From Trueperaceae bacterium (GTDB taxonomy: Bacteria > Deinococcota > Deinococci > Deinococcales > Trueperaceae): a stretch of 64,000 nt of DNA. The stretch covers positions 672,001-736,000 of the forward strand of contig OZ243927.1 in the NCBI GenBank assembly GCA_965213925.1, read 5' to 3'. Shown here piece by piece: positions 1 to 64,000 of the stretch. Within the stretch, counting starts at the first letter, position 1. Each line of letters begins with the position of its first letter. The notes under the pieces are model-generated. The model was not told where the DNA came from and did not search any database. It worked only from the letters and a program-made list of their open reading frames with translations. Both the position numbers and the translations under genes were made by a program.

Positions 1-2
1 AC

Positions 3-572
3 TACCCCTCAGTCGAGCGCGGCGAGTACGAGTTCTTGCCCATCACGATTTCGTTAGACCGCAACGCCGACGACATCGAGCAGCAAGTTCGCTCTATCTT
101 GGACCGGCGGCGGGACGCGGACACCTACAGCATTCAGACCATCGAGGGGGCGCTAGGGCTGTTCAACACCATCACCGTAATTCTGCAAGCCGTTTTAGGC
201 GGCATCGGCGCGGTGAGCCTCTTGGTAGGCGGCATCGGTATCCTGAACATCATGCTCGTCTCGGTGACGGAACGCACCCGCGAAATCGGGTTGCGCAAAG
301 CGCTAGGCGCGAAGAAGAACACCATTTTGCAGCAGTTTTTGATTGAAGCCATCGTTTTGACCGTCGTAGGTGGCGTGATCGGGCTCGTACTGGCGGTGGG
401 GAGTCTTTACCTCATCGTCGCGCTCGTGCCTTTTTTGGAAGAGGTTGTGATCAGCCCCTGGACTATCATCCTCGCCTTTCTGGTGAGCGTGGCAACGGGC
501 GTCATTTTCGGCGTGTGGCCCGCGAACCGCGCGGCGAACTTGAGTCCGATTGAGGCGCTTAGGTATGAGTGA
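3..572 (+). CDS. ABC transporter permease, MacB/FtsX family (C-terminal part; gene starts before window)
   Basis: VGGIGILNIMLVSVTERTREIGLRKALGA and PANRAANLSPIEALRYE motifs; frame open from window start. Confidence 0.9.
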   Translation, partial: YPSVERGEYEFLPITISLDRNADDIEQQVRSILDRRRDADTYSIQTIEGALGLFNTITVILQAVLGGIGAVSLLVGGIGILNIMLVSVTERTREIGLRKALGAKKNTILQQFLIEAIVLTVVGGVIGLVLAVGSLYLIVALVPFLEEVVISPWTIILAFLVSVATGVIFGVWPANRAANLSPIEALRYE

Positions 573-587
573 GGCGGCGCGGACGGC

Positions 588-615
588 GTAGGGGCAATTC
601 ATGAATTGCCCCTAC
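588..615. repeat. GTAG-tagged REP-like perfect palindrome
   Basis: GTAGGGGCAATTCATGAATTGCCCCTAC, a 28-bp perfect palindrome just after a stop codon. Confidence 0.8.
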
Positions 616-716
616 AGAGCGCTACCATACCCCTCGAGCCCGCGCGGTAAAAACTGTCTTTTTCTCGAGCCTGAGCGCAGGTTAAGCTAACGTTTATGTG
701 GGAGGGCAGTTTAGCT

Positions 717-875
717 ATGTCAACAAGCATCTATCTAGTCGGTTACTTCATCCTCGTCGTCGGCTTGGCGCTCGGCGCGAATCTGCTCGGTGTGCCGACC
801 TCTTGGATTATCGTCGGGGTCATCATCATGGTGGGCATTGGCATCATGAGCGTTGCTAACCGTTTGCGGAGCTGA
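717..875 (+). CDS. Small 52-aa two-TM membrane protein (not in ORF track)
   Basis: MSTSIYLVGYFILVVGLALGANLLGVPTSWIIVGVIIMVGIGIMSVANRLRS*; GGAGGG RBS at 701-706. Confidence 0.75.
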   Translation: MSTSIYLVGYFILVVGLALGANLLGVPTSWIIVGVIIMVGIGIMSVANRLRS

Positions 876-951
876 GGTCAAGTTTAGGTTTGACACGCTT
901 CCGGGGTTGTGTCTGCTACATTAGCAGAGACTCAAACTTTGGAGGTTAGAG

Positions 952-1434
952 ATGAAATATCTGTTTATTCTTGCCGCGCTGCTTTTCCCTTTCGTATTCG
1001 CGCAAACGGGCGGCGAAGCGACGGGCGGCGGGGCGAGCAGTGTTGACGGGCTCGTCACCGTACAGAGCGCCTACAGCGTCGAGGAGACGCTCGCCAACTT
1101 AGAGACTGCCTTAGAAGAGAACGGGCTTATCACGGTGGCGGTGGTGGACCACAGTGCGAACGCCCAGAACGCGGGGCTCGAGCTGCCCCCCACCCGCTTG
1201 GTCATCTTCGGCAATCCGAACGTCGGCACGCCTTTGATGCAGTCGGCTCGCACCGTCGCGATTGACTTGCCGCAAAAGATGCTCATCTACGAGGACGAAG
1301 CGGGCGACGTATACGCCGCTTACAACGATCCGCAGTATCTAGCGGAAAGACACGGTTTAGCGGATATGGACGAGCAGTTGACGACGGTCTCGAACGCGCT
1401 CAGCAACCTCGCAAATGTGGCAACTGGGCAGTAA
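952..1434 (+). CDS. DUF302 domain protein with signal peptide
   Basis: VDHSANAQNAGLELPPTRLVIFGNPNVGTPLMQ...IDLPQKMLI; GGAGG RBS. Confidence 0.85.
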   Translation: MKYLFILAALLFPFVFAQTGGEATGGGASSVDGLVTVQSAYSVEETLANLETALEENGLITVAVVDHSANAQNAGLELPPTRLVIFGNPNVGTPLMQSARTVAIDLPQKMLIYEDEAGDVYAAYNDPQYLAERHGLADMDEQLTTVSNALSNLANVATGQ

Positions 1435-1444
1435 ATGATGTTAT

Positions 1445-1485
1445 AAGGTGCACGACTTTGCTCGTAAAACGAAGTCGTGCACCTT
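1445..1485. terminator. Long inverted repeat between convergent genes (terminator or REP-like)
   Basis: AAGGTGCACGACTTTG-loop-CGAAGTCGTGCACCTT. Confidence 0.55.
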
Positions 1486-1565
1486 GTGATAATAAGCTCA
1501 AGGAACGAAGTTCTGCGACCGTTCGTCCAGCTTGACTGGAAGCAACGCGCTAGGCGGGGGCGGGC

Positions 1566-4309
<2,744 letters not shown>

Positions 4310-4428
4310 TCATGTTGATGTAAGCCCCTAAAGAGCTTCTTTACCCTCTTATATACCTCATTTTTCAGGGGAATACCTGGAGGCGTTGCGAAGTTTAGCT
4401 TTAGCACTCGATTGGTGACGCGATGAAG

Positions 4429-4914
4429 TCACCGTTTAGCAAGGAACTTCTCAGCCAAAATTTTGATTACTCCGTAACCGTAAGTGGAAAATACGGGAAG
4501 CTCCTGAACCTGCTGCTGATTCGCCTTTTCGTGTAGCTGAGTAAAACCTCTCTGTAAATATCGCGTTCTACCTGCGCTTGTAGTCAAGAAAAGCCACGGT
4601 TCAATTCCGTCTTCTTCTAACGCTCTAAATCCTAGTATCTCGCCCTGATTTTCGCGAATTGTTTTGATATGAACTGCACCTTGCTTTAGCGTTTTTCTTC
4701 TGGCTATACTCTCTGAGGTGGGCGGTTTACAATCTATCCAGTCCATCAGCCCAGCAAGATAGATACCCGTATCTATCTTGCCACTCTCTAAGTGCTTTAG
4801 CTGGATTACGCGACCACAAGCAAAGTTGCCATTATCAAGGGGTATTGACCAAAAATGACCTGGCTTCAAGTATGCAGTTGATTTCGGAATAAACGGATAG
4901 CTTATCTTCGTCAT
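4429..4914 (-). CDS. Imm26-like immunity protein (orphan)
   Basis: LKPGHFWSIPLDNGNFACGRVI resembles the Imm26 N-terminus; lower GC than flanks. Confidence 0.55.
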   Translation of the reverse strand: MTKISYPFIPKSTAYLKPGHFWSIPLDNGNFACGRVIQLKHLESGKIDTGIYLAGLMDWIDCKPPTSESIARRKTLKQGAVHIKTIRENQGEILGFRALEEDGIEPWLFLTTSAGRTRYLQRGFTQLHEKANQQQVQELPVFSTYGYGVIKILAEKFLAKR

Positions 4915-4926
4915 GGTTATGTGTCG

Positions 4927-5226
4927 CTACTCCGATGAAAAATAGCTTTCCAAATCCATCCCGCCATAGAGCACATTAAAGATGTCCACACCTCCAGCCC
5001 GTTTGCGGTAGATAATCATGTAACGCTTGTAGGGCAGCGCAAGTGTGTCCGCAGGGAGATAACTGCGAGGCAAGCCGAGACCGGGAAAATCAGCTAACCT
5101 TTGAAAGAGACGGAACAAGTTATCAAAAAGCTGTGTCACATTGTCTTCTGTGCCGCCTCGCTCCAAATAACCGTCCCATAATTTGGCGAGGTCAGCGGCG
5201 GCAGGGTCGGTAATGAAGAAGTCCAT
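4927..5226 (-). CDS. RelE/ParE family toxin
   Basis: 99 aa; AAADLAKLW...LADFPGLG...YMIIYR...VDIFNVLYGGMD; 1-bp overlap with upstream antitoxin. Confidence 0.8.
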   Translation of the reverse strand: MDFFITDPAAADLAKLWDGYLERGGTEDNVTQLFDNLFRLFQRLADFPGLGLPRSYLPADTLALPYKRYMIIYRKRAGGVDIFNVLYGGMDLESYFSSE

Positions 5227-5510
5227 CAGCGCGTTTTGCGTTCACGCTCAGCCCGTAACTCCCTCCCACGTTTAATGACCTTTTGCTTGAACGCCTCAGC
5301 TTCTTCAGGTGTGCTAATTAGCGTGCCGCGTCCAGCGTCAGCCGCGTCAATACCCTCTTGCACTCTGGCACAAATCTCGGCGGTGCGTTCTTGATACCGT
5401 TGCCATAAATTCAATGCGTGAGCCAATACTTCACTTTCGTCTGAGTATTCTCCCGTCTCGAGCTGCTCGTCCACGAAGCGCCGCTGCTCAGGGGTAAGTT
5501 CTATCGTCAT
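5226..5510 (-). CDS. ParD-like RHH antitoxin
   Basis: MTIELTPEQRRFVDEQLETGEYSDESEVLAHAL; leaderless-type TATCCT-N6-ATG. Confidence 0.8.
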   Translation of the reverse strand: MTIELTPEQRRFVDEQLETGEYSDESEVLAHALNLWQRYQERTAEICARVQEGIDAADAGRGTLISTPEEAEAFKQKVIKRGRELRAERERKTR

Positions 5511-5553
5511 AGTTTAAGGATAGGCGTTTTTTGAAGAGGTTGCAACGAGATGC

Positions 5554-5898
5554 TCAGCTTTGTGGTTCCAAATGCGTAAGTTCCGTCCAATTTAGCGGAA
5601 CAGTGGACACCATAAACGCCTCTTCCGTCTCGGTGAAAAGCGGATTGAGTTCTGCGCGTCTATATTCTTGCGCCTTCACTGAGTCAGGGTCAGCGCGAAC
5701 GTTGGCTTGAATCGCCTCGTACTGCTCGAGGTCATCATACGCCCACAACGCCACAATTCGTTTGCCGTCCTCAGCCTGCCACCTGCCGACTAAACGAGCG
5801 CCATACCGTTTCTGAACAGGCAGCAGTTCACTAAAGAAGGCGTTGAAAACGTCTATCTTACCCGGTGCTACTTTGTATTGCCGCAGTCTGAACATCAT
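5554..5898 (-). CDS. NIPSNAP family protein
   Basis: FRLRQYKVAPGK...GARLVGRW...ALWAYDDLEQYE. Confidence 0.8.
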   Translation of the reverse strand: MMFRLRQYKVAPGKIDVFNAFFSELLPVQKRYGARLVGRWQAEDGKRIVALWAYDDLEQYEAIQANVRADPDSVKAQEYRRAELNPLFTETEEAFMVSTVPLNWTELTHLEPQS

Positions 5899-5909
5899 GA
5901 AATGTCCAC

Positions 5910-6998
5910 CTAGCCGGTACGAAGCGGCACCACCATCGCCAAATAACTCGTATCTTTAAGGCTCGCCAGCACACTCGGGCTCGTCGGACCGGAAAACGAA
6001 AAGCGCACGTCTCCCTCTACAGGTCTTAGCGCACTCGCCAAGTAATCCGCGTTGTAGGCAAGCGCAATCTCCGACTCGGTCCCCTCTTGCGAGACCTCTA
6101 GCGCCTCCTGAGAGCGCCCGTACGCCCCCTCCGCAGTAATCTGTAGACTTCCGTCCTTGATAAAGAGGTCTACGCGGTTGTTCGCCGTTTTGTCCGCCAT
6201 GACCGCCACGCGCGAAACCGTTTCTAAGAGCCTAGAAGCATCCAGCAATATGCTCACCGGAAATTGCGAGGGAATGACGCGCTCGTAGTCGGGGAACGTC
6301 CCTTCCATCAGTTTGATGTTGAGCTTAAAGGGACCGCTTTGCACCGAGAGTTGAGAGTCGGCAAGCTCGAGCTTCGCCTCCCCGCCCCCTAAAAGCCTAC
6401 TGAGTTCGTCCACGCTCCGCGCCGGGATGACGATGTCGCCATCGAGCCCGCTCGCGTTTTCCATATGGTAATACGCCAAGCGAAACCCATCCGTCGCCAC
6501 CGCCCGCGTCTTCTTATCGTTGAATTCGACCTTGACCCCGCGAAAAATCGCCTGATACTCTGCCACCGCCGCCGCATACCTCACGTGATTGAGTGCGTCC
6601 GCGAGTTGTGAGCCGTCGAAACGCCCGGCGTACCCCTCTGGGAACGTGACCTCTGGAACCGTCGCGGCGTCCGCGAGTTGCAGTTTCGTGGCGTAGCTGC
6701 CGGAGCTTATCTCGAGTTCCTTATCGTCAAACGCGAGTTCGACCAGCTCACCCGGAAGAGAGCGCACCACCTGTCCAAAGACATGCGCAGGCAGCGCGGC
6801 GTGTCCACCCCCCGACACGTCAGCTTGCACGGTTGCTTGGATGTCGATATCCATATTGCTGCCGCTAAAGGTGATCCCCTTCTCCCCCATCGTCATGCTG
6901 ATGAGGCTCAAACCCGGATTGCTGCTGCGACTAGGAATGATGCGCTCGATGTTGCCGAGCACCTCGGCGAGTTGTTTGCGCGGAACCTGTACGTTCAT
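5910..6998 (-). CDS. dnaN: DNA polymerase III beta clamp
   Basis: AVATDGFRLA, GTFPDYERVIP, C-terminal MVVPLR; start moved to ATG 6998, which follows TATGCT-N7. Confidence 0.97.
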   Translation of the reverse strand: MNVQVPRKQLAEVLGNIERIIPSRSSNPGLSLISMTMGEKGITFSGSNMDIDIQATVQADVSGGGHAALPAHVFGQVVRSLPGELVELAFDDKELEISSGSYATKLQLADAATVPEVTFPEGYAGRFDGSQLADALNHVRYAAAVAEYQAIFRGVKVEFNDKKTRAVATDGFRLAYYHMENASGLDGDIVIPARSVDELSRLLGGGEAKLELADSQLSVQSGPFKLNIKLMEGTFPDYERVIPSQFPVSILLDASRLLETVSRVAVMADKTANNRVDLFIKDGSLQITAEGAYGRSQEALEVSQEGTESEIALAYNADYLASALRPVEGDVRFSFSGPTSPSVLASLKDTSYLAMVVPLRTG

Positions 6999-7329
6999 AG
7001 AGGTGAGCATACCGAAAATTGGCGTAGGGAAAAAGCGGCTCGAGAGGAAACTAGGGAGAACGTGAAGCGGAAGAGGTTTTAAGAGGTGTAAGAAGTAGAG
7101 AGGTCAATTTGGAAAGCGAGATTTTTCTCAGTGCTCTCAAGGCTGACAAGTTAGCTTTTTAGAGAAGAGGTTGGAGCGTCTTTCAAAAAGTCTTTTGGTT
7201 TTGAAAGTTCCTTGAAGTTGACCTCTTGGTTGCTCTCTTTTCAACTCCTCTTTTTTCGTTGGATCATGAGAACGCACGTTTTCCCTAAGACTTTACGGTT
7301 GACGAAACGAAAATTTTTCAAAGGTTCTA

Positions 7330-7545
7330 ATACTCTATAGTAGGGCCTGTGGATAGTGTGGATAACTATGCTTTGTCCCGTCCAGGACGACAAAGTGCCT
7401 GTGGATAATTTTGTGGATAACTCGCCTTTGCCTGTGGATAACTACCCGAGTTATCCACAGCTATCCACAGGCTGTGAAAAACCCCTAGTTATCCACAGTT
7501 TATCAACAGGATATCCACAGCTTATCCACAGAGTTTTCCACAGGT
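7330..7545. other. oriC: Replication origin oriC: 13 DnaA boxes with GC-rich spacer and DnaA-trio-like sequence
   Basis: TTATCCACA-type 9-mers (either strand) at 7348, 7357, 7400, 7412, 7433, 7451, 7461, 7473, 7489, 7500, 7511, 7522, 7534; minus strand reads box-GGCCC-TACTATAGAGTA; lies between dnaA and dnaN with an AT-rich flank. Confidence 0.95.
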
Positions 7546-7938
7546 GTATGTGAGTAATCTATTTGTTTTATGATAGATACACGCGCAAATTTAATGAAAT
7601 TTTAGTGTGTTACTGAAGATTTCAGTACTACTTCAAGTGCATAAATTCTGATTTTTAGAAGATAAACTTGGAAGAGCCACCAAGAAGTATTTGCTTAGCG
7701 ATCCTCTCGAGTTCTGAAAGTTGAAGGGTGTACTAAGAGAACCTCTTCAGTCCTACGATGACCTCTTTTTAACCTCTTGTTTTTTGGTTTCCTCGGTTGG
7801 GATTAAATAGACTCGAGCTGTTTGGCAATAGATTTACTGAGCTTAGCGTTATAAATAAGCTATGATCTCTCAGCAAGGGGTTGATCAACTTCTTCTATAG
7901 CAAGGATGTCCTCGAGAACATCACCGACCAAGTTGTAT

Positions 7939-9291
7939 TCAGAGAAGATCAGCCTTAATCGCCAAAATCCGCTCTTCGAGTTCCCTATCCTTCGCCATCT
8001 GCTCCGTCACCTTCTGCACCGCATACATCACCGTCGAGTGGTCGCGCCCAGTGAAAAACTGTCCGATTTCCGGGTACGAGTGCGGCGTGAACTCGCGGAT
8101 GAGGTACATGGCAACTTGACGCGGCACGACGAGTTCGTGGCGTCTCCCCTTCGAGCGCAAGTCGCTTGCTTCGACTTCGAAGTGATGCGCTGCCGCCTTA
8201 ACGATTTCGTCCATCGTAAGGTTGAGTTCGCTCGGCGCGAACACGTCAGAGAGAGCACTCACAGCGGTCTGGCGGCTCAGCTCGGTCTGGTTCATGCTGG
8301 CGAAAACGATAACGCGCACCAACGCGCCTTCAAGCTCCCGAATGTTCGAGGTCACTTGCCGCGCGATATAGTCGATGACGTCGGGTGGAATCTTGACGCC
8401 GCGATATTCAGCGTTCATCTTGAGGATGGCGATGCGGGTCTCTAACTCCGGCGCTTGAATGTCGGTAATGAGCCCCCATTCGAAGCGGCTGCGCAGGCGG
8501 TTCTCGAGGGTGGGAATATCTTTCGGCGGTCTATCGGATGAGAGGATAATTTGCTTACCCGACTCGTAGAGCGCATTAAAAGTGTGGAAAAATTCCTCTT
8601 GCGTGCGCTCTTTCCCGGCGATGAACTGCACGTCGTCCACCAATAAGAGGTCGATGCTGCGGTAGCGGTCCCGAAACGCGGTCATTTTGTCTTCGCGAAT
8701 CGCGTTGATGAGGTCATTGGTGAAGGCTTCGGTGGTGACGTATTCGACGTGGAGCTTGGCGAAGCGGTCTGCCACCGCGTGACCGACAGCGTGCATGAGG
8801 TGCGTTTTGCCCAAACCGGAGTCGCCATAAACGAAGAGCGGGTTATAGGCGCGTCCGGGCGCTTCGGCGACGGCGATAGCGGCGGCGTGCGAGAGGTTGT
8901 TGTTCGGGCCGACGACGAAGTTGGCGAAGTTGTATTTCGGGTTGAGCCTCGGCTTATTAACGGTTGGCGCGGCATCTTCCGAAGTAGGAGGCGCGGAGTT
9001 GAACATATCTTGCTGCTCAGAAGGCTTCGCGGCGATAACTTGGAAGCCCACACGAGGACTCGGCGCACCAAAGTGTCTAAGCGCCTCTTCGATCACGCCG
9101 CTGTAGTGATTTTTAAGCCAATCTTTTGCAAAGGAGTGCGGGACACCCAGCATGAAGGTCCCGTTCTCGATGCCGAGCGGCTGCACCTGCGTAAACCAGG
9201 TCCGAAACTCGACCTCGGGGATTCTCTGCTTGACGAACTCTAAAATATCGTCCCAGATGGGATCACTTCGTGATGTTGTGGGTGCTTTCAT
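7939..9291 (-). CDS. dnaA: Chromosomal replication initiator
   Basis: [39 protein letters not shown]. Confidence 0.99.
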
Positions 9292-9403
9292 CCCTACCTG
9301 ACCTCTATTCGCTCGCCACTTGTCTTTAATTCTCGGTTACCATTGCTGAAAGTATAGAGAGCTAGTTTAACAGATTTGCGGTGAGTAGCGGCTGACAGCA
9401 AAA

Positions 9404-9419
9404 TGTAATATGTATTACA
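9404..9419. promoter_or_regulatory. Inverted repeat in the dnaA/mnmG divergent promoter region
   Basis: TGTAATA-TG-TATTACA. Confidence 0.4.
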
Positions 9420-9559
9420 AAAAAGAAGAGGACTGAGCGGCTCGAGCCTGCTACGCTCTCTACCAAGAAGTATGCTAAAGTAATGTCTTACTCGAGGTTT
9501 AGCTGCAATTTGCGAGAACCTCCTAGATGGAATAATAGACCTAACCTAACGGAGAAGTG

Positions 9560-11398
9560 ATGTACGACGTTATTGTAGTGGGCGGCGGTCACGCTGGCAT
9601 CGAAGCGGCGCACGCGGCGGCGAAGCTCGGCGCGGCGGTGGCGCTCGCGATTCCTGACCCCAACAAAATCGGCTTGATGCCCTGTAACCCGGCGATCGGC
9701 GGACCGGGCAAGTCGCAGCTCGTCTTCGAGCTTCACGCGCTTGGCGGCGTGATGGGCACCTTAGCGGACGAGACCGCGATTCACGCCCGCACGCTCAACG
9801 CAAGCAAAGGTCCGGCAGTGCAGTCGCTCCGCGTGCAGAATGAGCGCGACGGTTACGCAACGGCGGCGCGGCAGCTCATCGAGAATACGAGAGGTATCGA
9901 CATCGTACGGGGCGAGGTCGCCTCTTTACTCGTTGAGAATAGTGTACTCAAAGGTGTCTCGCTAACGGACGGGCGTGAGGTACATGCGCCCAGTGTCGTT
10001 CTCTGCACGGGAACGTTTCTCAAGGGCGTCGTTTGGTACGGCAAACAGCAGCGCGAAGCAGGAAGACAAGGAGAAGCGCCCGCGCGTCACCTCTCGGATA
10101 GTCTCACCCTGACAGGTCACGACCTCTTACGCTTCAAGACGGGAACGCCGCCGCGTATTCGCTCAGATTCGGTGGATTTCTCTGTTTTGGAAGTTGTTCC
10201 TGCCGACAACCCCGTCGCCTCGTTTACGGGTCAACCTGGCGCAAAGACGACGAGTAGCCCGACCTGGCTCACACATACAACACCGCAGACGCATAGACTG
10301 ATCAACGAGAATCTGGAGCACTCCGCCATGTACGGCGGCGTCATCGAAGGGCAAGGTCCGCGTTACTGCCCCTCCATCGAGGATAAAGTGGTGCGCTTTT
10401 CGGACAAGGATAGACACCTTTTATTTGTTGAGCCAGATGGCACCGAAACGAGCGAGGTGTACTTGCAGGGGTTCTCGAGTTCCATGCCCCCCTACTTGCA
10501 AGACGACATGATCCGTACACTGCCCGGTTTTCAGAATGCGGTGATTCAGCGCTACGCCTACGCTGTCGAATACGACGCGCTCGACCCGACGCAGCTCGAC
10601 ATCACCTTAATGTCGAAGAAGCTACCTGGTCTCTTTAGTGCAGGTCAAATCAACGGGACGAGTGGCTACGAAGAGGCGGCGACGCAAGGGTTCATTGCGG
10701 GTGTAAATGCGACACGTTTTGCGAACTACCAAGAACCTGTGAGCATTCGGCGCGATCAAGGGTACATCGGCGTGATGTTGGATGACCTAGTGCGGTGGGG
10801 TATCAACGAGCCGTATCGGATGCTGACCTCTCGCAATGAGTACCGTCTGCTGCACCGGCAGGATAATGCACTAGAGCGCCTCTCCCCTATCGGTCACGCT
10901 TGGGGTTTAATCAGTGACGAAAAACTTGCTGAAGTCAAAGCGAGTGAGGCTCGAGTCACTCACGAAGTCGAACGTTTAGGTAAGATGCGCTATAAAGGAA
11001 CGTTAGCGAGCAAAATTATCTGCCGTCCCGGAATAACGTATACGGATGTCGTTGAACTTATCGGGGAAAGCTCGGAGGATTTAACGGCTGAAGAGAAGAA
11101 AAAAGCAGAAATTCTCGTTAAATACGCCGCGTATATCGAACGCAGCCAGAAAGAACTCGAGGCGCGTAAGGATTACGAGTCGCTGAGCTTGCGAGAGCTG
11201 GATTTCGAGCGGGTGGCGAGCCTTTCTAAAGAGGGTGGCGAGATGCTCAAACGCCATCAGCCTGCGACGCTCGGTATGGCTCAGCGTATTCGTGGCGTGA
11301 GAGACAGTGATGTGACTGCGCTCCTTATTTATGCGAAGACACACCGAAATGTTGCTCAAAGTGCTGCAAATGTTTCACGTGAAACAGCAACAGACTGA
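9560..11398 (+). CDS. mnmG: tRNA uridine 5-carboxymethylaminomethyl modification enzyme
   Basis: YDVIVVGGGHAGIEAA, CNPAIGG, FKTGTPPR, GPRYCPSIEDK, AGQINGTSGYEEAA. Confidence 0.97.
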   Translation: MYDVIVVGGGHAGIEAAHAAAKLGAAVALAIPDPNKIGLMPCNPAIGGPGKSQLVFELHALGGVMGTLADETAIHARTLNASKGPAVQSLRVQNERDGYATAARQLIENTRGIDIVRGEVASLLVENSVLKGVSLTDGREVHAPSVVLCTGTFLKGVVWYGKQQREAGRQGEAPARHLSDSLTLTGHDLLRFKTGTPPRIRSDSVDFSVLEVVPADNPVASFTGQPGAKTTSSPTWLTHTTPQTHRLINENLEHSAMYGGVIEGQGPRYCPSIEDKVVRFSDKDRHLLFVEPDGTETSEVYLQGFSSSMPPYLQDDMIRTLPGFQNAVIQRYAYAVEYDALDPTQLDITLMSKKLPGLFSAGQINGTSGYEEAATQGFIAGVNATRFANYQEPVSIRRDQGYIGVMLDDLVRWGINEPYRMLTSRNEYRLLHRQDNALERLSPIGHAWGLISDEKLAEVKASEARVTHEVERLGKMRYKGTLASKIICRPGITYTDVVELIGESSEDLTAEEKKKAEILVKYAAYIERSQKELEARKDYESLSLRELDFERVASLSKEGGEMLKRHQPATLGMAQRIRGVRDSDVTALLIYAKTHRNVAQSAANVSRETATD

Positions 11399-12014
11399 GC
11401 AACTTAACAAATACGCCGACCTCATACGGCGCTATCACAGAACGCTCGACCTTATGTCGAGCGTTGCTGTTGAAGGGTTAGAGGAAAAACTTGCTGATAG
11501 CTTTGCGTATGCGGAATTTATGCAAGAGAGGCTCGAGCCCCGTCACCGTATCCTCGACGTAGGCTCGGGGGTTGGATTGCCTGGTATTCCTTTAGCGATT
11601 CAGTTTCCGAACCATCCCATTACGCTTGTGGAGAGGCGACAAAAGCGAGCGAGTTTTCTGAAGATCGTTACCAGTCAGCTCGGGCTCGAGAACGCAACTG
11701 TCGTAGCTGAAGATGTAACGGCGTGGCAGCAACCCCTTGTTACCTGGGTGACAGCACAAGCAGTAGGGCGGTTTCTTGAGCTTTACTGTTTAACACGACA
11801 TCTTCATGCTGAGAATATCTTTTTACTCTCTCGAAAAGGTGAAGCCTATAGTGACGAGGTCGCCGAACTACAAGAAAGATTAGACACTTCTAGCCTTAAC
11901 CTCTCCCCCGCTGTTTCACGTGAAACAGCTATTTCGACTGTTCCACTAAAACCGCATGGTACGCTAGTCGCAATCAGCCTTTCTGGAGGATTGCGTTGCC
12001 GACCATCGGAGTAA
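11370..12014 (+). CDS. rsmG: 16S rRNA m7G527 methyltransferase
   Basis: LDVGSGVGLPGIPLAI, LVERRQKRASFL; between mnmG and parA; exact start uncertain. Confidence 0.9.
   Translation: MFHVKQQQTEQLNKYADLIRRYHRTLDLMSSVAVEGLEEKLADSFAYAEFMQERLEPRHRILDVGSGVGLPGIPLAIQFPNHPITLVERRQKRASFLKIVTSQLGLENATVVAEDVTAWQQPLVTWVTAQAVGRFLELYCLTRHLHAENIFLLSRKGEAYSDEVAELQERLDTSSLNLSPAVSRETAISTVPLKPHGTLVAISLSGGLRCRPSE
11371..11386. promoter_or_regulatory. parS: parS site 1
   Basis: TGTTTCACGTGAAACA, perfect consensus, in the mnmG/rsmG overlap. Confidence 0.95.
11912..11927. promoter_or_regulatory. parS: parS site 2
   Basis: TGTTTCACGTGAAACA inside rsmG; extends to a 20-bp palindrome at 11910-11929. Confidence 0.95.
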
Positions 12015-12754
12015 TTAATCAAAAGGGCGGCGTCGGGAAAACGACGAGCGCCATCAACCTTGCCGCTGCGCTAGCGGAAAAACGCCGCACGCTCCTCGTC
12101 GACTTAGACCCACAGGGAAACGCCAGCAGCGGCGTCGGCATAAGGAGCCCCGAGCGCACCATCTACGACGTTCTTATCGGTGAGATGTCAGCACGGCGAG
12201 TTATTGCGGACACCGAGTTCGGTAAGCTCAAAATCATGCCAGCCTCCTCTGACCTCTCGGGGGCTGCTGTTGAACTCGACGCGACGACGGAGAATTTCAA
12301 GCTCCTCGCGAAAGCGCTCATTGGCGTGCGTCCAAACTTCGACTTTATCGTGCTGGACGCGCCTCCTTCGATCGGCGCGCTGACGCTCAACGGCTTAGTC
12401 GCGGCGGATCAGCTTATTATCCCGTTGCAGACTGAGTATTACGCCCTCGAGGGCATTGCGGGTATGATGGATACCGTCGAACGGATGCAAGACTCTCTCA
12501 ACCCGAACTTACAAGTCTTAGGTATCCTCTTGACGATGTTCGACAGCCGTACCCGCCTTTCCCAAGAGGTCGAAGAGAACGTCCGCGAGCATTTCGGAGA
12601 CTTGGTGTTCAAAGCAGTGATTCCGCGCAATGTCCGCCTCGCTGAAGCTCCATCCTATGGTCAACCGATTTATTCCTATGCACCGACCTCATCGGGTGCA
12701 CTCGCCTACCGCCAACTTGCTGAAGAGGTGATTGAACGTGCCAGCCAAGCGTAG
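11996..12754 (+). CDS. parA: Chromosome partitioning ATPase ParA/Soj
   Basis: NQKGGVGKTTS, DLDPQGNAS, EYYALEG, IPRNVRLAEAPSYG. Confidence 0.97.
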   Translation: MPTIGVINQKGGVGKTTSAINLAAALAEKRRTLLVDLDPQGNASSGVGIRSPERTIYDVLIGEMSARRVIADTEFGKLKIMPASSDLSGAAVELDATTENFKLLAKALIGVRPNFDFIVLDAPPSIGALTLNGLVAADQLIIPLQTEYYALEGIAGMMDTVERMQDSLNPNLQVLGILLTMFDSRTRLSQEVEENVREHFGDLVFKAVIPRNVRLAEAPSYGQPIYSYAPTSSGALAYRQLAEEVIERASQA

Positions 12755-13586
12755 CAGCTTGGGCAGAGGATTAGACGCCCTGCTGCCGAAAAACGAAAAA
12801 GAGAAGAGCAAAGACAAGGGTGTTGATCAACTCCCCGTAGACGCGCTCTCCGTCTCGAGTTATCAGCCCCGCAAATATATCGACCCTGAAGCAATCGCGG
12901 AACTTGCGAGTTCGGTCTCGCAAAAGGGAATTCTCCAACCGCTACTGGTCCGTCCGCTAGAAGAAGGCTACGAAATCGTCGCAGGGGAGAGGCGCTTTCG
13001 GGCGGCGCAGCAGGTAGGACTTAAAACGGTTCCTGCCATTATCCGTGATTTAACGGATAGAGAAACGCTCGAGATCGCCATCATCGAGAACGTTCAGCGT
13101 GAAAATCTTAATTCGGTAGAGGAAGCGCGGGCATTTAAGCAACTCATGGACTTCGGTATGAATCAAGAAGAGGTTGCCAAGGCGGTAGGGAAGAGCCGCA
13201 GCGCAGTAGCGAACACCTTGCGACTGCTTCAATTAGGCGACGCGGCGTTATTGGCGTTGGAAAAGCGTACTATCAGTGCGGGACATGCAAGGGCGATTCT
13301 TGCTCAGCCGGAAAGCGATAGAACCTGGGCGCTAGGGCGCATCCTCGAGAACAACCTCTCGGTACGCGAAGCTGAGGGTCTGAAGCGGCAAGTTGTTACC
13401 TCTTCATCCCGGGACAGTAAGAAAGACACCTCTGATGGACGGTACGCGCACATCGAAATGGATTTGGCGCGGCAAATCGGTACAAGGGTAAAGGTCTTAG
13501 GCGGCAATAAAGGCAAGATCGAGCTTCACTTCCACTCACAGGATGAGCTGCAACGGTTGCTCGAGCTGCTTCACTACCAAGCTTAG
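12738..13586 (+). CDS. parB: Chromosome partitioning protein ParB/Spo0J
   Basis: LGRGLDALL, GILQPLLVR, IVAGERRFRAA, GKSRSAVANTLRLL; GTG start after GAGGTG. Confidence 0.97.
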   Translation: MPAKRSSLGRGLDALLPKNEKEKSKDKGVDQLPVDALSVSSYQPRKYIDPEAIAELASSVSQKGILQPLLVRPLEEGYEIVAGERRFRAAQQVGLKTVPAIIRDLTDRETLEIAIIENVQRENLNSVEEARAFKQLMDFGMNQEEVAKAVGKSRSAVANTLRLLQLGDAALLALEKRTISAGHARAILAQPESDRTWALGRILENNLSVREAEGLKRQVVTSSSRDSKKDTSDGRYAHIEMDLARQIGTRVKVLGGNKGKIELHFHSQDELQRLLELLHYQA

Positions 13587-13602
13587 TGTTTCACGTGAAA
13601 CG
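13587..13602. promoter_or_regulatory. parS: parS site 3
   Basis: TGTTTCACGTGAAACG immediately after the parB stop codon. Confidence 0.9.
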
Positions 13603-13823
13603 TTCTCATCTGTAAACTGCTCACTGAACATCGAAATGTCGAGTCGCTCTGAATTCTATCTAACGGGTTTTTAGAGCGACTCACCTTGTCTGGTTCAGTG
13701 GTAAGGTTGTTGCAAGCGAGTTTGTACTTGTTAGATTTAACCCTACAGTCCTACTTTTTCGCGGTGTTAGGATGAGCGAGCCAATTGGCGAAGGTAGTAT
13801 CAGATCACTTTAGGGAGGAAACG

Positions 13824-14801
13824 ATGAAACAACCTGCACGTGTCGCTGTCACTGGCGCAGCTGGTCAGATCGGCTACGCACTGCTCTTCCGCATCGCCTC
13901 GGGCGATATGTTAGGTAAAGATCAGCCCGTTATCTTGCAACTCTTAGAGATCACACCCGCTTTAGACGCACTTCAAGGTGTCGTCATGGAACTCAACGAC
14001 GGTGCGTTTCCGCTCCTACACGGCACGACAACTTCAGATGACCCGAACGAAGCCTTCAAAGAGGTTGATTACGCTTTACTCGTAGGTTCTAAACCTCGTA
14101 GCAAAGGTGAAGAACGCGCCGCGCTCCTAGAAGCTAACGGCAAAATCTTCACGGGGCAGGGGAAAGCCTTAAACGATAACGCCAGCCGCGATGTCAAGGT
14201 GCTCGTCGTCGGCAACCCCGCCAACACGAACGCGCTCATCGCCATGAAAAACGCGCCCGACCTCAATCCTAAACAGTTCACTGCAATGACTCGCTTAGAC
14301 CACAACCGCGCCCTGAGCCAACTCGCAACGAAGACAGGTTCGCTAGTCAGCAACCTCAAGAAGATGATCGTGTGGGGCAACCACTCGAGCACCCAAGTCC
14401 CCGACCTCAGCCACGCCACCGTAGACGGTAAAGCGGCGACTGAGTTAGTCGATAAGTCTTGGGTAAAGGATGACTTCATTCCTACTGTGCAGAAGCGCGG
14501 CGCGGCGATTATCGAAGCGAGGGGAGCCTCGAGCGCCGCCTCCGCCGCCTCCGCTGCCGTCGACCACATGCGCGACTGGGCACACGGCACGCCCGAAGAT
14601 GACTGGGTCAGCATGTCCATCCCGAGCGACGGTTCTTACGGCGTCGAAGAGGGCATCATTTACTCGTTTCCCGTAACGGTTAAAAATGGTTCCTACGAAG
14701 TTGTGCAAGGACTGGACAACAGTGAGTTTGTGCAGGAGAAGATGAAGGCGACGGAAGAGGAGCTAGTGGGGGAGAGGGACGCGGTTGAACATTTGATTTA
14801 G
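13824..14801 (+). CDS. mdh: Malate dehydrogenase (type 2)
   Basis: [42 protein letters not shown] before ATG 13824. Confidence 0.97.
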
Positions 14802-14817
14802 GTTTTACTGGAAAAAT

Positions 14818-14851
14818 AAAAGAGCGAGCGGGAAGTACCGTTTGCTCTTTT
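14818..14851. terminator. Bidirectional intrinsic terminator
   Basis: AAAAGAGCGAGCGG-GAAGTA-CCGTTTGCTCTTTT between convergent genes. Confidence 0.7.
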
Positions 14852-14866
14852 TCTACTTTCTGCTTT

Positions 14867-15382
14867 TCAAAGTTTTGTAGACGATGTTTCTGGTTCATCG
14901 AAGATTCCAAATGGCGGAGTTCCGTAAGCGGTACGCCATTGTCCTCGCAAAACAGCTCGTGGATTCGATGCTGTTGCTGCTTCCATAATAGCTTGCGTTA
15001 CTTCTTTCTGATTCTTTAAGAAAGAGGTGAAAAGCGTAGTGTGTCGCCTCTGTCCTTCAACTACAAGGGCGACGTTGTAGCCTCCAAAGTAATTCATGAG
15101 TATCCAAACCTCTTCGACTTGATGCCACTCTACACGCTTCTCGTTCCATGAACTCTTTCTTCGAAAACCAGTCAGATTCACTAAGTATTGAGATGTAAAC
15201 AAAGAAAAAGGCAGATATAACGCCCAGATAGAAAAAGGGAGCATTAAGGCATGGGGTAAAACTTCAAAAGTTCTCAAGTATAAGCTCTCAAAGATCATGT
15301 ACAACCCACCTATACCCATTGCGAACATGAGGGCTAGCTGTAGAGATTTGAAAGCACCTTTCTTCGATGTTACAGTTTTCAT
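14867..15382 (-). CDS. Hypothetical membrane protein (2 TM plus possible PH-like domain), low GC
   Basis: Two hydrophobic segments followed by RVEWHQVEEV; AGGAAAGG RBS-like sequence. Confidence 0.6.
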   Translation of the reverse strand: MKTVTSKKGAFKSLQLALMFAMGIGGLYMIFESLYLRTFEVLPHALMLPFSIWALYLPFSLFTSQYLVNLTGFRRKSSWNEKRVEWHQVEEVWILMNYFGGYNVALVVEGQRRHTTLFTSFLKNQKEVTQAIMEAATASNPRAVLRGQWRTAYGTPPFGIFDEPETSSTKL

Positions 15383-15590
15383 TGAAGCTTGACCTTTCCT
15401 CGCTCTTACAATGCTTTCTATTCTGAAGGCTTTTTACGTAACTCGAGATAACCAATTTCTCACGCAACTTCGGAGTTATTCCGATAAAGCGGGTTTTGTG
15501 TTATGCTTAAAGGTAGTAAGGTATCGCAATACCATCAAGCGACATGAAGCGGTACATGGATTGCAGCACGTCGAGGAAGGCATTTCGAGT

Positions 15591-16025
15591 ATGAGCGACA
15601 AGGAGCAGATTAGAAATACCCTAAAAACTCACGGGCTACGTTACAGCAAGCCCAGGGAGGTCATCTTGAGCTTGTTCGGTGAGCGCGACATGCATATCAG
15701 CGCGGAGCAGCTCTACCTAGAACTCAAGCAACGCGGCGAAGACCTGAGCTTGTCTACGGTCTACCTCAACTTGGGTGTACTGCGCGGCGCAGGGCTGATT
15801 CGTGAGTTTAGTGGCGTCGGCGGGGAAGCGCTCTATGACAGCAACGTTGGACCACACCATCACCTCATCTGTAAGCAGTGCGGTGACATTTTGGACTTGC
15901 CCGAGGTGATGATTCAAGAGGTGTCGCCTAAGCAATTCTTACGTGACAGTGCTGAAAAGGTCTCAGGGTGGCGGGTGGATGAGCCATCGTTGGATTTGCA
16001 GGGGCTTTGCCCGGACTGTCAGTAG
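15591..16025 (+). CDS. Fur/PerR family transcriptional repressor
   Basis: GLRYSKPREVIL, HISAEQLY, LSTVYLNL, HHHLICKQCG, GLCPDC; start refined to ATG 15591. Confidence 0.92.
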   Translation: MSDKEQIRNTLKTHGLRYSKPREVILSLFGERDMHISAEQLYLELKQRGEDLSLSTVYLNLGVLRGAGLIREFSGVGGEALYDSNVGPHHHLICKQCGDILDLPEVMIQEVSPKQFLRDSAEKVSGWRVDEPSLDLQGLCPDCQ

Positions 16026-16044
16026 ATTCTAATTTTGTAGTTGT

Positions 16045-16476
16045 ATGTCTGTTTTCATTAGACCCGCATCAGTAGAAGATGCAGTCGCTCTCAAAGAACT
16101 TGATACAGTTGTGCCGTATGATGCTACTCGAGCCATCTATCTTGATGAGTGGCTTGAGAAAGATAAGGTACTAATCGCAGAGCTTGATGACAAGATCGCA
16201 GGATACGGTGTTCTGAATCATGCTTTCTTCCGACAAAGTCAGGTTGACATGCTTATGGTTGGTGCAGACTACCGAGGACAGCGCATAGGAGAGCATTTAC
16301 TCTTGGCGCTTGAAGAACTTTGTGACACACCTAAATTTTGGGTAACGACGAACCTATCGAATCACCGTATGCAAAAGTTACTTACGCGCCTCGGCTATAA
16401 ACCTTGCGGCTATATTGACGAGCTAGACCCTGGCGACCCTGAGCTGATCTTCGTCAAGCGCGTGTCTACTGGCTGA
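16045..16476 (+). CDS. GNAT family N-acetyltransferase
   Basis: VGADYRGQRIGEHLL, NHRMQKLLTRLGY. Confidence 0.85.
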   Translation: MSVFIRPASVEDAVALKELDTVVPYDATRAIYLDEWLEKDKVLIAELDDKIAGYGVLNHAFFRQSQVDMLMVGADYRGQRIGEHLLLALEELCDTPKFWVTTNLSNHRMQKLLTRLGYKPCGYIDELDPGDPELIFVKRVSTG

Positions 16477-16516
16477 ACGCCACTTTCATCCCACGTGGCT
16501 TAGCAAGGCATAGTGG

Positions 16517-17257
16517 TTATACGTAGCCCACTTCTGAACGAGATCGGTCTGCTATAACCTCTGCGAGTAGAGGATCGTACGAGAGGTAATCTGCCAATGC
16601 TAATTTAATATCTGGATGCGCCTTCTGCGCCGTCTCGATCGCTTCTGGCAAGTCGTCTGCGACGTGTCCACCGAACTGTAAGAAGTAGGGCACAGCTACG
16701 ATTTGAGCCACCTTCTTCTCTGCGAGCATCTGAACGCCTTCAGCGATGTTAGGCTCGTTGATCTCCATGAAACTCACCTGAACCGCTCTGTAAGTTGAGC
16801 GCTCGCGGATAGCTTCGGCGACTCTGTAAATGGGCGCGTTCGCCTCGGCGTGGGGCGTGCCGTGCGCCATAAGGAGCAAAGCGCAGTCGTCTTCAGTGCG
16901 CGTCGCCGCTGAACGGTCCAGGACCATCTGGACGAGCGCGGGGTGGTACTCGAAAGCGTCCGCAATACTAAACGTGAGCGTTGGATGAGCAATTCTAGCC
17001 TCTTCGATGAGTTTGGGTAGGATACGTTTAACGTAAAACCCTGAAATCAGGAAGTAAGGCTGAACCGCGATATGTGTCGCGCCTTTGCGGACGCAGCGCT
17101 CAACCGCGTCCGCTACGGTGGGCCTACTGAAATTCAAAAAGCCTGCTGTAGCGATCGGCGCGACGCCCTGCTTGCGTAAAAGCGCCGCCAAGCGAATCAT
17201 CGACGCCCCCGACGCTTGGCGGAGGCTGCCGTGTCCGACTAAAACGACCGCGTTCAT
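16517..17257 (-). CDS. sirB: Sirohydrochlorin chelatase (SirB/CbiX, two domains)
   Basis: Duplicated LVGHGS / LMAHGT and PYFL motifs; coupled to the uroporphyrinogen methyltransferase. Confidence 0.85.
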
Positions 17258-18087
17258 AGCGCGGCGCTAAGAAGGTCTGACGCAAGCTCTGCGCTTTCCG
17301 CAACGCCTAAATCAACGTCTAAATCGAACCAGCGCAGTTCGGAGCGCAGCCGCACGACGTCGCCGACGACGAGCGTGGCGGGCGCTCTGAGTCCAGCTTC
17401 GCGGACGTTCGCAGCGATGGTCTCTAAGGTCCCCTCCACCGTCTCCTGCTGAGGCGTCGTTCCCCAGCGCACCATCGCTGCGGGCGTGCTAGGCGAGCGA
17501 CCCGCTTTGATGAGTTCTTCGGTGATCGCCCCTATCCTCCCCACCCCCATCAAAATAACGAGCGTGTCCACCCCCGCTAGCGCCCGCCAGTCATGCCCCG
17601 ATTCTCCTTTAGCCGGGTCTTCGTGTCCCGCCACAATCGCCACCGACGCTGCTATGTTGCGGTGCGTGACCGGAATCCCGGCGTACGCGGGCGCAGCCAC
17701 TGCTGACGAGATGCCCGGTACGATTTCAAAAGGGATGTTCGCCTCGCAGAGCGCGAACGCCTCTTCGCCGCCGCGCCCGAAGATGAAGGGGTCGCCGCCC
17801 TTGAGCCGCACCACATTGCGCCCGAGTGTCGCCCGCTGTACCAGGAGCGTATTGATGGCGTCTTGCGAGTACGACGGCTGAACACCGTGCTTGCCCACGT
17901 AGATAAGTTCGGCGTCGGCGCGGCATTCTTGCAGCAGCTTAGGATTGACGAGGCGGTCATAAGCGACGACGTCGGCGTTTTGCAAGCGGCGCAAGCCCTT
18001 GACGGTCATAAGCTCGGGGTCGCCCGGACCTGCGCCGACGAGCGAGACGAAGCCTACTGGTGAGTTGGCTGGAGGGGGGTAAGACAT
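17254..18087 (-). CDS. cobA: Uroporphyrinogen-III C-methyltransferase
   Basis: [42 protein letters not shown]. Confidence 0.95.
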
Positions 18088-18120
18088 GTCCTCCTTTATA
18101 CTCCAAAAGTTTACAAAAGA

Positions 18121-18164
18121 TGTCAGCTATGTACTTGACATAAATTGTCACTTACCTGTAGCCT
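18121..18164 (+). promoter_or_regulatory. Sigma70-like promoter with overlapping TGACA/TGTCA inverted repeats
   Basis: TTGACA(18135)-N18-TAGCCT(18159); TGACA-TAAAT-TGTCA at 18136-18150 and TGTCA-N10-TGACA at 18121-18140. Confidence 0.55.
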
Positions 18165-18242
18165 CGGAGTCATTGAAGAGGTCACCTCGCACGTAGACTT
18201 GAAAGCGCTGCGGGAGTTGCAGGAGCACGAAGGGAAGCGTGG

Positions 18243-18326
18243 ATGAAGAAACTCGTTTTAGTAGACAACAGCGTATCGGCGGTAGCCCGGACCTTCTCCT
18301 GTTGTCGCTCCCTCTGCTGTTCCTGA
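18243..18326 (+). CDS. Cys-rich leader peptide (27 aa), putative attenuator uORF
   Basis: MKKLVLVDNSVSAVARTFSCCRSLCCS*; AGGGAAG upstream; ends 94 nt before the sulfite reductase ATG. Confidence 0.75.
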   Translation: MKKLVLVDNSVSAVARTFSCCRSLCCS

Positions 18327-18352
18327 TTGCTGATTTTTAGCTCTCAACCTAT

Positions 18353-18384
18353 CCAGACTGACCCAACCCCAGACTGACCCAACC
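18353..18384 (+). repeat. 16-bp tandem direct repeat in a C-rich leader
   Basis: CCAGACTGACCCAACC x2. Confidence 0.9.
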
Positions 18385-18420
18385 TAAGCAAACAAACCTC
18401 TTAATCTTTAGGGATGCTCT

Positions 18421-20196
18421 ATGCCTGACACCAAATCCACTAAGCCCACTAAACCTAAGCGCACGCACAAGCCCAGCGTCGAAGAGATTAAAGTTGCCAG
18501 CCGCTTTTTGAGCCAGGGCGTACAAGAGCAGCTCGACGCCCCTACTGACAACGTGGACGAAACCGGCTACCAGCTCCTCAAGTTCTCGGGTATCTATCAG
18601 CAAGACGACCGCGACCAGCGCAAGCAACGTCGTAAAGAGGGCAAGGACCGCGCTTACTCCTTCATGGTGCGCTCGAAAGCGCCTGCGGGCATCCTCTCCG
18701 CGGAGCAGTACTTGGTCCACGACAGGCTCTGCGACTCGCACGGCAACGGTACGATGCGCTTCACCACGCGCCAGGGTATCCAGCTTCATGGTGTCGTCAA
18801 GGGCGACCTCAAACCGCTCATCCAAGAACTCAACCACGCTTTAGTCACGACGCTCGCCGCCTGCGGTGATGTGAACCGCAATGTCATGGGCTGCCCCGCG
18901 CCCGAGAAAGACCGCGAGCACGCGCTGATCGATCAGGTGTGCCGCGAGATCGAGGCGCACCTCTTACCGCGTAGCACGGCGTATTACGACCTCTGGATCG
19001 ACGGCGAAAAGCAGCAAATCCCGGTTGCACCCGCCGTCTCGGAGGCGTCCCTCTCAGGCGACGAAGAGGAGCCGATTTACGGCAAGACCTACCTGCCGCG
19101 CAAGTTCAAAATCGGGGTGGCGTTTCCGCACGACAACTGCGTGGACGTGTTCACCCAAGACATCGGCATCGTGCCGGTTTTAGAGGGTGACACGCTCAGG
19201 GGCTACAATATCCTAGTGGGCGGCGGCATGGGCATGAGCCACACCGATGACACGACCTTCCCGCGTCTCGCGGAGCCTCTAGGCTTCGTTGCGCCGAACG
19301 CGCTCATCACTACCCTCGAAGCCATCGTCACTGTCCAGCGCGATTTCGGCAACCGCGAGAACCGCAAGCGGGCGCGGATGAAATATTTGGTGGACGAGTG
19401 GGGCATCGAGAAGTTTCGCGCTACCGTCCAGGAGCGCCTCAGCCACGAGATTCAACCTTGGGCCCAAGTCGGCGAATTCAGCGTAGACGACCACCTAGGC
19501 TGGCGCGAGCAGGGCGACGGGCGCTACTACTTTGGCGTCCCGGTGGAGAACGGGCGCATCAAGGACGAGGGCGAGATGCGGCTGCGCTCCGGCTTGCGTG
19601 CCATTATCGAGCGTTTCCGCTGCGAAGTGCGCATCACGGCGCAGCACAACCTCTTGCTCACGAATTTGAAGGCGGAGGACGAGGAGACGCTGCGGACGAT
19701 GCTACGTGAGTATGGCATCCGCACAAAAGAAGACATTACCAAAGCGCGGCGCTACGCTATCGCGTGCCCGGCGCTGCCGACGTGCAGCTTGGCGCTAGCC
19801 GAATCCGAGCGGGTCATGCCCTCAGTCATTGACGGGCTCGAGTCTCAACTCGACACTTTAGGCTTAGGAGGCGAAGACATCGTCATCCGCATGACCGGCT
19901 GCCCCAACGGGTGCGCCCGCCCCCACACCGCCGAACTCGCCTTTATCGGGCGTTCGCCGGGTAAGTATAAGCTCTACGTGGGCGGCGCGTTTAACGGCAC
20001 GCGCTTAGCGCAGGAGTACGCTGACTTAGTCGACCAAGACGACATCCTGCCGACCGTCACGCCACTTTTCAAGCTCTGGAAAGAGCAGCGCGAGCCGGAT
20101 GAGCACTTCGGGGACTTCTGCTACCGTCAAGGGGTGTCTACCCTGCAAGCAGCAACTCAGTCAGAGGCTCGAGAGGTCTCCCTGAGCCATGACTAA
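18421..20196 (+). CDS. cysI: Assimilatory sulfite reductase hemoprotein (CysI/Sir)
   Basis: [31 protein letters not shown] and TGCPNGC siroheme/4Fe-4S ligands. Confidence 0.93.
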
Positions 20197-20839
20197 CGCC
20201 TTGAACGTCACCGACCCTAAAGAGGTCGTCGCCTGGGCGCTAGAACGCTACCCCAACGCGATGATGACGAGCGGCTTTAACCTCAACGGTACGGTTCTGC
20301 TCGACTTCGCGGTGCGCGCAGGCTTTCGGGGCGAAGTCGTCTTTATCGACACCCTCTCGCACTTTCCCGAAACCCTGGCAACCCGCAACGCCATCGCCGC
20401 ACGCTACCCCGAAATCACCTTGACAACGCTTCAGCCTGCGCTACCTAAGAGCGCCCTACCTGCGTGCGGCACCGCGGACTGCTGCCAGGTCCGCAAGTTA
20501 GAGCCTCTACGCCTCTATCTCGCCGAAAAACAGCCGAGCGCGCTCCTCAGCGCCCGCAGCCGCTTTCAGAGCGAGACGAGAGCGCAGCTCAACACGGTAG
20601 AGGACAGCGGCGACTACGTCAAGGTGAATCCGCTGGCGCACCTCTCACGTGAAGATTTAGAGGCTTACGCCCGCGAAAACGACCTCCCCGTCAATCCGCT
20701 TTACTGGCAGGGCTTCTTGAGCATCGGCTGCGCACCCATGACGCGGGCGGTGCGCGAGGGCGAAGACATGCGAGCGGGGCGCTGGGAAGGGCAGGAGAAG
20801 ACGGAGTGCGGGCTGTGGTACGGGGATAAAGCGCTCTAG
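20189..20839 (+). CDS. cysH: APS/PAPS reductase
   Basis: [39 protein letters not shown]. Confidence 0.9.
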
Positions 20840-20884
20840 CCTCAAAAGAATAAAAAATAGAAGAGGTCGCGGTAAAGTGAAAAG

Positions 20885-21730
20885 GTGGAAGCTCCTCACA
20901 TCACGATTCGCGACCTCTCTAGTATTGACGACCTGAGCCTTTGTGAAGAGGTTCAGCGCTCGGTGTGGGGCTTCTCTGACCTCGAGGTCCTGGCGGCGTC
21001 GCACCTGAGTGCGGCGGTTCACGCGGGCGGCTTGATGGCGGGTGCGTTTTGCAGGGGCGCGCATGAAGAGGTGAACCGAAGGGACAAGGAGACGCTCTGC
21101 GGCTTCATTTTTGGCTTCCCCTCTTACGAAGATGGTTCGGTCGGCCTCCACTCGCATATGATGGCGGTCTTGCCCGACTATCGCGGGTTGGGCATCGGTC
21201 AGCGGCTCAAGTGGTTCCAGCGTAGCTGGTGTTTAGAGCGAGGATTAGACTGGGTCACGTGGACCTTCGACCCCTTGCAAGCCAAAAATGCGAAGCTCAA
21301 CTTGGAGCATTTGGGCGGGACGGCGTCGGAGTATCTCGTCAACCCTTACGGTGAGTTGGGAGGCGACCTCAACGGCGAGCTGCCCAGTGACAGGCTCGTC
21401 ATCCGCTGGGACTTGCTGTGTAAGGAGGTGAAAAGGCTTGAGGCCGGCTCACCGCAAACCCCGCTCGCCCTGGACTCGCTCCAGGACGCGCCGCACGCCT
21501 ACGCCCTTCGCGCCAACGTACTAATGCCTAATTTCACGGATGAACCTCTTCTTTACGTGGCGACGCCGGAAGATATCAACGCTCTGAGGTCCGCCAACCC
21601 GGACAAAGCGCTGGCTTGGCGACTCGCTCAGCGCGAGGTGTTTTTAGAGCTTTTCGGCAGAGGCTACAGCGTGACACGGTTTGTGAACGGCTGTTACGTG
21701 CTCGAGCGCCAAGTTAGCGTGCAAGGGTAG
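20885..21730 (+). CDS. GNAT family acyltransferase
   Basis: LHSHMMAVLPDYRGLGIGQRLKWFQR, WTFDPLQAKNAKLN, PSDRL. Confidence 0.85.
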   Translation: MEAPHITIRDLSSIDDLSLCEEVQRSVWGFSDLEVLAASHLSAAVHAGGLMAGAFCRGAHEEVNRRDKETLCGFIFGFPSYEDGSVGLHSHMMAVLPDYRGLGIGQRLKWFQRSWCLERGLDWVTWTFDPLQAKNAKLNLEHLGGTASEYLVNPYGELGGDLNGELPSDRLVIRWDLLCKEVKRLEAGSPQTPLALDSLQDAPHAYALRANVLMPNFTDEPLLYVATPEDINALRSANPDKALAWRLAQREVFLELFGRGYSVTRFVNGCYVLERQVSVQG

Positions 21731-21751
21731 TCTCGAGAAGTCAGCGCGAAT

Positions 21752-21780
21752 GTAGGGACGGGTTTCAAACCCGCCCCTAC
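21752..21780. repeat. GTAG-tagged REP-like palindrome
   Basis: GTAGGGACGGGTTT-C-AAACCCGCCCCTAC between convergent genes. Confidence 0.75.
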
Positions 21781-21813
21781 GGAGCAAGCGTGGGAATCTC
21801 TAAAACTCGAGCC

Positions 21814-23625
21814 TTACGACAATCGCCTATCCAACTCGAACGCCGCGCTGATGAGCCCTAAGTGCGTGAACGCCTGCGGAAAATTGCCGAGCTGCTGCCC
21901 GTACGGCCCGATCTCTTCAGAGAAGAGCCCGACGTGGTTGGCGTAGCCCAAAAACTTCTCGAATAGGAGCCGCGCTTTGGCGACCTCGCCCGCCCTCGCC
22001 AAGCATTCGATGTACCAAAACGAGCAGATATTAAAGGTGCCTTCCTTGCCACGCAAACCGTCGTCAGTTTTATCGTTGTGGTAGCGGTAGACCAAAGATT
22101 CATCGACCAACTCGTCCTCGATGACCTTTAAGGTCGAGAGCCATTTGGGGTCGTTCGGCGAGACGAATTTGACCAAGGGCATCAAGAGGCTCGAGGCGTC
22201 CACCGCGCGGGAGCCCTTAAACTGCACGAACGCCCCTCTATCCTCATCCCAGAAGTTTTCAAAGATGTCGTAGTAAATCTCGTCTCTGACCTTGTGCCAG
22301 CGCTCCAAGGGAGCCGGGAAGGAGCGCTTATGCGCCAAGCGAAAACCTCTGTCCACCGCGACCCAACACATGAGCCGGGAGTATAAGAACTCCTGCTTAC
22401 CGCTCCGCACCTCCCAGATGCCGTGGTCCTTGCGCCGCCAGTTCTCGCAGACCCAGTCGATCATGGTGATGAGGTGCTGCCACAAGTCGAACGAAATCGG
22501 CTCGCCGTACTTGTTGTACAGATAGACCGAGTCCATGAGCGTGCCGTACACGTCGAGCTGGAGTTGGTCGTAGGCGCTGTTGCCTAAGCGCACGGGCGCG
22601 GAGCCTTTGTAACCCTCTAAGTGCGTCAGGTTCTCCTCGGGGATTTCGCGCTCACCGTCGATGCCGTAGAGCGCTTGGAGGAGACCCCCATCTTCTAGCG
22701 CCTCGCCCGGTTCGGTGGATTCCGCCGCCCGCGCCGAAATCCACGCCATAAAGTCCGCCATCTCGTCCGTGTAGCCGAGCCTCGAGAGCCCGTAGACGGT
22801 GAACGACGCATCCCGAATCCAGGTGTAGCGGTAGTCCCAGTTGCGCTCGCCGCCCTCCTCTTCGGGCAGCCCCATCGTCGCGGCGGCGACGATGGAGCCC
22901 TCGGGCGCGTAGGTGAGGAGTTTTAGAGCGAGCGCCGAGCGGCGCATCTCTTCGCGCCAGCGCCCCCCGTAGGTCGAGAGGTTCACCCAGTTCTGCCAAA
23001 AGTTGAGCGTCTCCTTGAACGATTCCGAGGGGAACGCTTCTGCCGCGGCGGGCGAGTTCTCGCATTCCTCTTCTAACACGAACGACGCGGTTTCCCCTGC
23101 ACGCAGAGTGAATTCAGCGACGGCATCCCCGTCTTCCACCGCTAAGTCGACCTCGGAACGCAACACTAAGGTCAAGTCCTCCGACGAAAACCGCGCGCCC
23201 TCGTCGCACGTTTCAGCAGTGTGCTCCGCTCTCGCGTAGTCGAAGCGCGGCGCGCAGAGGAGGCGAAAGCGCATCTCGCCGCGGATGATCTTGACGCGCC
23301 GCACGACGCGGTGGTTGTGACCCTCTTTGATCGGCATAAAGTCCGAGAGTTCCGCCACGCCCTCTTCGGATAGAAAGCGCGTCAAGAGGATGTTCGAATC
23401 CGGCAGGTAGAGCTGCTTGCGCGTGACCTTCTGCTCCTCCTCTTGCGATAAGAGGGGCTCGAGCCAAAAACACCCGCCCTTATCCGCGTCTAGGAGCGCC
23501 GCAAAAATCGTCGGCGAGTCGAAGCGCGGAAAGGTCATGTAGTCGATCGCGCCGCCCTTGCTGACTAAAGCCACCGTATGCAAGTCACCGATGACCGCGT
23601 AATCCTCAATCGGTCTATACCTCAC
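21814..23625 (-). CDS. Glycoside hydrolase family 15 (glucoamylase/trehalase-like)
   Basis: IGDLHTVALV, PRFDSP, RNWDYRYTWIRDA, QLDVYG, GNFPQAFTH. Confidence 0.93.
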   Translation of the reverse strand: MRYRPIEDYAVIGDLHTVALVSKGGAIDYMTFPRFDSPTIFAALLDADKGGCFWLEPLLSQEEEQKVTRKQLYLPDSNILLTRFLSEEGVAELSDFMPIKEGHNHRVVRRVKIIRGEMRFRLLCAPRFDYARAEHTAETCDEGARFSSEDLTLVLRSEVDLAVEDGDAVAEFTLRAGETASFVLEEECENSPAAAEAFPSESFKETLNFWQNWVNLSTYGGRWREEMRRSALALKLLTYAPEGSIVAAATMGLPEEEGGERNWDYRYTWIRDASFTVYGLSRLGYTDEMADFMAWISARAAESTEPGEALEDGGLLQALYGIDGEREIPEENLTHLEGYKGSAPVRLGNSAYDQLQLDVYGTLMDSVYLYNKYGEPISFDLWQHLITMIDWVCENWRRKDHGIWEVRSGKQEFLYSRLMCWVAVDRGFRLAHKRSFPAPLERWHKVRDEIYYDIFENFWDEDRGAFVQFKGSRAVDASSLLMPLVKFVSPNDPKWLSTLKVIEDELVDESLVYRYHNDKTDDGLRGKEGTFNICSFWYIECLARAGEVAKARLLFEKFLGYANHVGLFSEEIGPYGQQLGNFPQAFTHLGLISAAFELDRRLS

Positions 23626-23704
23626 GCTGCCACCTCATCAAATAATGCAATTTTATAGACGCTCATCCTCTATAATAACGCACGCCCAGCCCTATAATGC
23701 CCAT

Positions 23705-24742
23705 ATGAACATTCTTGTCTTAGGCGGTACGAACTTTATCGGCGCACACGCGGTGCGGCGGCTCGCCTCGCCCAGTTCTACGTCACCGGGTCATGAGGTT
23801 ACGGTGTTTCACCGGGGTGAAACGGAAGCTGAATTGCCCGAAAGCGTGGAGCATATCTACGGTGACAGAAAGAGGTTACGCGAGTACCAAGAGGTGTTTG
23901 CGGGGCTCGAGCCTGATATTGTCTTGGATACCCTAGCGATGACCGAAGTGGACGCGAACGCTGTTGTAGAAACTTTTCAAGGACTCGCGAAGCGCTTGGT
24001 TGTGCTGAGCAGCGGCGACGTGTACCGCGCATATGGGCGACTTATCAAGCAAGACCCCGGTCCACCCGACCCTACCCCTCTTACTGAGGAATCACCTCTT
24101 AGAGATAAGCTCTATCCTTACCGAGACTATGCGGACGGTCCTGACGACTTCGAATACAGCTACGACAAAATTTTAGTCGAGCGCGCAGTGATGGCGCAGC
24201 CTGACGAATTGCCCGCAACCATATTACGTCTGCCGATGGTATTTGGCCCCGGTGACTATCAGCACCGCTTGTTCCCTTACCTCAAAAGGATGGACGACGA
24301 ACGCCCCTTTATTCTGCTCGCTGAGGATTGGGCGAGCGCAAGGGCTCTGCGCGGTTACGTTGAAGATATGGCGGAGGCAATTGCTTTATGTGTGACGAAA
24401 GAGGAAGCGGCGAACCGTGTCTATCACGTGGCGTATCAGGAAAACTATATGGAAGAGGTCTGGTTGGACGCGGTCGCTGAAACTGTTGGCTGGAAGGGCG
24501 ACGTTATCAAAATCCTGAACGGTGAGCTTCCTGAGAGTTTGCAACATCACATGGACATGAGGCAGGACTGGTCGGTGGACTCGAGGCGCATCCGCACCGA
24601 ACTCGGCTACGAAGAGATCGTGCCGCTCGAGGAAGCGTTGCGCCGTACGGTCGCGTGGGAGCGCGAACACCCGCCCGAAGAGGTTGACGTGAAAAAGTTT
24701 GACTACGAAGCTGAGGATGAGGTCGTCGGGCGTATAAGCTGA
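23705..24742 (+). CDS. NAD-dependent epimerase/dehydratase family protein
   Basis: MNILVLGGTNFIG, YDKILVE; TATAAT-N6-ATG leaderless start. Confidence 0.88.
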   Translation: MNILVLGGTNFIGAHAVRRLASPSSTSPGHEVTVFHRGETEAELPESVEHIYGDRKRLREYQEVFAGLEPDIVLDTLAMTEVDANAVVETFQGLAKRLVVLSSGDVYRAYGRLIKQDPGPPDPTPLTEESPLRDKLYPYRDYADGPDDFEYSYDKILVERAVMAQPDELPATILRLPMVFGPGDYQHRLFPYLKRMDDERPFILLAEDWASARALRGYVEDMAEAIALCVTKEEAANRVYHVAYQENYMEEVWLDAVAETVGWKGDVIKILNGELPESLQHHMDMRQDWSVDSRRIRTELGYEEIVPLEEALRRTVAWEREHPPEEVDVKKFDYEAEDEVVGRIS

Positions 24743-24940
24743 GCGGTCTGAATATGTTCTAAACTTCACATTTTGGTGCTCTTATACATTTTGTGAATCT
24801 GTGTAAGGTTTTTGTATGAGCCAAGAGGTCATACTAACGATAGCGTTTTCGAAGCTACTAAGCTTGCACCACGCTTATGAAATTTCGGTGGAGCCGAGGG
24901 TCTCAGGCGAAGCCCGGCGGGATTTCATTCCGCAGTGTGA

Positions 24941-25336
24941 ATGCTAGTCGATACTTTAGAGGGATATCTACAAACGATACCTGCTATACCTGGAGGAACC
25001 GTGAGAGAAGCTATTCGTAAAGCGATTCAAGATACTGCCGACGAACTCAGCCTAGACGTTGCGTTTTCGCTCGGCAGACGGCAGACGGATATTTTGGTCA
25101 TGCACCTTAAAGGCAAGCGCAAGCGCACCTTAGCCTTGCCGACCTATATCTTAGACATCTTCCCCGACGTGGACATCGAATTTATCCGCTCGGGCAGTAA
25201 CGGCAGCGATCATACGCTGACCGCCGTGGTGACGCAGAAGCTCTCGGAGCAGTCCGTGGAGGTGCAAGAGCGCCGCGCCAAACTCCGTTTACTCCTCACG
25301 CAGACGCCGGAGATGCCCTCGCTCAACGCCGACTAG
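24941..25336 (+). CDS. Hypothetical protein
   Basis: Intact 131-aa ORF filling an intergenic gap; direct-repeat promoter at 24802-24835. Confidence 0.6.
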   Translation: MLVDTLEGYLQTIPAIPGGTVREAIRKAIQDTADELSLDVAFSLGRRQTDILVMHLKGKRKRTLALPTYILDIFPDVDIEFIRSGSNGSDHTLTAVVTQKLSEQSVEVQERRAKLRLLLTQTPEMPSLNAD

Positions 25337-25401
25337 TCACCGAGTACACGAACGCTAGACCCTCACCTTCCTGTTATAACGAACGCAGGAAGGTGATTTT
25401 T

Positions 25402-26445
25402 ATGCCTCACAGCATAGAACAGAACAGCGCAGAACAGAATACGCGGATTTTACTCTCAAGCCGTCCCCAAGGCTGGGTCACGCAGGAGAACTTCGACACG
25501 GTTCAAACGTCCGTCCCAGAAGCCGAAGAGGGACAGATGCTCGTGCGCAACCTCTGGCTCTCTTTGGACCCCTACATGCGCGGGCGGATGAACGACGCCG
25601 AGTCGTACGTGCCGCCTTTCCAGGTTGGCGAAGCCTTGCAGGGTCAAGCGGTGGCGGAAGTCGTGGCGTCGAAACACGAAAAATTCAGCGAGGGCGACTT
25701 GGTCACGGGCATGTTCGGCTGGGAAGAGTATTCGCTTTCCGGTGGCGAAGGCGTGCGTAAAGTTGAGCGGAGCGGCGTTCCCCTCTCCTACTATTTGAGC
25801 ATCCTGGGCGTCACCGGGCTCACGGCGTATCTCGGACTGTTCGATGTCGGCGGCTTGAGAGAGGGCGAGACGCTCTTCGTCTCGGCGGCGGCGGGCGCAG
25901 TCGGCAGCGCGGCGGGGCAGATGGCGAAGCTCAAAGGCTGCCGCGTGGTCGGCACGGCGGGCTCGGATGAGAAGGTCGACTACTTGACGAACGAGCTAGG
26001 CTTCGACGCGGCGTTCAACTATAAAACCTCCAAACTGAGCCAGGCACTAAAAGAGACCTGCCCGGACGGAATCGACCTCAACTTCGAGAACGTGGGGGGA
26101 GACATCTTAGAGGCGGTCCTACCCCGCATGAACAACTTCGGGCGCATCACGGTCTGCGGCATGATCGCGCACTACAACGACGAGACGCCGCGCCCCGGTC
26201 CGCGCACCTTGCCGCTCGTCATCAGCAAGCGGCTCAAGTTGCAAGGCTTCATCGTTTCGGACCACTTGGACCGGATGAAGCCCTTTGTTCAAGAGATGAG
26301 CGGTTGGATAGCCGAGGGTAAAGTTAAGCAGCGTGAGACAGTCGCTGAGGGAATCGAGAGTGCGCCGGGGGCGTTTATCAAGATGCTGGAGGGAGACAAA
26401 GTCGGCAAGCAACTTGTGAAGGTCGGCGAGGAGCCGAGCGCATAG
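25402..26445 (+). CDS. NADP-dependent oxidoreductase (MDR, CurA/prostaglandin reductase-like)
   Basis: LSLDPYMRGRM, VSAAAGAVGS, FENVGG, CGMIAHYN. Confidence 0.92.
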   Translation: MPHSIEQNSAEQNTRILLSSRPQGWVTQENFDTVQTSVPEAEEGQMLVRNLWLSLDPYMRGRMNDAESYVPPFQVGEALQGQAVAEVVASKHEKFSEGDLVTGMFGWEEYSLSGGEGVRKVERSGVPLSYYLSILGVTGLTAYLGLFDVGGLREGETLFVSAAAGAVGSAAGQMAKLKGCRVVGTAGSDEKVDYLTNELGFDAAFNYKTSKLSQALKETCPDGIDLNFENVGGDILEAVLPRMNNFGRITVCGMIAHYNDETPRPGPRTLPLVISKRLKLQGFIVSDHLDRMKPFVQEMSGWIAEGKVKQRETVAEGIESAPGAFIKMLEGDKVGKQLVKVGEEPSA

Positions 26446-26685
26446 GGACGCCTACTCCTCAGGGGCGATTCATACAGTGATGAATATGTGCCCCTACACA
26501 GCGCCGCATCACCTTTTGGTCTTTAGCTGAATCACCCAGCCTCTTTTCGAAAAGGCTCGAGCCAAAACACGACCCCCTCAACCTCTTCTCCGCGCTTCAT
26601 TCGCGTCCTCAACCTCTTTTCACAGGTACACCGTAGTAACCCCCACAACTCGTGATAGACTTGCGCGTGCAGTCAAATCTGCAAC

Positions 26686-26841
26686 ATCGCTGTCGGACAG
26701 AAAGAGGGGCTTTGTGGCAAGCTTGCGGAAATACTGCTGCAAAGGTTCGCAGATATCATCTCGTAATATATGCGCTAGTCACCACCTTTTTGACTGAGCG
26801 CGTTCGTGACCGGATGATGCCTGCTGCTTTTGTCTGACGAT
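26686..26841 (+). ncRNA. Candidate structured 5' leader RNA (three-way junction) of hppA
   Basis: Three compatible helices found by eye: 26692-26704/26827-26838, 26710-26719/26735-26744, and 26749-26781/26791-26824; TAGACT -10 at 26656. Confidence 0.5.
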
Positions 26842-26858
26842 TTCTTAGTGGAGGGTCT

Positions 26859-28985
26859 ATGAGGTTTTTGATTATCCTGATTCCGCTCTGCGCCGTAGGT
26901 GCGCTTGTAGCGGCAGCTTACTTTGCGCAGCGCATCCTCGCCGCCGAGACCGGCAACGCGCGCATGGTCGAGATTTCGGACGCCGTCAAGCAGGGTGCGA
27001 TGGCGTACATGAGCCGCCAGACGCAAACCATCGCGGTGGTCGCGGCGATCATTACCGCGCTCTTCGCCGTCGTCGCGCTCACGCAGAGCGGCTTCCAAGC
27101 GACGCTCTGGTGGTGGACCACGGCGGGCTTCGTCGTCGGGGCGCTCTTTTCGGCGATCAGCGGCTATATCGGTATGAATATCGCGGTGCGCACGAACGTG
27201 CGCGTGGCGCAGTCCGCGCGGAGTGGGCTTTTAGGGGCGCTGGAAATCGCCTTTAATGGCGGCGCGGTCGCGGGTCTCGCGGTAGCAGGCTTGGCACTTT
27301 TAGGCGTGAGCGGTTTCTTCTTTTTGTTCTATTCGGTCTTCAGCCTAGAGAACCCCGTTGAACCTCTTGTCGGCTTCGCCTTCGGCGCGAGTCTGATCAG
27401 CCTCTTCGCCCGCGTAGGCGGCGGCATCTACACGAAAGCGGCGGACGTTGGCGCGGACTTAGTGGGTAAGGTCGAGGCGGGCATCCCCGAGGACGACCCG
27501 CGTAACCCAGCCGTTATCGCGGACAACGTCGGCGATAACGTCGGTGACTGCGCAGGCATGGGCGCGGACCTCTTCGAGACCTACGCGGTCACAGCCATCG
27601 GTGCGGTCTTTTTAGGCTACCTGCTCCCTGGCACGGGCGAGATTACGGCGCTCGTTATCTATCCTTTAGTCCTCGGCGCGATCGCCATTTTAGCGAGCGT
27701 CGCAGGCGTTTTCTTTGTCAAGCTGGACGACGACCTAAACATCATGAAGGCGCTCTACAAAGGTGTCTTCGTGAGCGCGGGCATCAGCGTGGTGGGCTTT
27801 TTCCTCGTCTCGATCATCGCCTTCGCTCGCTTCGACTTCTCAGCGGTCGGGCTCGTCTCAGAACTCACCGGGCTCAGCACCTTCCCGCCCACGACGAACT
27901 GGTTCACGGTCTTTTTAGCCTCTGTGGTCGGCATGGGCGTCGTGCTCCTCCTGATGTTCATCACCGAGTACTACACCTCGACTCGTTACGCGCCTGTGCA
28001 ACGTGTGGCGCGTGCGTCGGAGACGGGTAGCGCGACGAACATCATCAGCGGCTTGGCGGTCGGGATGCAGAGCACCGCGGTTCCCGTGGTTATCCTCGCG
28101 TTTGCGATTTTCTTCTCCTATCAGCTCGCCGGGCTCTACGGCATCGGCGTCGCGGCGGTCGCGATGCTCTCGGTGACGGGCATGATCGTCGCGATGGACA
28201 CTTACGGACCGATTACCGACAACGCGGGCGGCATCGCTGAGATGAGCGAATTGCCCGAAGAGGTCAGGGAAGTGACCGACGCGCTCGACGCGGTGGGCAA
28301 CACGACGAAAGCGGTCACGAAAGGCTACGCCATCGGCTCGGCGGCATTGGCGGCGTTGGTTCTCTTCGCGGACTACACCTACCGCTTGAATCAGGGCACG
28401 GATGAGTTCGTGTTCCGTTTAGACGATCCCATCGTGCTCGTCGGGCTCTTCCTCGGCGCGATGTTGCCCTTTCTCTTCTCGGCGTTCCTCATGGAGTCGG
28501 TAGGTAAAGCGGCGGGTAGCGTCATCGAAGAGGTGCGCAGGCAGTTCCGCGACATTCCGGGCATTATGGAAGGTACCGCCAAGCCCGAGTACGGCAAAGC
28601 CGTAGACATCGTGACCCGCGCAGCCCTCCGCGAGATGGCGCTACCCGGTATCCTTGCCGTTGCTGCGCCCCTCCTCGTCGGCTTCTTGTTCGGACCGCTC
28701 GCGCTCGGCGGGCTGCTCATCGGCGTGATCGGCAGTGGTCTAATGATGGCTTTGATGATGTCCAATGGGGGCGGCGCGTGGGACAACGCGAAGAAGTACA
28801 TCGAAGACGGCAACCACGGCGGCAAGAACAGCGAGGCCCACGCGGCGTCGGTTGTGGGGGACACCGTTGGCGACCCCTACAAGGACACAGCGGGTCCATC
28901 CATTAACCCGCTCATCAAAGTTATCAACACTGTGGCGCTGATTTTCGCAGGGATTATCGCGAGCGTCGGTGGGATTTTGATGTAG
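26859..28985 (+). CDS. hppA: Membrane-bound H+-translocating pyrophosphatase, K+-independent type
   Basis: [46 protein letters not shown] (Lys indicates K+-independent), [10 protein letters not shown]. Confidence 0.95.
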
Positions 28986-29016
28986 CGTTACGGTTCCGCT
29001 GAGTTTTAAGCGTAGT

Positions 29017-29040
29017 ATCCCCTTCACTCGAGGGGGATTT
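29017..29040. terminator. Hairpin terminator after hppA
   Basis: ATCCCCTTC-ACTC-GAGGGGGAT-TT. Confidence 0.5.
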
Positions 29041-29885
29041 CATTTACGCCGCACCGCCACGATAATGTGCGTCCCGCCGTCCAAGTTCCCCGGCTCCGCG
29101 CACAGCTTTCGCTCCCACTCGAGCAGCCTCGCCCACACCTCCGGCTCCTGCTCGTATCTCGCGACCTCTTCGCTGTGAGAGGTCGTCAGATGGTTGGCGG
29201 CAGACGCGGTCAAAATCTCGCAGGCGTGACGCTCGAGCAAGTCCTTTAGCTCAGCCCACGTGTACATCTTCATGACGTGACCTCTTGCGAAGTCTTTAGA
29301 CAACACGCCCGTTTCGATGACCTCTTCGGCAGCGTCCAAACCGTGTAAGCGGAGAAAGTCCAAAACGCCTGGCAAAAAGATGCGCGTCGCGCCGACTTTG
29401 GACATGACGCTGAGGAGGAGCACGCCGCCCGGCTTCGTCACGCGGAGCAGCTCGGTGAGGGCGTCGTCGGCTCGTTCCATCACGTAGCTGAGCGGACCGC
29501 CATAGCAGAGGGTGGCGTCAAACGTGGCATTCTCAAAACGGGACAAGTCGGTGATGTCGAGTTGATGCCTGGAGACGACCGCCCCTTCGAGCCCTGCTTC
29601 TCTCACCCGCTTGCGGTTCTGCGCCAACTGTTCCTTAGAGATGTCGCCTACCGTCACCCTTGCGCCAACCTTGGCAAGTTCAAGGGTGAAGCGTCCTGGT
29701 CCCGCGCCTGCATCCAAAACAGCCATTCCTGGTTGGATAAACTTCTTCAGGTAGTGCGTATGTAGATGCAAACTCACGCGGTCTAAAGGTGCACTAAAGC
29801 GCTCCCACTCGCGCTCGCCGTAAGCGTCGAAGAAGTGGGCGATGTGCGTAGGATCGTACGCACCGTGTTTGGACTCGCCGGACAC
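29040..29885 (-). CDS. Class I SAM-dependent methyltransferase
   Basis: VLDAGAGPGRF, LLRVTKPGG. Confidence 0.88.
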   Translation of the reverse strand: MSGESKHGAYDPTHIAHFFDAYGEREWERFSAPLDRVSLHLHTHYLKKFIQPGMAVLDAGAGPGRFTLELAKVGARVTVGDISKEQLAQNRKRVREAGLEGAVVSRHQLDITDLSRFENATFDATLCYGGPLSYVMERADDALTELLRVTKPGGVLLLSVMSKVGATRIFLPGVLDFLRLHGLDAAEEVIETGVLSKDFARGHVMKMYTWAELKDLLERHACEILTASAANHLTTSHSEEVARYEQEPEVWARLLEWERKLCAEPGNLDGGTHIIVAVRRK

Positions 29886-29893
29886 GCCTTAGT

Positions 29894-30616
29894 TTACAGG
29901 TTGTCCTTGACGGTGAACGCCGCAACGGTCGTTTTTTGAGTTCGCTTAGTGAATGGACGGGTGGGCTGTTCTGCGCCTCTAGCGCCCCTCACCTGCGACC
30001 ATACGAACGCCACGATAAGGCTCAGCGCGAGCATCTCGCCGCCGTCCTCCGTCACTGCCACGCCACGCACCGACGTGTGGAGAAGGGCGCTATGCGCGAG
30101 GTCTAAACCGAGCCCGAAAAAGGCGAGAAACGCGAAGCGGTAGAAGAGGTGCCTCGAGAACCGTTTGACGCCAGGCGCGGCGCGAAGATAGGTGAAGAGC
30201 AGCGCGGCGAACACGACGACCCCCACCGCGCCCCAAACGGTGAACTCACCGAGGTCCCTAGCGCCCAACCCGAACGCGGGCACGAGCCCGAACCACCCTA
30301 TAGCCTCGCCGCCCAGCCTTTCGTGGATGCGCAGCGCGTCGTCGAGGAGCGCGAAGGTGAAGATTCCCGCCCAGACGCCGTAAGTCCAAGCCTTGTGGCG
30401 GGTAAAGAGAACAAGAAGCCCACTTGTAATAAACATGAACTTCAGGTACTGAAAGACTTCTGGTGCGCTGCCGTCCGTGTCAACGCTGAGCCACCAGAAG
30501 GCGTCACCGGATGCGAGCAGGACGCGCAGAACATGCGCCAAAATAAAGAGCGCGTCGAGGCTTAGGAGTAAAAGCAGCAGCTTAGAAAAATGTAGATGAC
30601 GCAGTACCTGGAGCAT
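29894..30616 (-). CDS. Multi-pass membrane hypothetical protein
   Basis: 6-7 TM segments; LDDALRIHERLG and EDGGEM motifs; start uncertain. Confidence 0.7.
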   Translation of the reverse strand: MLQVLRHLHFSKLLLLLLSLDALFILAHVLRVLLASGDAFWWLSVDTDGSAPEVFQYLKFMFITSGLLVLFTRHKAWTYGVWAGIFTFALLDDALRIHERLGGEAIGWFGLVPAFGLGARDLGEFTVWGAVGVVVFAALLFTYLRAAPGVKRFSRHLFYRFAFLAFFGLGLDLAHSALLHTSVRGVAVTEDGGEMLALSLIVAFVWSQVRGARGAEQPTRPFTKRTQKTTVAAFTVKDNL

Positions 30617-30891
30617 GATGACCTTTCTCGAGACGTTGCAGAGCGTCGGCATGAAGCAGCCGCGGCCCTGCCTGACACTCATCTGACAATTGACCATCAG
30701 TGTAGCTGTGAAATTATCAACATCGCCGGGCAACCGACACGTCTTCACCTTTAGGTTTTCTTAACCTTGTGCTCTGCGAACGTGCTACAAACCTGCGCAA
30801 GCTTGCTTACGGCTCCGTATGCTCAGTCGCAAAAAAGCGTACGGAGCACCCCGCCCTTCCCCCGCAGCCCGTTCATCCCTTATGATGGCGC

Positions 30892-31326
30892 ATGGACAAT
30901 CTCCACGACGAAGTAGCCAGCGCAGACTCGAACGAAACGCCCACCGCCAAGATGGAGCCCTCGACCCTGGGCGGCGTACCGGGCGTCGGTACGCTGCAGG
31001 TGGTCAGGGGTCAGAGGCGCGGTGACATTTTAGAAGTGTTGGGGACGTGGCGGCTCAAAGAGGACGACGAGCAGGACGTGAGCGAGCTGAAAGAGAGGCT
31101 CGAGTCCGGCAAAACCGTCACCTACAAGGGCAAGCTCGACGACCCCGACGAGCCCGAAAAGGACGAGATCGAGGTCGAGGTCAAGATTCTTTCCATCGAG
31201 ACCTACACGTACGAGGGCGAGGAAGAGGACGACGCGGGACCGGAGCGGACGCTCTACAACTACCGCTTGTCAGGCTCGCTTCCTTACATGGATGAAGAGG
31301 AGGACGCGCGGGGGAGTAAGCTTTAA
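30892..31326 (+). CDS. Acidic hypothetical protein
   Basis: D/E-rich 144-aa ORF; TATGAT-N5-ATG. Confidence 0.65.
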   Translation: MDNLHDEVASADSNETPTAKMEPSTLGGVPGVGTLQVVRGQRRGDILEVLGTWRLKEDDEQDVSELKERLESGKTVTYKGKLDDPDEPEKDEIEVEVKILSIETYTYEGEEEDDAGPERTLYNYRLSGSLPYMDEEEDARGSKL

Positions 31327-31372
31327 GGTAGCCGGCCGCGTCTTCATTCCCAACCCACCGAGAGAAGCTTTC

Positions 31373-32191
31373 CTAGTAAATCTCTGGCACGAACGTCTGG
31401 TCGCTCACCGGCGGGCGGATATAAGAGGTGTTCTCCTGCCTCGGCGGTAACTCTATCGGCTCGGGCGTGAGGTCTTCGTAGTCGATCACGCTCAAGAGGT
31501 GCGAGATGCAGTTGAGCCGCGCCCGCCGCTTCACGTCGGCGTCTACGACGTACCAGGGCGCTTGCTTGATGTCGGTATAGGCGAACATGGTGTCTTTCGC
31601 TCTGGAGTACTCCACCCACTTCTCTCTGGACTCCAAGTCCATCGGCGAGAGCTTCCAGCGTTTGGTGGGGTCTTTGATGCGGGACTGAAAGCGTTTCTCC
31701 TGCTCCTCGGGACTGACCGAGAACCAGTATTTGATGAGGATGATGCCGCTACGCACTAACATACGCTCGAACTCGGGGCAGGAGCGCAGAAACTCCTGAT
31801 ACTCCTCTTCGGTACAAAAGCCCATCACCCGCTCCACGCCCGCGCGGTTATACCAGCTCCGGTCGAATAACACCATCTCACCCGCCGCCGGGAGTTCTTC
31901 GACGTAACGTTGAAAGTACCACTGCGTCTTCTCGCGCTCTGTCGGCGTGCCCAAAGCGACGACGCGGCAAATACGCGGATTCAAGCTCTCCGTAATCCGC
32001 TTGATGACGCCGCCCTTGCCCGCCGCGTCGCGCCCCTCAAAGACCACCACGACTTTAAGTCTTTGCGCCCTAATCCACTCCTGCAACTTGACGAGTTCGA
32101 TCTGTAAGCGCTCGAGTTCCTTCTCGTAGACCTTCTTGCTTGGTTTGGATTTAGCTGCGCCGCTGCTTTTAGACTTCTTGGACTTCGCCAC
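31373..32191 (-). CDS. ppk2: Polyphosphate kinase 2
   Basis: FEGRDAAGKGG, WYFQRY, FDRSWYNRAGVERVMGFC, KRWKLSPMD. Confidence 0.96.
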   Translation of the reverse strand: MAKSKKSKSSGAAKSKPSKKVYEKELERLQIELVKLQEWIRAQRLKVVVVFEGRDAAGKGGVIKRITESLNPRICRVVALGTPTEREKTQWYFQRYVEELPAAGEMVLFDRSWYNRAGVERVMGFCTEEEYQEFLRSCPEFERMLVRSGIILIKYWFSVSPEEQEKRFQSRIKDPTKRWKLSPMDLESREKWVEYSRAKDTMFAYTDIKQAPWYVVDADVKRRARLNCISHLLSVIDYEDLTPEPIELPPRQENTSYIRPPVSDQTFVPEIY

Positions 32192-32444
32192 CTGTGCCTC
32201 CTCAGAGCCGAGTTATTAGACGTGATTTGTTAAAGTCTAACATTTTGGTATTTCGGGAGGGATTCAGCGCAGAACCGGCTGCAGGTTTGGTCTGACGCTA
32301 GACCTCTTCGTCTTTCGCACCACGACTTCTAAAAAGTTGGTCCTTAGCGGAGGCTCGAGCGTAGCGTTTAGGACTTTTTCGGCGTGGCAAAGGCACCTAA
32401 ATGTGCTCCGTAAGTCGACCGTAAGTCCGACCAGTTCGAGTCAG

Positions 32445-34004
32445 CTAGACCGCCTCGGGACGGCGACTCGGCGTGACGTAGACCGTCTTTTGCTGCGTGA
32501 AATTCACCGCGCCAGCGGGCGCGCCTTTGGGTTTCCAGACGTTCTTTTTGAGGGTATAGTCCACGGGCACGTTGTCGGACCCTCCCGCTTTGGAGTACGC
32601 GGCGGCGAGCTGGGCGGCGTAGAGAATCGTCTCGAAGGGAACCTCTTTATTCTCCGCCTGGACGATGACGTGCGAGCCCGTGTAGCCCTGCACGTGCAGC
32701 CATACGTCGCGGCTGCGCGCCAAGCGGAAGGTGATGGTATCGTTGTCGCGAGCGTTGCGCCCGACGAGGACGCTATAACCCTGCGGGCTCCTGTAGCGGA
32801 TGCCGGGTTGCGCCCTCACTTGCTTCTTAGGTTTGACGACGTAGGTTTCGCTCAGTTCGTCTAAACGGGTAGGGGAGAGGGACCCTAGTTCTCCCAAGAG
32901 CCCCTCCACTTTTTCTAGCTCCGTGAAGAGATCGTCCTCTCTCGTTTCGGCTTGCGCGCGGCGCTGTTCGCGCTTCTTAGCGCGCCCGTAGAGCGTTTGG
33001 GCGTTGCCGATGGCGTCTAGGCGGGGCTCGAGCGTCACGGTCAGCGGCTCGCCCGAGAAGCCCGTGAGCGTCACCTCGCCCACGTTCGGCGGAACCTGCT
33101 TTTGAAACGCCATGAGCACGTCCGCCTGGGCGCGCAGCGCGTTCGCTTCAGCGGCGGCGCTGCGCGCCTTTTCTATGTCGTCCAAGCGTTTCTCCAGAAG
33201 CTGCCGCTGCTTCTCTAGCGCGCCTCTGAGCCGCTGGAGCGTAAGTTCACGCGCCTCTGTCTCGCGCACCGTCTCGATGTCGGGGAGACTTACGACTTCG
33301 CGCATCACGCGGCTCGGTTCTCGGGCGAGGCGGCGCAGGGCGGCGAGGAGCGTATCCACGTCCGCGCCCTCCACCTTGTGATCTTTCGCGAAACCCGTTT
33401 GCAGGCTGAGCGCCCGCGTCAAATTCGGTCCGACGCCGTCCACGACCTTGCGGACACTGTTCAATGTGCGACCTTCCAGCGCGTCTTGGAGCGCTTTACT
33501 AGGCGCGGTTCGCGGGTCTAACTTCTCATATGGGGGCGGCGGCTGATAGCGCAGCCCCGCCCGGAGTTGGCGAAAGCGGTTGATCTCAGAGGTGACCTCT
33601 CTGGCGACGCCCAAAATCAGCCCGTCCGTGTCGGTCAAGATGAGGTTGCAGTTGCGCCCGGTCAGCTCGGCGATGAGCACCACGGGCGGCGTGCTGACAA
33701 AGCCCTCGGCGGCGGCGAAGTGGAGCGATAAGGCGCGGTCGAGTTTGGGCTGAGTCACCTCGACAAGGTCGCCCGAAGCCCTCGCCACCAATAAATCTTG
33801 GAAGCCTGTGTGAGCGCCCGTTGCAGGGGGTAACTCGCTCCTAAACGCCGCTCGCGGGTTCGGCGGTTTGTTGTAGAGCCAGAGTGCGTCCTTTGAAAGA
33901 GGTAAAACGAACGTGTAAGGGTCGGGGAAACGCCAAGCGTAGTGTGGGGCGGGAAGCTGGGCCCTGAGCGTCCTAAGCTGCTCGGCAATGAGAAGACCTT
34001 CCAT
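32445..34004 (-). CDS. rqcH: NFACT/RqcH (FbpA-like) ribosome quality-control protein
   Basis: AELTGRNCNLIL, YQPPP, VGRNARDND, WLHVQGYTGSHV, PKGAPAG. Confidence 0.85.
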   Translation of the reverse strand: MEGLLIAEQLRTLRAQLPAPHYAWRFPDPYTFVLPLSKDALWLYNKPPNPRAAFRSELPPATGAHTGFQDLLVARASGDLVEVTQPKLDRALSLHFAAAEGFVSTPPVVLIAELTGRNCNLILTDTDGLILGVAREVTSEINRFRQLRAGLRYQPPPPYEKLDPRTAPSKALQDALEGRTLNSVRKVVDGVGPNLTRALSLQTGFAKDHKVEGADVDTLLAALRRLAREPSRVMREVVSLPDIETVRETEARELTLQRLRGALEKQRQLLEKRLDDIEKARSAAAEANALRAQADVLMAFQKQVPPNVGEVTLTGFSGEPLTVTLEPRLDAIGNAQTLYGRAKKREQRRAQAETREDDLFTELEKVEGLLGELGSLSPTRLDELSETYVVKPKKQVRAQPGIRYRSPQGYSVLVGRNARDNDTITFRLARSRDVWLHVQGYTGSHVIVQAENKEVPFETILYAAQLAAAYSKAGGSDNVPVDYTLKKNVWKPKGAPAGAVNFTQQKTVYVTPSRRPEAV

Positions 34005-34126
34005 GCCTCTAGTCTAAGCTGTAAACACACCGTTCTAAGCGGGGCAGGCGCACAACGCAAAAGGTTCTCAGGTGACCTGCTACGAACTACAAAGAAGCAG
34101 AACGCTTTACGTCGCAGGGAGGAAAC

Positions 34127-35539
34127 TCAGTTGAGCATCCGCTGATGCCCGCTCAAAAGCGTTTTTGCGTGCGCGATGTAGCCCTGTAGCAGCAGCGTCC
34201 ACTCGTTAAAGGGGGGCAGGTGGCGCAGCGCAGCTTCGGCGTGGTGGATGATTCTGTCGGGGTGCTTGTAGCCTTGCTGCACAAAGCTGTCCACGAGCAT
34301 CTCTTTGGCGAACACCCACTCGTAGTGACCCTCTACGCTCGCGCTCGCCGCCTTCTCGAACCAGACGATCGCCTCGTCGAAGCGGTAGTACTCATGGGCG
34401 ACGCTGCCGAGCGTCAAGCAGGCGGGCGCGGTTGCGCCTAGATCGAGGGCGCGGTGCGCGAGGTCGCTCGCGGCGCGCAAATCGCCGAGCTTGAGTTCGA
34501 CGTCGGCTAAGTCGGCGTAGACCTCGGCGTGGTAGTCGTAGTGCTCGTCGCTCGAGGCTTGCGCGAGCAAATCTTTAGCGCGCTCCAAGTCGTCTGCCTC
34601 CAACATCACCAGCGCGTATTCGTGGAGCGCCAGGGCGCGTTGCCGCTTGGAGGCGAGCGTGACCGCTTCGCGGTAGCACGCCTCAGCGCGGCGCGTCTTG
34701 CCGAGCAGGCTGTAGGTCTGACCGAGCGCGAGCTGTAAGCTGAACGAAGGGTCGCTGACGGCGCTCTCTAAAACGCTCGCCTCTAAAAAGAGGTTCAGGG
34801 CGGTGTTCGGGTTGCCGAGGGAGAGGTGGGCGCGTCCGGTCAGGTAGCGCTGCACCGCTCCGTCGGACGCGTTTTCGGGGGGCGCGGCGCGTTGCGCGCG
34901 CTCCAAGGCCTCTAGCGCTCCGATAGGTTGATGCGCCTCTAGGCGGTTCGCCGCTAGATTAAGCAGTTCACCAAACTTGTCCGCGCCCTGGCTCAGCGCG
35001 GCGGACCTCTCGAAAGCGTCCGCCGCTTCCTCATAGCGCCCCCCCGCCTCGTAGCTTCGTCCCAACAGGGACCAGTAGCGCCACTTGAGGTAGTCGGGCA
35101 GCGTACGGGCGTCAATCCCTAAAAGGACCTGCGCGGCGCGCCTAAAGGCGTGAATCGCGGCGAGGGCGCTCGCGGCGTGATAGGACGCGACGCCCTCGCC
35201 CGCGGCGGCCGCGGCGGCTGCGCCCCGCTTCACGTCGCCCGCCGCTTCGCCCCGGTACGCGGCGAACTCCCAGTAGAGCGCCCGGTAGAGCGGGGTGTGA
35301 GTGGCGGCTGCGTCCGCTTCGGCTGCGTCTGCGAGGTGCTCGAGCCCGCCCTCTAAACCGTCCTCCCCGTAAAGCGCATACGTCGCCGCGATATGAAGTT
35401 TGAGCTGCGCCTGAGCGCTGCGCTGCCGCTGCCGCTTCGCCGCGCCCTCCAAGAGCGCTAACGCCGCCTCATAGCGCCCTTCAGCCAGCGCCCGGTGAGC
35501 AGGCTCGATTTCAGCGGAGGGGGAGCGGCGGAAGAACAT
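34127..35539 (-). CDS. TPR repeat protein
   Basis: Repeated helical A/L/Y TPR-like units; TAGGCT-N5-ATG at 35539. Confidence 0.75.
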   Translation of the reverse strand: MFFRRSPSAEIEPAHRALAEGRYEAALALLEGAAKRQRQRSAQAQLKLHIAATYALYGEDGLEGGLEHLADAAEADAAATHTPLYRALYWEFAAYRGEAAGDVKRGAAAAAAAGEGVASYHAASALAAIHAFRRAAQVLLGIDARTLPDYLKWRYWSLLGRSYEAGGRYEEAADAFERSAALSQGADKFGELLNLAANRLEAHQPIGALEALERAQRAAPPENASDGAVQRYLTGRAHLSLGNPNTALNLFLEASVLESAVSDPSFSLQLALGQTYSLLGKTRRAEACYREAVTLASKRQRALALHEYALVMLEADDLERAKDLLAQASSDEHYDYHAEVYADLADVELKLGDLRAASDLAHRALDLGATAPACLTLGSVAHEYYRFDEAIVWFEKAASASVEGHYEWVFAKEMLVDSFVQQGYKHPDRIIHHAEAALRHLPPFNEWTLLLQGYIAHAKTLLSGHQRMLN

Positions 35540-35641
35540 AATCAAGCCTAGCACGCCTTCTTCATGAGGCTGCAAGGAGTTTCATTTGTGAAGACAAATG
35601 CGAAGGCGAGTGAGGTGTTTCACAGAGGAGAAAGTGGCCAC

Positions 35642-35675
35642 GAGCAATGAGTCTAAAGGTTTTCACTCATTGCTC
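35642..35675. repeat. AGCAATG-family hairpin repeat, copy 1
   Basis: GAGCAATGAGT-CTAAAGGTTTTC-ACTCATTGCTC. Confidence 0.8.
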
Positions 35676-35677
35676 TC

Positions 35678-36463
35678 TTACAACCAAGCCACCGTCCGCG
35701 GACCCTCCCCTTCAGGATAGCTAGGCTGGGCGCGGTGAAAGGATTCAACTAGGAGGCGGCGCGGGAAGGAGCGCATAAAGGTCAGGACGCTCCGCGCCTG
35801 CGTCTCGTGCTGCCCCATCGCCCGCAGTTTGTTCTCTACAAAGGGGCTCGCGTCGAAGAAGTGTGTAGGCGGTAAGTGCGAGGCGCGAATCTCTTTCGGG
35901 CTCAAAAAACCCTCTCGCGGCGCGGCGCTGTAAGGTTTTTCTGCGGCGAAGTAGTAGAGAGACTCGACTTTATGCTCGGCGCTCTCCAAAGCGCTCAGCA
36001 CAAAGCGGTTCGTGACCACATGGTCAGGATGACCGTTCGCGCCATTTGGCGGAAAGGTGATGAGCGCCCTCGGCTTATGGGTTTCCAAAAGTGAAACAAG
36101 GCGCGGGACGACCTCTTCCTCGCTTTCGCCGGCGAGCCCTCTGTTCGTCGCCATGCCTCTATCCGCCGCCGGGACGAAGTCGGGATAGTCGAAGATATGC
36201 ACGTCGCTCACGCCCAAAATATCCAACGACGCGCGAAGCTCTGCCTCGCGCACATTCGGTAGTTCGGCTTGCGGGCACATCCCTAGCGTGCGTCCCGCGC
36301 CGCCCCTTGTAAGCGTTACCGTGGCAACACGCCCGCCCGCGTCCGCCATCTTGGTGAAAATTCCGCCGCAGCTAAAAACCTCGTCGTCGGGATGAGGGAC
36401 GATGAGCATGAGGTCGACGTGTTCGGAGGAGGCGTGAGGTGGCGCGGCGTTTGAAAGAGACAT
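35678..36463 (-). CDS. PIG-L/LmbE family deacetylase
   Basis: PHPDDE, GHPDH, HETQ. Confidence 0.9.
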   Translation of the reverse strand: MSLSNAAPPHASSEHVDLMLIVPHPDDEVFSCGGIFTKMADAGGRVATVTLTRGGAGRTLGMCPQAELPNVREAELRASLDILGVSDVHIFDYPDFVPAADRGMATNRGLAGESEEEVVPRLVSLLETHKPRALITFPPNGANGHPDHVVTNRFVLSALESAEHKVESLYYFAAEKPYSAAPREGFLSPKEIRASHLPPTHFFDASPFVENKLRAMGQHETQARSVLTFMRSFPRRLLVESFHRAQPSYPEGEGPRTVAWL

Positions 36464-36589
36464 CTTTAAGGTTTAACACAGGTCGTTTTGGAGAAAGGTT
36501 GCGGACGTGAGGAGATAGCGTGATGGAAAAGAAGGGGAGAATATCCCTCGCTTTTCCTCCGCAGCCTCTTAATTGTCTCACCACAGGGA

Positions 36590-36843
36590 GAGTATAAACC
36601 CCCGACTTTCAGTCCAGTCGAGCTGGATGAACGATCGGCGGCTTGGAGCATAAGCTACACCGCCCTGCCTGCTTTCTCAGCCGAGGACTGACCAGCCGCG
36701 CTCCGGGGTCGGGCAGGCGAGTTCAACCAGGTGGGCGGAAGGTGTGAACACGCTTCGGGAAACCTCATGGCTTGATAGTCGAGTGCAGACAGGACGCTTC
36801 AGCGTCCCCTTCATTCCACCTGCTTTAGCTGGTAGTCAGTTGA
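36590..36843 (+). mobile_element. ORF-less IS200/IS605-like element (PATE-like)
   Basis: Left-end-like AAACCCCCGACTTTCAGTC...GGATGAA; right-end-like CCACCTGCTTTAGCTGGTAG-TCAGTTGA; hairpin-rich interior. Confidence 0.55.
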
Positions 36844-36876
36844 AATGACGGTAACGACAACGAAAGAACTTACCTA

Positions 36877-37293
36877 TTACCGCCGAGCCAGCGGATGGCC
36901 AGGCGCGAACTCGAGCAAATCCCACAGGTTTCCGTACAAATCCTTGAATACAGCCACCGTGCCATATTCGGCCTCTTTGGGTTCTCTTACGAATTCAACA
37001 CCTCTTGAGACCATCTCGTTAAAGTCGCGCCAAAAGTTATCGGTGCTGAGAAAGAGAAAGACCCTGCCGCCGGACTGGTTGCCGATGAAGGGTTCTTGCT
37101 CGGGCTTGGAAGCCCTGGCTAAAAGTAAGTTTGTCCCAGTGGAGCCTGGAGGCGTTACCACTACCCAGCGCTTATCTTGCTCGCTCTGGTAGGAGTCCTC
37201 GAGCAGTGTAAAGTGGAGCGTCTCGGTGTAGAACGCGATGGCTTCGTCGTAGTCTCTGACGACGAGTGCGACATGAGCGATAGACTGCTTCAT
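36877..37293 (-). CDS. VOC/glyoxalase family protein
   Basis: IAHVALVVRDYDEAIAFY, YGTVAVFKDLYGNLWDL. Confidence 0.92.
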   Translation of the reverse strand: MKQSIAHVALVVRDYDEAIAFYTETLHFTLLEDSYQSEQDKRWVVVTPPGSTGTNLLLARASKPEQEPFIGNQSGGRVFLFLSTDNFWRDFNEMVSRGVEFVREPKEAEYGTVAVFKDLYGNLWDLLEFAPGHPLARR

Positions 37294-37344
37294 GCGCCTC
37301 AGCGTAAAGCTGAAGAGGTCGCGCTTTCAACTCCCTGCGGTATT

Positions 37345-37641
37345 TTATAGAGAGCTATAGGCGGGGACGTATTCCCACAGCACGGGCGTCGGCGCGAAAA
37401 AAGGGTCGAAGACGAGGTGGAGTTCGTCCAGTGCGGCGCTGGTCAGCTCCGGGCTGAAAACTGCCCAGCCGAGCCCTTCACGCGCTCCTTCGTTGCCTTT
37501 CTCGAAACCGTAGTCGAGCAAGTCGCCGTGGCGAGCGTGCCAGACGGCTAAGGCTTTGAGTAAAAAGAGGTGTGCACCCTCTTTGATGTCGACGGCGACG
37601 AGGATGTGCTCGTCTAAGTAGCTGGGCGGTGAAACGTTCAT
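37345..37641 (-). CDS. Hypothetical protein (start refined to MNVSPP)
   Basis: TACACT-N6-ATG at 37641, preceded by TGTCAGA direct repeats. Confidence 0.55.
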   Translation of the reverse strand: MNVSPPSYLDEHILVAVDIKEGAHLFLLKALAVWHARHGDLLDYGFEKGNEGAREGLGWAVFSPELTSAALDELHLVFDPFFAPTPVLWEYVPAYSSL

Positions 37642-37817
37642 GGTCCGAGTGTAGAGGACGGTATCTGACAGAAGTCTGACAAAATTCTCAAGGGGGCTTA
37701 ACTTGAGAGAATCGTCACAGGCATCTGACTCAATGTTTTTGGTAGGTTCGGTGCTATACTGCTTGTTTAGACGTGCGGGTGGCACGTAAAATCTCTACAC
37801 CCAGCTAGGTGCACATC

Positions 37818-38993
37818 ATGACCCAGGTACGTAACTTTTTCTCTTGGCTCTTCACCGAGCTGCGCGACTCTTTGGTGGAGACCTTCGGGCTCTTTGACCC
37901 GGAGACTACAACAAGAGGTGTGCTCGCCGACGCGCTCAACCAACTGCTCGTTTCCACGCTCCTCGTTCTACTTTTCGTAGGCGTCTATATCGCACTCCGT
38001 TCAGGGCTGCGCTTCGTCTTAAAACGTACCAACCTGAGCAGCAGCATCACGGGACCGGTCACGGTGGCGCTACGCTACATGATGATCGTGCTCGGAGGCT
38101 TAGCGGTGATGTCGCAACTCGGCGTGCCCAACCAGTTTTCCGCGAACGCGGCGCGCGCCGCTGTAGTTGCGTTCCTCTTCTATTTAGGCTGGATCATCTC
38201 GCAAAAACTGCTTAGCAACGTGACGGGGCGCTACAGCCTCGATCAGTCTATCTTGCAGCTTCTACGCAACGTCGTCTCGGTGGTACTCGTCGCGTTCGGC
38301 GTCGCCGCAGTCCTTTCGCAGTTCGGGGTAGACATCGTGGCGGCGGTAGGGGCTCTAGGCATCGCGGGCATCGCGGTGGGCTTCGCGGCGCAAGACACGC
38401 TGTCGAACTTTATCTCGGGCGTGACCCTTCTTGTCGAGCGACCCTTTCGCATCGGTGATTGGGTCGAAATCAATGGGCAGGTCGGCAAGGTCAAAGAGAT
38501 CACGCTGCGCAACACGCTCCTCGTAACCCGCGACAACATCGTGACGCATATCCCCAACGCGAGCGTCGGCTCCTCGGATATCATCAACTTCAGCGCAGGG
38601 GGACCGCTCCGTATCAACGTGCCGATTGGCATCGCCTACAAAGAATCTGCAAAACACGCCCGCAAGGTCATCATGCCGATTCTTCAAGCGGACGAGCGCG
38701 TAATGCGTCTGCCCGCGCCGAGCGTCCGGCTGGTCGAACTCGGCGACTCGTCCGTAAACCTTATGATGGTCTACTGGATCGAGCCGAGCAACATCGCCAT
38801 CGAGCCGAAGATCAGCGCAGACATTTTAGAGGCGAGTAAAGAGGCGCTAGACGAAGCGGGCATCGAGATTCCCTTCCCGCATCTGCAGCTCTTCATCGAT
38901 GGAGCCAGCGGGCTCAAGCCCGTAATGGAGCCGCTTTACTCGGTGGAGCAGCCGCGGCAGGTTGCAAATTCAGCGAGTCAGCTCAGCAAGTAA
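37818..38993 (+). CDS. MscS family mechanosensitive channel
   Basis: GIAVGFAAQDTLSNFISG, RPFRIGDWV, IPN, GIEIPFP. Confidence 0.92.
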   Translation: MTQVRNFFSWLFTELRDSLVETFGLFDPETTTRGVLADALNQLLVSTLLVLLFVGVYIALRSGLRFVLKRTNLSSSITGPVTVALRYMMIVLGGLAVMSQLGVPNQFSANAARAAVVAFLFYLGWIISQKLLSNVTGRYSLDQSILQLLRNVVSVVLVAFGVAAVLSQFGVDIVAAVGALGIAGIAVGFAAQDTLSNFISGVTLLVERPFRIGDWVEINGQVGKVKEITLRNTLLVTRDNIVTHIPNASVGSSDIINFSAGGPLRINVPIGIAYKESAKHARKVIMPILQADERVMRLPAPSVRLVELGDSSVNLMMVYWIEPSNIAIEPKISADILEASKEALDEAGIEIPFPHLQLFIDGASGLKPVMEPLYSVEQPRQVANSASQLSK

Positions 38994-39012
38994 CTTGCTA
39001 TTCCTCTACATA

Positions 39013-40371
39013 TCAGAAGAAAAGGCTCAGCACAAACACCGTTGTCATCCCCGTCACCCCCGCTATCGCCGAGCCCACCGTCTGCAAGCGGTACGCCTGC
39101 GACACGTCCATCCCTGAAAATTGACTCACCACCCAGAAGAAGCTGTCGTTCGCGTGCGAGACCGTCATCGCGCCCGCGCCGATGGCTAGCGTGGTTAGCG
39201 CCAAGCCGACGCCAGACCCTAACCCAATCGTGCCCACAAGCGGCGCGACGATGGCGGCGGTGGTCACGATGGCAACCGTCGAGGAGCCTTGGGCCGTTTT
39301 GAGGGCTGCGGCGAGCAAAAAGGGCAGAAAGATACCGAGGCTGGCGAGAGCTAAGTTTTGCTCCAAAAAGTCCGTGATCGGCGTACTTCTAAGCACGCTC
39401 CCTAACGCCCCGCCTGCCCCAGTAATCAGGATAATCGGTCCGGCGATGCGCAGCGACCTCATGACCGCGTCTTGCGTCAACTCTTCTCCGCGCACCTGCG
39501 CCGTGACGAAAAACGCGACGAACACGCCGATGAGAAGCGCCGTATTGGGGTCGCCTAAGAACCTGAGCAGCGCGGCGAACGCGCCGTCGCCGAAGGGTGC
39601 AGCGGGCAGCGACGCGACCGAATTAAGCGCGATGAGAACGATCGGCAAGAGAATCGGCAGGAAGGCGCGCCACGCTGCGGGCGGATTTTCCGAGCGCGAT
39701 TTGGCAGTCTTCTCAGCTTGCGCTTCCCCTTCAGGTGTCGCGGTATCCGGGTCGATAAAGATGCGTTCGCCCATCCAGCGGGCAAAGAGGTAGGTCGTGA
39801 GCAAAACAGGTACAGTCGTGACGAGACCTAGGATAATGACGAGCCCAACGTCCGCGTTGAGCGTGCCCGCCGCCGCAATCGGACCCGGCGTCGGCGGCAC
39901 AAAGACGTGCGTGGTGTAGAGCCCCATACTAAGCGCTACGGCGTACACCGCCATCGAACGCTCCGCTTTGCTCGCGAGTGAGCGGGCGAGCGGCGCGAGG
40001 ATGACGAAGCCGGAGTCGCAGAACACAGGAATCGAAACGACCGAGCCCGTGATGCTCATCGCTAGCACCGAGCGAGCTTGACCGACCCAGCCGATGATCG
40101 TATCCGCCATGACCTGTGCGCCGCCGCTACGCTCCAGCACCACCCCGATGATCGTCCCTGCCGCGATGATAATGCCAATGGAGCCAATCGTCCCGCCGAA
40201 CCCATCCGTAATCGCGGTGAGAACCTCGCCGGGCGGAAGGCCTGCGAGTAGCCCCAAGCCGTACGCCGTCACAAGGAGAACGAGAAAGGGGTGGAGCCTG
40301 AACTGGGCTGTCGCAAAGACGATAAAGACGATCGCGGCGATGAGGAGTACAATCAGGAACCAACCGGACAT
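39013..40371 (-). CDS. GntP family permease
   Basis: LHPFLVLL, IPVFCDSGFVIL, VPPTPGP, KTAQGSSTVA, SHANDSFFW. Confidence 0.92.
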   Translation of the reverse strand: MSGWFLIVLLIAAIVFIVFATAQFRLHPFLVLLVTAYGLGLLAGLPPGEVLTAITDGFGGTIGSIGIIIAAGTIIGVVLERSGGAQVMADTIIGWVGQARSVLAMSITGSVVSIPVFCDSGFVILAPLARSLASKAERSMAVYAVALSMGLYTTHVFVPPTPGPIAAAGTLNADVGLVIILGLVTTVPVLLTTYLFARWMGERIFIDPDTATPEGEAQAEKTAKSRSENPPAAWRAFLPILLPIVLIALNSVASLPAAPFGDGAFAALLRFLGDPNTALLIGVFVAFFVTAQVRGEELTQDAVMRSLRIAGPIILITGAGGALGSVLRSTPITDFLEQNLALASLGIFLPFLLAAALKTAQGSSTVAIVTTAAIVAPLVGTIGLGSGVGLALTTLAIGAGAMTVSHANDSFFWVVSQFSGMDVSQAYRLQTVGSAIAGVTGMTTVFVLSLFF

Positions 40372-40540
40372 AAGCGCCTCCTTTTGGTCATGCACCTTTT
40401 ATCCACGTAACTTTTCATCCACGCAATTCTGTAGAGACGCTCATCATTAAGCAACGCCGCCACACGAATAGTAGCGCCATTTACAGAGATAGCCCTTTAC
40501 GGATATGTCGGTGAGCGTGACTTGTTTTACTACCTTATCC

Positions 40541-40990
40541 TTACTCGAGCTTCTCAAACTCTTCATCAAGCTCCGCATAGATAGTTTCAGCGAGGCGCTG
40601 CGCTTGCGGTGTTCCTTGAATAGAAACCCTCGTCCGCCTTTCCCCCGCTTCGCTCAGCCGGACGTCAATTTCATGCACGTCCGGCTCCGCATTGGAACCC
40701 AAAAACCCCGACGCGCTCGATTCGGCTTGCGCGGAGACGCTCTGCGGGGGGCTGCTCGAGGTAATCACCCAAGGTCCAGAGGGTGCACGTTCGTAACCGT
40801 CTAACCCACCAGGATTGTAAGTAGGCACGCCGGGCGAGGCGGAGATTGTTCGTAAGACGGTCTCGTAGACTTCCTCTTGTGCCCCTCGGTAAGTCACAGG
40901 CACAGGCACGACAGGTAGTTGTTCGGTTGCAGGGACGCAGCTTGTGAGGATGAGTAAACCGAAAATAACGGAGAGGTTAAGGCGCTTCAT
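40541..40990 (-). CDS. Hypothetical lipoprotein
   Basis: MKRLNLSVIFGLLILTS-C lipobox. Confidence 0.7.
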   Translation of the reverse strand: MKRLNLSVIFGLLILTSCVPATEQLPVVPVPVTYRGAQEEVYETVLRTISASPGVPTYNPGGLDGYERAPSGPWVITSSSPPQSVSAQAESSASGFLGSNAEPDVHEIDVRLSEAGERRTRVSIQGTPQAQRLAETIYAELDEEFEKLE

Positions 40991-41015
40991 GGTGTTTAGA
41001 GTTTAACAGAGCTTG

Positions 41016-41077
41016 TCAGCTAGTCAGCATTTCAGCCAGTCAAGTTTTCCTGATTAGCTGAAACGCTGACTAGCTGA
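41016..41077. repeat. Inverted repeat built from 8-bp TCAGC-periodic units
   Basis: TCAGCTAGTCAGCATTTCAGCCAGTCA ... TGATTAGCTGAAACGCTGACTAGCTGA. Confidence 0.75.
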
Positions 41078-41193
41078 AATGCTCCTCTACCTTAACCGCG
41101 GAACCTTTTGCGCCACTCTCAGACTGTGACGCCTTACCCCTTTGTCCCCTCTCCTCTACTTCTTCACGAAGCTTGGCGTTAGACTGTAGCATT

Positions 41194-42306
41194 ATGATCG
41201 AGAAGCTAGAAAACCTTAGAGGTGAGTTTGCGGCGCTCGAGCAGTCACTAGGCGATCCCGACTTGCTCAGCGACCAGACGCGCTACCGTGAGGCGATGCA
41301 GCGCTACAGCGAGTTGCAGAGCATCGTCAAAGTGTATACCGAATATAGAGATGTGCTCTCAGGGATAGAAAACGCGAGAGAAGCCTTGTCTGACCCTGAA
41401 TTAGAGGAGATGGCGCGGGAGGAGTTGGAGAGCTTAGAGGCGCAGAAAGTGGTGCTCGAGGATCGGCTCGAGACCCTCCTCTTACCCAAAGACCCCTTCG
41501 ACGACAAAAATGTCATCATCGAAATACGCGCCGCTGCGGGCGGCGACGAAGCGTCCCTCTTCGCCGCTGAAGTCTTGGGCATGTACCAGCGCTACGCCGA
41601 GGCGCTAGGGTTCAAAACGGAAGTCATCGACTCGTACGCCAACAGCGTCGGCGGGCTCAGCAAGGTCAACTTTGAGATCACGGGGCGCGGCGCGTACAGC
41701 AAGTTCAAGTTCGAATCGGGCGTGCATAGGGTCCAGCGCGTGCCCGAAACCGAGACGCAAGGGCGCATTCATACGAGTACGGTCACCGTTGCAGTCTTGC
41801 CCGAAGCCGAAGACGTGGACGTGAACCTCTCGCCGAGCGACTACCGCGTGGATGTCTACCGCTCGTCGGGACCGGGCGGGCAGTCGGTCAACACGACGGA
41901 TTCAGCGGTGCGCATCACCTATAAGCCCGGCACCTCCGATGAAATCGTCGTGACCTGTCAAGACGGTAAGAGTCAGATAAAAAACAAGGAGAAAGCGCTG
42001 ACCGTTCTCCGGGCGCGGCTTTTGGAGCGCGAGCGCGAGCGGGCGGCGTCGGAGGCGAGGGAGGCGCGGCTCGTGCAGATCGGCACGGGCGAGCGCAGCG
42101 AGAAGATTCGCACGTACAACTTCCCGCAGTCTCGCGTGACAGACCACCGCATCGGCTACACCACGCATAATCTTAATGACATCATGACGGGCAAGGTGAA
42201 CGAACTCACCGAAGTCTTGAGCGAGGCGGAGCAGGCGCAGCGTTTAGATGAGATGGGCAGTAATCAAGGTAGTGAGACCAGCCATGTGAGCCGTGGCGCG
42301 GCGTGA
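41194..42306 (+). CDS. prfA: Peptide chain release factor 1
   Basis: GVHRVQRVPETE (PxT), SSGPGGQSVNTTDSAVR, RSEKIRTYNFPQ. Confidence 0.97.
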   Translation: MIEKLENLRGEFAALEQSLGDPDLLSDQTRYREAMQRYSELQSIVKVYTEYRDVLSGIENAREALSDPELEEMAREELESLEAQKVVLEDRLETLLLPKDPFDDKNVIIEIRAAAGGDEASLFAAEVLGMYQRYAEALGFKTEVIDSYANSVGGLSKVNFEITGRGAYSKFKFESGVHRVQRVPETETQGRIHTSTVTVAVLPEAEDVDVNLSPSDYRVDVYRSSGPGGQSVNTTDSAVRITYKPGTSDEIVVTCQDGKSQIKNKEKALTVLRARLLERERERAASEAREARLVQIGTGERSEKIRTYNFPQSRVTDHRIGYTTHNLNDIMTGKVNELTEVLSEAEQAQRLDEMGSNQGSETSHVSRGAA

Positions 42307-42766
42307 GTTCGTCGTTGCCGCCGCAATCTTGCTCGACCCGAGGGGTCGGGTGCTTTTGGTCGGCAACGACTGGCAGGGCTACGGGCACGTCCGCTACACC
42401 TTGCCAGGGGGCGTGGTCGAGCGCGGCGAGTCCACGATTGACGCACTTTCCAGAGAGGTGATGGAAGAGACAGGACTGAGAGTGACGCACATCAAACACT
42501 TGGCGTACTCAGTTCATGTCGAGGACATGCGGCGCAACGACCGGGCGATTTCGTTCGCATTTGTCGCGGCGTATGACGGACTTTTGAACCCGCGCGACCC
42601 CGACGGCTTCATCGTCGAGGCGCGGTTCTTTCCGGTGGAAGAGGTCGAGACGCTGATTCCTATTCCGCCGCTACGTGAGCCACTTGCAAACTACCTGCGA
42701 GATGGTAAAACAGGGAGATTCTACACCTATGCAGGGTGGGACGGACGAGGGGGAAAACGAGTATGA
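42293..42766 (+). CDS. NUDIX hydrolase
   Basis: GGVVERGESTIDALSREVMEETG Nudix box. Confidence 0.9.
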   Translation: MARREFVVAAAILLDPRGRVLLVGNDWQGYGHVRYTLPGGVVERGESTIDALSREVMEETGLRVTHIKHLAYSVHVEDMRRNDRAISFAFVAAYDGLLNPRDPDGFIVEARFFPVEEVETLIPIPPLREPLANYLRDGKTGRFYTYAGWDGRGGKRV

Positions 42767-43176
42767 GCGACTATTACAACAACGATAACACCAGCGGAAA
42801 CTACGGCTCCTACGACTACGGCAATGAGAAGTCCTTTCAGCGCGACCTCAACGAGATGCGCCGCCTAGCCGAACTCTTAGACGAGGCGATCAAAATTCCC
42901 GTTGTCAACTACCGTGTCGGCTTGGACGCACTTCTAGGGCTCGTGCCCGTGATCGGCGACTTTAGCGGCTTCGCGATTTCTAGCTACATCATCTTCAAGG
43001 CGCACAACATGGGCGTGCCGCGCGAGAAGGTCTCGCGAATGGTTTTTAACTCCTTAGTAGACGTGCTCGTCGGCAGCATCCCCTTAGTCGGCGATATTTT
43101 CGACCTCTTCTGGAAGTCGAACAAGCGCAACTTGCGCATCGTCGAGCGGCACTTCGCGTCGTACTCGGCGACCTAA
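42763..43176 (+). CDS. DUF4112 domain protein, paralog 1
   Basis: RVGLDALLGLVPVIGD...GSIPLVGDIFDLFWKSNKRN; ATGA overlap with the NUDIX gene. Confidence 0.85.
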   Translation: MSDYYNNDNTSGNYGSYDYGNEKSFQRDLNEMRRLAELLDEAIKIPVVNYRVGLDALLGLVPVIGDFSGFAISSYIIFKAHNMGVPREKVSRMVFNSLVDVLVGSIPLVGDIFDLFWKSNKRNLRIVERHFASYSAT

Positions 43177-43190
43177 CTCGGGGACGCAAC

Positions 43191-43221
43191 GTAGGAGCAG
43201 CGGCGGAGCTGCTCCTTTTTT
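43191..43221 (+). terminator. GTAG-started hairpin with U-tract
   Basis: GTAGGAGCAGC-GGCGGA-GCTGCTCC-TTTTTT. Confidence 0.6.
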
Positions 43222-43270
43222 ACACGCTTTCTACACATGACGTTATCTCACAACGAAACCGTGATGACCT

Positions 43271-43810
43271 ATGCCTAGAAACATGCCTAAAAACACGCGC
43301 AAAAATACAACCGTAGATTCAGCTAAGAAGAGAGAGAAGCTCGAGACCTTAAAACAGCTCCGCAGCTTAACGCACACGCTGGATAACGCCTTTGAAATTC
43401 CGGGCACCGGCTACCGCGTGGGTTGGGACGCGATTGTCGGGCTCATTCCCGGTGTCGGCGACGCGATTATGCTCGTGCCGTCGGGTTATATCGTCTACCA
43501 AGCGTATCGCCTCGGCGCGCCGAGAAGCACGCTGGTACGGATGGTTTTTAACTTGGGTCTGGAAACGCTCGTAGGGAGCGTTCCCCTCATCGGCGACCTC
43601 TTCGACGCGACGTGGAAATCCAACATGAGGAACCTCTACCTCTTGGAACAGCACCTGGGACCGTCCGATGAGGTGATGTTCAAGAAGCCCTCGAGTAAAG
43701 GTCCGGTTCTCCTCTTGCTAGGCGCATTGGCGGTTTTAGGTGGCGGCATCGTACTCGTCGTTTGGCTTTTAGTGTGGCTTTTTCAGCGGATCAACTTTCC
43801 CTCAGCGTAA
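43271..43810 (+). CDS. DUF4112 domain protein, paralog 2
   Basis: RVGWDAIVGLIPGVGD...GSVPLIGDLFDATWKSNMRN. Confidence 0.85.
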   Translation: MPRNMPKNTRKNTTVDSAKKREKLETLKQLRSLTHTLDNAFEIPGTGYRVGWDAIVGLIPGVGDAIMLVPSGYIVYQAYRLGAPRSTLVRMVFNLGLETLVGSVPLIGDLFDATWKSNMRNLYLLEQHLGPSDEVMFKKPSSKGPVLLLLGALAVLGGGIVLVVWLLVWLFQRINFPSA

Positions 43811-43811
43811 A

Positions 43812-44459
43812 CTAGTCGCTCGCCACCCAACCCTGCGCCCATATTCCTCGGTTTTGCTGCCGCGCTAGGCGCGCCGCTTCGGTATAGAACTCGGCGTATT
43901 TGACGTTTGGCGGAACCGTCAAGGGGTCCGCCCAGCCCGCCTCGACTAGTTCTAGGTTGACCTGTTCGAAGTTCTCGTTCTCAAAGGTCCAGTCGCCGCC
44001 CGGCTCTAAGGTATACACATAGGCCAACAACCTCCCGTAGCGGTCCCTCTCTTCGGCGTCAAGCTCGAGGTAAACGTCTTGCCCTTCCATCAAATCCTTC
44101 GCATACGCCGTCGCCTCCTTGCCGAGCGAGCGCATCTCTTCACGGTTCAAGGGCGACGCTTCTACGTCGCGGTCGAGTTTAGAACTCGCAAAGGTCTCGG
44201 GCGTGTCGATGCCCGTAAGTCGCACCTTCTCCTCGCGCCCGCCAAGCATCACCGCGATGGTGTCACCGTCAGACACGCGCGTTACTTCCGCCGGACCCTG
44301 TAAGCCTGTGACACTCGGACCGCCACCTAAAAACTCGTCGAAGAGGTCGGCGATTTCACCCAGAAGGGGTACGTCGTCACCAAAAAGCCCCGCTAGGACG
44401 AAAACGACGACGGCGAGCAGGAGAACGGCGGGTGACTTTTTTGCCGTATCTCTATTCAT
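43812..44459 (-). CDS. Thermonuclease (SNase) family protein, membrane-anchored
   Basis: VSDGDTI, VRLTGIDTPE, RDRYGRLLAYV. Confidence 0.92.
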   Translation of the reverse strand: MNRDTAKKSPAVLLLAVVVFVLAGLFGDDVPLLGEIADLFDEFLGGGPSVTGLQGPAEVTRVSDGDTIAVMLGGREEKVRLTGIDTPETFASSKLDRDVEASPLNREEMRSLGKEATAYAKDLMEGQDVYLELDAEERDRYGRLLAYVYTLEPGGDWTFENENFEQVNLELVEAGWADPLTVPPNVKYAEFYTEAARLARQQNRGIWAQGWVASD

Positions 44460-44532
44460 GGTGAGAAGAGGATACCTCGAGCCCCGCCAGCTTACTTGGT
44501 TTAAGAGGTCACGACGAGTTCAACCCACCGCT

Positions 44533-45078
44533 TTATGCCCACCACTGAACAGGCTCGTCACCAAAAGACAAAGGTGCAACCTCCTGACCCTCTGAGTATG
44601 TCGCTAAAGAGGTGTAGCGCTCGTTCTGCGGGTTCCTGTAAACCTCTAACTGACTGTCTACAAGGTTGTGAATCCACACTTCTAAAATCCCTGCTCTTGC
44701 GTAAATTGGGAGTTTCTTGGCGCGGTCGTACTCTAAGGTGCTTTTGGAAACTTCGATGAGGAGCAAGACATCTTCCCCTATCGGTAAGCGAGACTGGTAT
44801 TGCTCTTTCGGCGGCTTGAGCAGCACAATGTCGGGTTCAGGTTCGCCATCAGGGGGTAGATGAAGAGGGCTTTGTGCCGCAAGTACTGCACGTCCACTGA
44901 ACCTAAGAACTAACTGCTCAATAAACTGCATGACTGAAAGGCTATGCTCTGGTCCAATGGGTGCCATGGGAAAGACCTCGCCATCAAGAAGTTCCACCCG
45001 TCTATCGTCCCAAACACCAGTACGCGCTGTTTGCTCATACTCTTCAATGCTAAAGCGGTAGGGTTTCGGTTGAATCAT
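44533..45078 (-). CDS. Uma2 family endonuclease, copy A
   Basis: RVELLDGE, EPEPDIVLL, LLIEVSKSTLEYDR..KLPIYA; TATAAT-N6-ATG. Confidence 0.92.
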   Translation of the reverse strand: MIQPKPYRFSIEEYEQTARTGVWDDRRVELLDGEVFPMAPIGPEHSLSVMQFIEQLVLRFSGRAVLAAQSPLHLPPDGEPEPDIVLLKPPKEQYQSRLPIGEDVLLLIEVSKSTLEYDRAKKLPIYARAGILEVWIHNLVDSQLEVYRNPQNERYTSLATYSEGQEVAPLSFGDEPVQWWA

Positions 45079-45130
45079 AGTGAGATTATAGCAAAGGCAC
45101 ACTTAAATACACCTGCCCCAATATGCTTAC

Positions 45131-45676
45131 TTACGTCCACCACTGAACAAGCTCATCACTAAACGACGAGGGCGCAACCTCTTGACCCTCTTCGTACGTT
45201 GATAAAGAGGTGTAGCGCTCGTTCTGCGGGTTCTTGTAAACCTCTAACTGATTATCCACAAGGTTGTGAATCCACACTTCGGGAATTTCTGCTCTCGCGT
45301 AAATCGGGAGTTTTTTTGTGCGGTCATACTCGAGGGTGCTTTTGGAGACTTCAACGAGCAGGAGGACATCTTCTCCTGTCGGCAAACGAGACTGGTACTG
45401 CTCCCTAGGTAGCTCGAGCAGAACAACATCGGGTTCCGGTTCACCGTCCGGCGGCAGATGGAGCGAGCTTTGCGAGACAACCATCGCACGTTTGCCAAAC
45501 TGAAGAACGAATCGCTCGACAAAGCGTGCAACTGAAAAATTGTGTTCTGGACCCATCGGAGTCATCGTATAGATTTCGCCATCAAGAAGCTCGACCCTTT
45601 CGCCTTCACGCCACAGGCATTTCGCCAAGCCTTCGTATTCTTCGATGCTAAAGCGGTAGGGTTTAGGCTGAATCAT
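45131..45676 (-). CDS. Uma2 family endonuclease, copy B
   Basis: Close tandem paralog of copy A; TATAAT-N6-ATG. Confidence 0.92.
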   Translation of the reverse strand: MIQPKPYRFSIEEYEGLAKCLWREGERVELLDGEIYTMTPMGPEHNFSVARFVERFVLQFGKRAMVVSQSSLHLPPDGEPEPDVVLLELPREQYQSRLPTGEDVLLLVEVSKSTLEYDRTKKLPIYARAEIPEVWIHNLVDNQLEVYKNPQNERYTSLSTYEEGQEVAPSSFSDELVQWWT

Positions 45677-45687
45677 TCTGTAATTAT

Positions 45688-45751
45688 AGCAATGAGCAAT
45701 GAGCAACGAGTCTAAATTTCACTCGTTGCTCATTGCTTTCAACTCATTGCT
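45688..45751. repeat. AGCAATG heptamer inverted tandem repeat, copy 2
   Basis: (AGCAATG)2 AGCAACG AGT-CTAAATTTC-ACT CGTTGCT CATTGCT TTCAACT CATTGCT. Confidence 0.85.
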
Positions 45752-45756
45752 AATTC

Positions 45757-47031
45757 CTACATATTCTCAATCAGCGCGTCCCCAAACTCGCTTGTCTTGA
45801 GCAGTTCTGCCCCTTCCATCTGCCGCTCGAAGTCATAGGTCACGCGCTTTTGCTCAATCGTCTTACCCATCGCTTCAATAATGAGCGCGGCGGCTTCGTC
45901 CCAACCGAGATGCCGAAACATCATCTCGCCTGAGAGGATGAGAGACGACGGGTTGACCTTGTCTTGGTCGGCGTACTTAGGCGCGGTGCCGTGCGTCGCT
46001 TCGAACACCGCGTGACCCGAGTCGTAGTTGATGTTCGCGCCCGGCGCGATGCCGATGCCGCCGACTTGCGCCGCGAGCGCGTCCGAGATGTAGTCGCCGT
46101 TCAAGTTCAAGGTCGCGATGCAGTTGTACTCGGCGGGGCGCAGGATGATCTGCTGGAGCATGGCGTCGGCGATCACATCTTTTACCGTGATTTCGGTGCC
46201 TGTATTCGGATTGTCGAAGGTGAGCCAGGGTCCGCCGTCGAGTTCGGTTGCGCCGAACTCCTCTTTCGCCACCGCGTAGCCCCAATCGCGGAAGGCACCC
46301 TCGGTGAACTTCATGATGTTGCCTTTATGGACGAGCGTGACCGTGGGCAGGTCGTTGTCGATGGCGTAGTTGATCGCGCCGCGCACCAAACGCGCCGTGC
46401 CCTCCTTCGAGACGGGTTTGAGGCCAATGCCCGAGGAGTCTGGAAAGCGAATCTTCCCGTACGACTCGGAGAAGTTCTCCTCTAAGAGGTTGAGAAACTT
46501 TTTCGCCTCATCCGAGCCCTCTTTGTACTCGATGCCCGCGTAAATATCTTCAGTGTTCTCGCGGAAAATCGTCATGTTGACCTCTTCGGGCTTTTTCATC
46601 GGGCTGGGCACGCCGTCGAAGTACTGTACGGGGCGCACGCAGGCGTAGAGGTCTAGGCGCTGGCGAATCGCCACGTTGATCGAGCGGATGCCGCCGCCGA
46701 CGGGCGTGGTGAGAGGTCCTTTGATGGCGACGAGATACTCTTTGAGGACATCCACCGTCTCTTCGGGCAGCCATAAGGTCTCGCCGTACACGTCGTTCGC
46801 TTTGTCGCCCGCATAGACCTCCATCCAGGCGATTTCGCGCTCGCCGCCATACGCTTTTTCTACCGCGGCGTCGAAGACGCGCTTCGAGGCTCGCCAGATG
46901 TCGGGACCGGTGCCGTCCCCTTCGATAAAGGCGACGATCGGTTTGTTGCTGACCTGCAGTTCGCCATTTTTGAGTGTAATCTTATCGCCCTCGGGAACGT
47001 CGACTTTTTGATAGCTCGTGCTGGTTGTCAT
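45757..47031 (-). CDS. icd: NADP-dependent isocitrate dehydrogenase
   Basis: [46 protein letters not shown]. Confidence 0.98.
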
Positions 47032-47119
47032 GATAGTTCTCCTTAATCTCTAGTATGAAAAATTTACGTGACGCAGCTTTGAGTCTAGCATGACTCTTCG
47101 GGACTGCTAAAGTGAGGCT

Positions 47120-48358
47120 GTGAACCAAAACTACAAAAGCCAAATTAGTGTAGATGAAGCGCTAGATAGTCTAAGAGCGAACGCTGAGCCGTTAGAGAGC
47201 GAAGAGGTTGACCTCTTGAACGCACTTGGAAGAACGCTCGCTGAGGACCTAACAAGCAAAGTGGACCACCCGAGCTGCGATAACTCTGCTCTGGACGGCT
47301 ACGCCTGCCGCGAAGAAGATACGCTAGACGCCGCTAAGCACAGTCCGGTCAAGCTCAGTCTTGTCGGAGATATTCCAGCAGGTAGCACCTTTTCGGGAGA
47401 GGTCGGCGCGGGCGAAGCGGTAGGCATCTATACGGGCGCACCCGTGCCGAGCGGAGCGAACGCGATTATCGGGGTGGAGTATACGGAGCAACGTTCGGGG
47501 CAAAGAGGTGAAGAGGTCTGGCTCAAGAAGCCAGCGAGTAAAGGAGATATCCGCCCGAGAGCGCAAGACTTGAAAAAAGGTCAGGTCTACTTGCAGAAAG
47601 GAACGCGCCTGACGCCTTCCTCAGTCGGCATCGCGGCTTCGATGGGCTATCCGACATTCAAGGTCACGAGAAAACCTAGAGTCGGCATCCTAGCGACAGG
47701 CGATGAGGTCATCGATCCTGGCGAGCCGATCCGGGACGGGCAGGTCTACAACTCGAACGCTTACTCGGTAGCGAGCCTTATAGAACAAGTGGGCAGCGTT
47801 CCTGTACTCCTACCGAAAGTCGAAGATAACCCTGAAAAACTCAAGGGCGCGTTGGAGGCTCTAGGCGGCGTAGACCTCTTGATTACCTCGGGCGGCGTCT
47901 CGATGGGCAAGTATGACTTCGTGCGCGACTTGCTCTTTGACGAGGGCACGGTGCACTTCTGGAAAGTTGCGATGAAACCGGGCGGGCCGGCGATGTTCGG
48001 CGAGTGGCGCGGCTTGCCGGTCTTTGGGCTGCCTGGAAATCCGGTCTCGAGCATGGTCGTCTTTTCCTTACTCACGAAGGTGTGGCTCGACACGGCGCTC
48101 GGCTCCACCGAACCGCCACTTTTTCACAAACGCATCACCGCCACTGCCGCCACACCCTTCAAGGGAACAAACCGCAAAGTCACCCTCAACCGCGCCGCGC
48201 TGAGTTTTGAACCCCAAAGAGGCTATCTCGCGCACAGCACGGGGAGCCAGAGTTCGGGCGTGCTGACCTCGATGTTGAATGCAGATGTGCTCGTCGTAGT
48301 GCCGCCTGATAGAAGGGTTGAGGAGGGGGATAGGCTCGAGGTCATCCCCCTACCTTGA
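47120..48358 (+). CDS. moeA: Molybdopterin molybdenumtransferase
   Basis: NSALDGYA, IYTGAPVP, TSGGVSMGKYD, KPG, LPGNPVS. Confidence 0.95.
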   Translation: MNQNYKSQISVDEALDSLRANAEPLESEEVDLLNALGRTLAEDLTSKVDHPSCDNSALDGYACREEDTLDAAKHSPVKLSLVGDIPAGSTFSGEVGAGEAVGIYTGAPVPSGANAIIGVEYTEQRSGQRGEEVWLKKPASKGDIRPRAQDLKKGQVYLQKGTRLTPSSVGIAASMGYPTFKVTRKPRVGILATGDEVIDPGEPIRDGQVYNSNAYSVASLIEQVGSVPVLLPKVEDNPEKLKGALEALGGVDLLITSGGVSMGKYDFVRDLLFDEGTVHFWKVAMKPGGPAMFGEWRGLPVFGLPGNPVSSMVVFSLLTKVWLDTALGSTEPPLFHKRITATAATPFKGTNRKVTLNRAALSFEPQRGYLAHSTGSQSSGVLTSMLNADVLVVVPPDRRVEEGDRLEVIPLP

Positions 48359-48988
48359 TTCTGGGTTCTCCCAGACGATGAGCGTCGCCCAGTTGTCAGA
48401 GGCCTCATCCTCCAAATACCCCTCCAAGAGCCCCTTGACCTCGAAGCCATTTTTAAGCTGAAACGTGAGCGTCGGGTCGGTAAGCTCACCTGCGACAACC
48501 TTTTCGACGTATTCAGGCACGCTCAGCTCGCCTTTATGCGCCGCGTAACCAGGCAGCACGCCGCCCGCAACGATGCCTTTAAGCCCTCTTTCTACGACCA
48601 GATTCTTCCGCGCTTCGTAGAGCATCTTGCCGATACCGTGACCCCTATAGTTCGGGTGAACGCTGATGTCGCCGCCGTAATACCAGTCGCCCTTCGGGTC
48701 GTGATGCGTGTAGTAGCCGCCCGCGATGATCTCCTGAAAGGTGTGATTAGGGGTGTCAAAGTCAAAGTCGATGAGAAAACCTGAGCCTAAACCGACCACG
48801 CACTCGCCCTCCGAGGTATCTAACGCGATAATATCGCCCTCGGGGAAAATGCGGCAGTGGCTCAAAAAATGCTCTTTTGTCATCAGTTCGTGGCGCGCTA
48901 GCGTGGGGAAGCACTCGAGCTGAAGTTGCTCTAACGCTTCGGCGTATTCGGGTTGAATCGTCGTGAGGCGAATTGTCGGTTGATTCAT
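48350..48988 (-). CDS. GNAT family N-acetyltransferase
   Basis: SVHPNYRGHGIGKMLYEARK, DPTLTFQLKNGF. Confidence 0.85.
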   Translation of the reverse strand: MNQPTIRLTTIQPEYAEALEQLQLECFPTLARHELMTKEHFLSHCRIFPEGDIIALDTSEGECVVGLGSGFLIDFDFDTPNHTFQEIIAGGYYTHHDPKGDWYYGGDISVHPNYRGHGIGKMLYEARKNLVVERGLKGIVAGGVLPGYAAHKGELSVPEYVEKVVAGELTDPTLTFQLKNGFEVKGLLEGYLEDEASDNWATLIVWENPESR

Positions 48989-49073
48989 TCAGAATACCTA
49001 AGCTACCCAATACTTTTGCTTCCTACTTCTCGCTTCTTGCTCTTCCAATCGGCTGCTTACACATCCGCACTCA

Positions 49074-50213
49074 CTAACTCAGCAGCGTCGCATTCTCGTT
49101 CTGCCAGGAGACGCGCACCTTGTCGCCCTCTTTGAGCATCGAGCCGAAGCCGTGATGCAGGTTTTGCACGCGCACGGACAAGTCCACGTCGCTGCCGGAA
49201 ACGACGCGGTAGCGCGTGTCGGTACCGATGTAGAGGGCTTCGGCGATTTCAGCCTCGAGCATCGTCATGTTGTCTGCCGTGCTAGCCGTTCTTTCACCAG
49301 GCGCTGAACCGTTGAGAGACTCTAAAGCAATCTTCTCAGGGCGCACCGCTACGCTGACGCGCTCGCCCACCTCCGCGTCCAGCGCGTGACCTTTGAGCCG
49401 CCCCTCTAAGCGCCGCCCGTCGGACAGCTCGAGCACGCCCGAGTCGCCGTTTTTCTGTTGCAGTTTGCCCTCGATAAAGTTCGTCTCGCCGATGAAGTCC
49501 GCGACGAAGCGGTCGGCGGGGGCTTCGTAAATCTCGTCGGCACGCCCCACTTGCAGCACGCGCCCCCCCTTCATCACCGCGATGCGGTCCGCCATCGTCA
49601 TCGCCTCCTCTTGGTCGTGCGTGACGAACACGAAGGTAACGCCCACCTCGCGCTGCATAGTTTTAAGCTCCAACTGCATCTGTTGGCGGAGTTTGAGGTC
49701 GAGTGCGCCTAGTGGTTCATCCAAAAGGAGTACAGCAGGCTTGTTGACGAGCGCCCGCGCCAACGCGACGCGCTGCTGCTGCCCGCCAGAGAGTTGACTG
49801 GGTTTGCGGCTCGCGGTATGAGGGAGCTGGACCAACTCCAAAACCTCCATCGCCCGCTCTTTCGCGTCTTTTTTGGCGACTTTTGCCATGCGCAAGCCGA
49901 ACATCACGTTGTCTAAGACGCTCATGTGTGGGAAAAGTGCGTAGTCCTGAAATACGGTGTTAACGGGGCGGTGAAAAGGCGGAATCCCCTGCACCGCCTC
50001 GCCGCGAATCAAGACCTCGCCCGAGGTCGGTTGCTCAAAGCCTGCAATGGTGCGCAGCGTCGTCGTTTTACCGCAGCCCGAGGGTCCTAACAGGGCGAAA
50101 AACTCGCCGTCGGCAATTTGCAGCGAGACCTCATCGACCGCAGTGACTGACCCCTGCTGCGGGTCGCGGAAGGTTTTAGTGACCTCGATCAGTTCAACGG
50201 AGGGCGTAGACAT
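49074..50213 (-). CDS. potA: Polyamine ABC transporter ATP-binding protein (PotA-like)
   Basis: GPSGCGKTT, VNTVFQDYALFPH, LSGGQQQR, LLDEPLGALD; TATGCT-N5-ATG at 50213. Confidence 0.85.
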   Translation of the reverse strand: MSTPSVELIEVTKTFRDPQQGSVTAVDEVSLQIADGEFFALLGPSGCGKTTTLRTIAGFEQPTSGEVLIRGEAVQGIPPFHRPVNTVFQDYALFPHMSVLDNVMFGLRMAKVAKKDAKERAMEVLELVQLPHTASRKPSQLSGGQQQRVALARALVNKPAVLLLDEPLGALDLKLRQQMQLELKTMQREVGVTFVFVTHDQEEAMTMADRIAVMKGGRVLQVGRADEIYEAPADRFVADFIGETNFIEGKLQQKNGDSGVLELSDGRRLEGRLKGHALDAEVGERVSVAVRPEKIALESLNGSAPGERTASTADNMTMLEAEIAEALYIGTDTRYRVVSGSDVDLSVRVQNLHHGFGSMLKEGDKVRVSWQNENATLLS

Positions 50214-50450
50214 AGCTGAGCATACCAATAGTAAGCGCGTGAGGAGTCGACGCACTAGGAGCCTGCGGCGAGCATTCCTTAGAATTCTTCGGCGCACCCG
50301 CGACGGCTCGCAACCAATTGTAGGTGGCTGCTACAGCTTAAAAAACTGCTGATGCACTTCGCTAATTTGATAGACGAACAGTAGGATTACGCTTCATTTT
50401 CAACCTGTCCGACTGACGGCGCAGGGACAATGCCCGCGTTATACTGCGTG

Positions 50451-51179
50451 ATGCGTATTCTTGTTTCCAACGACGACGGCATCTATAGCCCCGGCATCCG
50501 CGCCCTCGCTGAGGTCGCCGCTGACTTCGGTGAGGTGCGTATCGTCGCGCCCGCCGCCGAGCAGTCAGGGGTGGGTCACGCCATTACCATCTTGCGTCCG
50601 CTGCACTACCAAACCACGCCCATCGGTCCGTTCGAAGGCTACCGCATTGACGGCACGCCTGCAGACTGCGTGGCGCTAGGCGCGTATCAGTGGGACGCGG
50701 TGGATTTGGTGCTTTCGGGCATCAATCTCGGCACGAATTTGGGTAACGGCATCTGGCATTCGGGTACGGTAGCCGCCGCCAAGCAAGCGGCTTTTTTGAA
50801 CATCCCGTCGGTCGCGTTTAGCGCCCCTTTTGACGGCGCGACGCCTGACTACGATACGCTCAAACCTTACGTGGCGGAGGTCTTAGAGCTATTTCTCGCC
50901 GACGCCTCGCTCAGCCTCGTCAACGTCAACTTACCCGCCTCACCACGCGGCTTGCGCTGGACGCGCCAATCGGTGCGGCACTACGAGGGCGATGTGGTGC
51001 CCGGCGAAGACCCGATGGGGCGCAGTCACTTCTGGTTCGCCGCTAAGCCGCTTACGGGAGCCGAAGAGGGAACGGACCGCTGGGCGTTCGAGCAGGGCTT
51101 CGTGTCGCTTACACCTCTACGCTTAAACCTTACCGACGAAGAGCAGTTAGCCGCGCGAAAGGCGTCGCTCACCGCGTAG
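50451..51179 (+). CDS. surE: 5'/3'-nucleotidase SurE
   Basis: [31 protein letters not shown]. Confidence 0.95.
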
Positions 51180-51343
51180 ACGGCTACGTAGACCTCTGTG
51201 CGAAGAGGTCACAGGACCGTCGCCCGTTCGCGCTCATACAAGAGAAGACCCCGGTCATGCCGGGGTTCTAAGCGGCGATGCCACCCAGCAAAGCCTTGCT
51301 AAGAGTGTAGCAAAGAGGAATAGTTCACACAGCGCGGCGGAAG

Positions 51344-51361
51344 CCTGTGTCATGACACAGG
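51344..51361. promoter_or_regulatory. 18-bp perfect palindrome, candidate operator
   Basis: CCTGTGTCATGACACAGG. Confidence 0.5.
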
Positions 51362-51444
51362 GTCAAGATGCTGTGTACGAACGCTCGAGAAATACTCCAT
51401 AATTTCCAACTGTACTGGATGATTCCAACAATCTGTCAATCTCG

Positions 51445-51687
51445 CTACTCCTGAAGTTCCGCCTCCTCCAATAGCTCTTCCGCTCTCTCCAGAAGCGCCT
51501 CCACCTCCTGCACCTTCTCGACCGCTTCGGTAGACGCGCCTTCTAACGCTTTCAGTTGCGAGGTGCGAAGCTGGACGTGCGCGATAAGGCTCTGCATCCT
51601 TTTGACTTCGTGGTCGAACTCCTCTTGCGTGGCTTTCCCGGTTTCTGTTTGCTCAGGCGTGTCTGACGCAGGTGACTTAGTCATCAT
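51445..51687 (-). CDS. Small acidic coiled-coil hypothetical protein
   Basis: About 80 aa; TATCCT -10 directly upstream. Confidence 0.55.
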   Translation of the reverse strand: MMTKSPASDTPEQTETGKATQEEFDHEVKRMQSLIAHVQLRTSQLKALEGASTEAVEKVQEVEALLERAEELLEEAELQE

Positions 51688-51731
51688 CAAAGGATAGGAG
51701 ACGAGCGAACGTCCTCTTTGTAGTGGAGACT

Positions 51732-51834
51732 AAAAAGACCCCCGCTCATTGAAGGGCCGGGGGAGAGAGGAGAGGCAGGGCGTAGATGAGGGTGCACGGT
51801 GCTATTTAGGTCGGTTCACGACGTTGCCCTGCCT
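51732..51834 (-). ncRNA. Candidate sRNA (about 103 nt)
   Basis: -10 TAAAGT, 5' hairpin AGGCAGGGC/GCCCTGCCT, unpaired CTCCTCTCT, terminator CCCCCG..CGGGGG-TCTTTTT. Confidence 0.65.
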
Positions 51835-51875
51835 GAACGCACTTTAGAGCAACCCTTCTGACAGGATTCTTACAG

Positions 51876-52316
51876 TCAGCGAACGTTCACCGTACGCTCT
51901 ACCGTAATTACTCCTCCCTCAGGTTCGCTTCGCCCGCGAATAATAACAGTCGCCGTCCCTGTCCGCTCGAAACGCACTGACCCTACATGCTCATGAAACA
52001 ATATTATTGTGTTACAGGTAGTTCGTACACCTGTCTCCTCGTAATCGTAAGGTGTAATTGTAGCCTCCAAATTATTCGTATCTACGTTGGTTTCTCCTTT
52101 TTCTGTACATCCACCCCCATAGGTCGTCACGCTCACCTGGAACTCCTGACCTCGTTCTACCTCCTTAGGAACTTGCACCTGCACTGGCTCACCAGAAAGT
52201 TCAATGAGCCCAATGCTCCGGCTCCGGCCCTTAAACAAGCTACAAGCACTGAGCAAAATGAGAAGGATGCCTAATACGATTACTAACTTAGTAGAAACTA
52301 TAGCTTTAGACCTCAT
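51876..52316 (-). CDS. Hypothetical lipoprotein with beta-rich domain
   Basis: LLILLSA-C lipobox; two further Cys; AAGGAG RBS. Confidence 0.75.
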   Translation of the reverse strand: MRSKAIVSTKLVIVLGILLILLSACSLFKGRSRSIGLIELSGEPVQVQVPKEVERGQEFQVSVTTYGGGCTEKGETNVDTNNLEATITPYDYEETGVRTTCNTIILFHEHVGSVRFERTGTATVIIRGRSEPEGGVITVERTVNVR

Positions 52317-52565
52317 CTTTTTTCTCCTTCACTTACGCGAATGACCTCAGAACTGAGTTTCATGATTTGAGTTCTAAAAGCCTTATCGAGGATATCGTCC
52401 TACTGATTCATTCGAGATAACAATAAGTAGTAATGAGCTTGTGCTCTACCCTCCTTTATACTCGCGGCAGACCACTGCACTGGGTACCTGCTTATCAGTA
52501 ACTCAATTCGATGCTCCACCAGGTTAGGTAGCCTATTCCTTGGCAGCCTGCAGAGGAAGCCATCG

Positions 52566-53600
52566 TCAATCTACATCAAGGTTCCCTAGATCAGCCTCTA
52601 CACCTTCGAAGGAGCTGAAGGTAAAGTAGATTCTTTTACCTGTAACAGTTGGTCTGACGTACCTTGCCCAATTGATGCCGTAAAGTGTATCGATGTCTCC
52701 AACGGACGAGGTTCTTAATACAGGTGAGCCACTGTCTCCACGTTCTGTATTGGCTCGGACGCGAGTTTGGCAGAGGAGGATGACATTTGAATTATCACGC
52801 CCAAAGTTAGCACAAGAGTTGGCAACAGCACCCTCAGTGTCACCAGTCGTTTGACCTACCTCATGTAGTCTAACGCCTACCCAATTTGAGTCTGGTAAAC
52901 CGCTCTTACTGCTATCTATTTATTCGGTGCGGTATATCTCGAGCGGGTCCGAAGTCGAAATTTCTGCCTTTTGCTTTGTAATAGCGTACCTTCTCGAGTT
53001 GCTGATCGAAGGCCGATACCGCACGAAGATACTGTCACTGTAGCGGCAGCGACTACCAGAGGAACAGCTTCCGCCCGTAAAGCCACTGTAATCCCTAGCT
53101 TCATCACCTATATAGTCACCACCCTGATAGAACCGAGTATTATCGTTTGCATCAGTACTACTACAATGCGAATTCGTAACAAAGCCGCTGGCGTTTAGAC
53201 CGTAGTGATAAGCATTGAAACCTAACGTACATGACCCAACATTACTGGATATTCTTACACCGCCTACTGTCGGGCGTACTCTATCATCTAAAGTAAGAAC
53301 AGGCTCAATCTTACCTTCTTCGAAAGTTACCGCCTCGCTAGGTATGTCAAGTTGGTCAAGTTTTTTTAATTTTGACAGCTACATCTTTACTCTCTACCCC
53401 GATCAAAACTCGGTTGTTTTGCTCATCAACGTCCGTAAAAATGACACTAGGGAACGAGAAGACATAGTTGTCGGCTTTCTGCCGCCACTGCGTAAGGCTC
53501 GAGAAATCGTATTTGCCCTGAAGCACCTTAATCTCACCTTCGGGAAGTTTTGGATGATTATTAGAAAAAATTCGTGTCGTATTTGTGAGATTTTTTACAC
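52566..53600 (-). pseudogene. Disrupted S1 (trypsin-like) serine protease with propeptide
   Basis: CTLGFN, GFVTNSHC, RYSDS, GDSGSP; frameshift at the A7 tract (53361-53367), in-frame TAA at 52920-52922, no intact 5' end. Confidence 0.85.
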
Positions 53601-53734
53601 TTCATCTTAATTATTATTTCACATTAGGTTGCGGGTGGTTAGGTTGCGCTTTGACTGCTATTTTGCGTCAACGGTATCTGCGAACTTGGGCTATGCTTCT
53701 AAGTCTTTGTAGCACCCAAAGCAACAGCTATTAG

Positions 53735-54214
53735 TCAGAAGAACTTAGGAAAGACCGTGATGCCAATCGCGATGACGATGAAGATTTTGGCGAACACCCC
53801 ACCGAGTGTGCCGACGAACGCGCCCAAGCCTGAGCGGAGCGCCTCTTTGAAGGTCCGCTTGGTGAGGAGTTCTGCGCCCACCGCGCCAACGACCGCGCCA
53901 ATCAAAAACCCGAAGGGCGGAAGGAAAAAGATACCCACCACCGAGCCGATGATGCTGCCCCACACGCCCGCCTGACTCGCCCCGTAGCGCCGCGCCCCAA
54001 TCACGCCCGCGACGTACTCGATAATTTGCGCGAGCACGGCGAACGCAGTGACGATGACGACGGAGGAGACTGGAATCTGCTCGAACCCCGTCATCCACCC
54101 CGCCAAAAGTGCGCCGAGCGCCGCGAGGGGAATCCCCGGCACAACAGGCAGAATGATGCCGACGATACTTACCAGATAGAAGAGGATGAAGACGAGCGCT
54201 GCGAGGATATCCAT
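53735..54214 (-). CDS. DUF456 (YqgC-like) membrane protein
   Basis: GIILPVVPG, GARRYGAS..G.WGSIIG. Confidence 0.85.
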   Translation of the reverse strand: MDILAALVFILFYLVSIVGIILPVVPGIPLAALGALLAGWMTGFEQIPVSSVVIVTAFAVLAQIIEYVAGVIGARRYGASQAGVWGSIIGSVVGIFFLPPFGFLIGAVVGAVGAELLTKRTFKEALRSGLGAFVGTLGGVFAKIFIVIAIGITVFPKFF

Positions 54215-54304
54215 ACGCTCAGCATGGCAGATGTAGCGCTCAGGTGTCTACTAGAAAGAAGAGGTGAAGTGGAGTACACCGTTAAGTAAGTTTTGCAACA
54301 CTGT

Positions 54305-54526
54305 TGTCACCCTGTTCACGCAGTTAGACGAAGTCCGGCGGGTCCGAATGGAGTGAGAACAATAATGGCGTAAGGGTCTCGTTTAGCTACGCTAAAACTC
54401 CATAATTGGCTACTGCCAAAACCTTGTAACTCGCAATCTCGGCTGGTTGGGAATGGAAGACGAGATTCTTTCATCAGGCGAAGCCTATCCTGTAAAGGGC
54501 TCCGCTTCGCTACGTTCAGAATGACA
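54305..54526. repeat. TGTC(A)-tagged composite palindromic element, copy 1
   Basis: TGTCACCCTG...AAGGGTCTC...GAGATTCTT...TTCAGAATGACA; homologous to 61410-61645. Confidence 0.8.
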
Positions 54527-54595
54527 TCACTCGTTTTTTGATTAACAGTGTATGGGGAATCTTTTTGAAAAGTAGCGAGCGGTAATAAGAAAAGA

Positions 54596-54715
54596 AGCAA
54601 TGAGTTGAAAGCAATGAGCAATCCAGTCAAGCTGGTTACGCAGTCTCCCGAAGGGAACGAACGGTGAGTCTAAAGCCTTTCACTCATTGCTCATTGCTCG
54701 TTACTCATTGCTCGT
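54596..54715. repeat. AGCAATG heptamer repeat, copy 3
   Basis: AGCAATGAGTTGAAAGCAATGAGCAA ... GAGTCTAAAGCCTTTCACTCATTGCTCATTGCT. Confidence 0.85.
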
Positions 54716-55221
54716 TAGTGCCAATCCTGCGGCGCACTCAGCTCGCCGCGCTTATTCCCTTTGATGAGGTCGACGGCGTGCGGCAAGATGTCGATAATGG
54801 CTTCCAAGGACTCCTGCGCCCCTTTGGGGCTACCTGGCAAGTTGACGATCAAGGTGCCACGTCGGACGCCCGCGACGCCGCGAGAGAGCGCCGCCTTGCG
54901 GTTTTGCTGCATTCCCGTAAGGCGCATCAGTTCGGGCAACCCTGGCACTTCGCGCTCGATGACCTCTAAGGTAGCGTCCGGCGTGCGGTCACGGAGCGCT
55001 AAGCCTGTGCCGCCTGTGGTCAACACGAGGTCGACGGCGTCCGACTCCGACCAGACGCGCAGTTTCGAGCGGATGACGGCTTGCTCGTCGGGGACGACTT
55101 GATAGTCCACTTCGGTGAAAGGTCCGGTGGCTAAAAGCTGGCGAATTTCCAAAGCGGAGGTGTCGGCGCGTTCGCCTTTTGCGCCCTTGTCGCTGGCGGT
55201 TAAAATAGCGGTTCGAATCAT
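54715..55221 (-). CDS. mog: Molybdopterin adenylyltransferase (MogA/MoaB)
   Basis: TASD, TTGGTGLALRDRTPDA, NLPGSPKG; TATGCT-N6-ATG. Confidence 0.9.
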   Translation of the reverse strand: MIRTAILTASDKGAKGERADTSALEIRQLLATGPFTEVDYQVVPDEQAVIRSKLRVWSESDAVDLVLTTGGTGLALRDRTPDATLEVIEREVPGLPELMRLTGMQQNRKAALSRGVAGVRRGTLIVNLPGSPKGAQESLEAIIDILPHAVDLIKGNKRGELSAPQDWH

Positions 55222-55328
55222 GGGCTTAGCATACAGGGGTCTTCGACTTTTTGTCATTGTAAAAAACCATATCGGGAAGCTCGAGTTTCACGCTGACATA
55301 GAGTGCAAGGATATATGCGCAGTACCGG

Positions 55329-55379
55329 GCTTTTAGTGATTAGCTTTTAGGTTTTAGCTAACGGCTAAAAGCTAAGAGC
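55329..55379. repeat. CTTTTAG/CTAAAAG heptamer inverted tandem repeat
   Basis: GCTTTTAG TGATTAG CTTTTAG GTTTTAG CTAACGG CTAAAAG CTAAGAG. Confidence 0.75.
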
Positions 55380-55547
55380 CTTTGCGCTGAGGGATGCGTT
55401 CACAAAAACTCGAGTCAAGAGATGGACGTAGAATCTCCTCTTTTGTACGTCCCCGTCCGCAACGTTTTACTACACGCCCGTCAGCGCGGTAGGCTAGAGC
55501 GTTTGTTAAGGTCATCTTTACGCATCCAACGATAAGGAGAACGAACG

Positions 55548-56774
55548 TTGAACATTCACGAATATCAAGCCAAAGAGCTGATGAAGGCGCGCGGCATCGC
55601 CGTGCCTGAAGGACAGGTCGCCGCCTCCCCCAACGAAGCCGTATCAGCGGTGCGTCCCCTCATCGAAAACAGCGGCAATAAGGTTGTCGTGGTCAAGTCG
55701 CAGATTCATGCGGGCGGACGCGGCAAGGGTCGCTTCAAAGAGCACGAGGACGTGGCGGGCGTCAACGTGGTGACGGACGGGTTAGGCGGTGGCGTCAAGG
55801 CGGCCGAAGAGAAGGTGCGCGAGCTAGCCAAGAAGATGCTCGGCTCGACGCTCGTCACCGTGCAGACGGGCGAAGAGGGCAAAGAGGTCAGTAGGCTCTA
55901 TATCGAGCAGGGCATCGACATCGAGAAGGAACTCTACCTCTCTATCGTCTTGGACCGCGCTCACGCCCGCAACGTCGTGATGGTCTCGACGGAGGGCGGC
56001 ACCGAAATCGAAGAGGTCGCCGAGAAGACGCCCGAGAAGATTCAGCGCGTGGTGATTGACCCGGCGGTGGGGCTGACGGATTTTCAGGCGCGAGAGCTTG
56101 CCTTTGCCCTGGAGCTTTCCGGCGACGCCTTTAAGAACGGCGTCAAGTTCATGAAAGCGGTGACGAAGGCGGCTAGGGAATTAGACACCGACATGCTCGA
56201 GATCAACCCGCTCGTCGTCACCAAACAGGGTCAAGTGATGGCTTTAGACGGCAAGATGAGCTTCGACAGCAACGCGCTCTTCCGCCACAAGGACGTGTTG
56301 GAGATGCGCGACAAGTCCGAGGAGGACCCCGCTGAGGTCGAGGCGGACAAGTACGGCTTGTCCTTCATCAAACTAGACGGCAACATCGGCTGCTTGGTCA
56401 ACGGCGCAGGTTTAGCCATGTCCACGATGGACATCATCAAGCACGAGGGCGGCGAGCCCGCGAACTTCTTGGACGTAGGCGGCGGCGCGACCACGGAAAA
56501 CGTGACGGCGGCGTTTAAGATCATCACCCGTGACCCCAGCGTCAAAGGCATCTTCGTGAATATCTTCGGCGGCATCATGCGCTGCGACACGATTGCGAAC
56601 GGCGTCGTCGAGGCGGTTAAAGAGGTCGGTTTGGAGGTGCCTTTAGTCGTGCGTTTAGAAGGCACGAACGTCGAGCTAGGCAAAGAGATCATTCAAAACG
56701 CGGGCATCGAGGGTGTGGTCAGCGCCGACGATATGAAGGACGGCGCACGTAAGATTGTGGAGTTGGCGCAGTGA
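55548..56774 (+). CDS. sucC: Succinyl-CoA synthetase beta subunit
   Basis: [38 protein letters not shown]. Confidence 0.97.
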
Positions 56775-57712
56775 GCATTTTAGTTGATAAAAATACGAAG
56801 GTCATTATTCAAGGTTTAGGCAACACGGGTAAATTTCATACGGACAAAGCAATCGCCTACGGTACGAACATGGTCGGCGCGGTTCACCCCGGTCGCGGTG
56901 GTGAAACGGAACGTTTCGAGGGCGAGACGGACCATAGCGGTGTAACCGGACGAGATGACACCTACAGCGTGGATGTGCCAATTTTCAATACCGTGAAGGA
57001 GGCGGTTGAGGAGACAGGCGCGAACGCTTCAGTCATCTACGTCCCCCCGCCCTTCGCCGCTGACGCTATCATGGAAGCCGCGAGCGCCGACATCCCACTT
57101 ATCATCACCATCACCGAGGGTATCCCCATCGAGGATATGGTTAAAGCGCGGCGCTACATGGAGGGCAGACCCTCGCGTCTGGTCGGTCCGAATTGCCCCG
57201 GCGTCATCACGCCGCATGAATGCAAAATTGGCATTATGCCTGGCTACATCCACAAGGGCGGCAAGATCGGCGTCGTGAGCCGCTCCGGGACGCTCACCTA
57301 TGAGGCGGTGCATCAGCTTACGAATAACGGTTTAGGACAGACGACGGCGGTGGGCATCGGCGGCGACCCTGTACACGGCACGAATTTCTTGGACGTGTTG
57401 AAGCTCTTCAACGACGACCCCGAGACCGAAGGCGTCATTATGATTGGCGAAATCGGCGGCACGGCGGAAGAGGAGGCGGCGGCGTGGGTCAAGGACAACA
57501 TGACCAAGCCCGTCGCGGGCTTTATCGCTGGGACGACCGCGCCGCCAGGCAAGCGCATGGGGCACGCGGGGGCGATTATCTCCGGGGGTAAGGGGACAGC
57601 AGAGGATAAGATCGCCGCTTTGGAAGACGCGGGTGTGGTGGTCGCGCCGACGCCTACGGACATGGGCTCGGCGATGATGGAGGCGATGGAGAAGGCGGGG
57701 GTAGAGGCTTAG
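56771..57712 (+). CDS. sucD: Succinyl-CoA synthetase alpha subunit
   Basis: [27 protein letters not shown]. Confidence 0.97.
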
Positions 57713-57806
57713 GGCTTTGGCTCGAGCCTCCAACTATCCCGAACATCAAGAGGTCAATGACGGTTTTTCAACGCGCCACCCAATTTTTCTCAAGTACATT
57801 AGATAA

Positions 57807-58854
57807 ATGAGCGACCTGCATATCTACGGGCTACTGCGTGACTGACATGCTAATAAGTAGCAATACTTGCTTAACGGTGCACTTAGTTTTATACGTTAAG
57901 AGGTGAATATGCCTATTAAGGAATATTTCTATATTTTTCTTAGCGGTATTTACGAGCAAGCCGCGCCGCGCCAAGCCGATCACGTGTGTTCACGCGCGGC
58001 TTGGCGGTGACGTGCTAGATGTGCAGCAGCTCGAGCCGCTTCTTAACTTCCAGGCGTTCGAGTCTCTTTTAGCGCGTCCTGGTCCCTGGACGATGGGCAT
58101 CGACGCGCCTTTCGCGCAGCCGCGGCGCTTGGTCGAAGTGCTGGGTTGGTCTCCTAGCTGGGACGACTATGTCGAAGAGGTCGCGGTGCTCGGCAAGGGA
58201 GGGTTTGAGCGGACCTTAAAGGACTATATCGCCGCCCAGCCTGGAGGCGACAAGCTCCACCGCCGCCGGGTGGACGAACGCGCGAAAGCCGTAAGCCCGA
58301 TGTCGCTCGCTTACGTTCCTGTAGGCAAGATGTTTTATGAGCTTGCGCCGCGGCTGCTGCGCACGAACCTCAACCTCCCGCTGCTCCGCGAAACGGCGGA
58401 GGATAGAACCGCTTTAGAGGTTTATCCCGCGCTCATCGTCAGGCAGCTTATCGGCAAGCGGAAGTATAAGAGCGACACCAAGCAGCAGCAGACCGAGGGG
58501 ATGAGGGAGGTGCGGCGCGAGGTGATCGAAACGCTGCGCTCGGGGGTGTACGGAATGAGGCTCGAGCTTGGCGGCGTGCTGAGCGCGTACCTCTTGGACG
58601 ACGCGACGGGGGACGCGCTCGACGCGACCCTCTGCGCGGTGCAAGCGGCGTGGGCAGCGAGGCAAGAGAATTACGGAATACCGGACGGAGTGGACAGGCT
58701 CGAGGGGTGGATTGTCGATCCGACACTTAAAAGCCCTTTACGTTTGGATCAGTTCAACGCAAGACTATCAGGAAAAAAGCGGCGTGAGCACCTAGAGGGC
58801 ACCTTTCTATTTGCTGAGTACGCTTTGCCTGACGCAACTCGCCATGTTTGTTGA
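57807..58854 (+). pseudogene. DUF429 family gene split near its 5' end by an AT-rich insertion
   Basis: MSDLHIYGL | insert | FTSKPRRAKPITC...GIDAPF...LEVYPA...DALDA. Confidence 0.7.
57832..57948. mobile_element. AT-rich insertion of about 115 bp flanked by TA (MITE-like)
   Basis: Ends TACTGC... and ...GCGGTA (short imperfect inverted repeat); removal restores the reading frame. Confidence 0.45.
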
Positions 58855-58909
58855 CTGGGCTCGAGCTATACCCTACCGAACTACTCAAGATTTCTGTTAT
58901 AGTAAAACC

Positions 58910-60037
58910 GTGAAAGACGTCGTGCCCGCCGCTTCTCTTAGGTCCAGCACCGAACCTCTTGCAAGCTACCCTGCGGAACCTGCGGCGCTGACGCTTCACG
59001 CCCTCACCAAAAGCTATCAAGACCCCAAGCATCCGGCGGTCGCCGACTTCAACTTAGAGGTCAAGAAGGGCGAGATTTTGGCGCTCTTGGGGCCGTCAGG
59101 CTGCGGCAAAACGACGCTCTTGCGCCTTATCGCGGGCTTCGAAGTTCCGGACAAAGGTCACATCGAGGTCGCGGGCACCCAGGTCGCAGGACCGGACACG
59201 TGGCTCCAACCCGAGCGGCGCAACATCGGCTTCGTCTTTCAGGATTACGCGCTCTTTCCGCACCTAGACGTGCTGCAAAACGTCGCGTTCGGACTGGCGG
59301 GGCTACCCCGAAAGAAACGTATCGAGCGGGCGAAGGCGGTCTTGGACTTAGTCGGCCTCACCATCTTTAGCCGCCGCTATCCGCACCAGCTTTCGGGCGG
59401 TCAGCAGCAGCGTGTGGCGTTGGCGCGGGCGTTAGCGCCTGAGCCCGAGGTCATCCTTTTAGACGAGCCCTTTAGCAACCTAGACGCCGCCCTGCGCGGC
59501 TCGACGCGGCGCGAGGTGCGGCGCATCTTAGAAGCGTCCGGGGCGACGACGATCCTAGTCACCCACGATCAAGAGGAAGCGATGACCTTTGCCGACAGGC
59601 TCGCCGTGATGCGCGCGGGGCACCTTGAACAGGTGGGCGTGCCGGAGCGTGTCTACTTGCGCCCGCGCACGGCGTTCGTCGCCAACTTCTTAGGGACGAC
59701 CAACCTCATTCGCGGGACGGGTCGCGAACACGTCGCCGATACGCTTTTGGGCACGCTTCAAGTCGCGCAGCCCGTGATGGGGTCGGCGCTGCTCTCGTTG
59801 CGCCCCGAAGACCTGACCTTCGGCGAGAGGGGTGTGAGCGTGAGCGTCTTGAACCGCGACTTTAAGGGACACGACCTGACCTACACCTGCCGCGTGATCG
59901 CCGAGCCCGACCAGGTAGGGCAGACCTTTGTGGTGCAGACTGGACCGGAATGCACGGTGCAAGTTGGCGACGTCACGCGCCTCTCGAGCCGGGGCGTCGC
60001 GGTGCCCCTTGAAGGCAGCACGAGCAAGCCTCTCTGA
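58910..60037 (+). CDS. ABC transporter ATP-binding protein (FbpC/PotA-like)
   Basis: GPSGCGKTT, FQDYALFPHL, LSGGQQQR, LLDEPFSNLD; TATAGT-N6-GTG at 58910. Confidence 0.88.
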   Translation: MKDVVPAASLRSSTEPLASYPAEPAALTLHALTKSYQDPKHPAVADFNLEVKKGEILALLGPSGCGKTTLLRLIAGFEVPDKGHIEVAGTQVAGPDTWLQPERRNIGFVFQDYALFPHLDVLQNVAFGLAGLPRKKRIERAKAVLDLVGLTIFSRRYPHQLSGGQQQRVALARALAPEPEVILLDEPFSNLDAALRGSTRREVRRILEASGATTILVTHDQEEAMTFADRLAVMRAGHLEQVGVPERVYLRPRTAFVANFLGTTNLIRGTGREHVADTLLGTLQVAQPVMGSALLSLRPEDLTFGERGVSVSVLNRDFKGHDLTYTCRVIAEPDQVGQTFVVQTGPECTVQVGDVTRLSSRGVAVPLEGSTSKPL

Positions 60038-60298
60038 AAAATTAGTGAACGACGAGGAGAACCTCGGCTCGAGATTAAAACTATCTAAACGAATCGGGCG
60101 CGCGAAGTGCTTTGCTCGTAAGCAAGCCGCCACCACAAGGAGAAACCGATTCACTCTTTTGGTCACTGCGTGAAGGCACTGTCATCTTTTTATCAGATAG
60201 AAGAGGTTGTGCAGGCATAAGATATAGATAGTGAATTACGAATGTACATCCAGCACACTCCAAACACAACGCAACGCAACCTCAACAGGAGAATTGCT

Positions 60299-61063
60299 AT
60301 GTCACCATTAAGGTATTCCCTCAGCATGTTGTTAGGACTTTTGCTCGTGACCTTCAGCCTCGCCGCAAGTCAAAACGACCGAGATGGGGAAAATTTCTAC
60401 GACTCGGGCTCGGCCCAAGGTTGGACGCGCGAGTTCTCCGCAGGGCGCTCCTACAGCGTCAAAAGCGTGAGCGCACCGACGCGGCGTGGCGGCAGGGCGC
60501 TGCGCATGGAAACGCGCTACGGCGACCGAGAAAACAGCTACCATTCGGAGTTGGAGATGCACGGCGCGGGCGAGCCCGGCGAGCGCGCGTGGTACGGCTT
60601 TAGCACGTACGTCCCGACCTCTTGGGTTGATAGCGAGCAAACTGTGATCACCGCACAGTGGTGGAGCCATAGCCGCGCGAGCCCCCCGCTCGGCATCGAA
60701 ATCGAGGGCGACGAGTGGGTCGTCTTTCAGCGCTGGGACGAGGGGGACGAGGGTCTCTCTAAGCGCGCCGTAGGCACCGTGCGCAAAGGGGAATGGACCG
60801 ACTGGGTCGTCGAAGCGTATTGGTCGGACCGAAGGAACGGTTACGTAAAAGTCTGGCGTAACGGCGAGGTCGTTTACGAGCGCGAGGGGCCGAGCGTCTA
60901 TAGAAAAACGGAGCGTCTGCGCTTCAAGTTAGGGGTCTACGCCTGGCCCTGGAAGTACGACCGCCCCTCGCCCAGGAGGAGCAGCCCGCGCGTCATCTAT
61001 CACGACGAAATTCGCATCGGCGGCGAGAACTCGAGCTACAACGCCGTGAGCCCGAGAGACTAG
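60299..61063 (+). CDS. Secreted polysaccharide lyase-like protein (beta-jelly roll)
   Basis: Signal peptide; WYGFSTYVP, ITAQW, GEWTDWV, GYVKVWRNG, FKLGVY, YHDEIRIG; AGGAGA RBS. Confidence 0.75.
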   Translation: MSPLRYSLSMLLGLLLVTFSLAASQNDRDGENFYDSGSAQGWTREFSAGRSYSVKSVSAPTRRGGRALRMETRYGDRENSYHSELEMHGAGEPGERAWYGFSTYVPTSWVDSEQTVITAQWWSHSRASPPLGIEIEGDEWVVFQRWDEGDEGLSKRAVGTVRKGEWTDWVVEAYWSDRRNGYVKVWRNGEVVYEREGPSVYRKTERLRFKLGVYAWPWKYDRPSPRRSSPRVIYHDEIRIGGENSSYNAVSPRD

Positions 61064-61287
61064 CGCAAAACGAGCGGCAACCGCACTTCGCGTAAGGTGC
61101 CGGCCTCGTCAACGCAGAGTTCCCACACCGCAAGCTCGGGGCGCAATTCGTAGGCTCGCAGCTCGAGCTGCCGCCAAAACTCCGCGTCCCACAGGTGCCG
61201 ATGTTCGATGAGGTGCTCTAAAAAGCGCGGCGGCGAGGAGCCCCCGAGTGTGAAGTCGAGCACCTCGAGTAGATCACGTTTATTCAT
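61060..61287 (-). CDS. Small hypothetical protein
   Basis: 75-aa ORF; TATGAT -10 directly upstream. Confidence 0.55.
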   Translation of the reverse strand: MNKRDLLEVLDFTLGGSSPPRFLEHLIEHRHLWDAEFWRQLELRAYELRPELAVWELCVDEAGTLREVRLPLVLR

Positions 61288-61409
61288 CTTGCTGCATCAT
61301 ACCGCGCCGCCATCTCCAACGTTGTTTCGGAAGGCGCGGTAGGCAGAGTTCACCTGTTGAGTAGGAAACCGAAATTAAGTACATCGTTAAGCAAGGAATG
61401 CGGCACGGT

Positions 61410-61645
61410 TGTCACCCCGTTCACGAAGTACGGCGAAGCACGGTTGTCGAAGGGTCCCGTTTGGCTATGCCAAAACTCCGTAATTAGCTGTGCTAAAACT
61501 TCATAACTTGCAATCTCAGCTAGAGGAGAAGGCGAATGCAGAGATTCTTTCACGGAATCCTACGTTCATCGTAGGGCGGAGTCTATCCTACACTCGCCAT
61601 AGGGTGGAGTCTATCCTATAGCTCGCTGTAGGGTTCAGAATGACA
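61410..61645. repeat. TGTC(A)-tagged composite palindromic element, copy 2
   Basis: TGTCACCCCG...AAGGGTCCC...GAGATTCTT...TTCAGAATGACA with internal TAGGG.GGAGTCTATCCTA duplication. Confidence 0.8.
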
Positions 61646-61672
61646 TACTTCATTTTTTAGCTGACAGTGTGC

Positions 61673-62476
61673 TCACTCCGCTTCCAACGACAACTCATAC
61701 GCCAAATTGCGAGGCGCACCAAAGGTCATCAAGGCTTTTCTGAGGTCGCGCCCGCTGAGCCCTTCGGCGGCGAGTTCCTTGGCTTTCGCTGCGAAGTCGG
61801 TTTCTTCGGGCTGAGGATTTGGCGACACGACCACGACGACTTCACCGCGCACCTCACCCTGGGAAAGCTGCGCCTGAACCTTTTGCAGGGTTCCCCGGTA
61901 GGTCGTCTCAAAGCGTTTGGAAAGCTCGCGGCTGACGCTGACTCGTCTCGTCTCACCACAGACCTCTCCTAAATCTCTAAGCGTGGCGAGCAACCTTTTG
62001 GGCGACTCGTAAAAAGCGAGCGTCACCTCGCTCTTGGCAATCTGAGAGAGAACCTCGCGCCGCGCCGAACCTTTGCGCGGCAGAAAGCCTAAAAAGGTGA
62101 AGCTTCCGAGCGGCAAGCCGGAAAGGACGAGCGCGGGAATTAGGGCGGTAGGACCGGGCAGAACCTCTACCGTATCGCCGCGCTTGAGTGCGATTTGCAA
62201 GAGGTCCGCGCCGGGGTCAGACAGTCCAGGTGTACCCGCGTCGGTGACAAAAGCGACACGCCCATGCTCGCTCAAGACGCCTTCGCCCCTTGTTGGAATC
62301 GTGTGCGCGTCTAGGCGCACGAGCGGCTTGTCTATCTCGAAGTGGTTGAGCAGCGTGCGGCTGTGGCGGGTGTCCTCGGCGGCGATGAGGTCAGCCTCGC
62401 GGAGCGCCCGGAGCGCCCGCAGCGTGATGTCCTCTAAGTTGCCAATGGGCGTAGGGACGAGGACGAGGTGGGCCAT
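61673..62476 (-). CDS. rsmI: 16S rRNA C1402 2'-O-methyltransferase
   Basis: PTPIGNLEDIT, AEDTR, DAGTPGLSDPG, YESPKR, RELSK. Confidence 0.96.
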   Translation of the reverse strand: MAHLVLVPTPIGNLEDITLRALRALREADLIAAEDTRHSRTLLNHFEIDKPLVRLDAHTIPTRGEGVLSEHGRVAFVTDAGTPGLSDPGADLLQIALKRGDTVEVLPGPTALIPALVLSGLPLGSFTFLGFLPRKGSARREVLSQIAKSEVTLAFYESPKRLLATLRDLGEVCGETRRVSVSRELSKRFETTYRGTLQKVQAQLSQGEVRGEVVVVVSPNPQPEETDFAAKAKELAAEGLSGRDLRKALMTFGAPRNLAYELSLEAE

Positions 62477-62504
62477 AGCGGAGGGTGAGAAAATTCTGAA
62501 GAAG

Positions 62505-62699
62505 TTAGACGCCGACCATGTCGGGCGCGGTTCGTCCTCGGCTGCGGCGGCGGGCGTTGCGCTTTAGAGCAGCGCGCATCTTTGCCCGCAGCATCTCCAC
62601 CTCGCCTACAGTGACGGTAACTTCCGCGCCTTCGGGCAGCGTCACGCCCTCGGGTAAGATAATCACGCCTCTTTCTACCAGTCCTTTATAAGCTCGCAT
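62505..62699 (-). CDS. Small protein, DUF104/AF2212-like N-terminus
   Basis: YKGLVERGVIILPEGVTLPEGAEVTV. Confidence 0.6.
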   Translation of the reverse strand: MRAYKGLVERGVIILPEGVTLPEGAEVTVTVGEVEMLRAKMRAALKRNARRRSRGRTAPDMVGV

Positions 62700-63117
62700 T
62701 CTGTTCCTCCTCAGCTAGCTCGAGCCGCAGCGCGGCGATCACTGTCTCGGTGGCTTCCGTGTCCTGTCCCGCTCTCCCTAACACACGTCTGTAAGACTCG
62801 AAAACGCGCAGGGCTTCGCGGGGGCGTCCGACTTCGATGAGCAAGTCGCCTAGATGCTCACCGTAGGAGAGAAAAGCGGCGGGGTCGCCCGCCCTAACGC
62901 GGCGTTTCGCTTGAATGGCGGCGATGCGCTCCTCTAAAATCTGGCGGCGCTCCACGCGGCTGCGCACCACGCCCCACGCGACAAGAAAAATCGCCGCCGC
63001 TACGGTTGTTATTATACTAAACCCTCTAGGCACCCCTAGCTCTTCGGCCAAGTTCACTAGGAAGGGAAAGGTAAAAGCGAGCGCCGCCAAAAGCGCGATG
63101 AGCGCGGCGTAGTTCAT
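62686..63117 (-). CDS. Hypothetical membrane protein with TPR-like C-terminus
   Basis: 2 TM segments then a helical domain; overlaps the next gene. Confidence 0.65.
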   Translation of the reverse strand: MNYAALIALLAALAFTFPFLVNLAEELGVPRGFSIITTVAAAIFLVAWGVVRSRVERRQILEERIAAIQAKRRVRAGDPAAFLSYGEHLGDLLIEVGRPREALRVFESYRRVLGRAGQDTEATETVIAALRLELAEEEQNASL

Positions 63118-63258
63118 CTAAAATCCAGAGGTCAGTTTGACCGCGCTACTCGTGTTCATCTGGTCCACGACGCTACTTTCTTCCATCCCCTCATCTTAAC
63201 GCGTTTTTGACCCCGTCATATCTTCATTTCGTCGGGTGCGTGCTAAAATAGCCGGAAT

Positions 63259-63987
63259 GTGAAGTCGGCGCAGCCAACCCCACCCACCGTACCTAGTGTG
63301 GAGAAGCCGGGGTCAACCCCCGAGCCCGCCGAAGTGCGCCGCGTACCCATGAGTTACGAGGCGTACCTGAGCTATGAGAATGAAAGCGTCCGTAGCGAAT
63401 GGGTGGACGGAGAGGTCGTCGTCTATGTGCCGCCGAAAGCCGAGCACCAACGTATTCTTGCTTTTCTCGAGCGTCTTCTCGCCCTCTTTGTCAATCTAAA
63501 AGGTTTAGGTGAGGTCAATATCGCGCCTTTCGAGGTCAAGCTGTGGGAGGAGGGTCCCTCGAGAGAGCCCGATATCTTCTTCGTCAGCCAGGCGTCGCGC
63601 TCCAGATTCAGCCCCGAGCGCTTTAGCGGCGCACCCGAACTCGTCACAGAGATTATCTCACCGAGCAGCCTCCATATCGACCGAAACACGAAACCCCGCG
63701 AGTACGAGCGGGCGGGCGTGAAGGAGTACTGGGTCATCGACTCGAGACCCGACAAGGCGCGCGCGGACTTCTTCAAATTAGATGACACGAACCGCTATGA
63801 CCTCTTCGCTACTGAGACCGATGAGACGGTCACGTCCGAGGTCGTAGAGGGCTTTTGGTTGCGCCCTGAGTGGCTCTGGCAACCTGACCTTAATTCCCTA
63901 AAAGCGCTTGCAGAAATCGTCGGCAAAGAGGCGCTGATCGAGGCGTTGCAGAGTGATATGGAGGAGGGCTCAAGCGAACCCTCCTAA
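63259..63987 (+). CDS. Uma2 family endonuclease, copy C (divergent)
   Basis: EWVDGEV, EPDIFFV, PELVTEIISP, GVKEYWVID. Confidence 0.9.
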   Translation: MKSAQPTPPTVPSVEKPGSTPEPAEVRRVPMSYEAYLSYENESVRSEWVDGEVVVYVPPKAEHQRILAFLERLLALFVNLKGLGEVNIAPFEVKLWEEGPSREPDIFFVSQASRSRFSPERFSGAPELVTEIISPSSLHIDRNTKPREYERAGVKEYWVIDSRPDKARADFFKLDDTNRYDLFATETDETVTSEVVEGFWLRPEWLWQPDLNSLKALAEIVGKEALIEALQSDMEEGSSEPS

Positions 63988-64000
63988 TTCCCGACAAGGA

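Follow-up and report, generated by a model that had tools for sequence, protein, structure and literature searches.

The 64,000-nucleotide stretch of Trueperaceae DNA analysed here (the window) contains oriC, and Pfam matches confirm DnaA, DnaN, GidA, ParA and ParB. Scattered through its genes and spacers is the heptamer AAGAGGT (ACCTCTT on the opposite strand), of which an exact count gives 92 copies. In 100 dinucleotide-preserving shuffles the mean was 6.54 (sd 2.54, maximum 12), and none of the shuffles reached 92. An earlier note on this DNA had reported about 90 copies against 6-8 expected; its estimate agrees with our count, and 20 of the 20 coordinates that it listed are true copies.

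Table 1. Features of the window, with coordinates relative to its first letter.
Feature	Position	Strand	Basis
Dispersed AAGAGGT copies, n=92, in genes and spacers	439..63806	both (56 +, 36 -)	exact count
dnaN	5913-7010	-	Pfam
AAGAGGT copies, n=4 (+,+,+,-), in the spacer between dnaN and the DnaA-box cluster	7071..7227		exact count, sequence read
TTATCCACA-type DnaA box cluster (oriC), between dnaA and dnaN	7340..7550		sequence read
AAGAGGT copies, n=3, right of the DnaA boxes	7741..7778	-	exact count, sequence read
dnaA	7942-9291	-	Pfam
Two direct AAGAGGT copies, 19 bp apart	23870..23895	+	exact count
Inverted pair AAGAGGT-TG-ACCTCTT	47202..47217		exact count
Two direct AAGAGGT copies, 8 bp apart	47503..47517	+	exact count
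3-kb AAGAGGT-free stretch with a low-GC core, also without GCTCGAGC	51204..54258		window count

The proposal of a genome-wide signature motif is borne out by 7-mer ranks, synonymous-codon shuffles and spacer counts, which place the signal at the level of DNA, beyond codon usage. Genome-wide there are 5,851 copies (1.23 per kb, about one per 800 bases), while 443 are expected at order 0, 502 at order 1, 1,548 at order 3 and 5,019 at order 5; the excess is about 12-fold. Among 8,192 strand-collapsed 7-mers, AAGAGGT has the highest z-score at orders 1 and 3 and the eighth highest at order 5, where the Markov ratio is 1.17. The order-5 null, which had been suggested as a way to refute the enrichment, does not do so: it is circular, since AAGAGGT itself accounts for 56-60% of the AAGAGG and AGAGGT hexamers in the genome.

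Genes were delimited by crude ORF and codon-score calls, with no curated annotation. The excess survives codon-preserving shuffling, with 4,950 genic copies (2,645+2,305) against about 1,280 (745+535) after synonymous shuffles, a 3.9-fold difference, and both the sense and the antisense orientation are enriched. Spacers hold 811 copies (14% of the total), where order 1 predicts 114 and order 3 predicts 223, and those of 40-300 bp hold 278 against 40-73, so that enrichment in spacers is 4- to 7-fold; the density is 1.05 per kb in intergenic and 1.30 per kb in coding DNA. Codon usage (E-E-V, D-L-F) is therefore insufficient, as the earlier note had argued, and the intergenic counts do not refute the enrichment. 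Of the 4,946 copies that lie entirely within genes of contig C1, 78% share one frame. The favoured frames, xAA GAG GTx and xAC CTC TTx, encode E/K/Q-E-V or D/N/H/Y-L-F/L, which are common residues.

The word is a sharply bounded 7-mer and no part of a longer repeat: its flanks add about 0.2 bit (732 spacer copies), and the commonest 19-mer around it was found 4 times. Words that differ from it by one letter show mild enrichment and in no case depletion; those with C-to-T changes reach 1.6-2.6 times expectation. Genome-wide, 2,902 copies are co-oriented with fork movement and 2,906 opposed (fraction 0.500), with forward and reverse counts equal in all 22 bins of 200 kb, so there is no replichore skew. 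No concentration in terminators was seen by spacer type (a similar density in all types, 0.93 per kb in convergent vs 1.05-1.09 per kb in divergent and tandem spacers) or by inverted pairs within 60 bp (116 observed, 110 expected genome-wide).

The seven oriC-flanking copies singled out earlier are all real, and the absence of an orientation flip at oriC is confirmed (9 + and 3 - copies on its left, 47 + and 33 - on its right). The cluster is nevertheless unexceptional, because denser clusters occur elsewhere in the genome, reaching 13 copies in 800 bp. A congener, G001, has the same four copies left of the DnaA boxes at matching offsets. None of the three right-hand copies occurs at the matching place in G001, and thus the right half of the flank is not conserved.

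To place the word phylogenetically, 81 genomes of the family (36 genera) were compared. AAGAGGT is enriched in only three of them, all of this genus; the excess is missing from sampled sister genera whose GC contents are 0.42, 0.52 and 0.60, and no asymmetric 'dialect' was seen in samples of 200-220 kb from three sister genera. The three enriched species are about 83% identical. G001 keeps 301 of 406 aligned sites (74%), compared with 31-40% for all same-class 7-mers, and 32 of 48 spacer sites, compared with 33%. Silent third positions within the word are kept in 71 of 77 GAA codons (0.61 for the same codon elsewhere, p=2e-9), 144 of 151 GAG codons (0.79 elsewhere) and 112 of 120 antisense CTC codons (0.79 elsewhere). 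In a three-way alignment of 112 kb, 15-25% of sites were lost against about 46% predicted from the average substitution rate, making losses 2-3 times rarer. In the same alignment accelerated gain was not detectable, at small numbers: shared one-letter precursors gave 10 gains in 181 by transition (baseline 5.7%) and 6 in 317 by transversion (baseline 1.4%). AAGAGGT is maintained between species, silent positions included, and the constraint acts on DNA, not on protein.

The word also marks native DNA. The ParB-bearing contig C2, a plasmid-like second replicon, carries 0.23 copies per kb against 1.27 on the chromosome (5.6 times rarer), whereas a separate HIP-like palindrome of the same genomes, GCTCGAGC, which is family-wide and far more widely distributed than AAGAGGT, is present on C2 at chromosomal density. 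AAGAGGT-free gaps longer than 5 kb number 62 (10 expected) and those longer than 10 kb number 5 (0.02 expected); their content is accessory and includes toxin-antitoxin pairs, a group II intron and genes for polysaccharide synthesis. In G001, the density is 1.66 copies per kb where the DNA aligns to G000 and 1.10 where it does not. Within the window, the low-GC island at about 51.9-53.7 kb, in which no copies had been seen, indeed lies in a stretch that has none between those at 51203 and 54259; the core of this stretch (51900-53700) has a GC content of 0.455 against 0.567 for the window.

It is scarcely credible that composition, whether of codons, amino acids or oligonucleotides, produces the excess as a side effect, or that a dispersed repeat family does. 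The order-5 ratio of only 1.17 and the single frame that holds most genic copies might suggest so, but the former support is circular, and the excess is absent from sister genera across the sampled range of GC content. A repeat family would not fit a word without extended consensus, whose commonest 19-mer occurs so rarely. Synonymous shuffles, enrichment on both gene strands and in spacers, and the conservation of silent sites refute an origin of either kind. A polar chromosome signal of the Chi or KOPS/SRS type, of which a Chi-like site had been raised earlier, would share with AAGAGGT its shortness, over-representation, lack of a palindrome and copies near oriC, but we hold it to be extremely improbable. 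The balanced strand counts, genome-wide and bin by bin, refute polarity; a search aimed at RecC found none; and the 12-fold excess and density of 1.2 per kb far exceed those of known Chi sites. An asymmetric DNA methyltransferase site, amplified by HIP1/Vsr-like biased repair or by methylation-dependent uptake, is improbable too, although enzymes from classes with asymmetric 6-7 bp recognition sites are numerous in the genome (Type ISP-like, Eco57I/MmeI-like and large N6_N4 enzymes), the sharp borders resemble a restriction-modification site, and precedents are described for HIP1 (10.1101/2024.09.10.611283) and RAATTY (PMC10046745). The biased-repair explanation is disfavoured: the 96.9%-complete genome has no match to a C5 methylase (PF00145) or Vsr (PF03852), and no one-letter variant is depleted, C-to-T products included. 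Nine methylase genes were compared, leaving out an HsdM on contig C3, a TGA-interrupted gene at C1:2621508 and one weak match, and none of the nine has a conserved specificity domain common to all three enriched species. Six lack an ortholog in G001 or G002, one is present in G001 only, and another has homologs of only 48% (G001) and 76% (G002, stop-interrupted). The sole syntenic methylase, a Type ISP-like gene (C1:1126369-1129620), has a core that is 82-99% identical between the three species but a specificity domain that is 28-54% identical, and its G009 ortholog sits in a non-enriched genome.

The data also allow AAGAGGT to be a strand-independent 'self' word of a factor for recombination, repair or nucleoid structure in a lineage that lacks RecBCD. 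Such a genus-specific DNA-binding factor would act on the resident chromosome independently of DNA uptake, possibly in nucleoid organisation or in orientation-independent stimulation of homologous recombination or repair, and weak purifying selection would preserve the sites already present. A single DNA-binding domain suits a sharp 7-bp site, and retention without detectable acceleration of gains suits selection on existing sites better than drive; the four oriC-adjacent copies at the same offsets in G001 and the near-confinement of the word to the chromosome, with the plasmid largely free of it, point the same way. A recombination-stimulating role is proposed for another abundant word in the HIP1 preprint (10.1101/2024.09.10.611283). 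Set against this, no candidate protein was identified, selection site by site would have to be effective at some 5,800 places with a very small coefficient at each, and any slow, lineage-specific process explains the island depletion equally well. We know of no nucleoid protein with a sharp 7-mer site enriched 12-fold. A protein-binding site, as the earlier note had also suggested, is still viable and is not separated by these data from an uptake sequence, though we consider a factor of this kind rather unlikely.

AAGAGGT looks most like a lineage-specific 'self-DNA' word of one Deinococcota genus. By analogy, it may work like the DNA uptake sequences of Neisseriaceae and Pasteurellaceae, as a self tag, a reading that we regard as possible but short of probable. 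To our knowledge, sequence-specific DNA uptake occurs in only two proteobacterial families, and it is tempting to speculate, with corresponding caution, that AAGAGGT is the first DNA uptake sequence outside Proteobacteria and a new independent origin of sequence-specific transformation. We then propose a model in which a sequence-specific factor would recognise double-stranded AAGAGGT in either orientation and word-bearing alleles would be preferentially retained on the resident chromosome. The competence machinery (type IV pilus, ComEA and ComEC) would be more efficient at binding or importing DNA that contains the word, and homologous replacement would then favour alleles bearing it, so that the word would persist at about 1.2 per kb in spacers and in the frames least costly to proteins (xAA GAG GTx, xAC CTC TTx). 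The plasmid and recently acquired DNA would be without it. We infer all three elements of this model: that the uptake machinery is the reader, that uptake is biased and that the organisms are competent.

The uptake sequence proposed earlier is still viable in view of the density, strand symmetry, clade restriction and island depletion of the word, while the missing concentration in terminators and inverted pairs speaks against it. The genome encodes ComEC, ComEA, DprA and a secretin, together with five clustered N_methyl minor pilins and, after them, a PilX_N protein. Transformers without sequence specificity commonly have competence genes too, so that having them does not discriminate, and no dedicated receptor (a ComP-type minor pilin) was identified. 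In G001, where AAGAGGT copies are most numerous, the large pilus-associated PilX_N gene appears to be broken into three ORFs, which counts against the uptake reading, as does the fact that no dialect was seen in the samples of three sister genera. The non-accelerated gains, small in number, count against a pure uptake drive, which should raise gains too.

Why and how self tags arise is a long-standing question. AAGAGGT is a young, genus-level candidate with clean sister genera, a sharp word and measurable turnover, and it comes with an internal control in the plasmid and islands, which lack it yet carry the family-wide palindrome. With clean sisters, species about 83% identical, a sharp word and this control, the origin of a tag is directly testable. 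If the reader is not the uptake machinery, AAGAGGT points to an undescribed DNA-reading system in Deinococcota, and a 'self' word read by a chromosomal factor would exemplify a broader, undescribed class of genome words peculiar to single clades. On the practical side, constructs could be given the word to improve genetic manipulation of these bacteria, and it can serve to flag foreign DNA in their genomes.

Compared with known systems, AAGAGGT is short, non-palindromic and over-represented like Chi and KOPS/SRS, but those are co-oriented with replication and much rarer, whereas AAGAGGT has no polarity and RecC was not found. With HIP1 (GCGATCGC) it shares its shortness and its extreme abundance in both genes and spacers, and its positions are conserved across species, as those of HIP1 are. 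HIP1, however, is palindromic, 8 bp long, paired with a cognate methylase and phylum-wide, whereas AAGAGGT is non-palindromic, confined to one genus and without a conserved methylase. A preprint links HIP1 to transformation efficiency and describes it as boosting transformation in Synechococcus (10.1101/2024.09.10.611283). RAATTY of Campylobacter jejuni is likewise a short word that marks self DNA for uptake, only DNA methylated at it being taken up according to the published account (PMC10046745); it needs a conserved methylase, whereas the AAGAGGT species share no such enzyme among the nine compared. About half of DUS/USS copies are described as lying in terminators (Helsem et al. 2025 preprint), unlike AAGAGGT, which is not concentrated in terminators or inverted pairs and for which no dialects were seen in the sister genera sampled. 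AAGAGGT further differs from these sequences in its Deinococcota host, where they belong to Proteobacteria, and in that no receptor was identified. Known uptake sequences span 9-12 bp with graded flanks, against 7 bp with sharp borders here. The likenesses to DUS/USS are nonetheless extensive: about one copy per kb with both orientations equally frequent, placement in spacers and the least costly frames of genes, clade specificity with depletion on the plasmid and in acquired DNA, and a host genome with type IV pilus, ComEA, ComEC and DprA genes. Positions are conserved between species as well, and one-letter variants are mildly enriched, a mismatch gradient of the kind described for uptake sequences (Bakkali 2007, PMC1939737).

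AAGAGGT (reverse complement ACCTCTT) is a genus-specific, strand-symmetric 7-mer under DNA-level constraint, and it marks the native chromosome, where it is actively retained. The window contains 92 exact copies, whereas 100 dinucleotide-preserving shuffles gave a mean of 6.5 and a maximum of 12; the excess described in the earlier note is therefore real, and all 20 of the coordinates it listed are genuine copies. The window lies at C1:672001-736000 of the source genome (4.75 Mb, 6 contigs, 58.4% GC), which as a whole carries 5,851 copies, or 1.23 per kb, against 443, 502, 1,548 and 5,019 expected under Markov models of order 0, 1, 3 and 5. Ranked by z-score against all 8,192 strand-collapsed 7-mers, it comes first under orders 1 and 3 and eighth under order 5. 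The order-5 model is close to circular, since AAGAGGT itself accounts for 56-60% of the AAGAGG and AGAGGT hexamers in the genome.

By our own crude gene calls, on which all coding and intergenic counts rest, 4,946 chromosomal copies lie entirely within genes, and 78% of these share one triplet register, reading xAA GAG GTx in sense orientation (2,213 copies) and xAC CTC TTx in antisense orientation (1,669 copies). Permuting synonymous codons within each gene, with protein and codon usage unchanged, left 745±22 sense and 535±21 antisense copies over 20 shuffles, against 2,645 and 2,305 observed. Intergenic copies number 811, where order 1 predicts 114 and order 3 predicts 223. Spacers of 40-300 bp, chosen since missed genes are unlikely inside them, contain 278 copies against 40-73 expected, and AAGAGGT is the second commonest 7-mer there. 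Codon usage is thus not sufficient, as the earlier note had argued, and the shuffle, Markov and spacer counts leave the excess standing in all three settings where that note had considered that it might vanish. Its central observation of a genome-wide signature word is fully confirmed. A composition artefact, countered by the codon-shuffle and spacer results, is scarcely credible.

The word is sharply delimited at seven bases and is not an octamer. Looking for an extended consensus, as had been suggested, we found that the commonest 19-mer containing the word occurs only 4 times in the genome and that, over 732 copies with intergenic flanks, the flanks add only ~0.2 bit in total, with weak preferences for C at +8 (40%), G at +9 (38%) and G at -1 (34%). 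With flanks nearly free of information, an extended motif or repeat element behind AAGAGGT was rejected. Its 21 one-letter variants occur at 0.8-6 times the order-1 expectation, compared with a factor of 11.7 for AAGAGGT, and no variant shows clear depletion. Inverted pairs within 60 bp are not in excess genome-wide (116 against 110 expected), although a few neighbouring copies do make terminator-like hairpins. Density is alike in divergent, convergent and tandem spacers (1.05, 0.93 and 1.09 per kb), and tandem spacers hold near-equal numbers of sense (251) and antisense (222) copies. About 50 sense copies lie 11-15 nt before called starts and double as Shine-Dalgarno-like elements; at less than 1% of the total, they led us to reject such a role for the word.

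No replichore skew was detected. Each of 22 200-kb bins has as many forward as reverse copies, 2,902 copies run with the replication fork and 2,906 against it, and in the window the orientation does not change at oriC, in line with the earlier note. GC skew is all but absent from the chromosome itself, never exceeding 0.017 in absolute value over 200-kb bins, and genes show no strand bias: the fraction co-oriented with replication is 0.495, although the dnaA-oriC-dnaN origin is clear. Nor do we claim a bias towards genome-maintenance genes: the 19 densest genes encode assorted unrelated housekeeping enzymes, and only SbcC, ThyX and FtsK are DNA-related.

To place the word phylogenetically, we compared 21 relatives, among which the excess is common to the two congeners only, G001 with 6,319 and G002 with 6,219 copies against ~650-700 of the letter-reversed control word. 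Across 81 family genomes from 36 genera, these two and the source genome alone are enriched; the next best has 1,241 copies, 4.7 times its own control, and the 78 non-enriched genomes include one flagged unpublished (G043). Samples of 200-220 kb from each of three sister genera (GC 0.60, 0.52 and 0.42) hold AAGAGGT at expectation (41 against 40, 23 against 17 and 48 against 32). No other prominent asymmetric word was found in these samples, where only CTCGAG-based palindromes stand out.

Comparison with the congeners demonstrates that the word is kept in place. From 400 kb of G001, 288,570 bp could be aligned to the source genome at 82.8% identity, and 301 of 406 aligned copies (74%) are unchanged, against a background of 31-40% among all 7-mers in the matching coding class; of 48 spacer copies 32 are kept, the background there being 33%. 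Silent third positions within the word are held far more often than in identical codons elsewhere: 71 of 77 for GAA (0.61 elsewhere, p=2e-9), 31 of 31 for AAA (0.67), 36 of 38 for CAA (0.65), 144 of 151 for GAG (0.79, p=2e-8) and 112 of 120 for the antisense CTC position (0.79, p=6e-5). Adding 400 kb of G002 gave a three-way alignment of 112,101 bp with 90 sites common to all three species. On the terminal branches 30 of 120, 16 of 106 and 25 of 115 sites were lost (15-25%), against a loss of ~46% predicted from the mean per-site change of 0.084. Gains from precursors common to the other two species were 10 of 181 by transition (baseline 5.7%) and 6 of 317 by transversion (baseline 1.4%), and faster creation of the word was not detectable at this sample size. 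Since gains are near baseline while losses fall below prediction, the clear signal is retention. Sites found in one species alone number 94 and losses on one lineage 71, similar totals of the kind expected close to a steady state. Recent exchange between species, considered as a sign of transformation, was rejected, as the two 400-kb samples hold no tract of at least 95% identity.

The word is scarce on a second replicon and missing from accessory-type stretches of the chromosome. The second replicon C2 (127,737 bp), which carries its own ParB, matches the chromosome in GC content and has 0.23 copies per kb against 1.27, making AAGAGGT 5.6 times rarer there, whereas the palindrome GCTCGAGC is not depleted (0.41 versus 0.37 per kb). 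On the chromosome, 62 gaps without the word exceed 5 kb (10 expected) and 5 exceed 10 kb (0.02 expected). The 78 proteins scanned from ten of the largest gaps include accessory types: polysaccharide synthesis, a group II intron reverse transcriptase, a RES-Xre toxin-antitoxin pair, MarR and HxlR regulators, glyoxalases, giant surface proteins and a Type I restriction fragment. In G001 the word occurs at 1.66 per kb where the sequence can be aligned to the source genome and at 1.10 per kb in unaligned DNA.

Coordinates of features in the window, the source genome (G000; C1, chromosome; C2, second replicon) and its congener G001
Feature	Coordinates	Remarks
Cluster of TTATCCACA-type boxes (oriC)	window ~7340-7550	between dnaA and dnaN; gidA, parA and parB adjoin
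Examples of palindrome GCTCGAGC	window 7040-7047, 7811-7818	
Low-GC island	window 51900-53700	GC 0.455 versus 0.567 window-wide; neither AAGAGGT nor GCTCGAGC
PilX_N protein gene	G000:C1:574774-576750	659 aa
PilX_N homolog in G001	G001:C4:3430258-3432160	apparently broken into three ORFs
Type ISP-like methylase gene	G000:C1:1126369-1129620	loci L170, L199; orthologs L200, L201, L202
Locus L136, 12.6 kb without AAGAGGT	G000:C1:2668001-2682000	group II intron reverse transcriptase/maturase inserted beside a truncated TelA gene; RES-Xre toxin-antitoxin pair
ParB of second replicon	G000:C2:87225-87500	

Within the window, the oriC assignment is sound, judged from the boxes and gene order; the closest named relative of DnaA is in an uncultured Deinococcales MAG (64% identity). 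The seven oriC-flanking copies singled out in the earlier note are real. They are not special: many denser clusters exist elsewhere and G001 keeps only the four left-hand copies, so an oriC-specific role was rejected. The low-GC island likewise lacks the word, as had been noticed, within a 3-kb stretch free of any copy, and its composition is consistent with recently acquired DNA.

Other words stand out in these genomes. The source genome contains 1,751 sites of the palindrome GCTCGAGC against an order-1 expectation of ~300. This palindrome is kept between species at 64 of 103 sites (0.32 for all 8-mers) and is hyper-abundant both throughout the family and in one further family of the order, reaching 3,795 sites. 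Other flanks are favoured in sister genera, such as ACTCGAGC or ACTCGAGT in G003. The palindrome is a phenomenon separate from AAGAGGT. Its reversal CGAGCTCG, a palindrome containing GAGCTC, is nearly absent across G000-G020 (38 sites in the source genome, one each in G016 and G020), as though it were strongly avoided, perhaps on account of restriction. Genome-wide, AGCAATGA/CAATGAG ranks with the commonest 7-mers of spacers, and the 12-mers ATGTCATTCTGA and GATGATACCTGC recur in 115 and 103 copies; these are probably small dispersed repeats.

One possible explanation is that a methylation-linked process amplified the word, as in the methylase with biased repair proposed in the earlier note, and the source genome does encode many N6/N4 methylases, some of them from classes whose members recognise asymmetric sites of 6-7 bp. 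Such readings are unlikely and we give them only a small chance, because this 96.9% complete genome yielded neither a C5 methylase (PF00145) nor Vsr (PF03852) and none of nine tested methylase genes qualifies; three weaker candidates, an HsdM on contig C3, a TGA-interrupted gene and one sub-threshold hit, stand outside this set. The word is common to three species, and therefore the factor that explains it should be common too. Six of the nine genes lack orthologs in both congeners, one is present in G001 and not in G002, and one has homologs at 48% in G001 and, interrupted, at 76% in G002. The only gene syntenic in all three is Type ISP-like, with coupler, methylase and specificity domains and without nuclease or helicase. 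Among the species its methylase core, residues 1-500, is conserved at 78-99% identity, whereas specificity-domain residues 601-800 are only 30-54% identical, and residues 801-900 are 90% identical between the source genome and G001 and 28-30% against G002. These comparisons point to specificities that differ among the three species, and an ortholog occurs in G009, a genome without enrichment. The gene looks like a hypervariable-specificity orphan methylase. DNA flanking it is 92-97% identical between L199 and L201 (on G002:C5, a 21-kb contig) against a genome average of ~81%, which could reflect recent inter-species exchange or a binning artefact.

A Chi-like signal, also raised earlier, or a KOPS-like one is less probable still, given the non-polar arrangement of the copies and a search that found no RecC in the source genome. 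A chromosomal DNA-binding or recombination factor, independent of uptake, is possible and a close rival to what we tentatively consider the best reading, that AAGAGGT is a self tag resembling DNA uptake sequences. The remaining probability is assigned to readings not yet conceived. The source genome encodes adjoining ComEC and ComEA, DprA, a PilQ-type secretin, two major-pilin-like genes and five clustered N_methyl minor pilins followed by a PilX_N protein, this cluster spanning C1:571135-576750; these competence and pilus genes are necessary for the uptake reading and do not discriminate. The PilX_N protein was dropped as a ComZ/PilY-like receptor candidate, since it has no PDB sequence match and its homologs (64% in G002, 52% in G005) form an uninformative pattern. 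The split in the G001 homolog may reflect pseudogenization or a faulty assembly.

Our literature search found no report on AAGAGGT or on uptake sequences in Deinococcota. Compared with the uptake sequences of Neisseriaceae (DUS) and Pasteurellaceae (USS), AAGAGGT is similar in its density and strand symmetry, its location inside genes in a favoured frame, its restriction to a clade, its scarcity in foreign DNA, its conserved positions and the mild enrichment of its mismatched forms, a feature described for uptake sequences by Bakkali (PMC1939737). It differs in that its unit is short and sharp at 7 bp, it is not concentrated in terminators, where Helsem et al. 2025 place about half of DUS/USS copies, no dialects were seen in the samples of three sister genera, and its gains are not detectably accelerated. 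Words and marks tied to transformation extend beyond the classical families in published accounts: the hyper-abundant cyanobacterial palindrome HIP1 is described as raising transformation of Synechococcus PCC 7002 (10.1101/2024.09.10.611283), and DNA uptake by Campylobacter jejuni as requiring methylated RAATTY (PMC10046745).

Follow-up and report, generated by a model that had tools for sequence, protein, structure and literature searches.

A cysteine-codon-rich upstream reading frame in the leader of a Trueperaceae cysI-cysH operon: a candidate cysteine sensor behind a conserved promoter

The window analysed here, a 64,000-nt stretch of DNA (positions 672001-736000 on contig 1 of the 4.75-Mb genome G000), carries a sulfite reductase operon next to two divergently transcribed siroheme-branch genes. 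The genes and the features of the region between them are listed below by their position in the window.

16517-17257, minus strand: divergent siroheme-branch gene for a CbiX chelatase
17254-18087, minus strand: divergent siroheme-branch gene for a TP_methylase (cobA-like)
18088-18172, plus strand: divergent promoter/operator block between cobA (minus) and cysI (plus), near-invariant in three species of the genus
18133-18153, no strand assigned: palindrome-like candidate operator ACTTGACA-N5-TGTCACTT, overlapping the -35 element, with an inverted repeat nearby
18220-18325, plus strand: predicted long-range helix between a purine-rich arm (~18220-18239, holding the Shine-Dalgarno sequence of the upstream ORF) and a pyrimidine-rich arm (~18304-18325)
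18230-18237, plus strand: Shine-Dalgarno-like sequence AAGGGAAG of the upstream ORF (uORF), with AGGGA at 18231-18235, 7 nt before the ATG
18243-18326, plus strand: uORF MKKLVLVDNSVSAVARTFSCCRSLCCS, 27 codons from an ATG start, followed by the stop TGA (18324-26)
18327-18408, plus strand: untranslated C-rich, G-poor (rut-like) tract of 82 nt (A25 C28 G8 T21)
18410-18423, plus strand: cysI Shine-Dalgarno (SD) AGGGA (18410-14) and ATG, with TAGGG..TATGCCTGA kept across the genus
18421-20196, plus strand: cysI-type assimilatory sulfite reductase hemoprotein, from domain annotation (NIR_SIR + NIR_SIR_ferr)
20189-20839, plus strand: cysH-type (P)APS reductase (PAPS_reduct), overlapping cysI by 8 nt

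A gap of 333 nt separates the divergent siroheme genes from the sulfite reductase operon. Further copies of the promoter block, the leader or the C-rich tract were found nowhere else in the genome. An E-value scan of 17900-18700 against Rfam returned a chance miRNA (E 1.5) as its sole match, and a gathering-threshold scan of 14 related leaders recovered tRNA only, with neither a known riboswitch nor a T-box. On the minus strand, TATAAA lies 7 nt 5' of the ATG of the cobA-like gene (window 18088-18101), with an apparent AAGGAGG in between; despite this AAGGAGG, the mRNA of the gene may be leaderless. Two kilobases upstream, the gene of a Fur-family regulator (15411-16025) with an N-terminal extension of ~70 residues lies beside a GNAT gene.

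We searched the family for the same gene and found cysI (E <=1e-60) in only 12 of 128 genomes, which belong to four genera: this genus (three genomes), g43 (six), g17 (two) and g40 (one). CysI of the window is 88% and 86% identical to that of its two congeners. Upstream of the leader, a -35 element TTGACA (18135-40), an 18-nt spacer and a -10 element TAGCCT (18159-64) are identical in both congeners, and the transcription start site (TSS) is predicted near 18171-18172. A promoter scan of the locus made no calls, and TAGCCT fits TATAAT at just three of six positions. We regard TTGACA-18-TAGCCT as the promoter because it is invariant in the congeners, lies inside a conserved block and has a homologue, TTGATA-17-TAGACT, that the promoter tool detected in the sister-genus locus L120; the initial annotation had likewise placed the uORF between a sigma70-like promoter and cysI-cysH.

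The promoter/operator block is identical at 80-86 of 95 nt (84-91%) among the three congeners. The palindrome overlapping the -35 recurs as TTGAYA-N5-TRTCAA at the same -35 position in all genera of the family having this cysI; L120 has its site at ~1316-1336, and L121 carries two perfect 8-5-8 palindromes (1356-1376 and 1391-1411). We read it as the probable operator of a regulator that responds to sulfur or cysteine, and as the likely principal point of control for the operon. A degenerate form of the pattern gave 44 matches genome-wide at <=1 mismatch, three of them exact; as the -35 consensus is part of this pattern, the matches do not discriminate, and we derived no regulon from them. The neighbouring half-sites in the window presumably resemble the Deinococcus radiation/desiccation response motif, with one congener deviating.

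The uORF ends 94 nt before cysI and carries its Cys codons at TGT 18300-02, TGT 18303-05, TGC 18315-17 and TGT 18318-20, that is, at codons 20, 21, 25 and 26. Four Cys thus fall within the last eight codons, and our coordinates and translation agree exactly with the 27-codon ORF that had been singled out for this cluster. The small ORF before this cysteine-pathway operon holds two runs of adjacent Cys codons (TGT TGT and TGC TGT), at least one such pair being what is looked for in leaders of this type. Its ATG lies ~70 nt past the predicted TSS and has its own Shine-Dalgarno sequence, hence the uORF would not be leaderless. Because the same AGGGA pentamer stands before the uORF (7-nt spacing) and before cysI (6-nt spacing), the initiation signals of the uORF are as good as those of cysI. 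Given this pentamer at cysI-like spacing, the ATG and the MKK start, the uORF is probably translated. The four-Cys stretch is a CTG/TGY-rich pyrimidine sequence that reads as Cys in one frame and as Leu-rich in another. By eye, both CC pairs within 18291-18320 fall in adjacent 15-nt units (FSCCR / SLCCS) with 9 of 15 positions matching in register. These units, which the repeat search did not flag, hint together with the 16-nt tandem repeat downstream that the four-Cys cluster arose by local duplication. We also considered the uORF as a RiPP-like Cys-rich peptide and rejected it, there being no maturation genes nearby and no conservation of the peptide.

How unusual such a cluster is was assessed by a census of small ORFs (10-60 codons), in which those outside long ORFs formed an intergenic-like set. 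At least four Cys in eight codons occur in 67 of 72,121 small ORFs genome-wide and in 11 of the 17,329 intergenic-like ones, and among those 11 only the ORF at 18243-18326 precedes a sulfur gene. As the leader has about three small ORFs on the sense strand, a four-Cys cluster would be expected here by chance at ~0.2%. No Cys-cluster uORF precedes sat or cysK in this genome, nor was any found in the 10 sat/cysK upstream regions of five relatives. Because the sat and cysK leaders are without such a uORF, there is no regulon-like ('ribulon') spread.

Past the uORF stop, the 16-nt unit CCAGACTGACCCAACC occurs twice in tandem within the C-rich tract, at 18353-68 and 18369-84, with no mismatch between the copies. 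An excess of C over G of at least 21 per 80 nt is reached in 0.44% of genome windows, and a G content of at most 7 per 80 nt in 0.04% of all windows and 0.12% of intergenic windows; among 689 5'-UTR-like regions, 1.45% have C minus G of at least 20 and 0.44% have at most 8 G. No terminator-like site was detected in 17900-18700, and the TTTTT at 18335-39 has no preceding stem in the leader fold. Composition, repeat search and terminator scan are all in accordance with the initial description of a C-rich, G-poor tract with a twofold tandem repeat and no hairpin plus U-tract. All 11 family leaders have more C than G over the 61 nt that precede the SD, a C-rich tract being characteristic of the family; it may serve as a Rho entry site or as an unstructured ribosome standby site. 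The Cys cluster and the C-rich tract are both real and uncommon, and neither is unique.

The genome encodes Rho (Rho_RNA_bind PF07497, 90 bits, in a 440-aa open frame), and the uORF could sense cysteine through it: with plentiful Cys-tRNA the ribosome would leave at the stop and Rho would terminate before or in cysI, whereas a stalled ribosome would shield the tract and allow read-through. Besides Rho itself, this is consistent with a tract of C28/G8 that ranks in the top 0.44% of windows for C minus G and is predicted to be mostly unpaired (accessibility 0.60-0.64 under ribosome constraints), with the lack of an intrinsic terminator and with the C excess throughout the family leaders. The same idea was put forward for hairpin-less actinobacterial Cys leaders (PMC1262725). 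However, the geometry looks unfavourable. A ribosome with its A site on the last Cys codon (18318-20) would have a footprint ending at ~18333-18339, whereas the repeats begin at 18353, 27 nt after the uORF stop and ~20 nt beyond the edge of the stalled ribosome, and about 55-70 nt of the tract would be left free. Moreover, because the tract is untranslated whether the ribosome is stalled or not, the anatomy provides no differential access for Rho, and uncoupling normally favours Rho. Three of the sister-genus leaders have their C-rich tract within the uORF itself, which is a different logic; the Cys codons are also weakly conserved. The proposal in the initial annotation that a stalled ribosome shields a rut-like site fits this leader poorly, and cysteine sensing by way of Rho appears distinctly unlikely to us.

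The leader as a whole folds no better than its shuffles (-71.3 kcal/mol, z = 0.16). In the minimum-energy fold, the pyrimidine arm of the long-range helix covers the last part of the uORF, beginning with Cys codon 21 and including the stop codon, and the helix encloses an inner 8-bp inverted repeat (18264-71 / 18299-306); the helix lacks significance (z = -1.28, equalled by 20 of 200 shuffles). In further folds, a 30-nt stretch was kept unpaired to mimic a ribosome at the uORF start, on the first or the last Cys codon, or at the stop. Under all of these placements, and with no ribosome, the cysI SD had a predicted accessibility of 0.42-0.45 in one run and 0.51-0.53 in another, the C-rich tract showed no change either, and the constraint folding of three congener and three sister-genus leaders gave no consistent rise. 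An SD-unmasking mechanism as in mycobacteria is not supported by these in silico models. Nor was an antiterminator found that covers the regulatory codons and excludes a terminator, the folds being no better than shuffles and no terminator being present.

These folds bear on a second possibility, namely that stalling on the uORF senses cysteine by another route, either an unmasking of the cysI ribosome-binding site that the folding missed or protection of the 5' leader from decay. A candidate pairing of UCCCU (18308-12) with AGGGA (18410-14) could serve the former. The Cys stretch is the 3' arm of the helix with the SD-like purine arm of the uORF, and a ribosome stalled on it would alter the leader structure. 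The cluster is rare and placed before cysI, its two adjacent-Cys pairs are of the kind by which attenuating small ORFs were picked out in mycobacteria (10.1101/834739), and in-frame TGY near the stop is enriched in family uORFs, as detailed below. Set against this are the absence of a consistent rise in SD accessibility across the six leaders, a helix no better than in shuffles, congeners with two and one Cys and the lack of spread to sat and cysK, and we regard this possibility as rather doubtful.

Compared with the promoter block, the leader evolves quickly. The leaders of the three congeners measure 251, 171 and 167 nt and are barely alignable past the promoter, with indels of ~80 nt, and their identity of 0.51-0.67, against 0.62-0.69 at cysI four-fold degenerate sites, suggests roughly neutral divergence. 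The congener uORFs whose 3' ends are homologous to that of the window end in GARCSC (two Cys) and RTRCLLPNLLS (one Cys). One TGT is common to the three congeners, and the remaining Cys codons are lineage-specific. In both congeners (leader L002 of G001, and leader L003 of G002 on the minus strand), an ATG ORF of 18 and 22 codons, respectively, spans the C-rich tract and ends at a TAG within the cysI SD, 9 nt before the start; this layout would be compatible with a possible coupling to cysI. In the window, a TAA at 18385 closes the frame through the tract.

Beyond the genus, a GTG follows the -10 (TAGACT/TAGAGT) at a distance of 6-7 nt in all six g43 leaders (L198, L200, L120, L202, L201 and L196), and the g43 uORF therewith probably starts at the transcription start, on the first base of the mRNA, unlike the SD-led uORF of the window. 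In L120, L202 and L200 it extends across the C-rich tract and stops 10-25 nt short of cysI. One g43 uORF reads MIAALSKLYMQPAAQRCC, one ends in RPCAKRCCGRPV and one in GARCR; two have adjacent Cys at or near the stop (RCC and RCCGRPV), and among the other leaders one has two separated Cys and two have a single Cys distant from the stop. The g40 uORF, which contains two separated Cys, extends over the cysI start, and the two g17 genomes have no uORF. Overall, at least two Cys in the last 10 codons are found in five of the nine family uORFs, and three have none, or one distant from the stop. The conservation of a Cys-cluster uORF in relatives, which the initial annotation had named as its check, has therefore largely failed to appear.

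A trend is nevertheless visible in the reading frame. Within the last ten codons of all nine uORFs, TGY falls in frame 15 times, in the +1 frame three times and in the +2 frame once (11, 3 and 1 without the uORF of the window), counts to be read with the caveat that the uORFs of this genus were chosen knowing their Cys and that TGN-rich frames reach TGA sooner. The six g43 uORFs, defined by the GTG 6-7 nt after the -10 with Cys ignored, give 8, 2 and 1, and the binomial value of 0.009 overstates the effect since the sequences are related. The frame bias suggests a certain preference for Cys close to the uORF stop, in a set of related sequences. A GCGATGT common to five leaders in the uORF frame (R-C) was discarded as proof of homology, as about one 7-mer is shared by chance between two ~150-nt leaders.

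The same leaders raise the possibility that the uORF matters without its Cys codons, which would be passengers: leader translation would keep ribosomes on a Rho-prone C-rich leader or couple to cysI. The GTG at a fixed place after the -10 in every g43 leader, the three g43 uORFs that reach close to cysI and the congener ORFs that cross the C-rich tract and end at a TAG in the cysI SD all argue for it. The uORF of the window, however, ends 94 nt short of cysI, and the tract frame behind it is closed, and for this locus we hold such a Cys-independent role to be quite improbable.

Farther afield, in another family of the order (G035 and G039), cysI directly follows cobA with no leader, and in a further genus a membrane-protein gene lies upstream of cysI. 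A metagenome search with CysI, from which 80 loci were kept (best identity 54%), added no members of the genus, and the nearest titled CysI contig matches are from Trueperaceae (65%), Truepera sp. (59%) and Deinococcales (59%). We also examined 148 of 160 cysI loci of other phyla. Small ORFs with at least three Cys in eight codons make up 12 of 398 on the sense strand against 8 of 431 on the antisense strand; there is no overall enrichment of Cys-cluster small ORFs before cysI across phyla. Despite this, several of the sense-strand cases form clear families. In seven Chloroflexota-type loci (L123, L041, L042, L124, L044, L139 and L127), an ATG uORF ending in C(H/R)PC(C)ICR or similar lies ~170-300 nt upstream of cysI and is followed by TAGCGGGG and a long hairpin with no Rfam match. 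In the metagenome loci L052, L049 and L062, a poly-Cys uORF at about -260 to -145 from the cysI match precedes a GC hairpin and T-run, seen by eye (the tool makes no call in L052). L053 has its poly-Cys uORF at about -247 to -148 and a terminator at 1355-1376 that the tool detected. One of these metagenome uORFs contains CCCC, and another CC and CCC. The layout of these four loci, which fall into two groups, looks like that of a classical attenuator.

Two well-known kinds of leader control offer a comparison. The tna operon has a leader peptide, TnaC, and no intrinsic terminator, with a Rho entry site after the leader ORF; free tryptophan acting on the nascent peptide induces stalling at the stop codon, and the stalled ribosome sits directly on the Rho entry site. 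The window likewise has a leader ORF and no intrinsic terminator, whereas its repeats start 27 nt past the stop and codon starvation would be the signal under the proposed model. Like the trp and his attenuators, it has a leader ORF rich in codons for the end product before the pathway genes; unlike them, it is without a terminator hairpin and U-run, a switch between alternative structures and conservation of the codons in relatives.

The closest precedents come from Actinobacteria, where the initial annotation had placed the control of sulfur-assimilation genes by Cys-codon leader peptides, and two studies agree. Seliverstov 2005 (PMC1262725) describes actinobacterial cys/cbs leader peptides with Cys codons near the stop and no hairpins, with C-rich candidate Rho sites downstream and Rho attenuation proposed by analogy with tna. 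These leaders resemble the window in having a short ORF before sulfur genes, Cys near the stop, no hairpin and C-rich sequence downstream. They differ in that they align within Mycobacterium, whereas the Cys run of the window is not kept in its two congeners, and the window belongs to another phylum, Deinococcota. For mycobacteria, Canestrari 2020 (10.1101/834739, Mol Microbiol) shows attenuation by a polycysteine leaderless small ORF, with the pausing of ribosomes proposed to do the sensing. That case and the window both place neighbouring Cys codons in a small ORF upstream of cysteine-pathway genes. In contrast, the mycobacterial small ORF is leaderless and an RNA duplex hides the downstream SD, whereas the uORF here is SD-led with no such duplex predicted; the mycobacterial device is also one of at least six loci that respond together, unlike the window, where sat and cysK have no such uORF. 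Among the papers listed by our literature searches on cysteine leader peptides and Deinococcus sulfite reductase, none was a Deinococcota report, matching the initial annotation, whose author was not aware of one in this phylum.

A broader reading would unite the family, with Trueperaceae cysI under a hairpin-less Rho-dependent leader whose uORF reads Cys-tRNA by Cys codons beside its stop. The uORF would start at the TSS in the Truepera-like genus and be SD-led here, and this species would have the most developed form, whose two CC pairs may stem from a 15-nt duplication. We judge this reading unlikely.

Cysteine sensing by the uORF through any route is a more serious contender, which we place somewhat short of an even chance. 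It is favoured by the rarity and placement of the cluster, the good initiation signals, the Cys codons beside the stop, which recur in part across the family, and the combination of Rho with a C-rich tract. It is disfavoured because the congeners carry four, two and one Cys in a neutrally evolving leader, no terminator or switch is present, the shielding geometry is poor and the device has not spread.

To the reading that the Cys cluster is incidental or at most nascent, with cysI controlled mainly at the promoter, we give about even chances. Control of cysI more likely lies mainly with the conserved putative operator that overlaps the -35. According to this model, cysI-cysH would be transcribed from the strongly conserved promoter whose -35 lies inside the palindrome-like site, the probable operator of a sulfur- or cysteine-responsive regulator. 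The transcript would then run into a fast-evolving, C-rich leader of ~250 nt carrying a probably translated uORF. The four-Cys cluster within the CTG/TGY-rich pyrimidine stretch, being species-specific, would more likely be incidental or nascent than an established attenuator. This reading is favoured because the promoter block is conserved while the leader diverges about neutrally, and because the palindrome keeps the same promoter position in sister genera. The two and one Cys of the congeners, the lack of a terminator, Rfam family or switch, and the absence of a Cys-cluster uORF before sat or cysK all support it as well. Against it stand the low chance expectation, the position of this ORF as the sole one of its kind before a sulfur gene and the in-frame TGY excess in g43. 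Also opposed are the two g43 uORFs with adjacent Cys near the stop and the Cys-rich uORFs before cysI in other phyla. In addition, the published mycobacterial Cys leaders, too, are without visible hairpins (PMC1262725).

Taken together, the Cys-codon uORF is a plausible but unproven candidate for a cysteine sensor. If the Cys codons are not regulatory, a rare Cys cluster before the 'right' gene may be a lineage-specific accident in a CTG/TGY-rich leader, and such calls must rest on conservation and not on codon content alone. If they do regulate cysI, ribosome-mediated cysteine sensing would extend to Deinococcota, in a leader that has no terminator and would have to act through Rho or protection of the mRNA, and an already-known type of leader peptide (Actinobacteria 2005, mycobacteria 2020) would have been found in a new phylum. 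The Rho-dependent reading, if true, would make it the first cysteine leader-peptide attenuator in Deinococcota. The congeners with four, two and one Cys behind a near-identical promoter would then be a natural experiment on the number of codons needed, and a series in which the gain or loss of a sensor could be watched.
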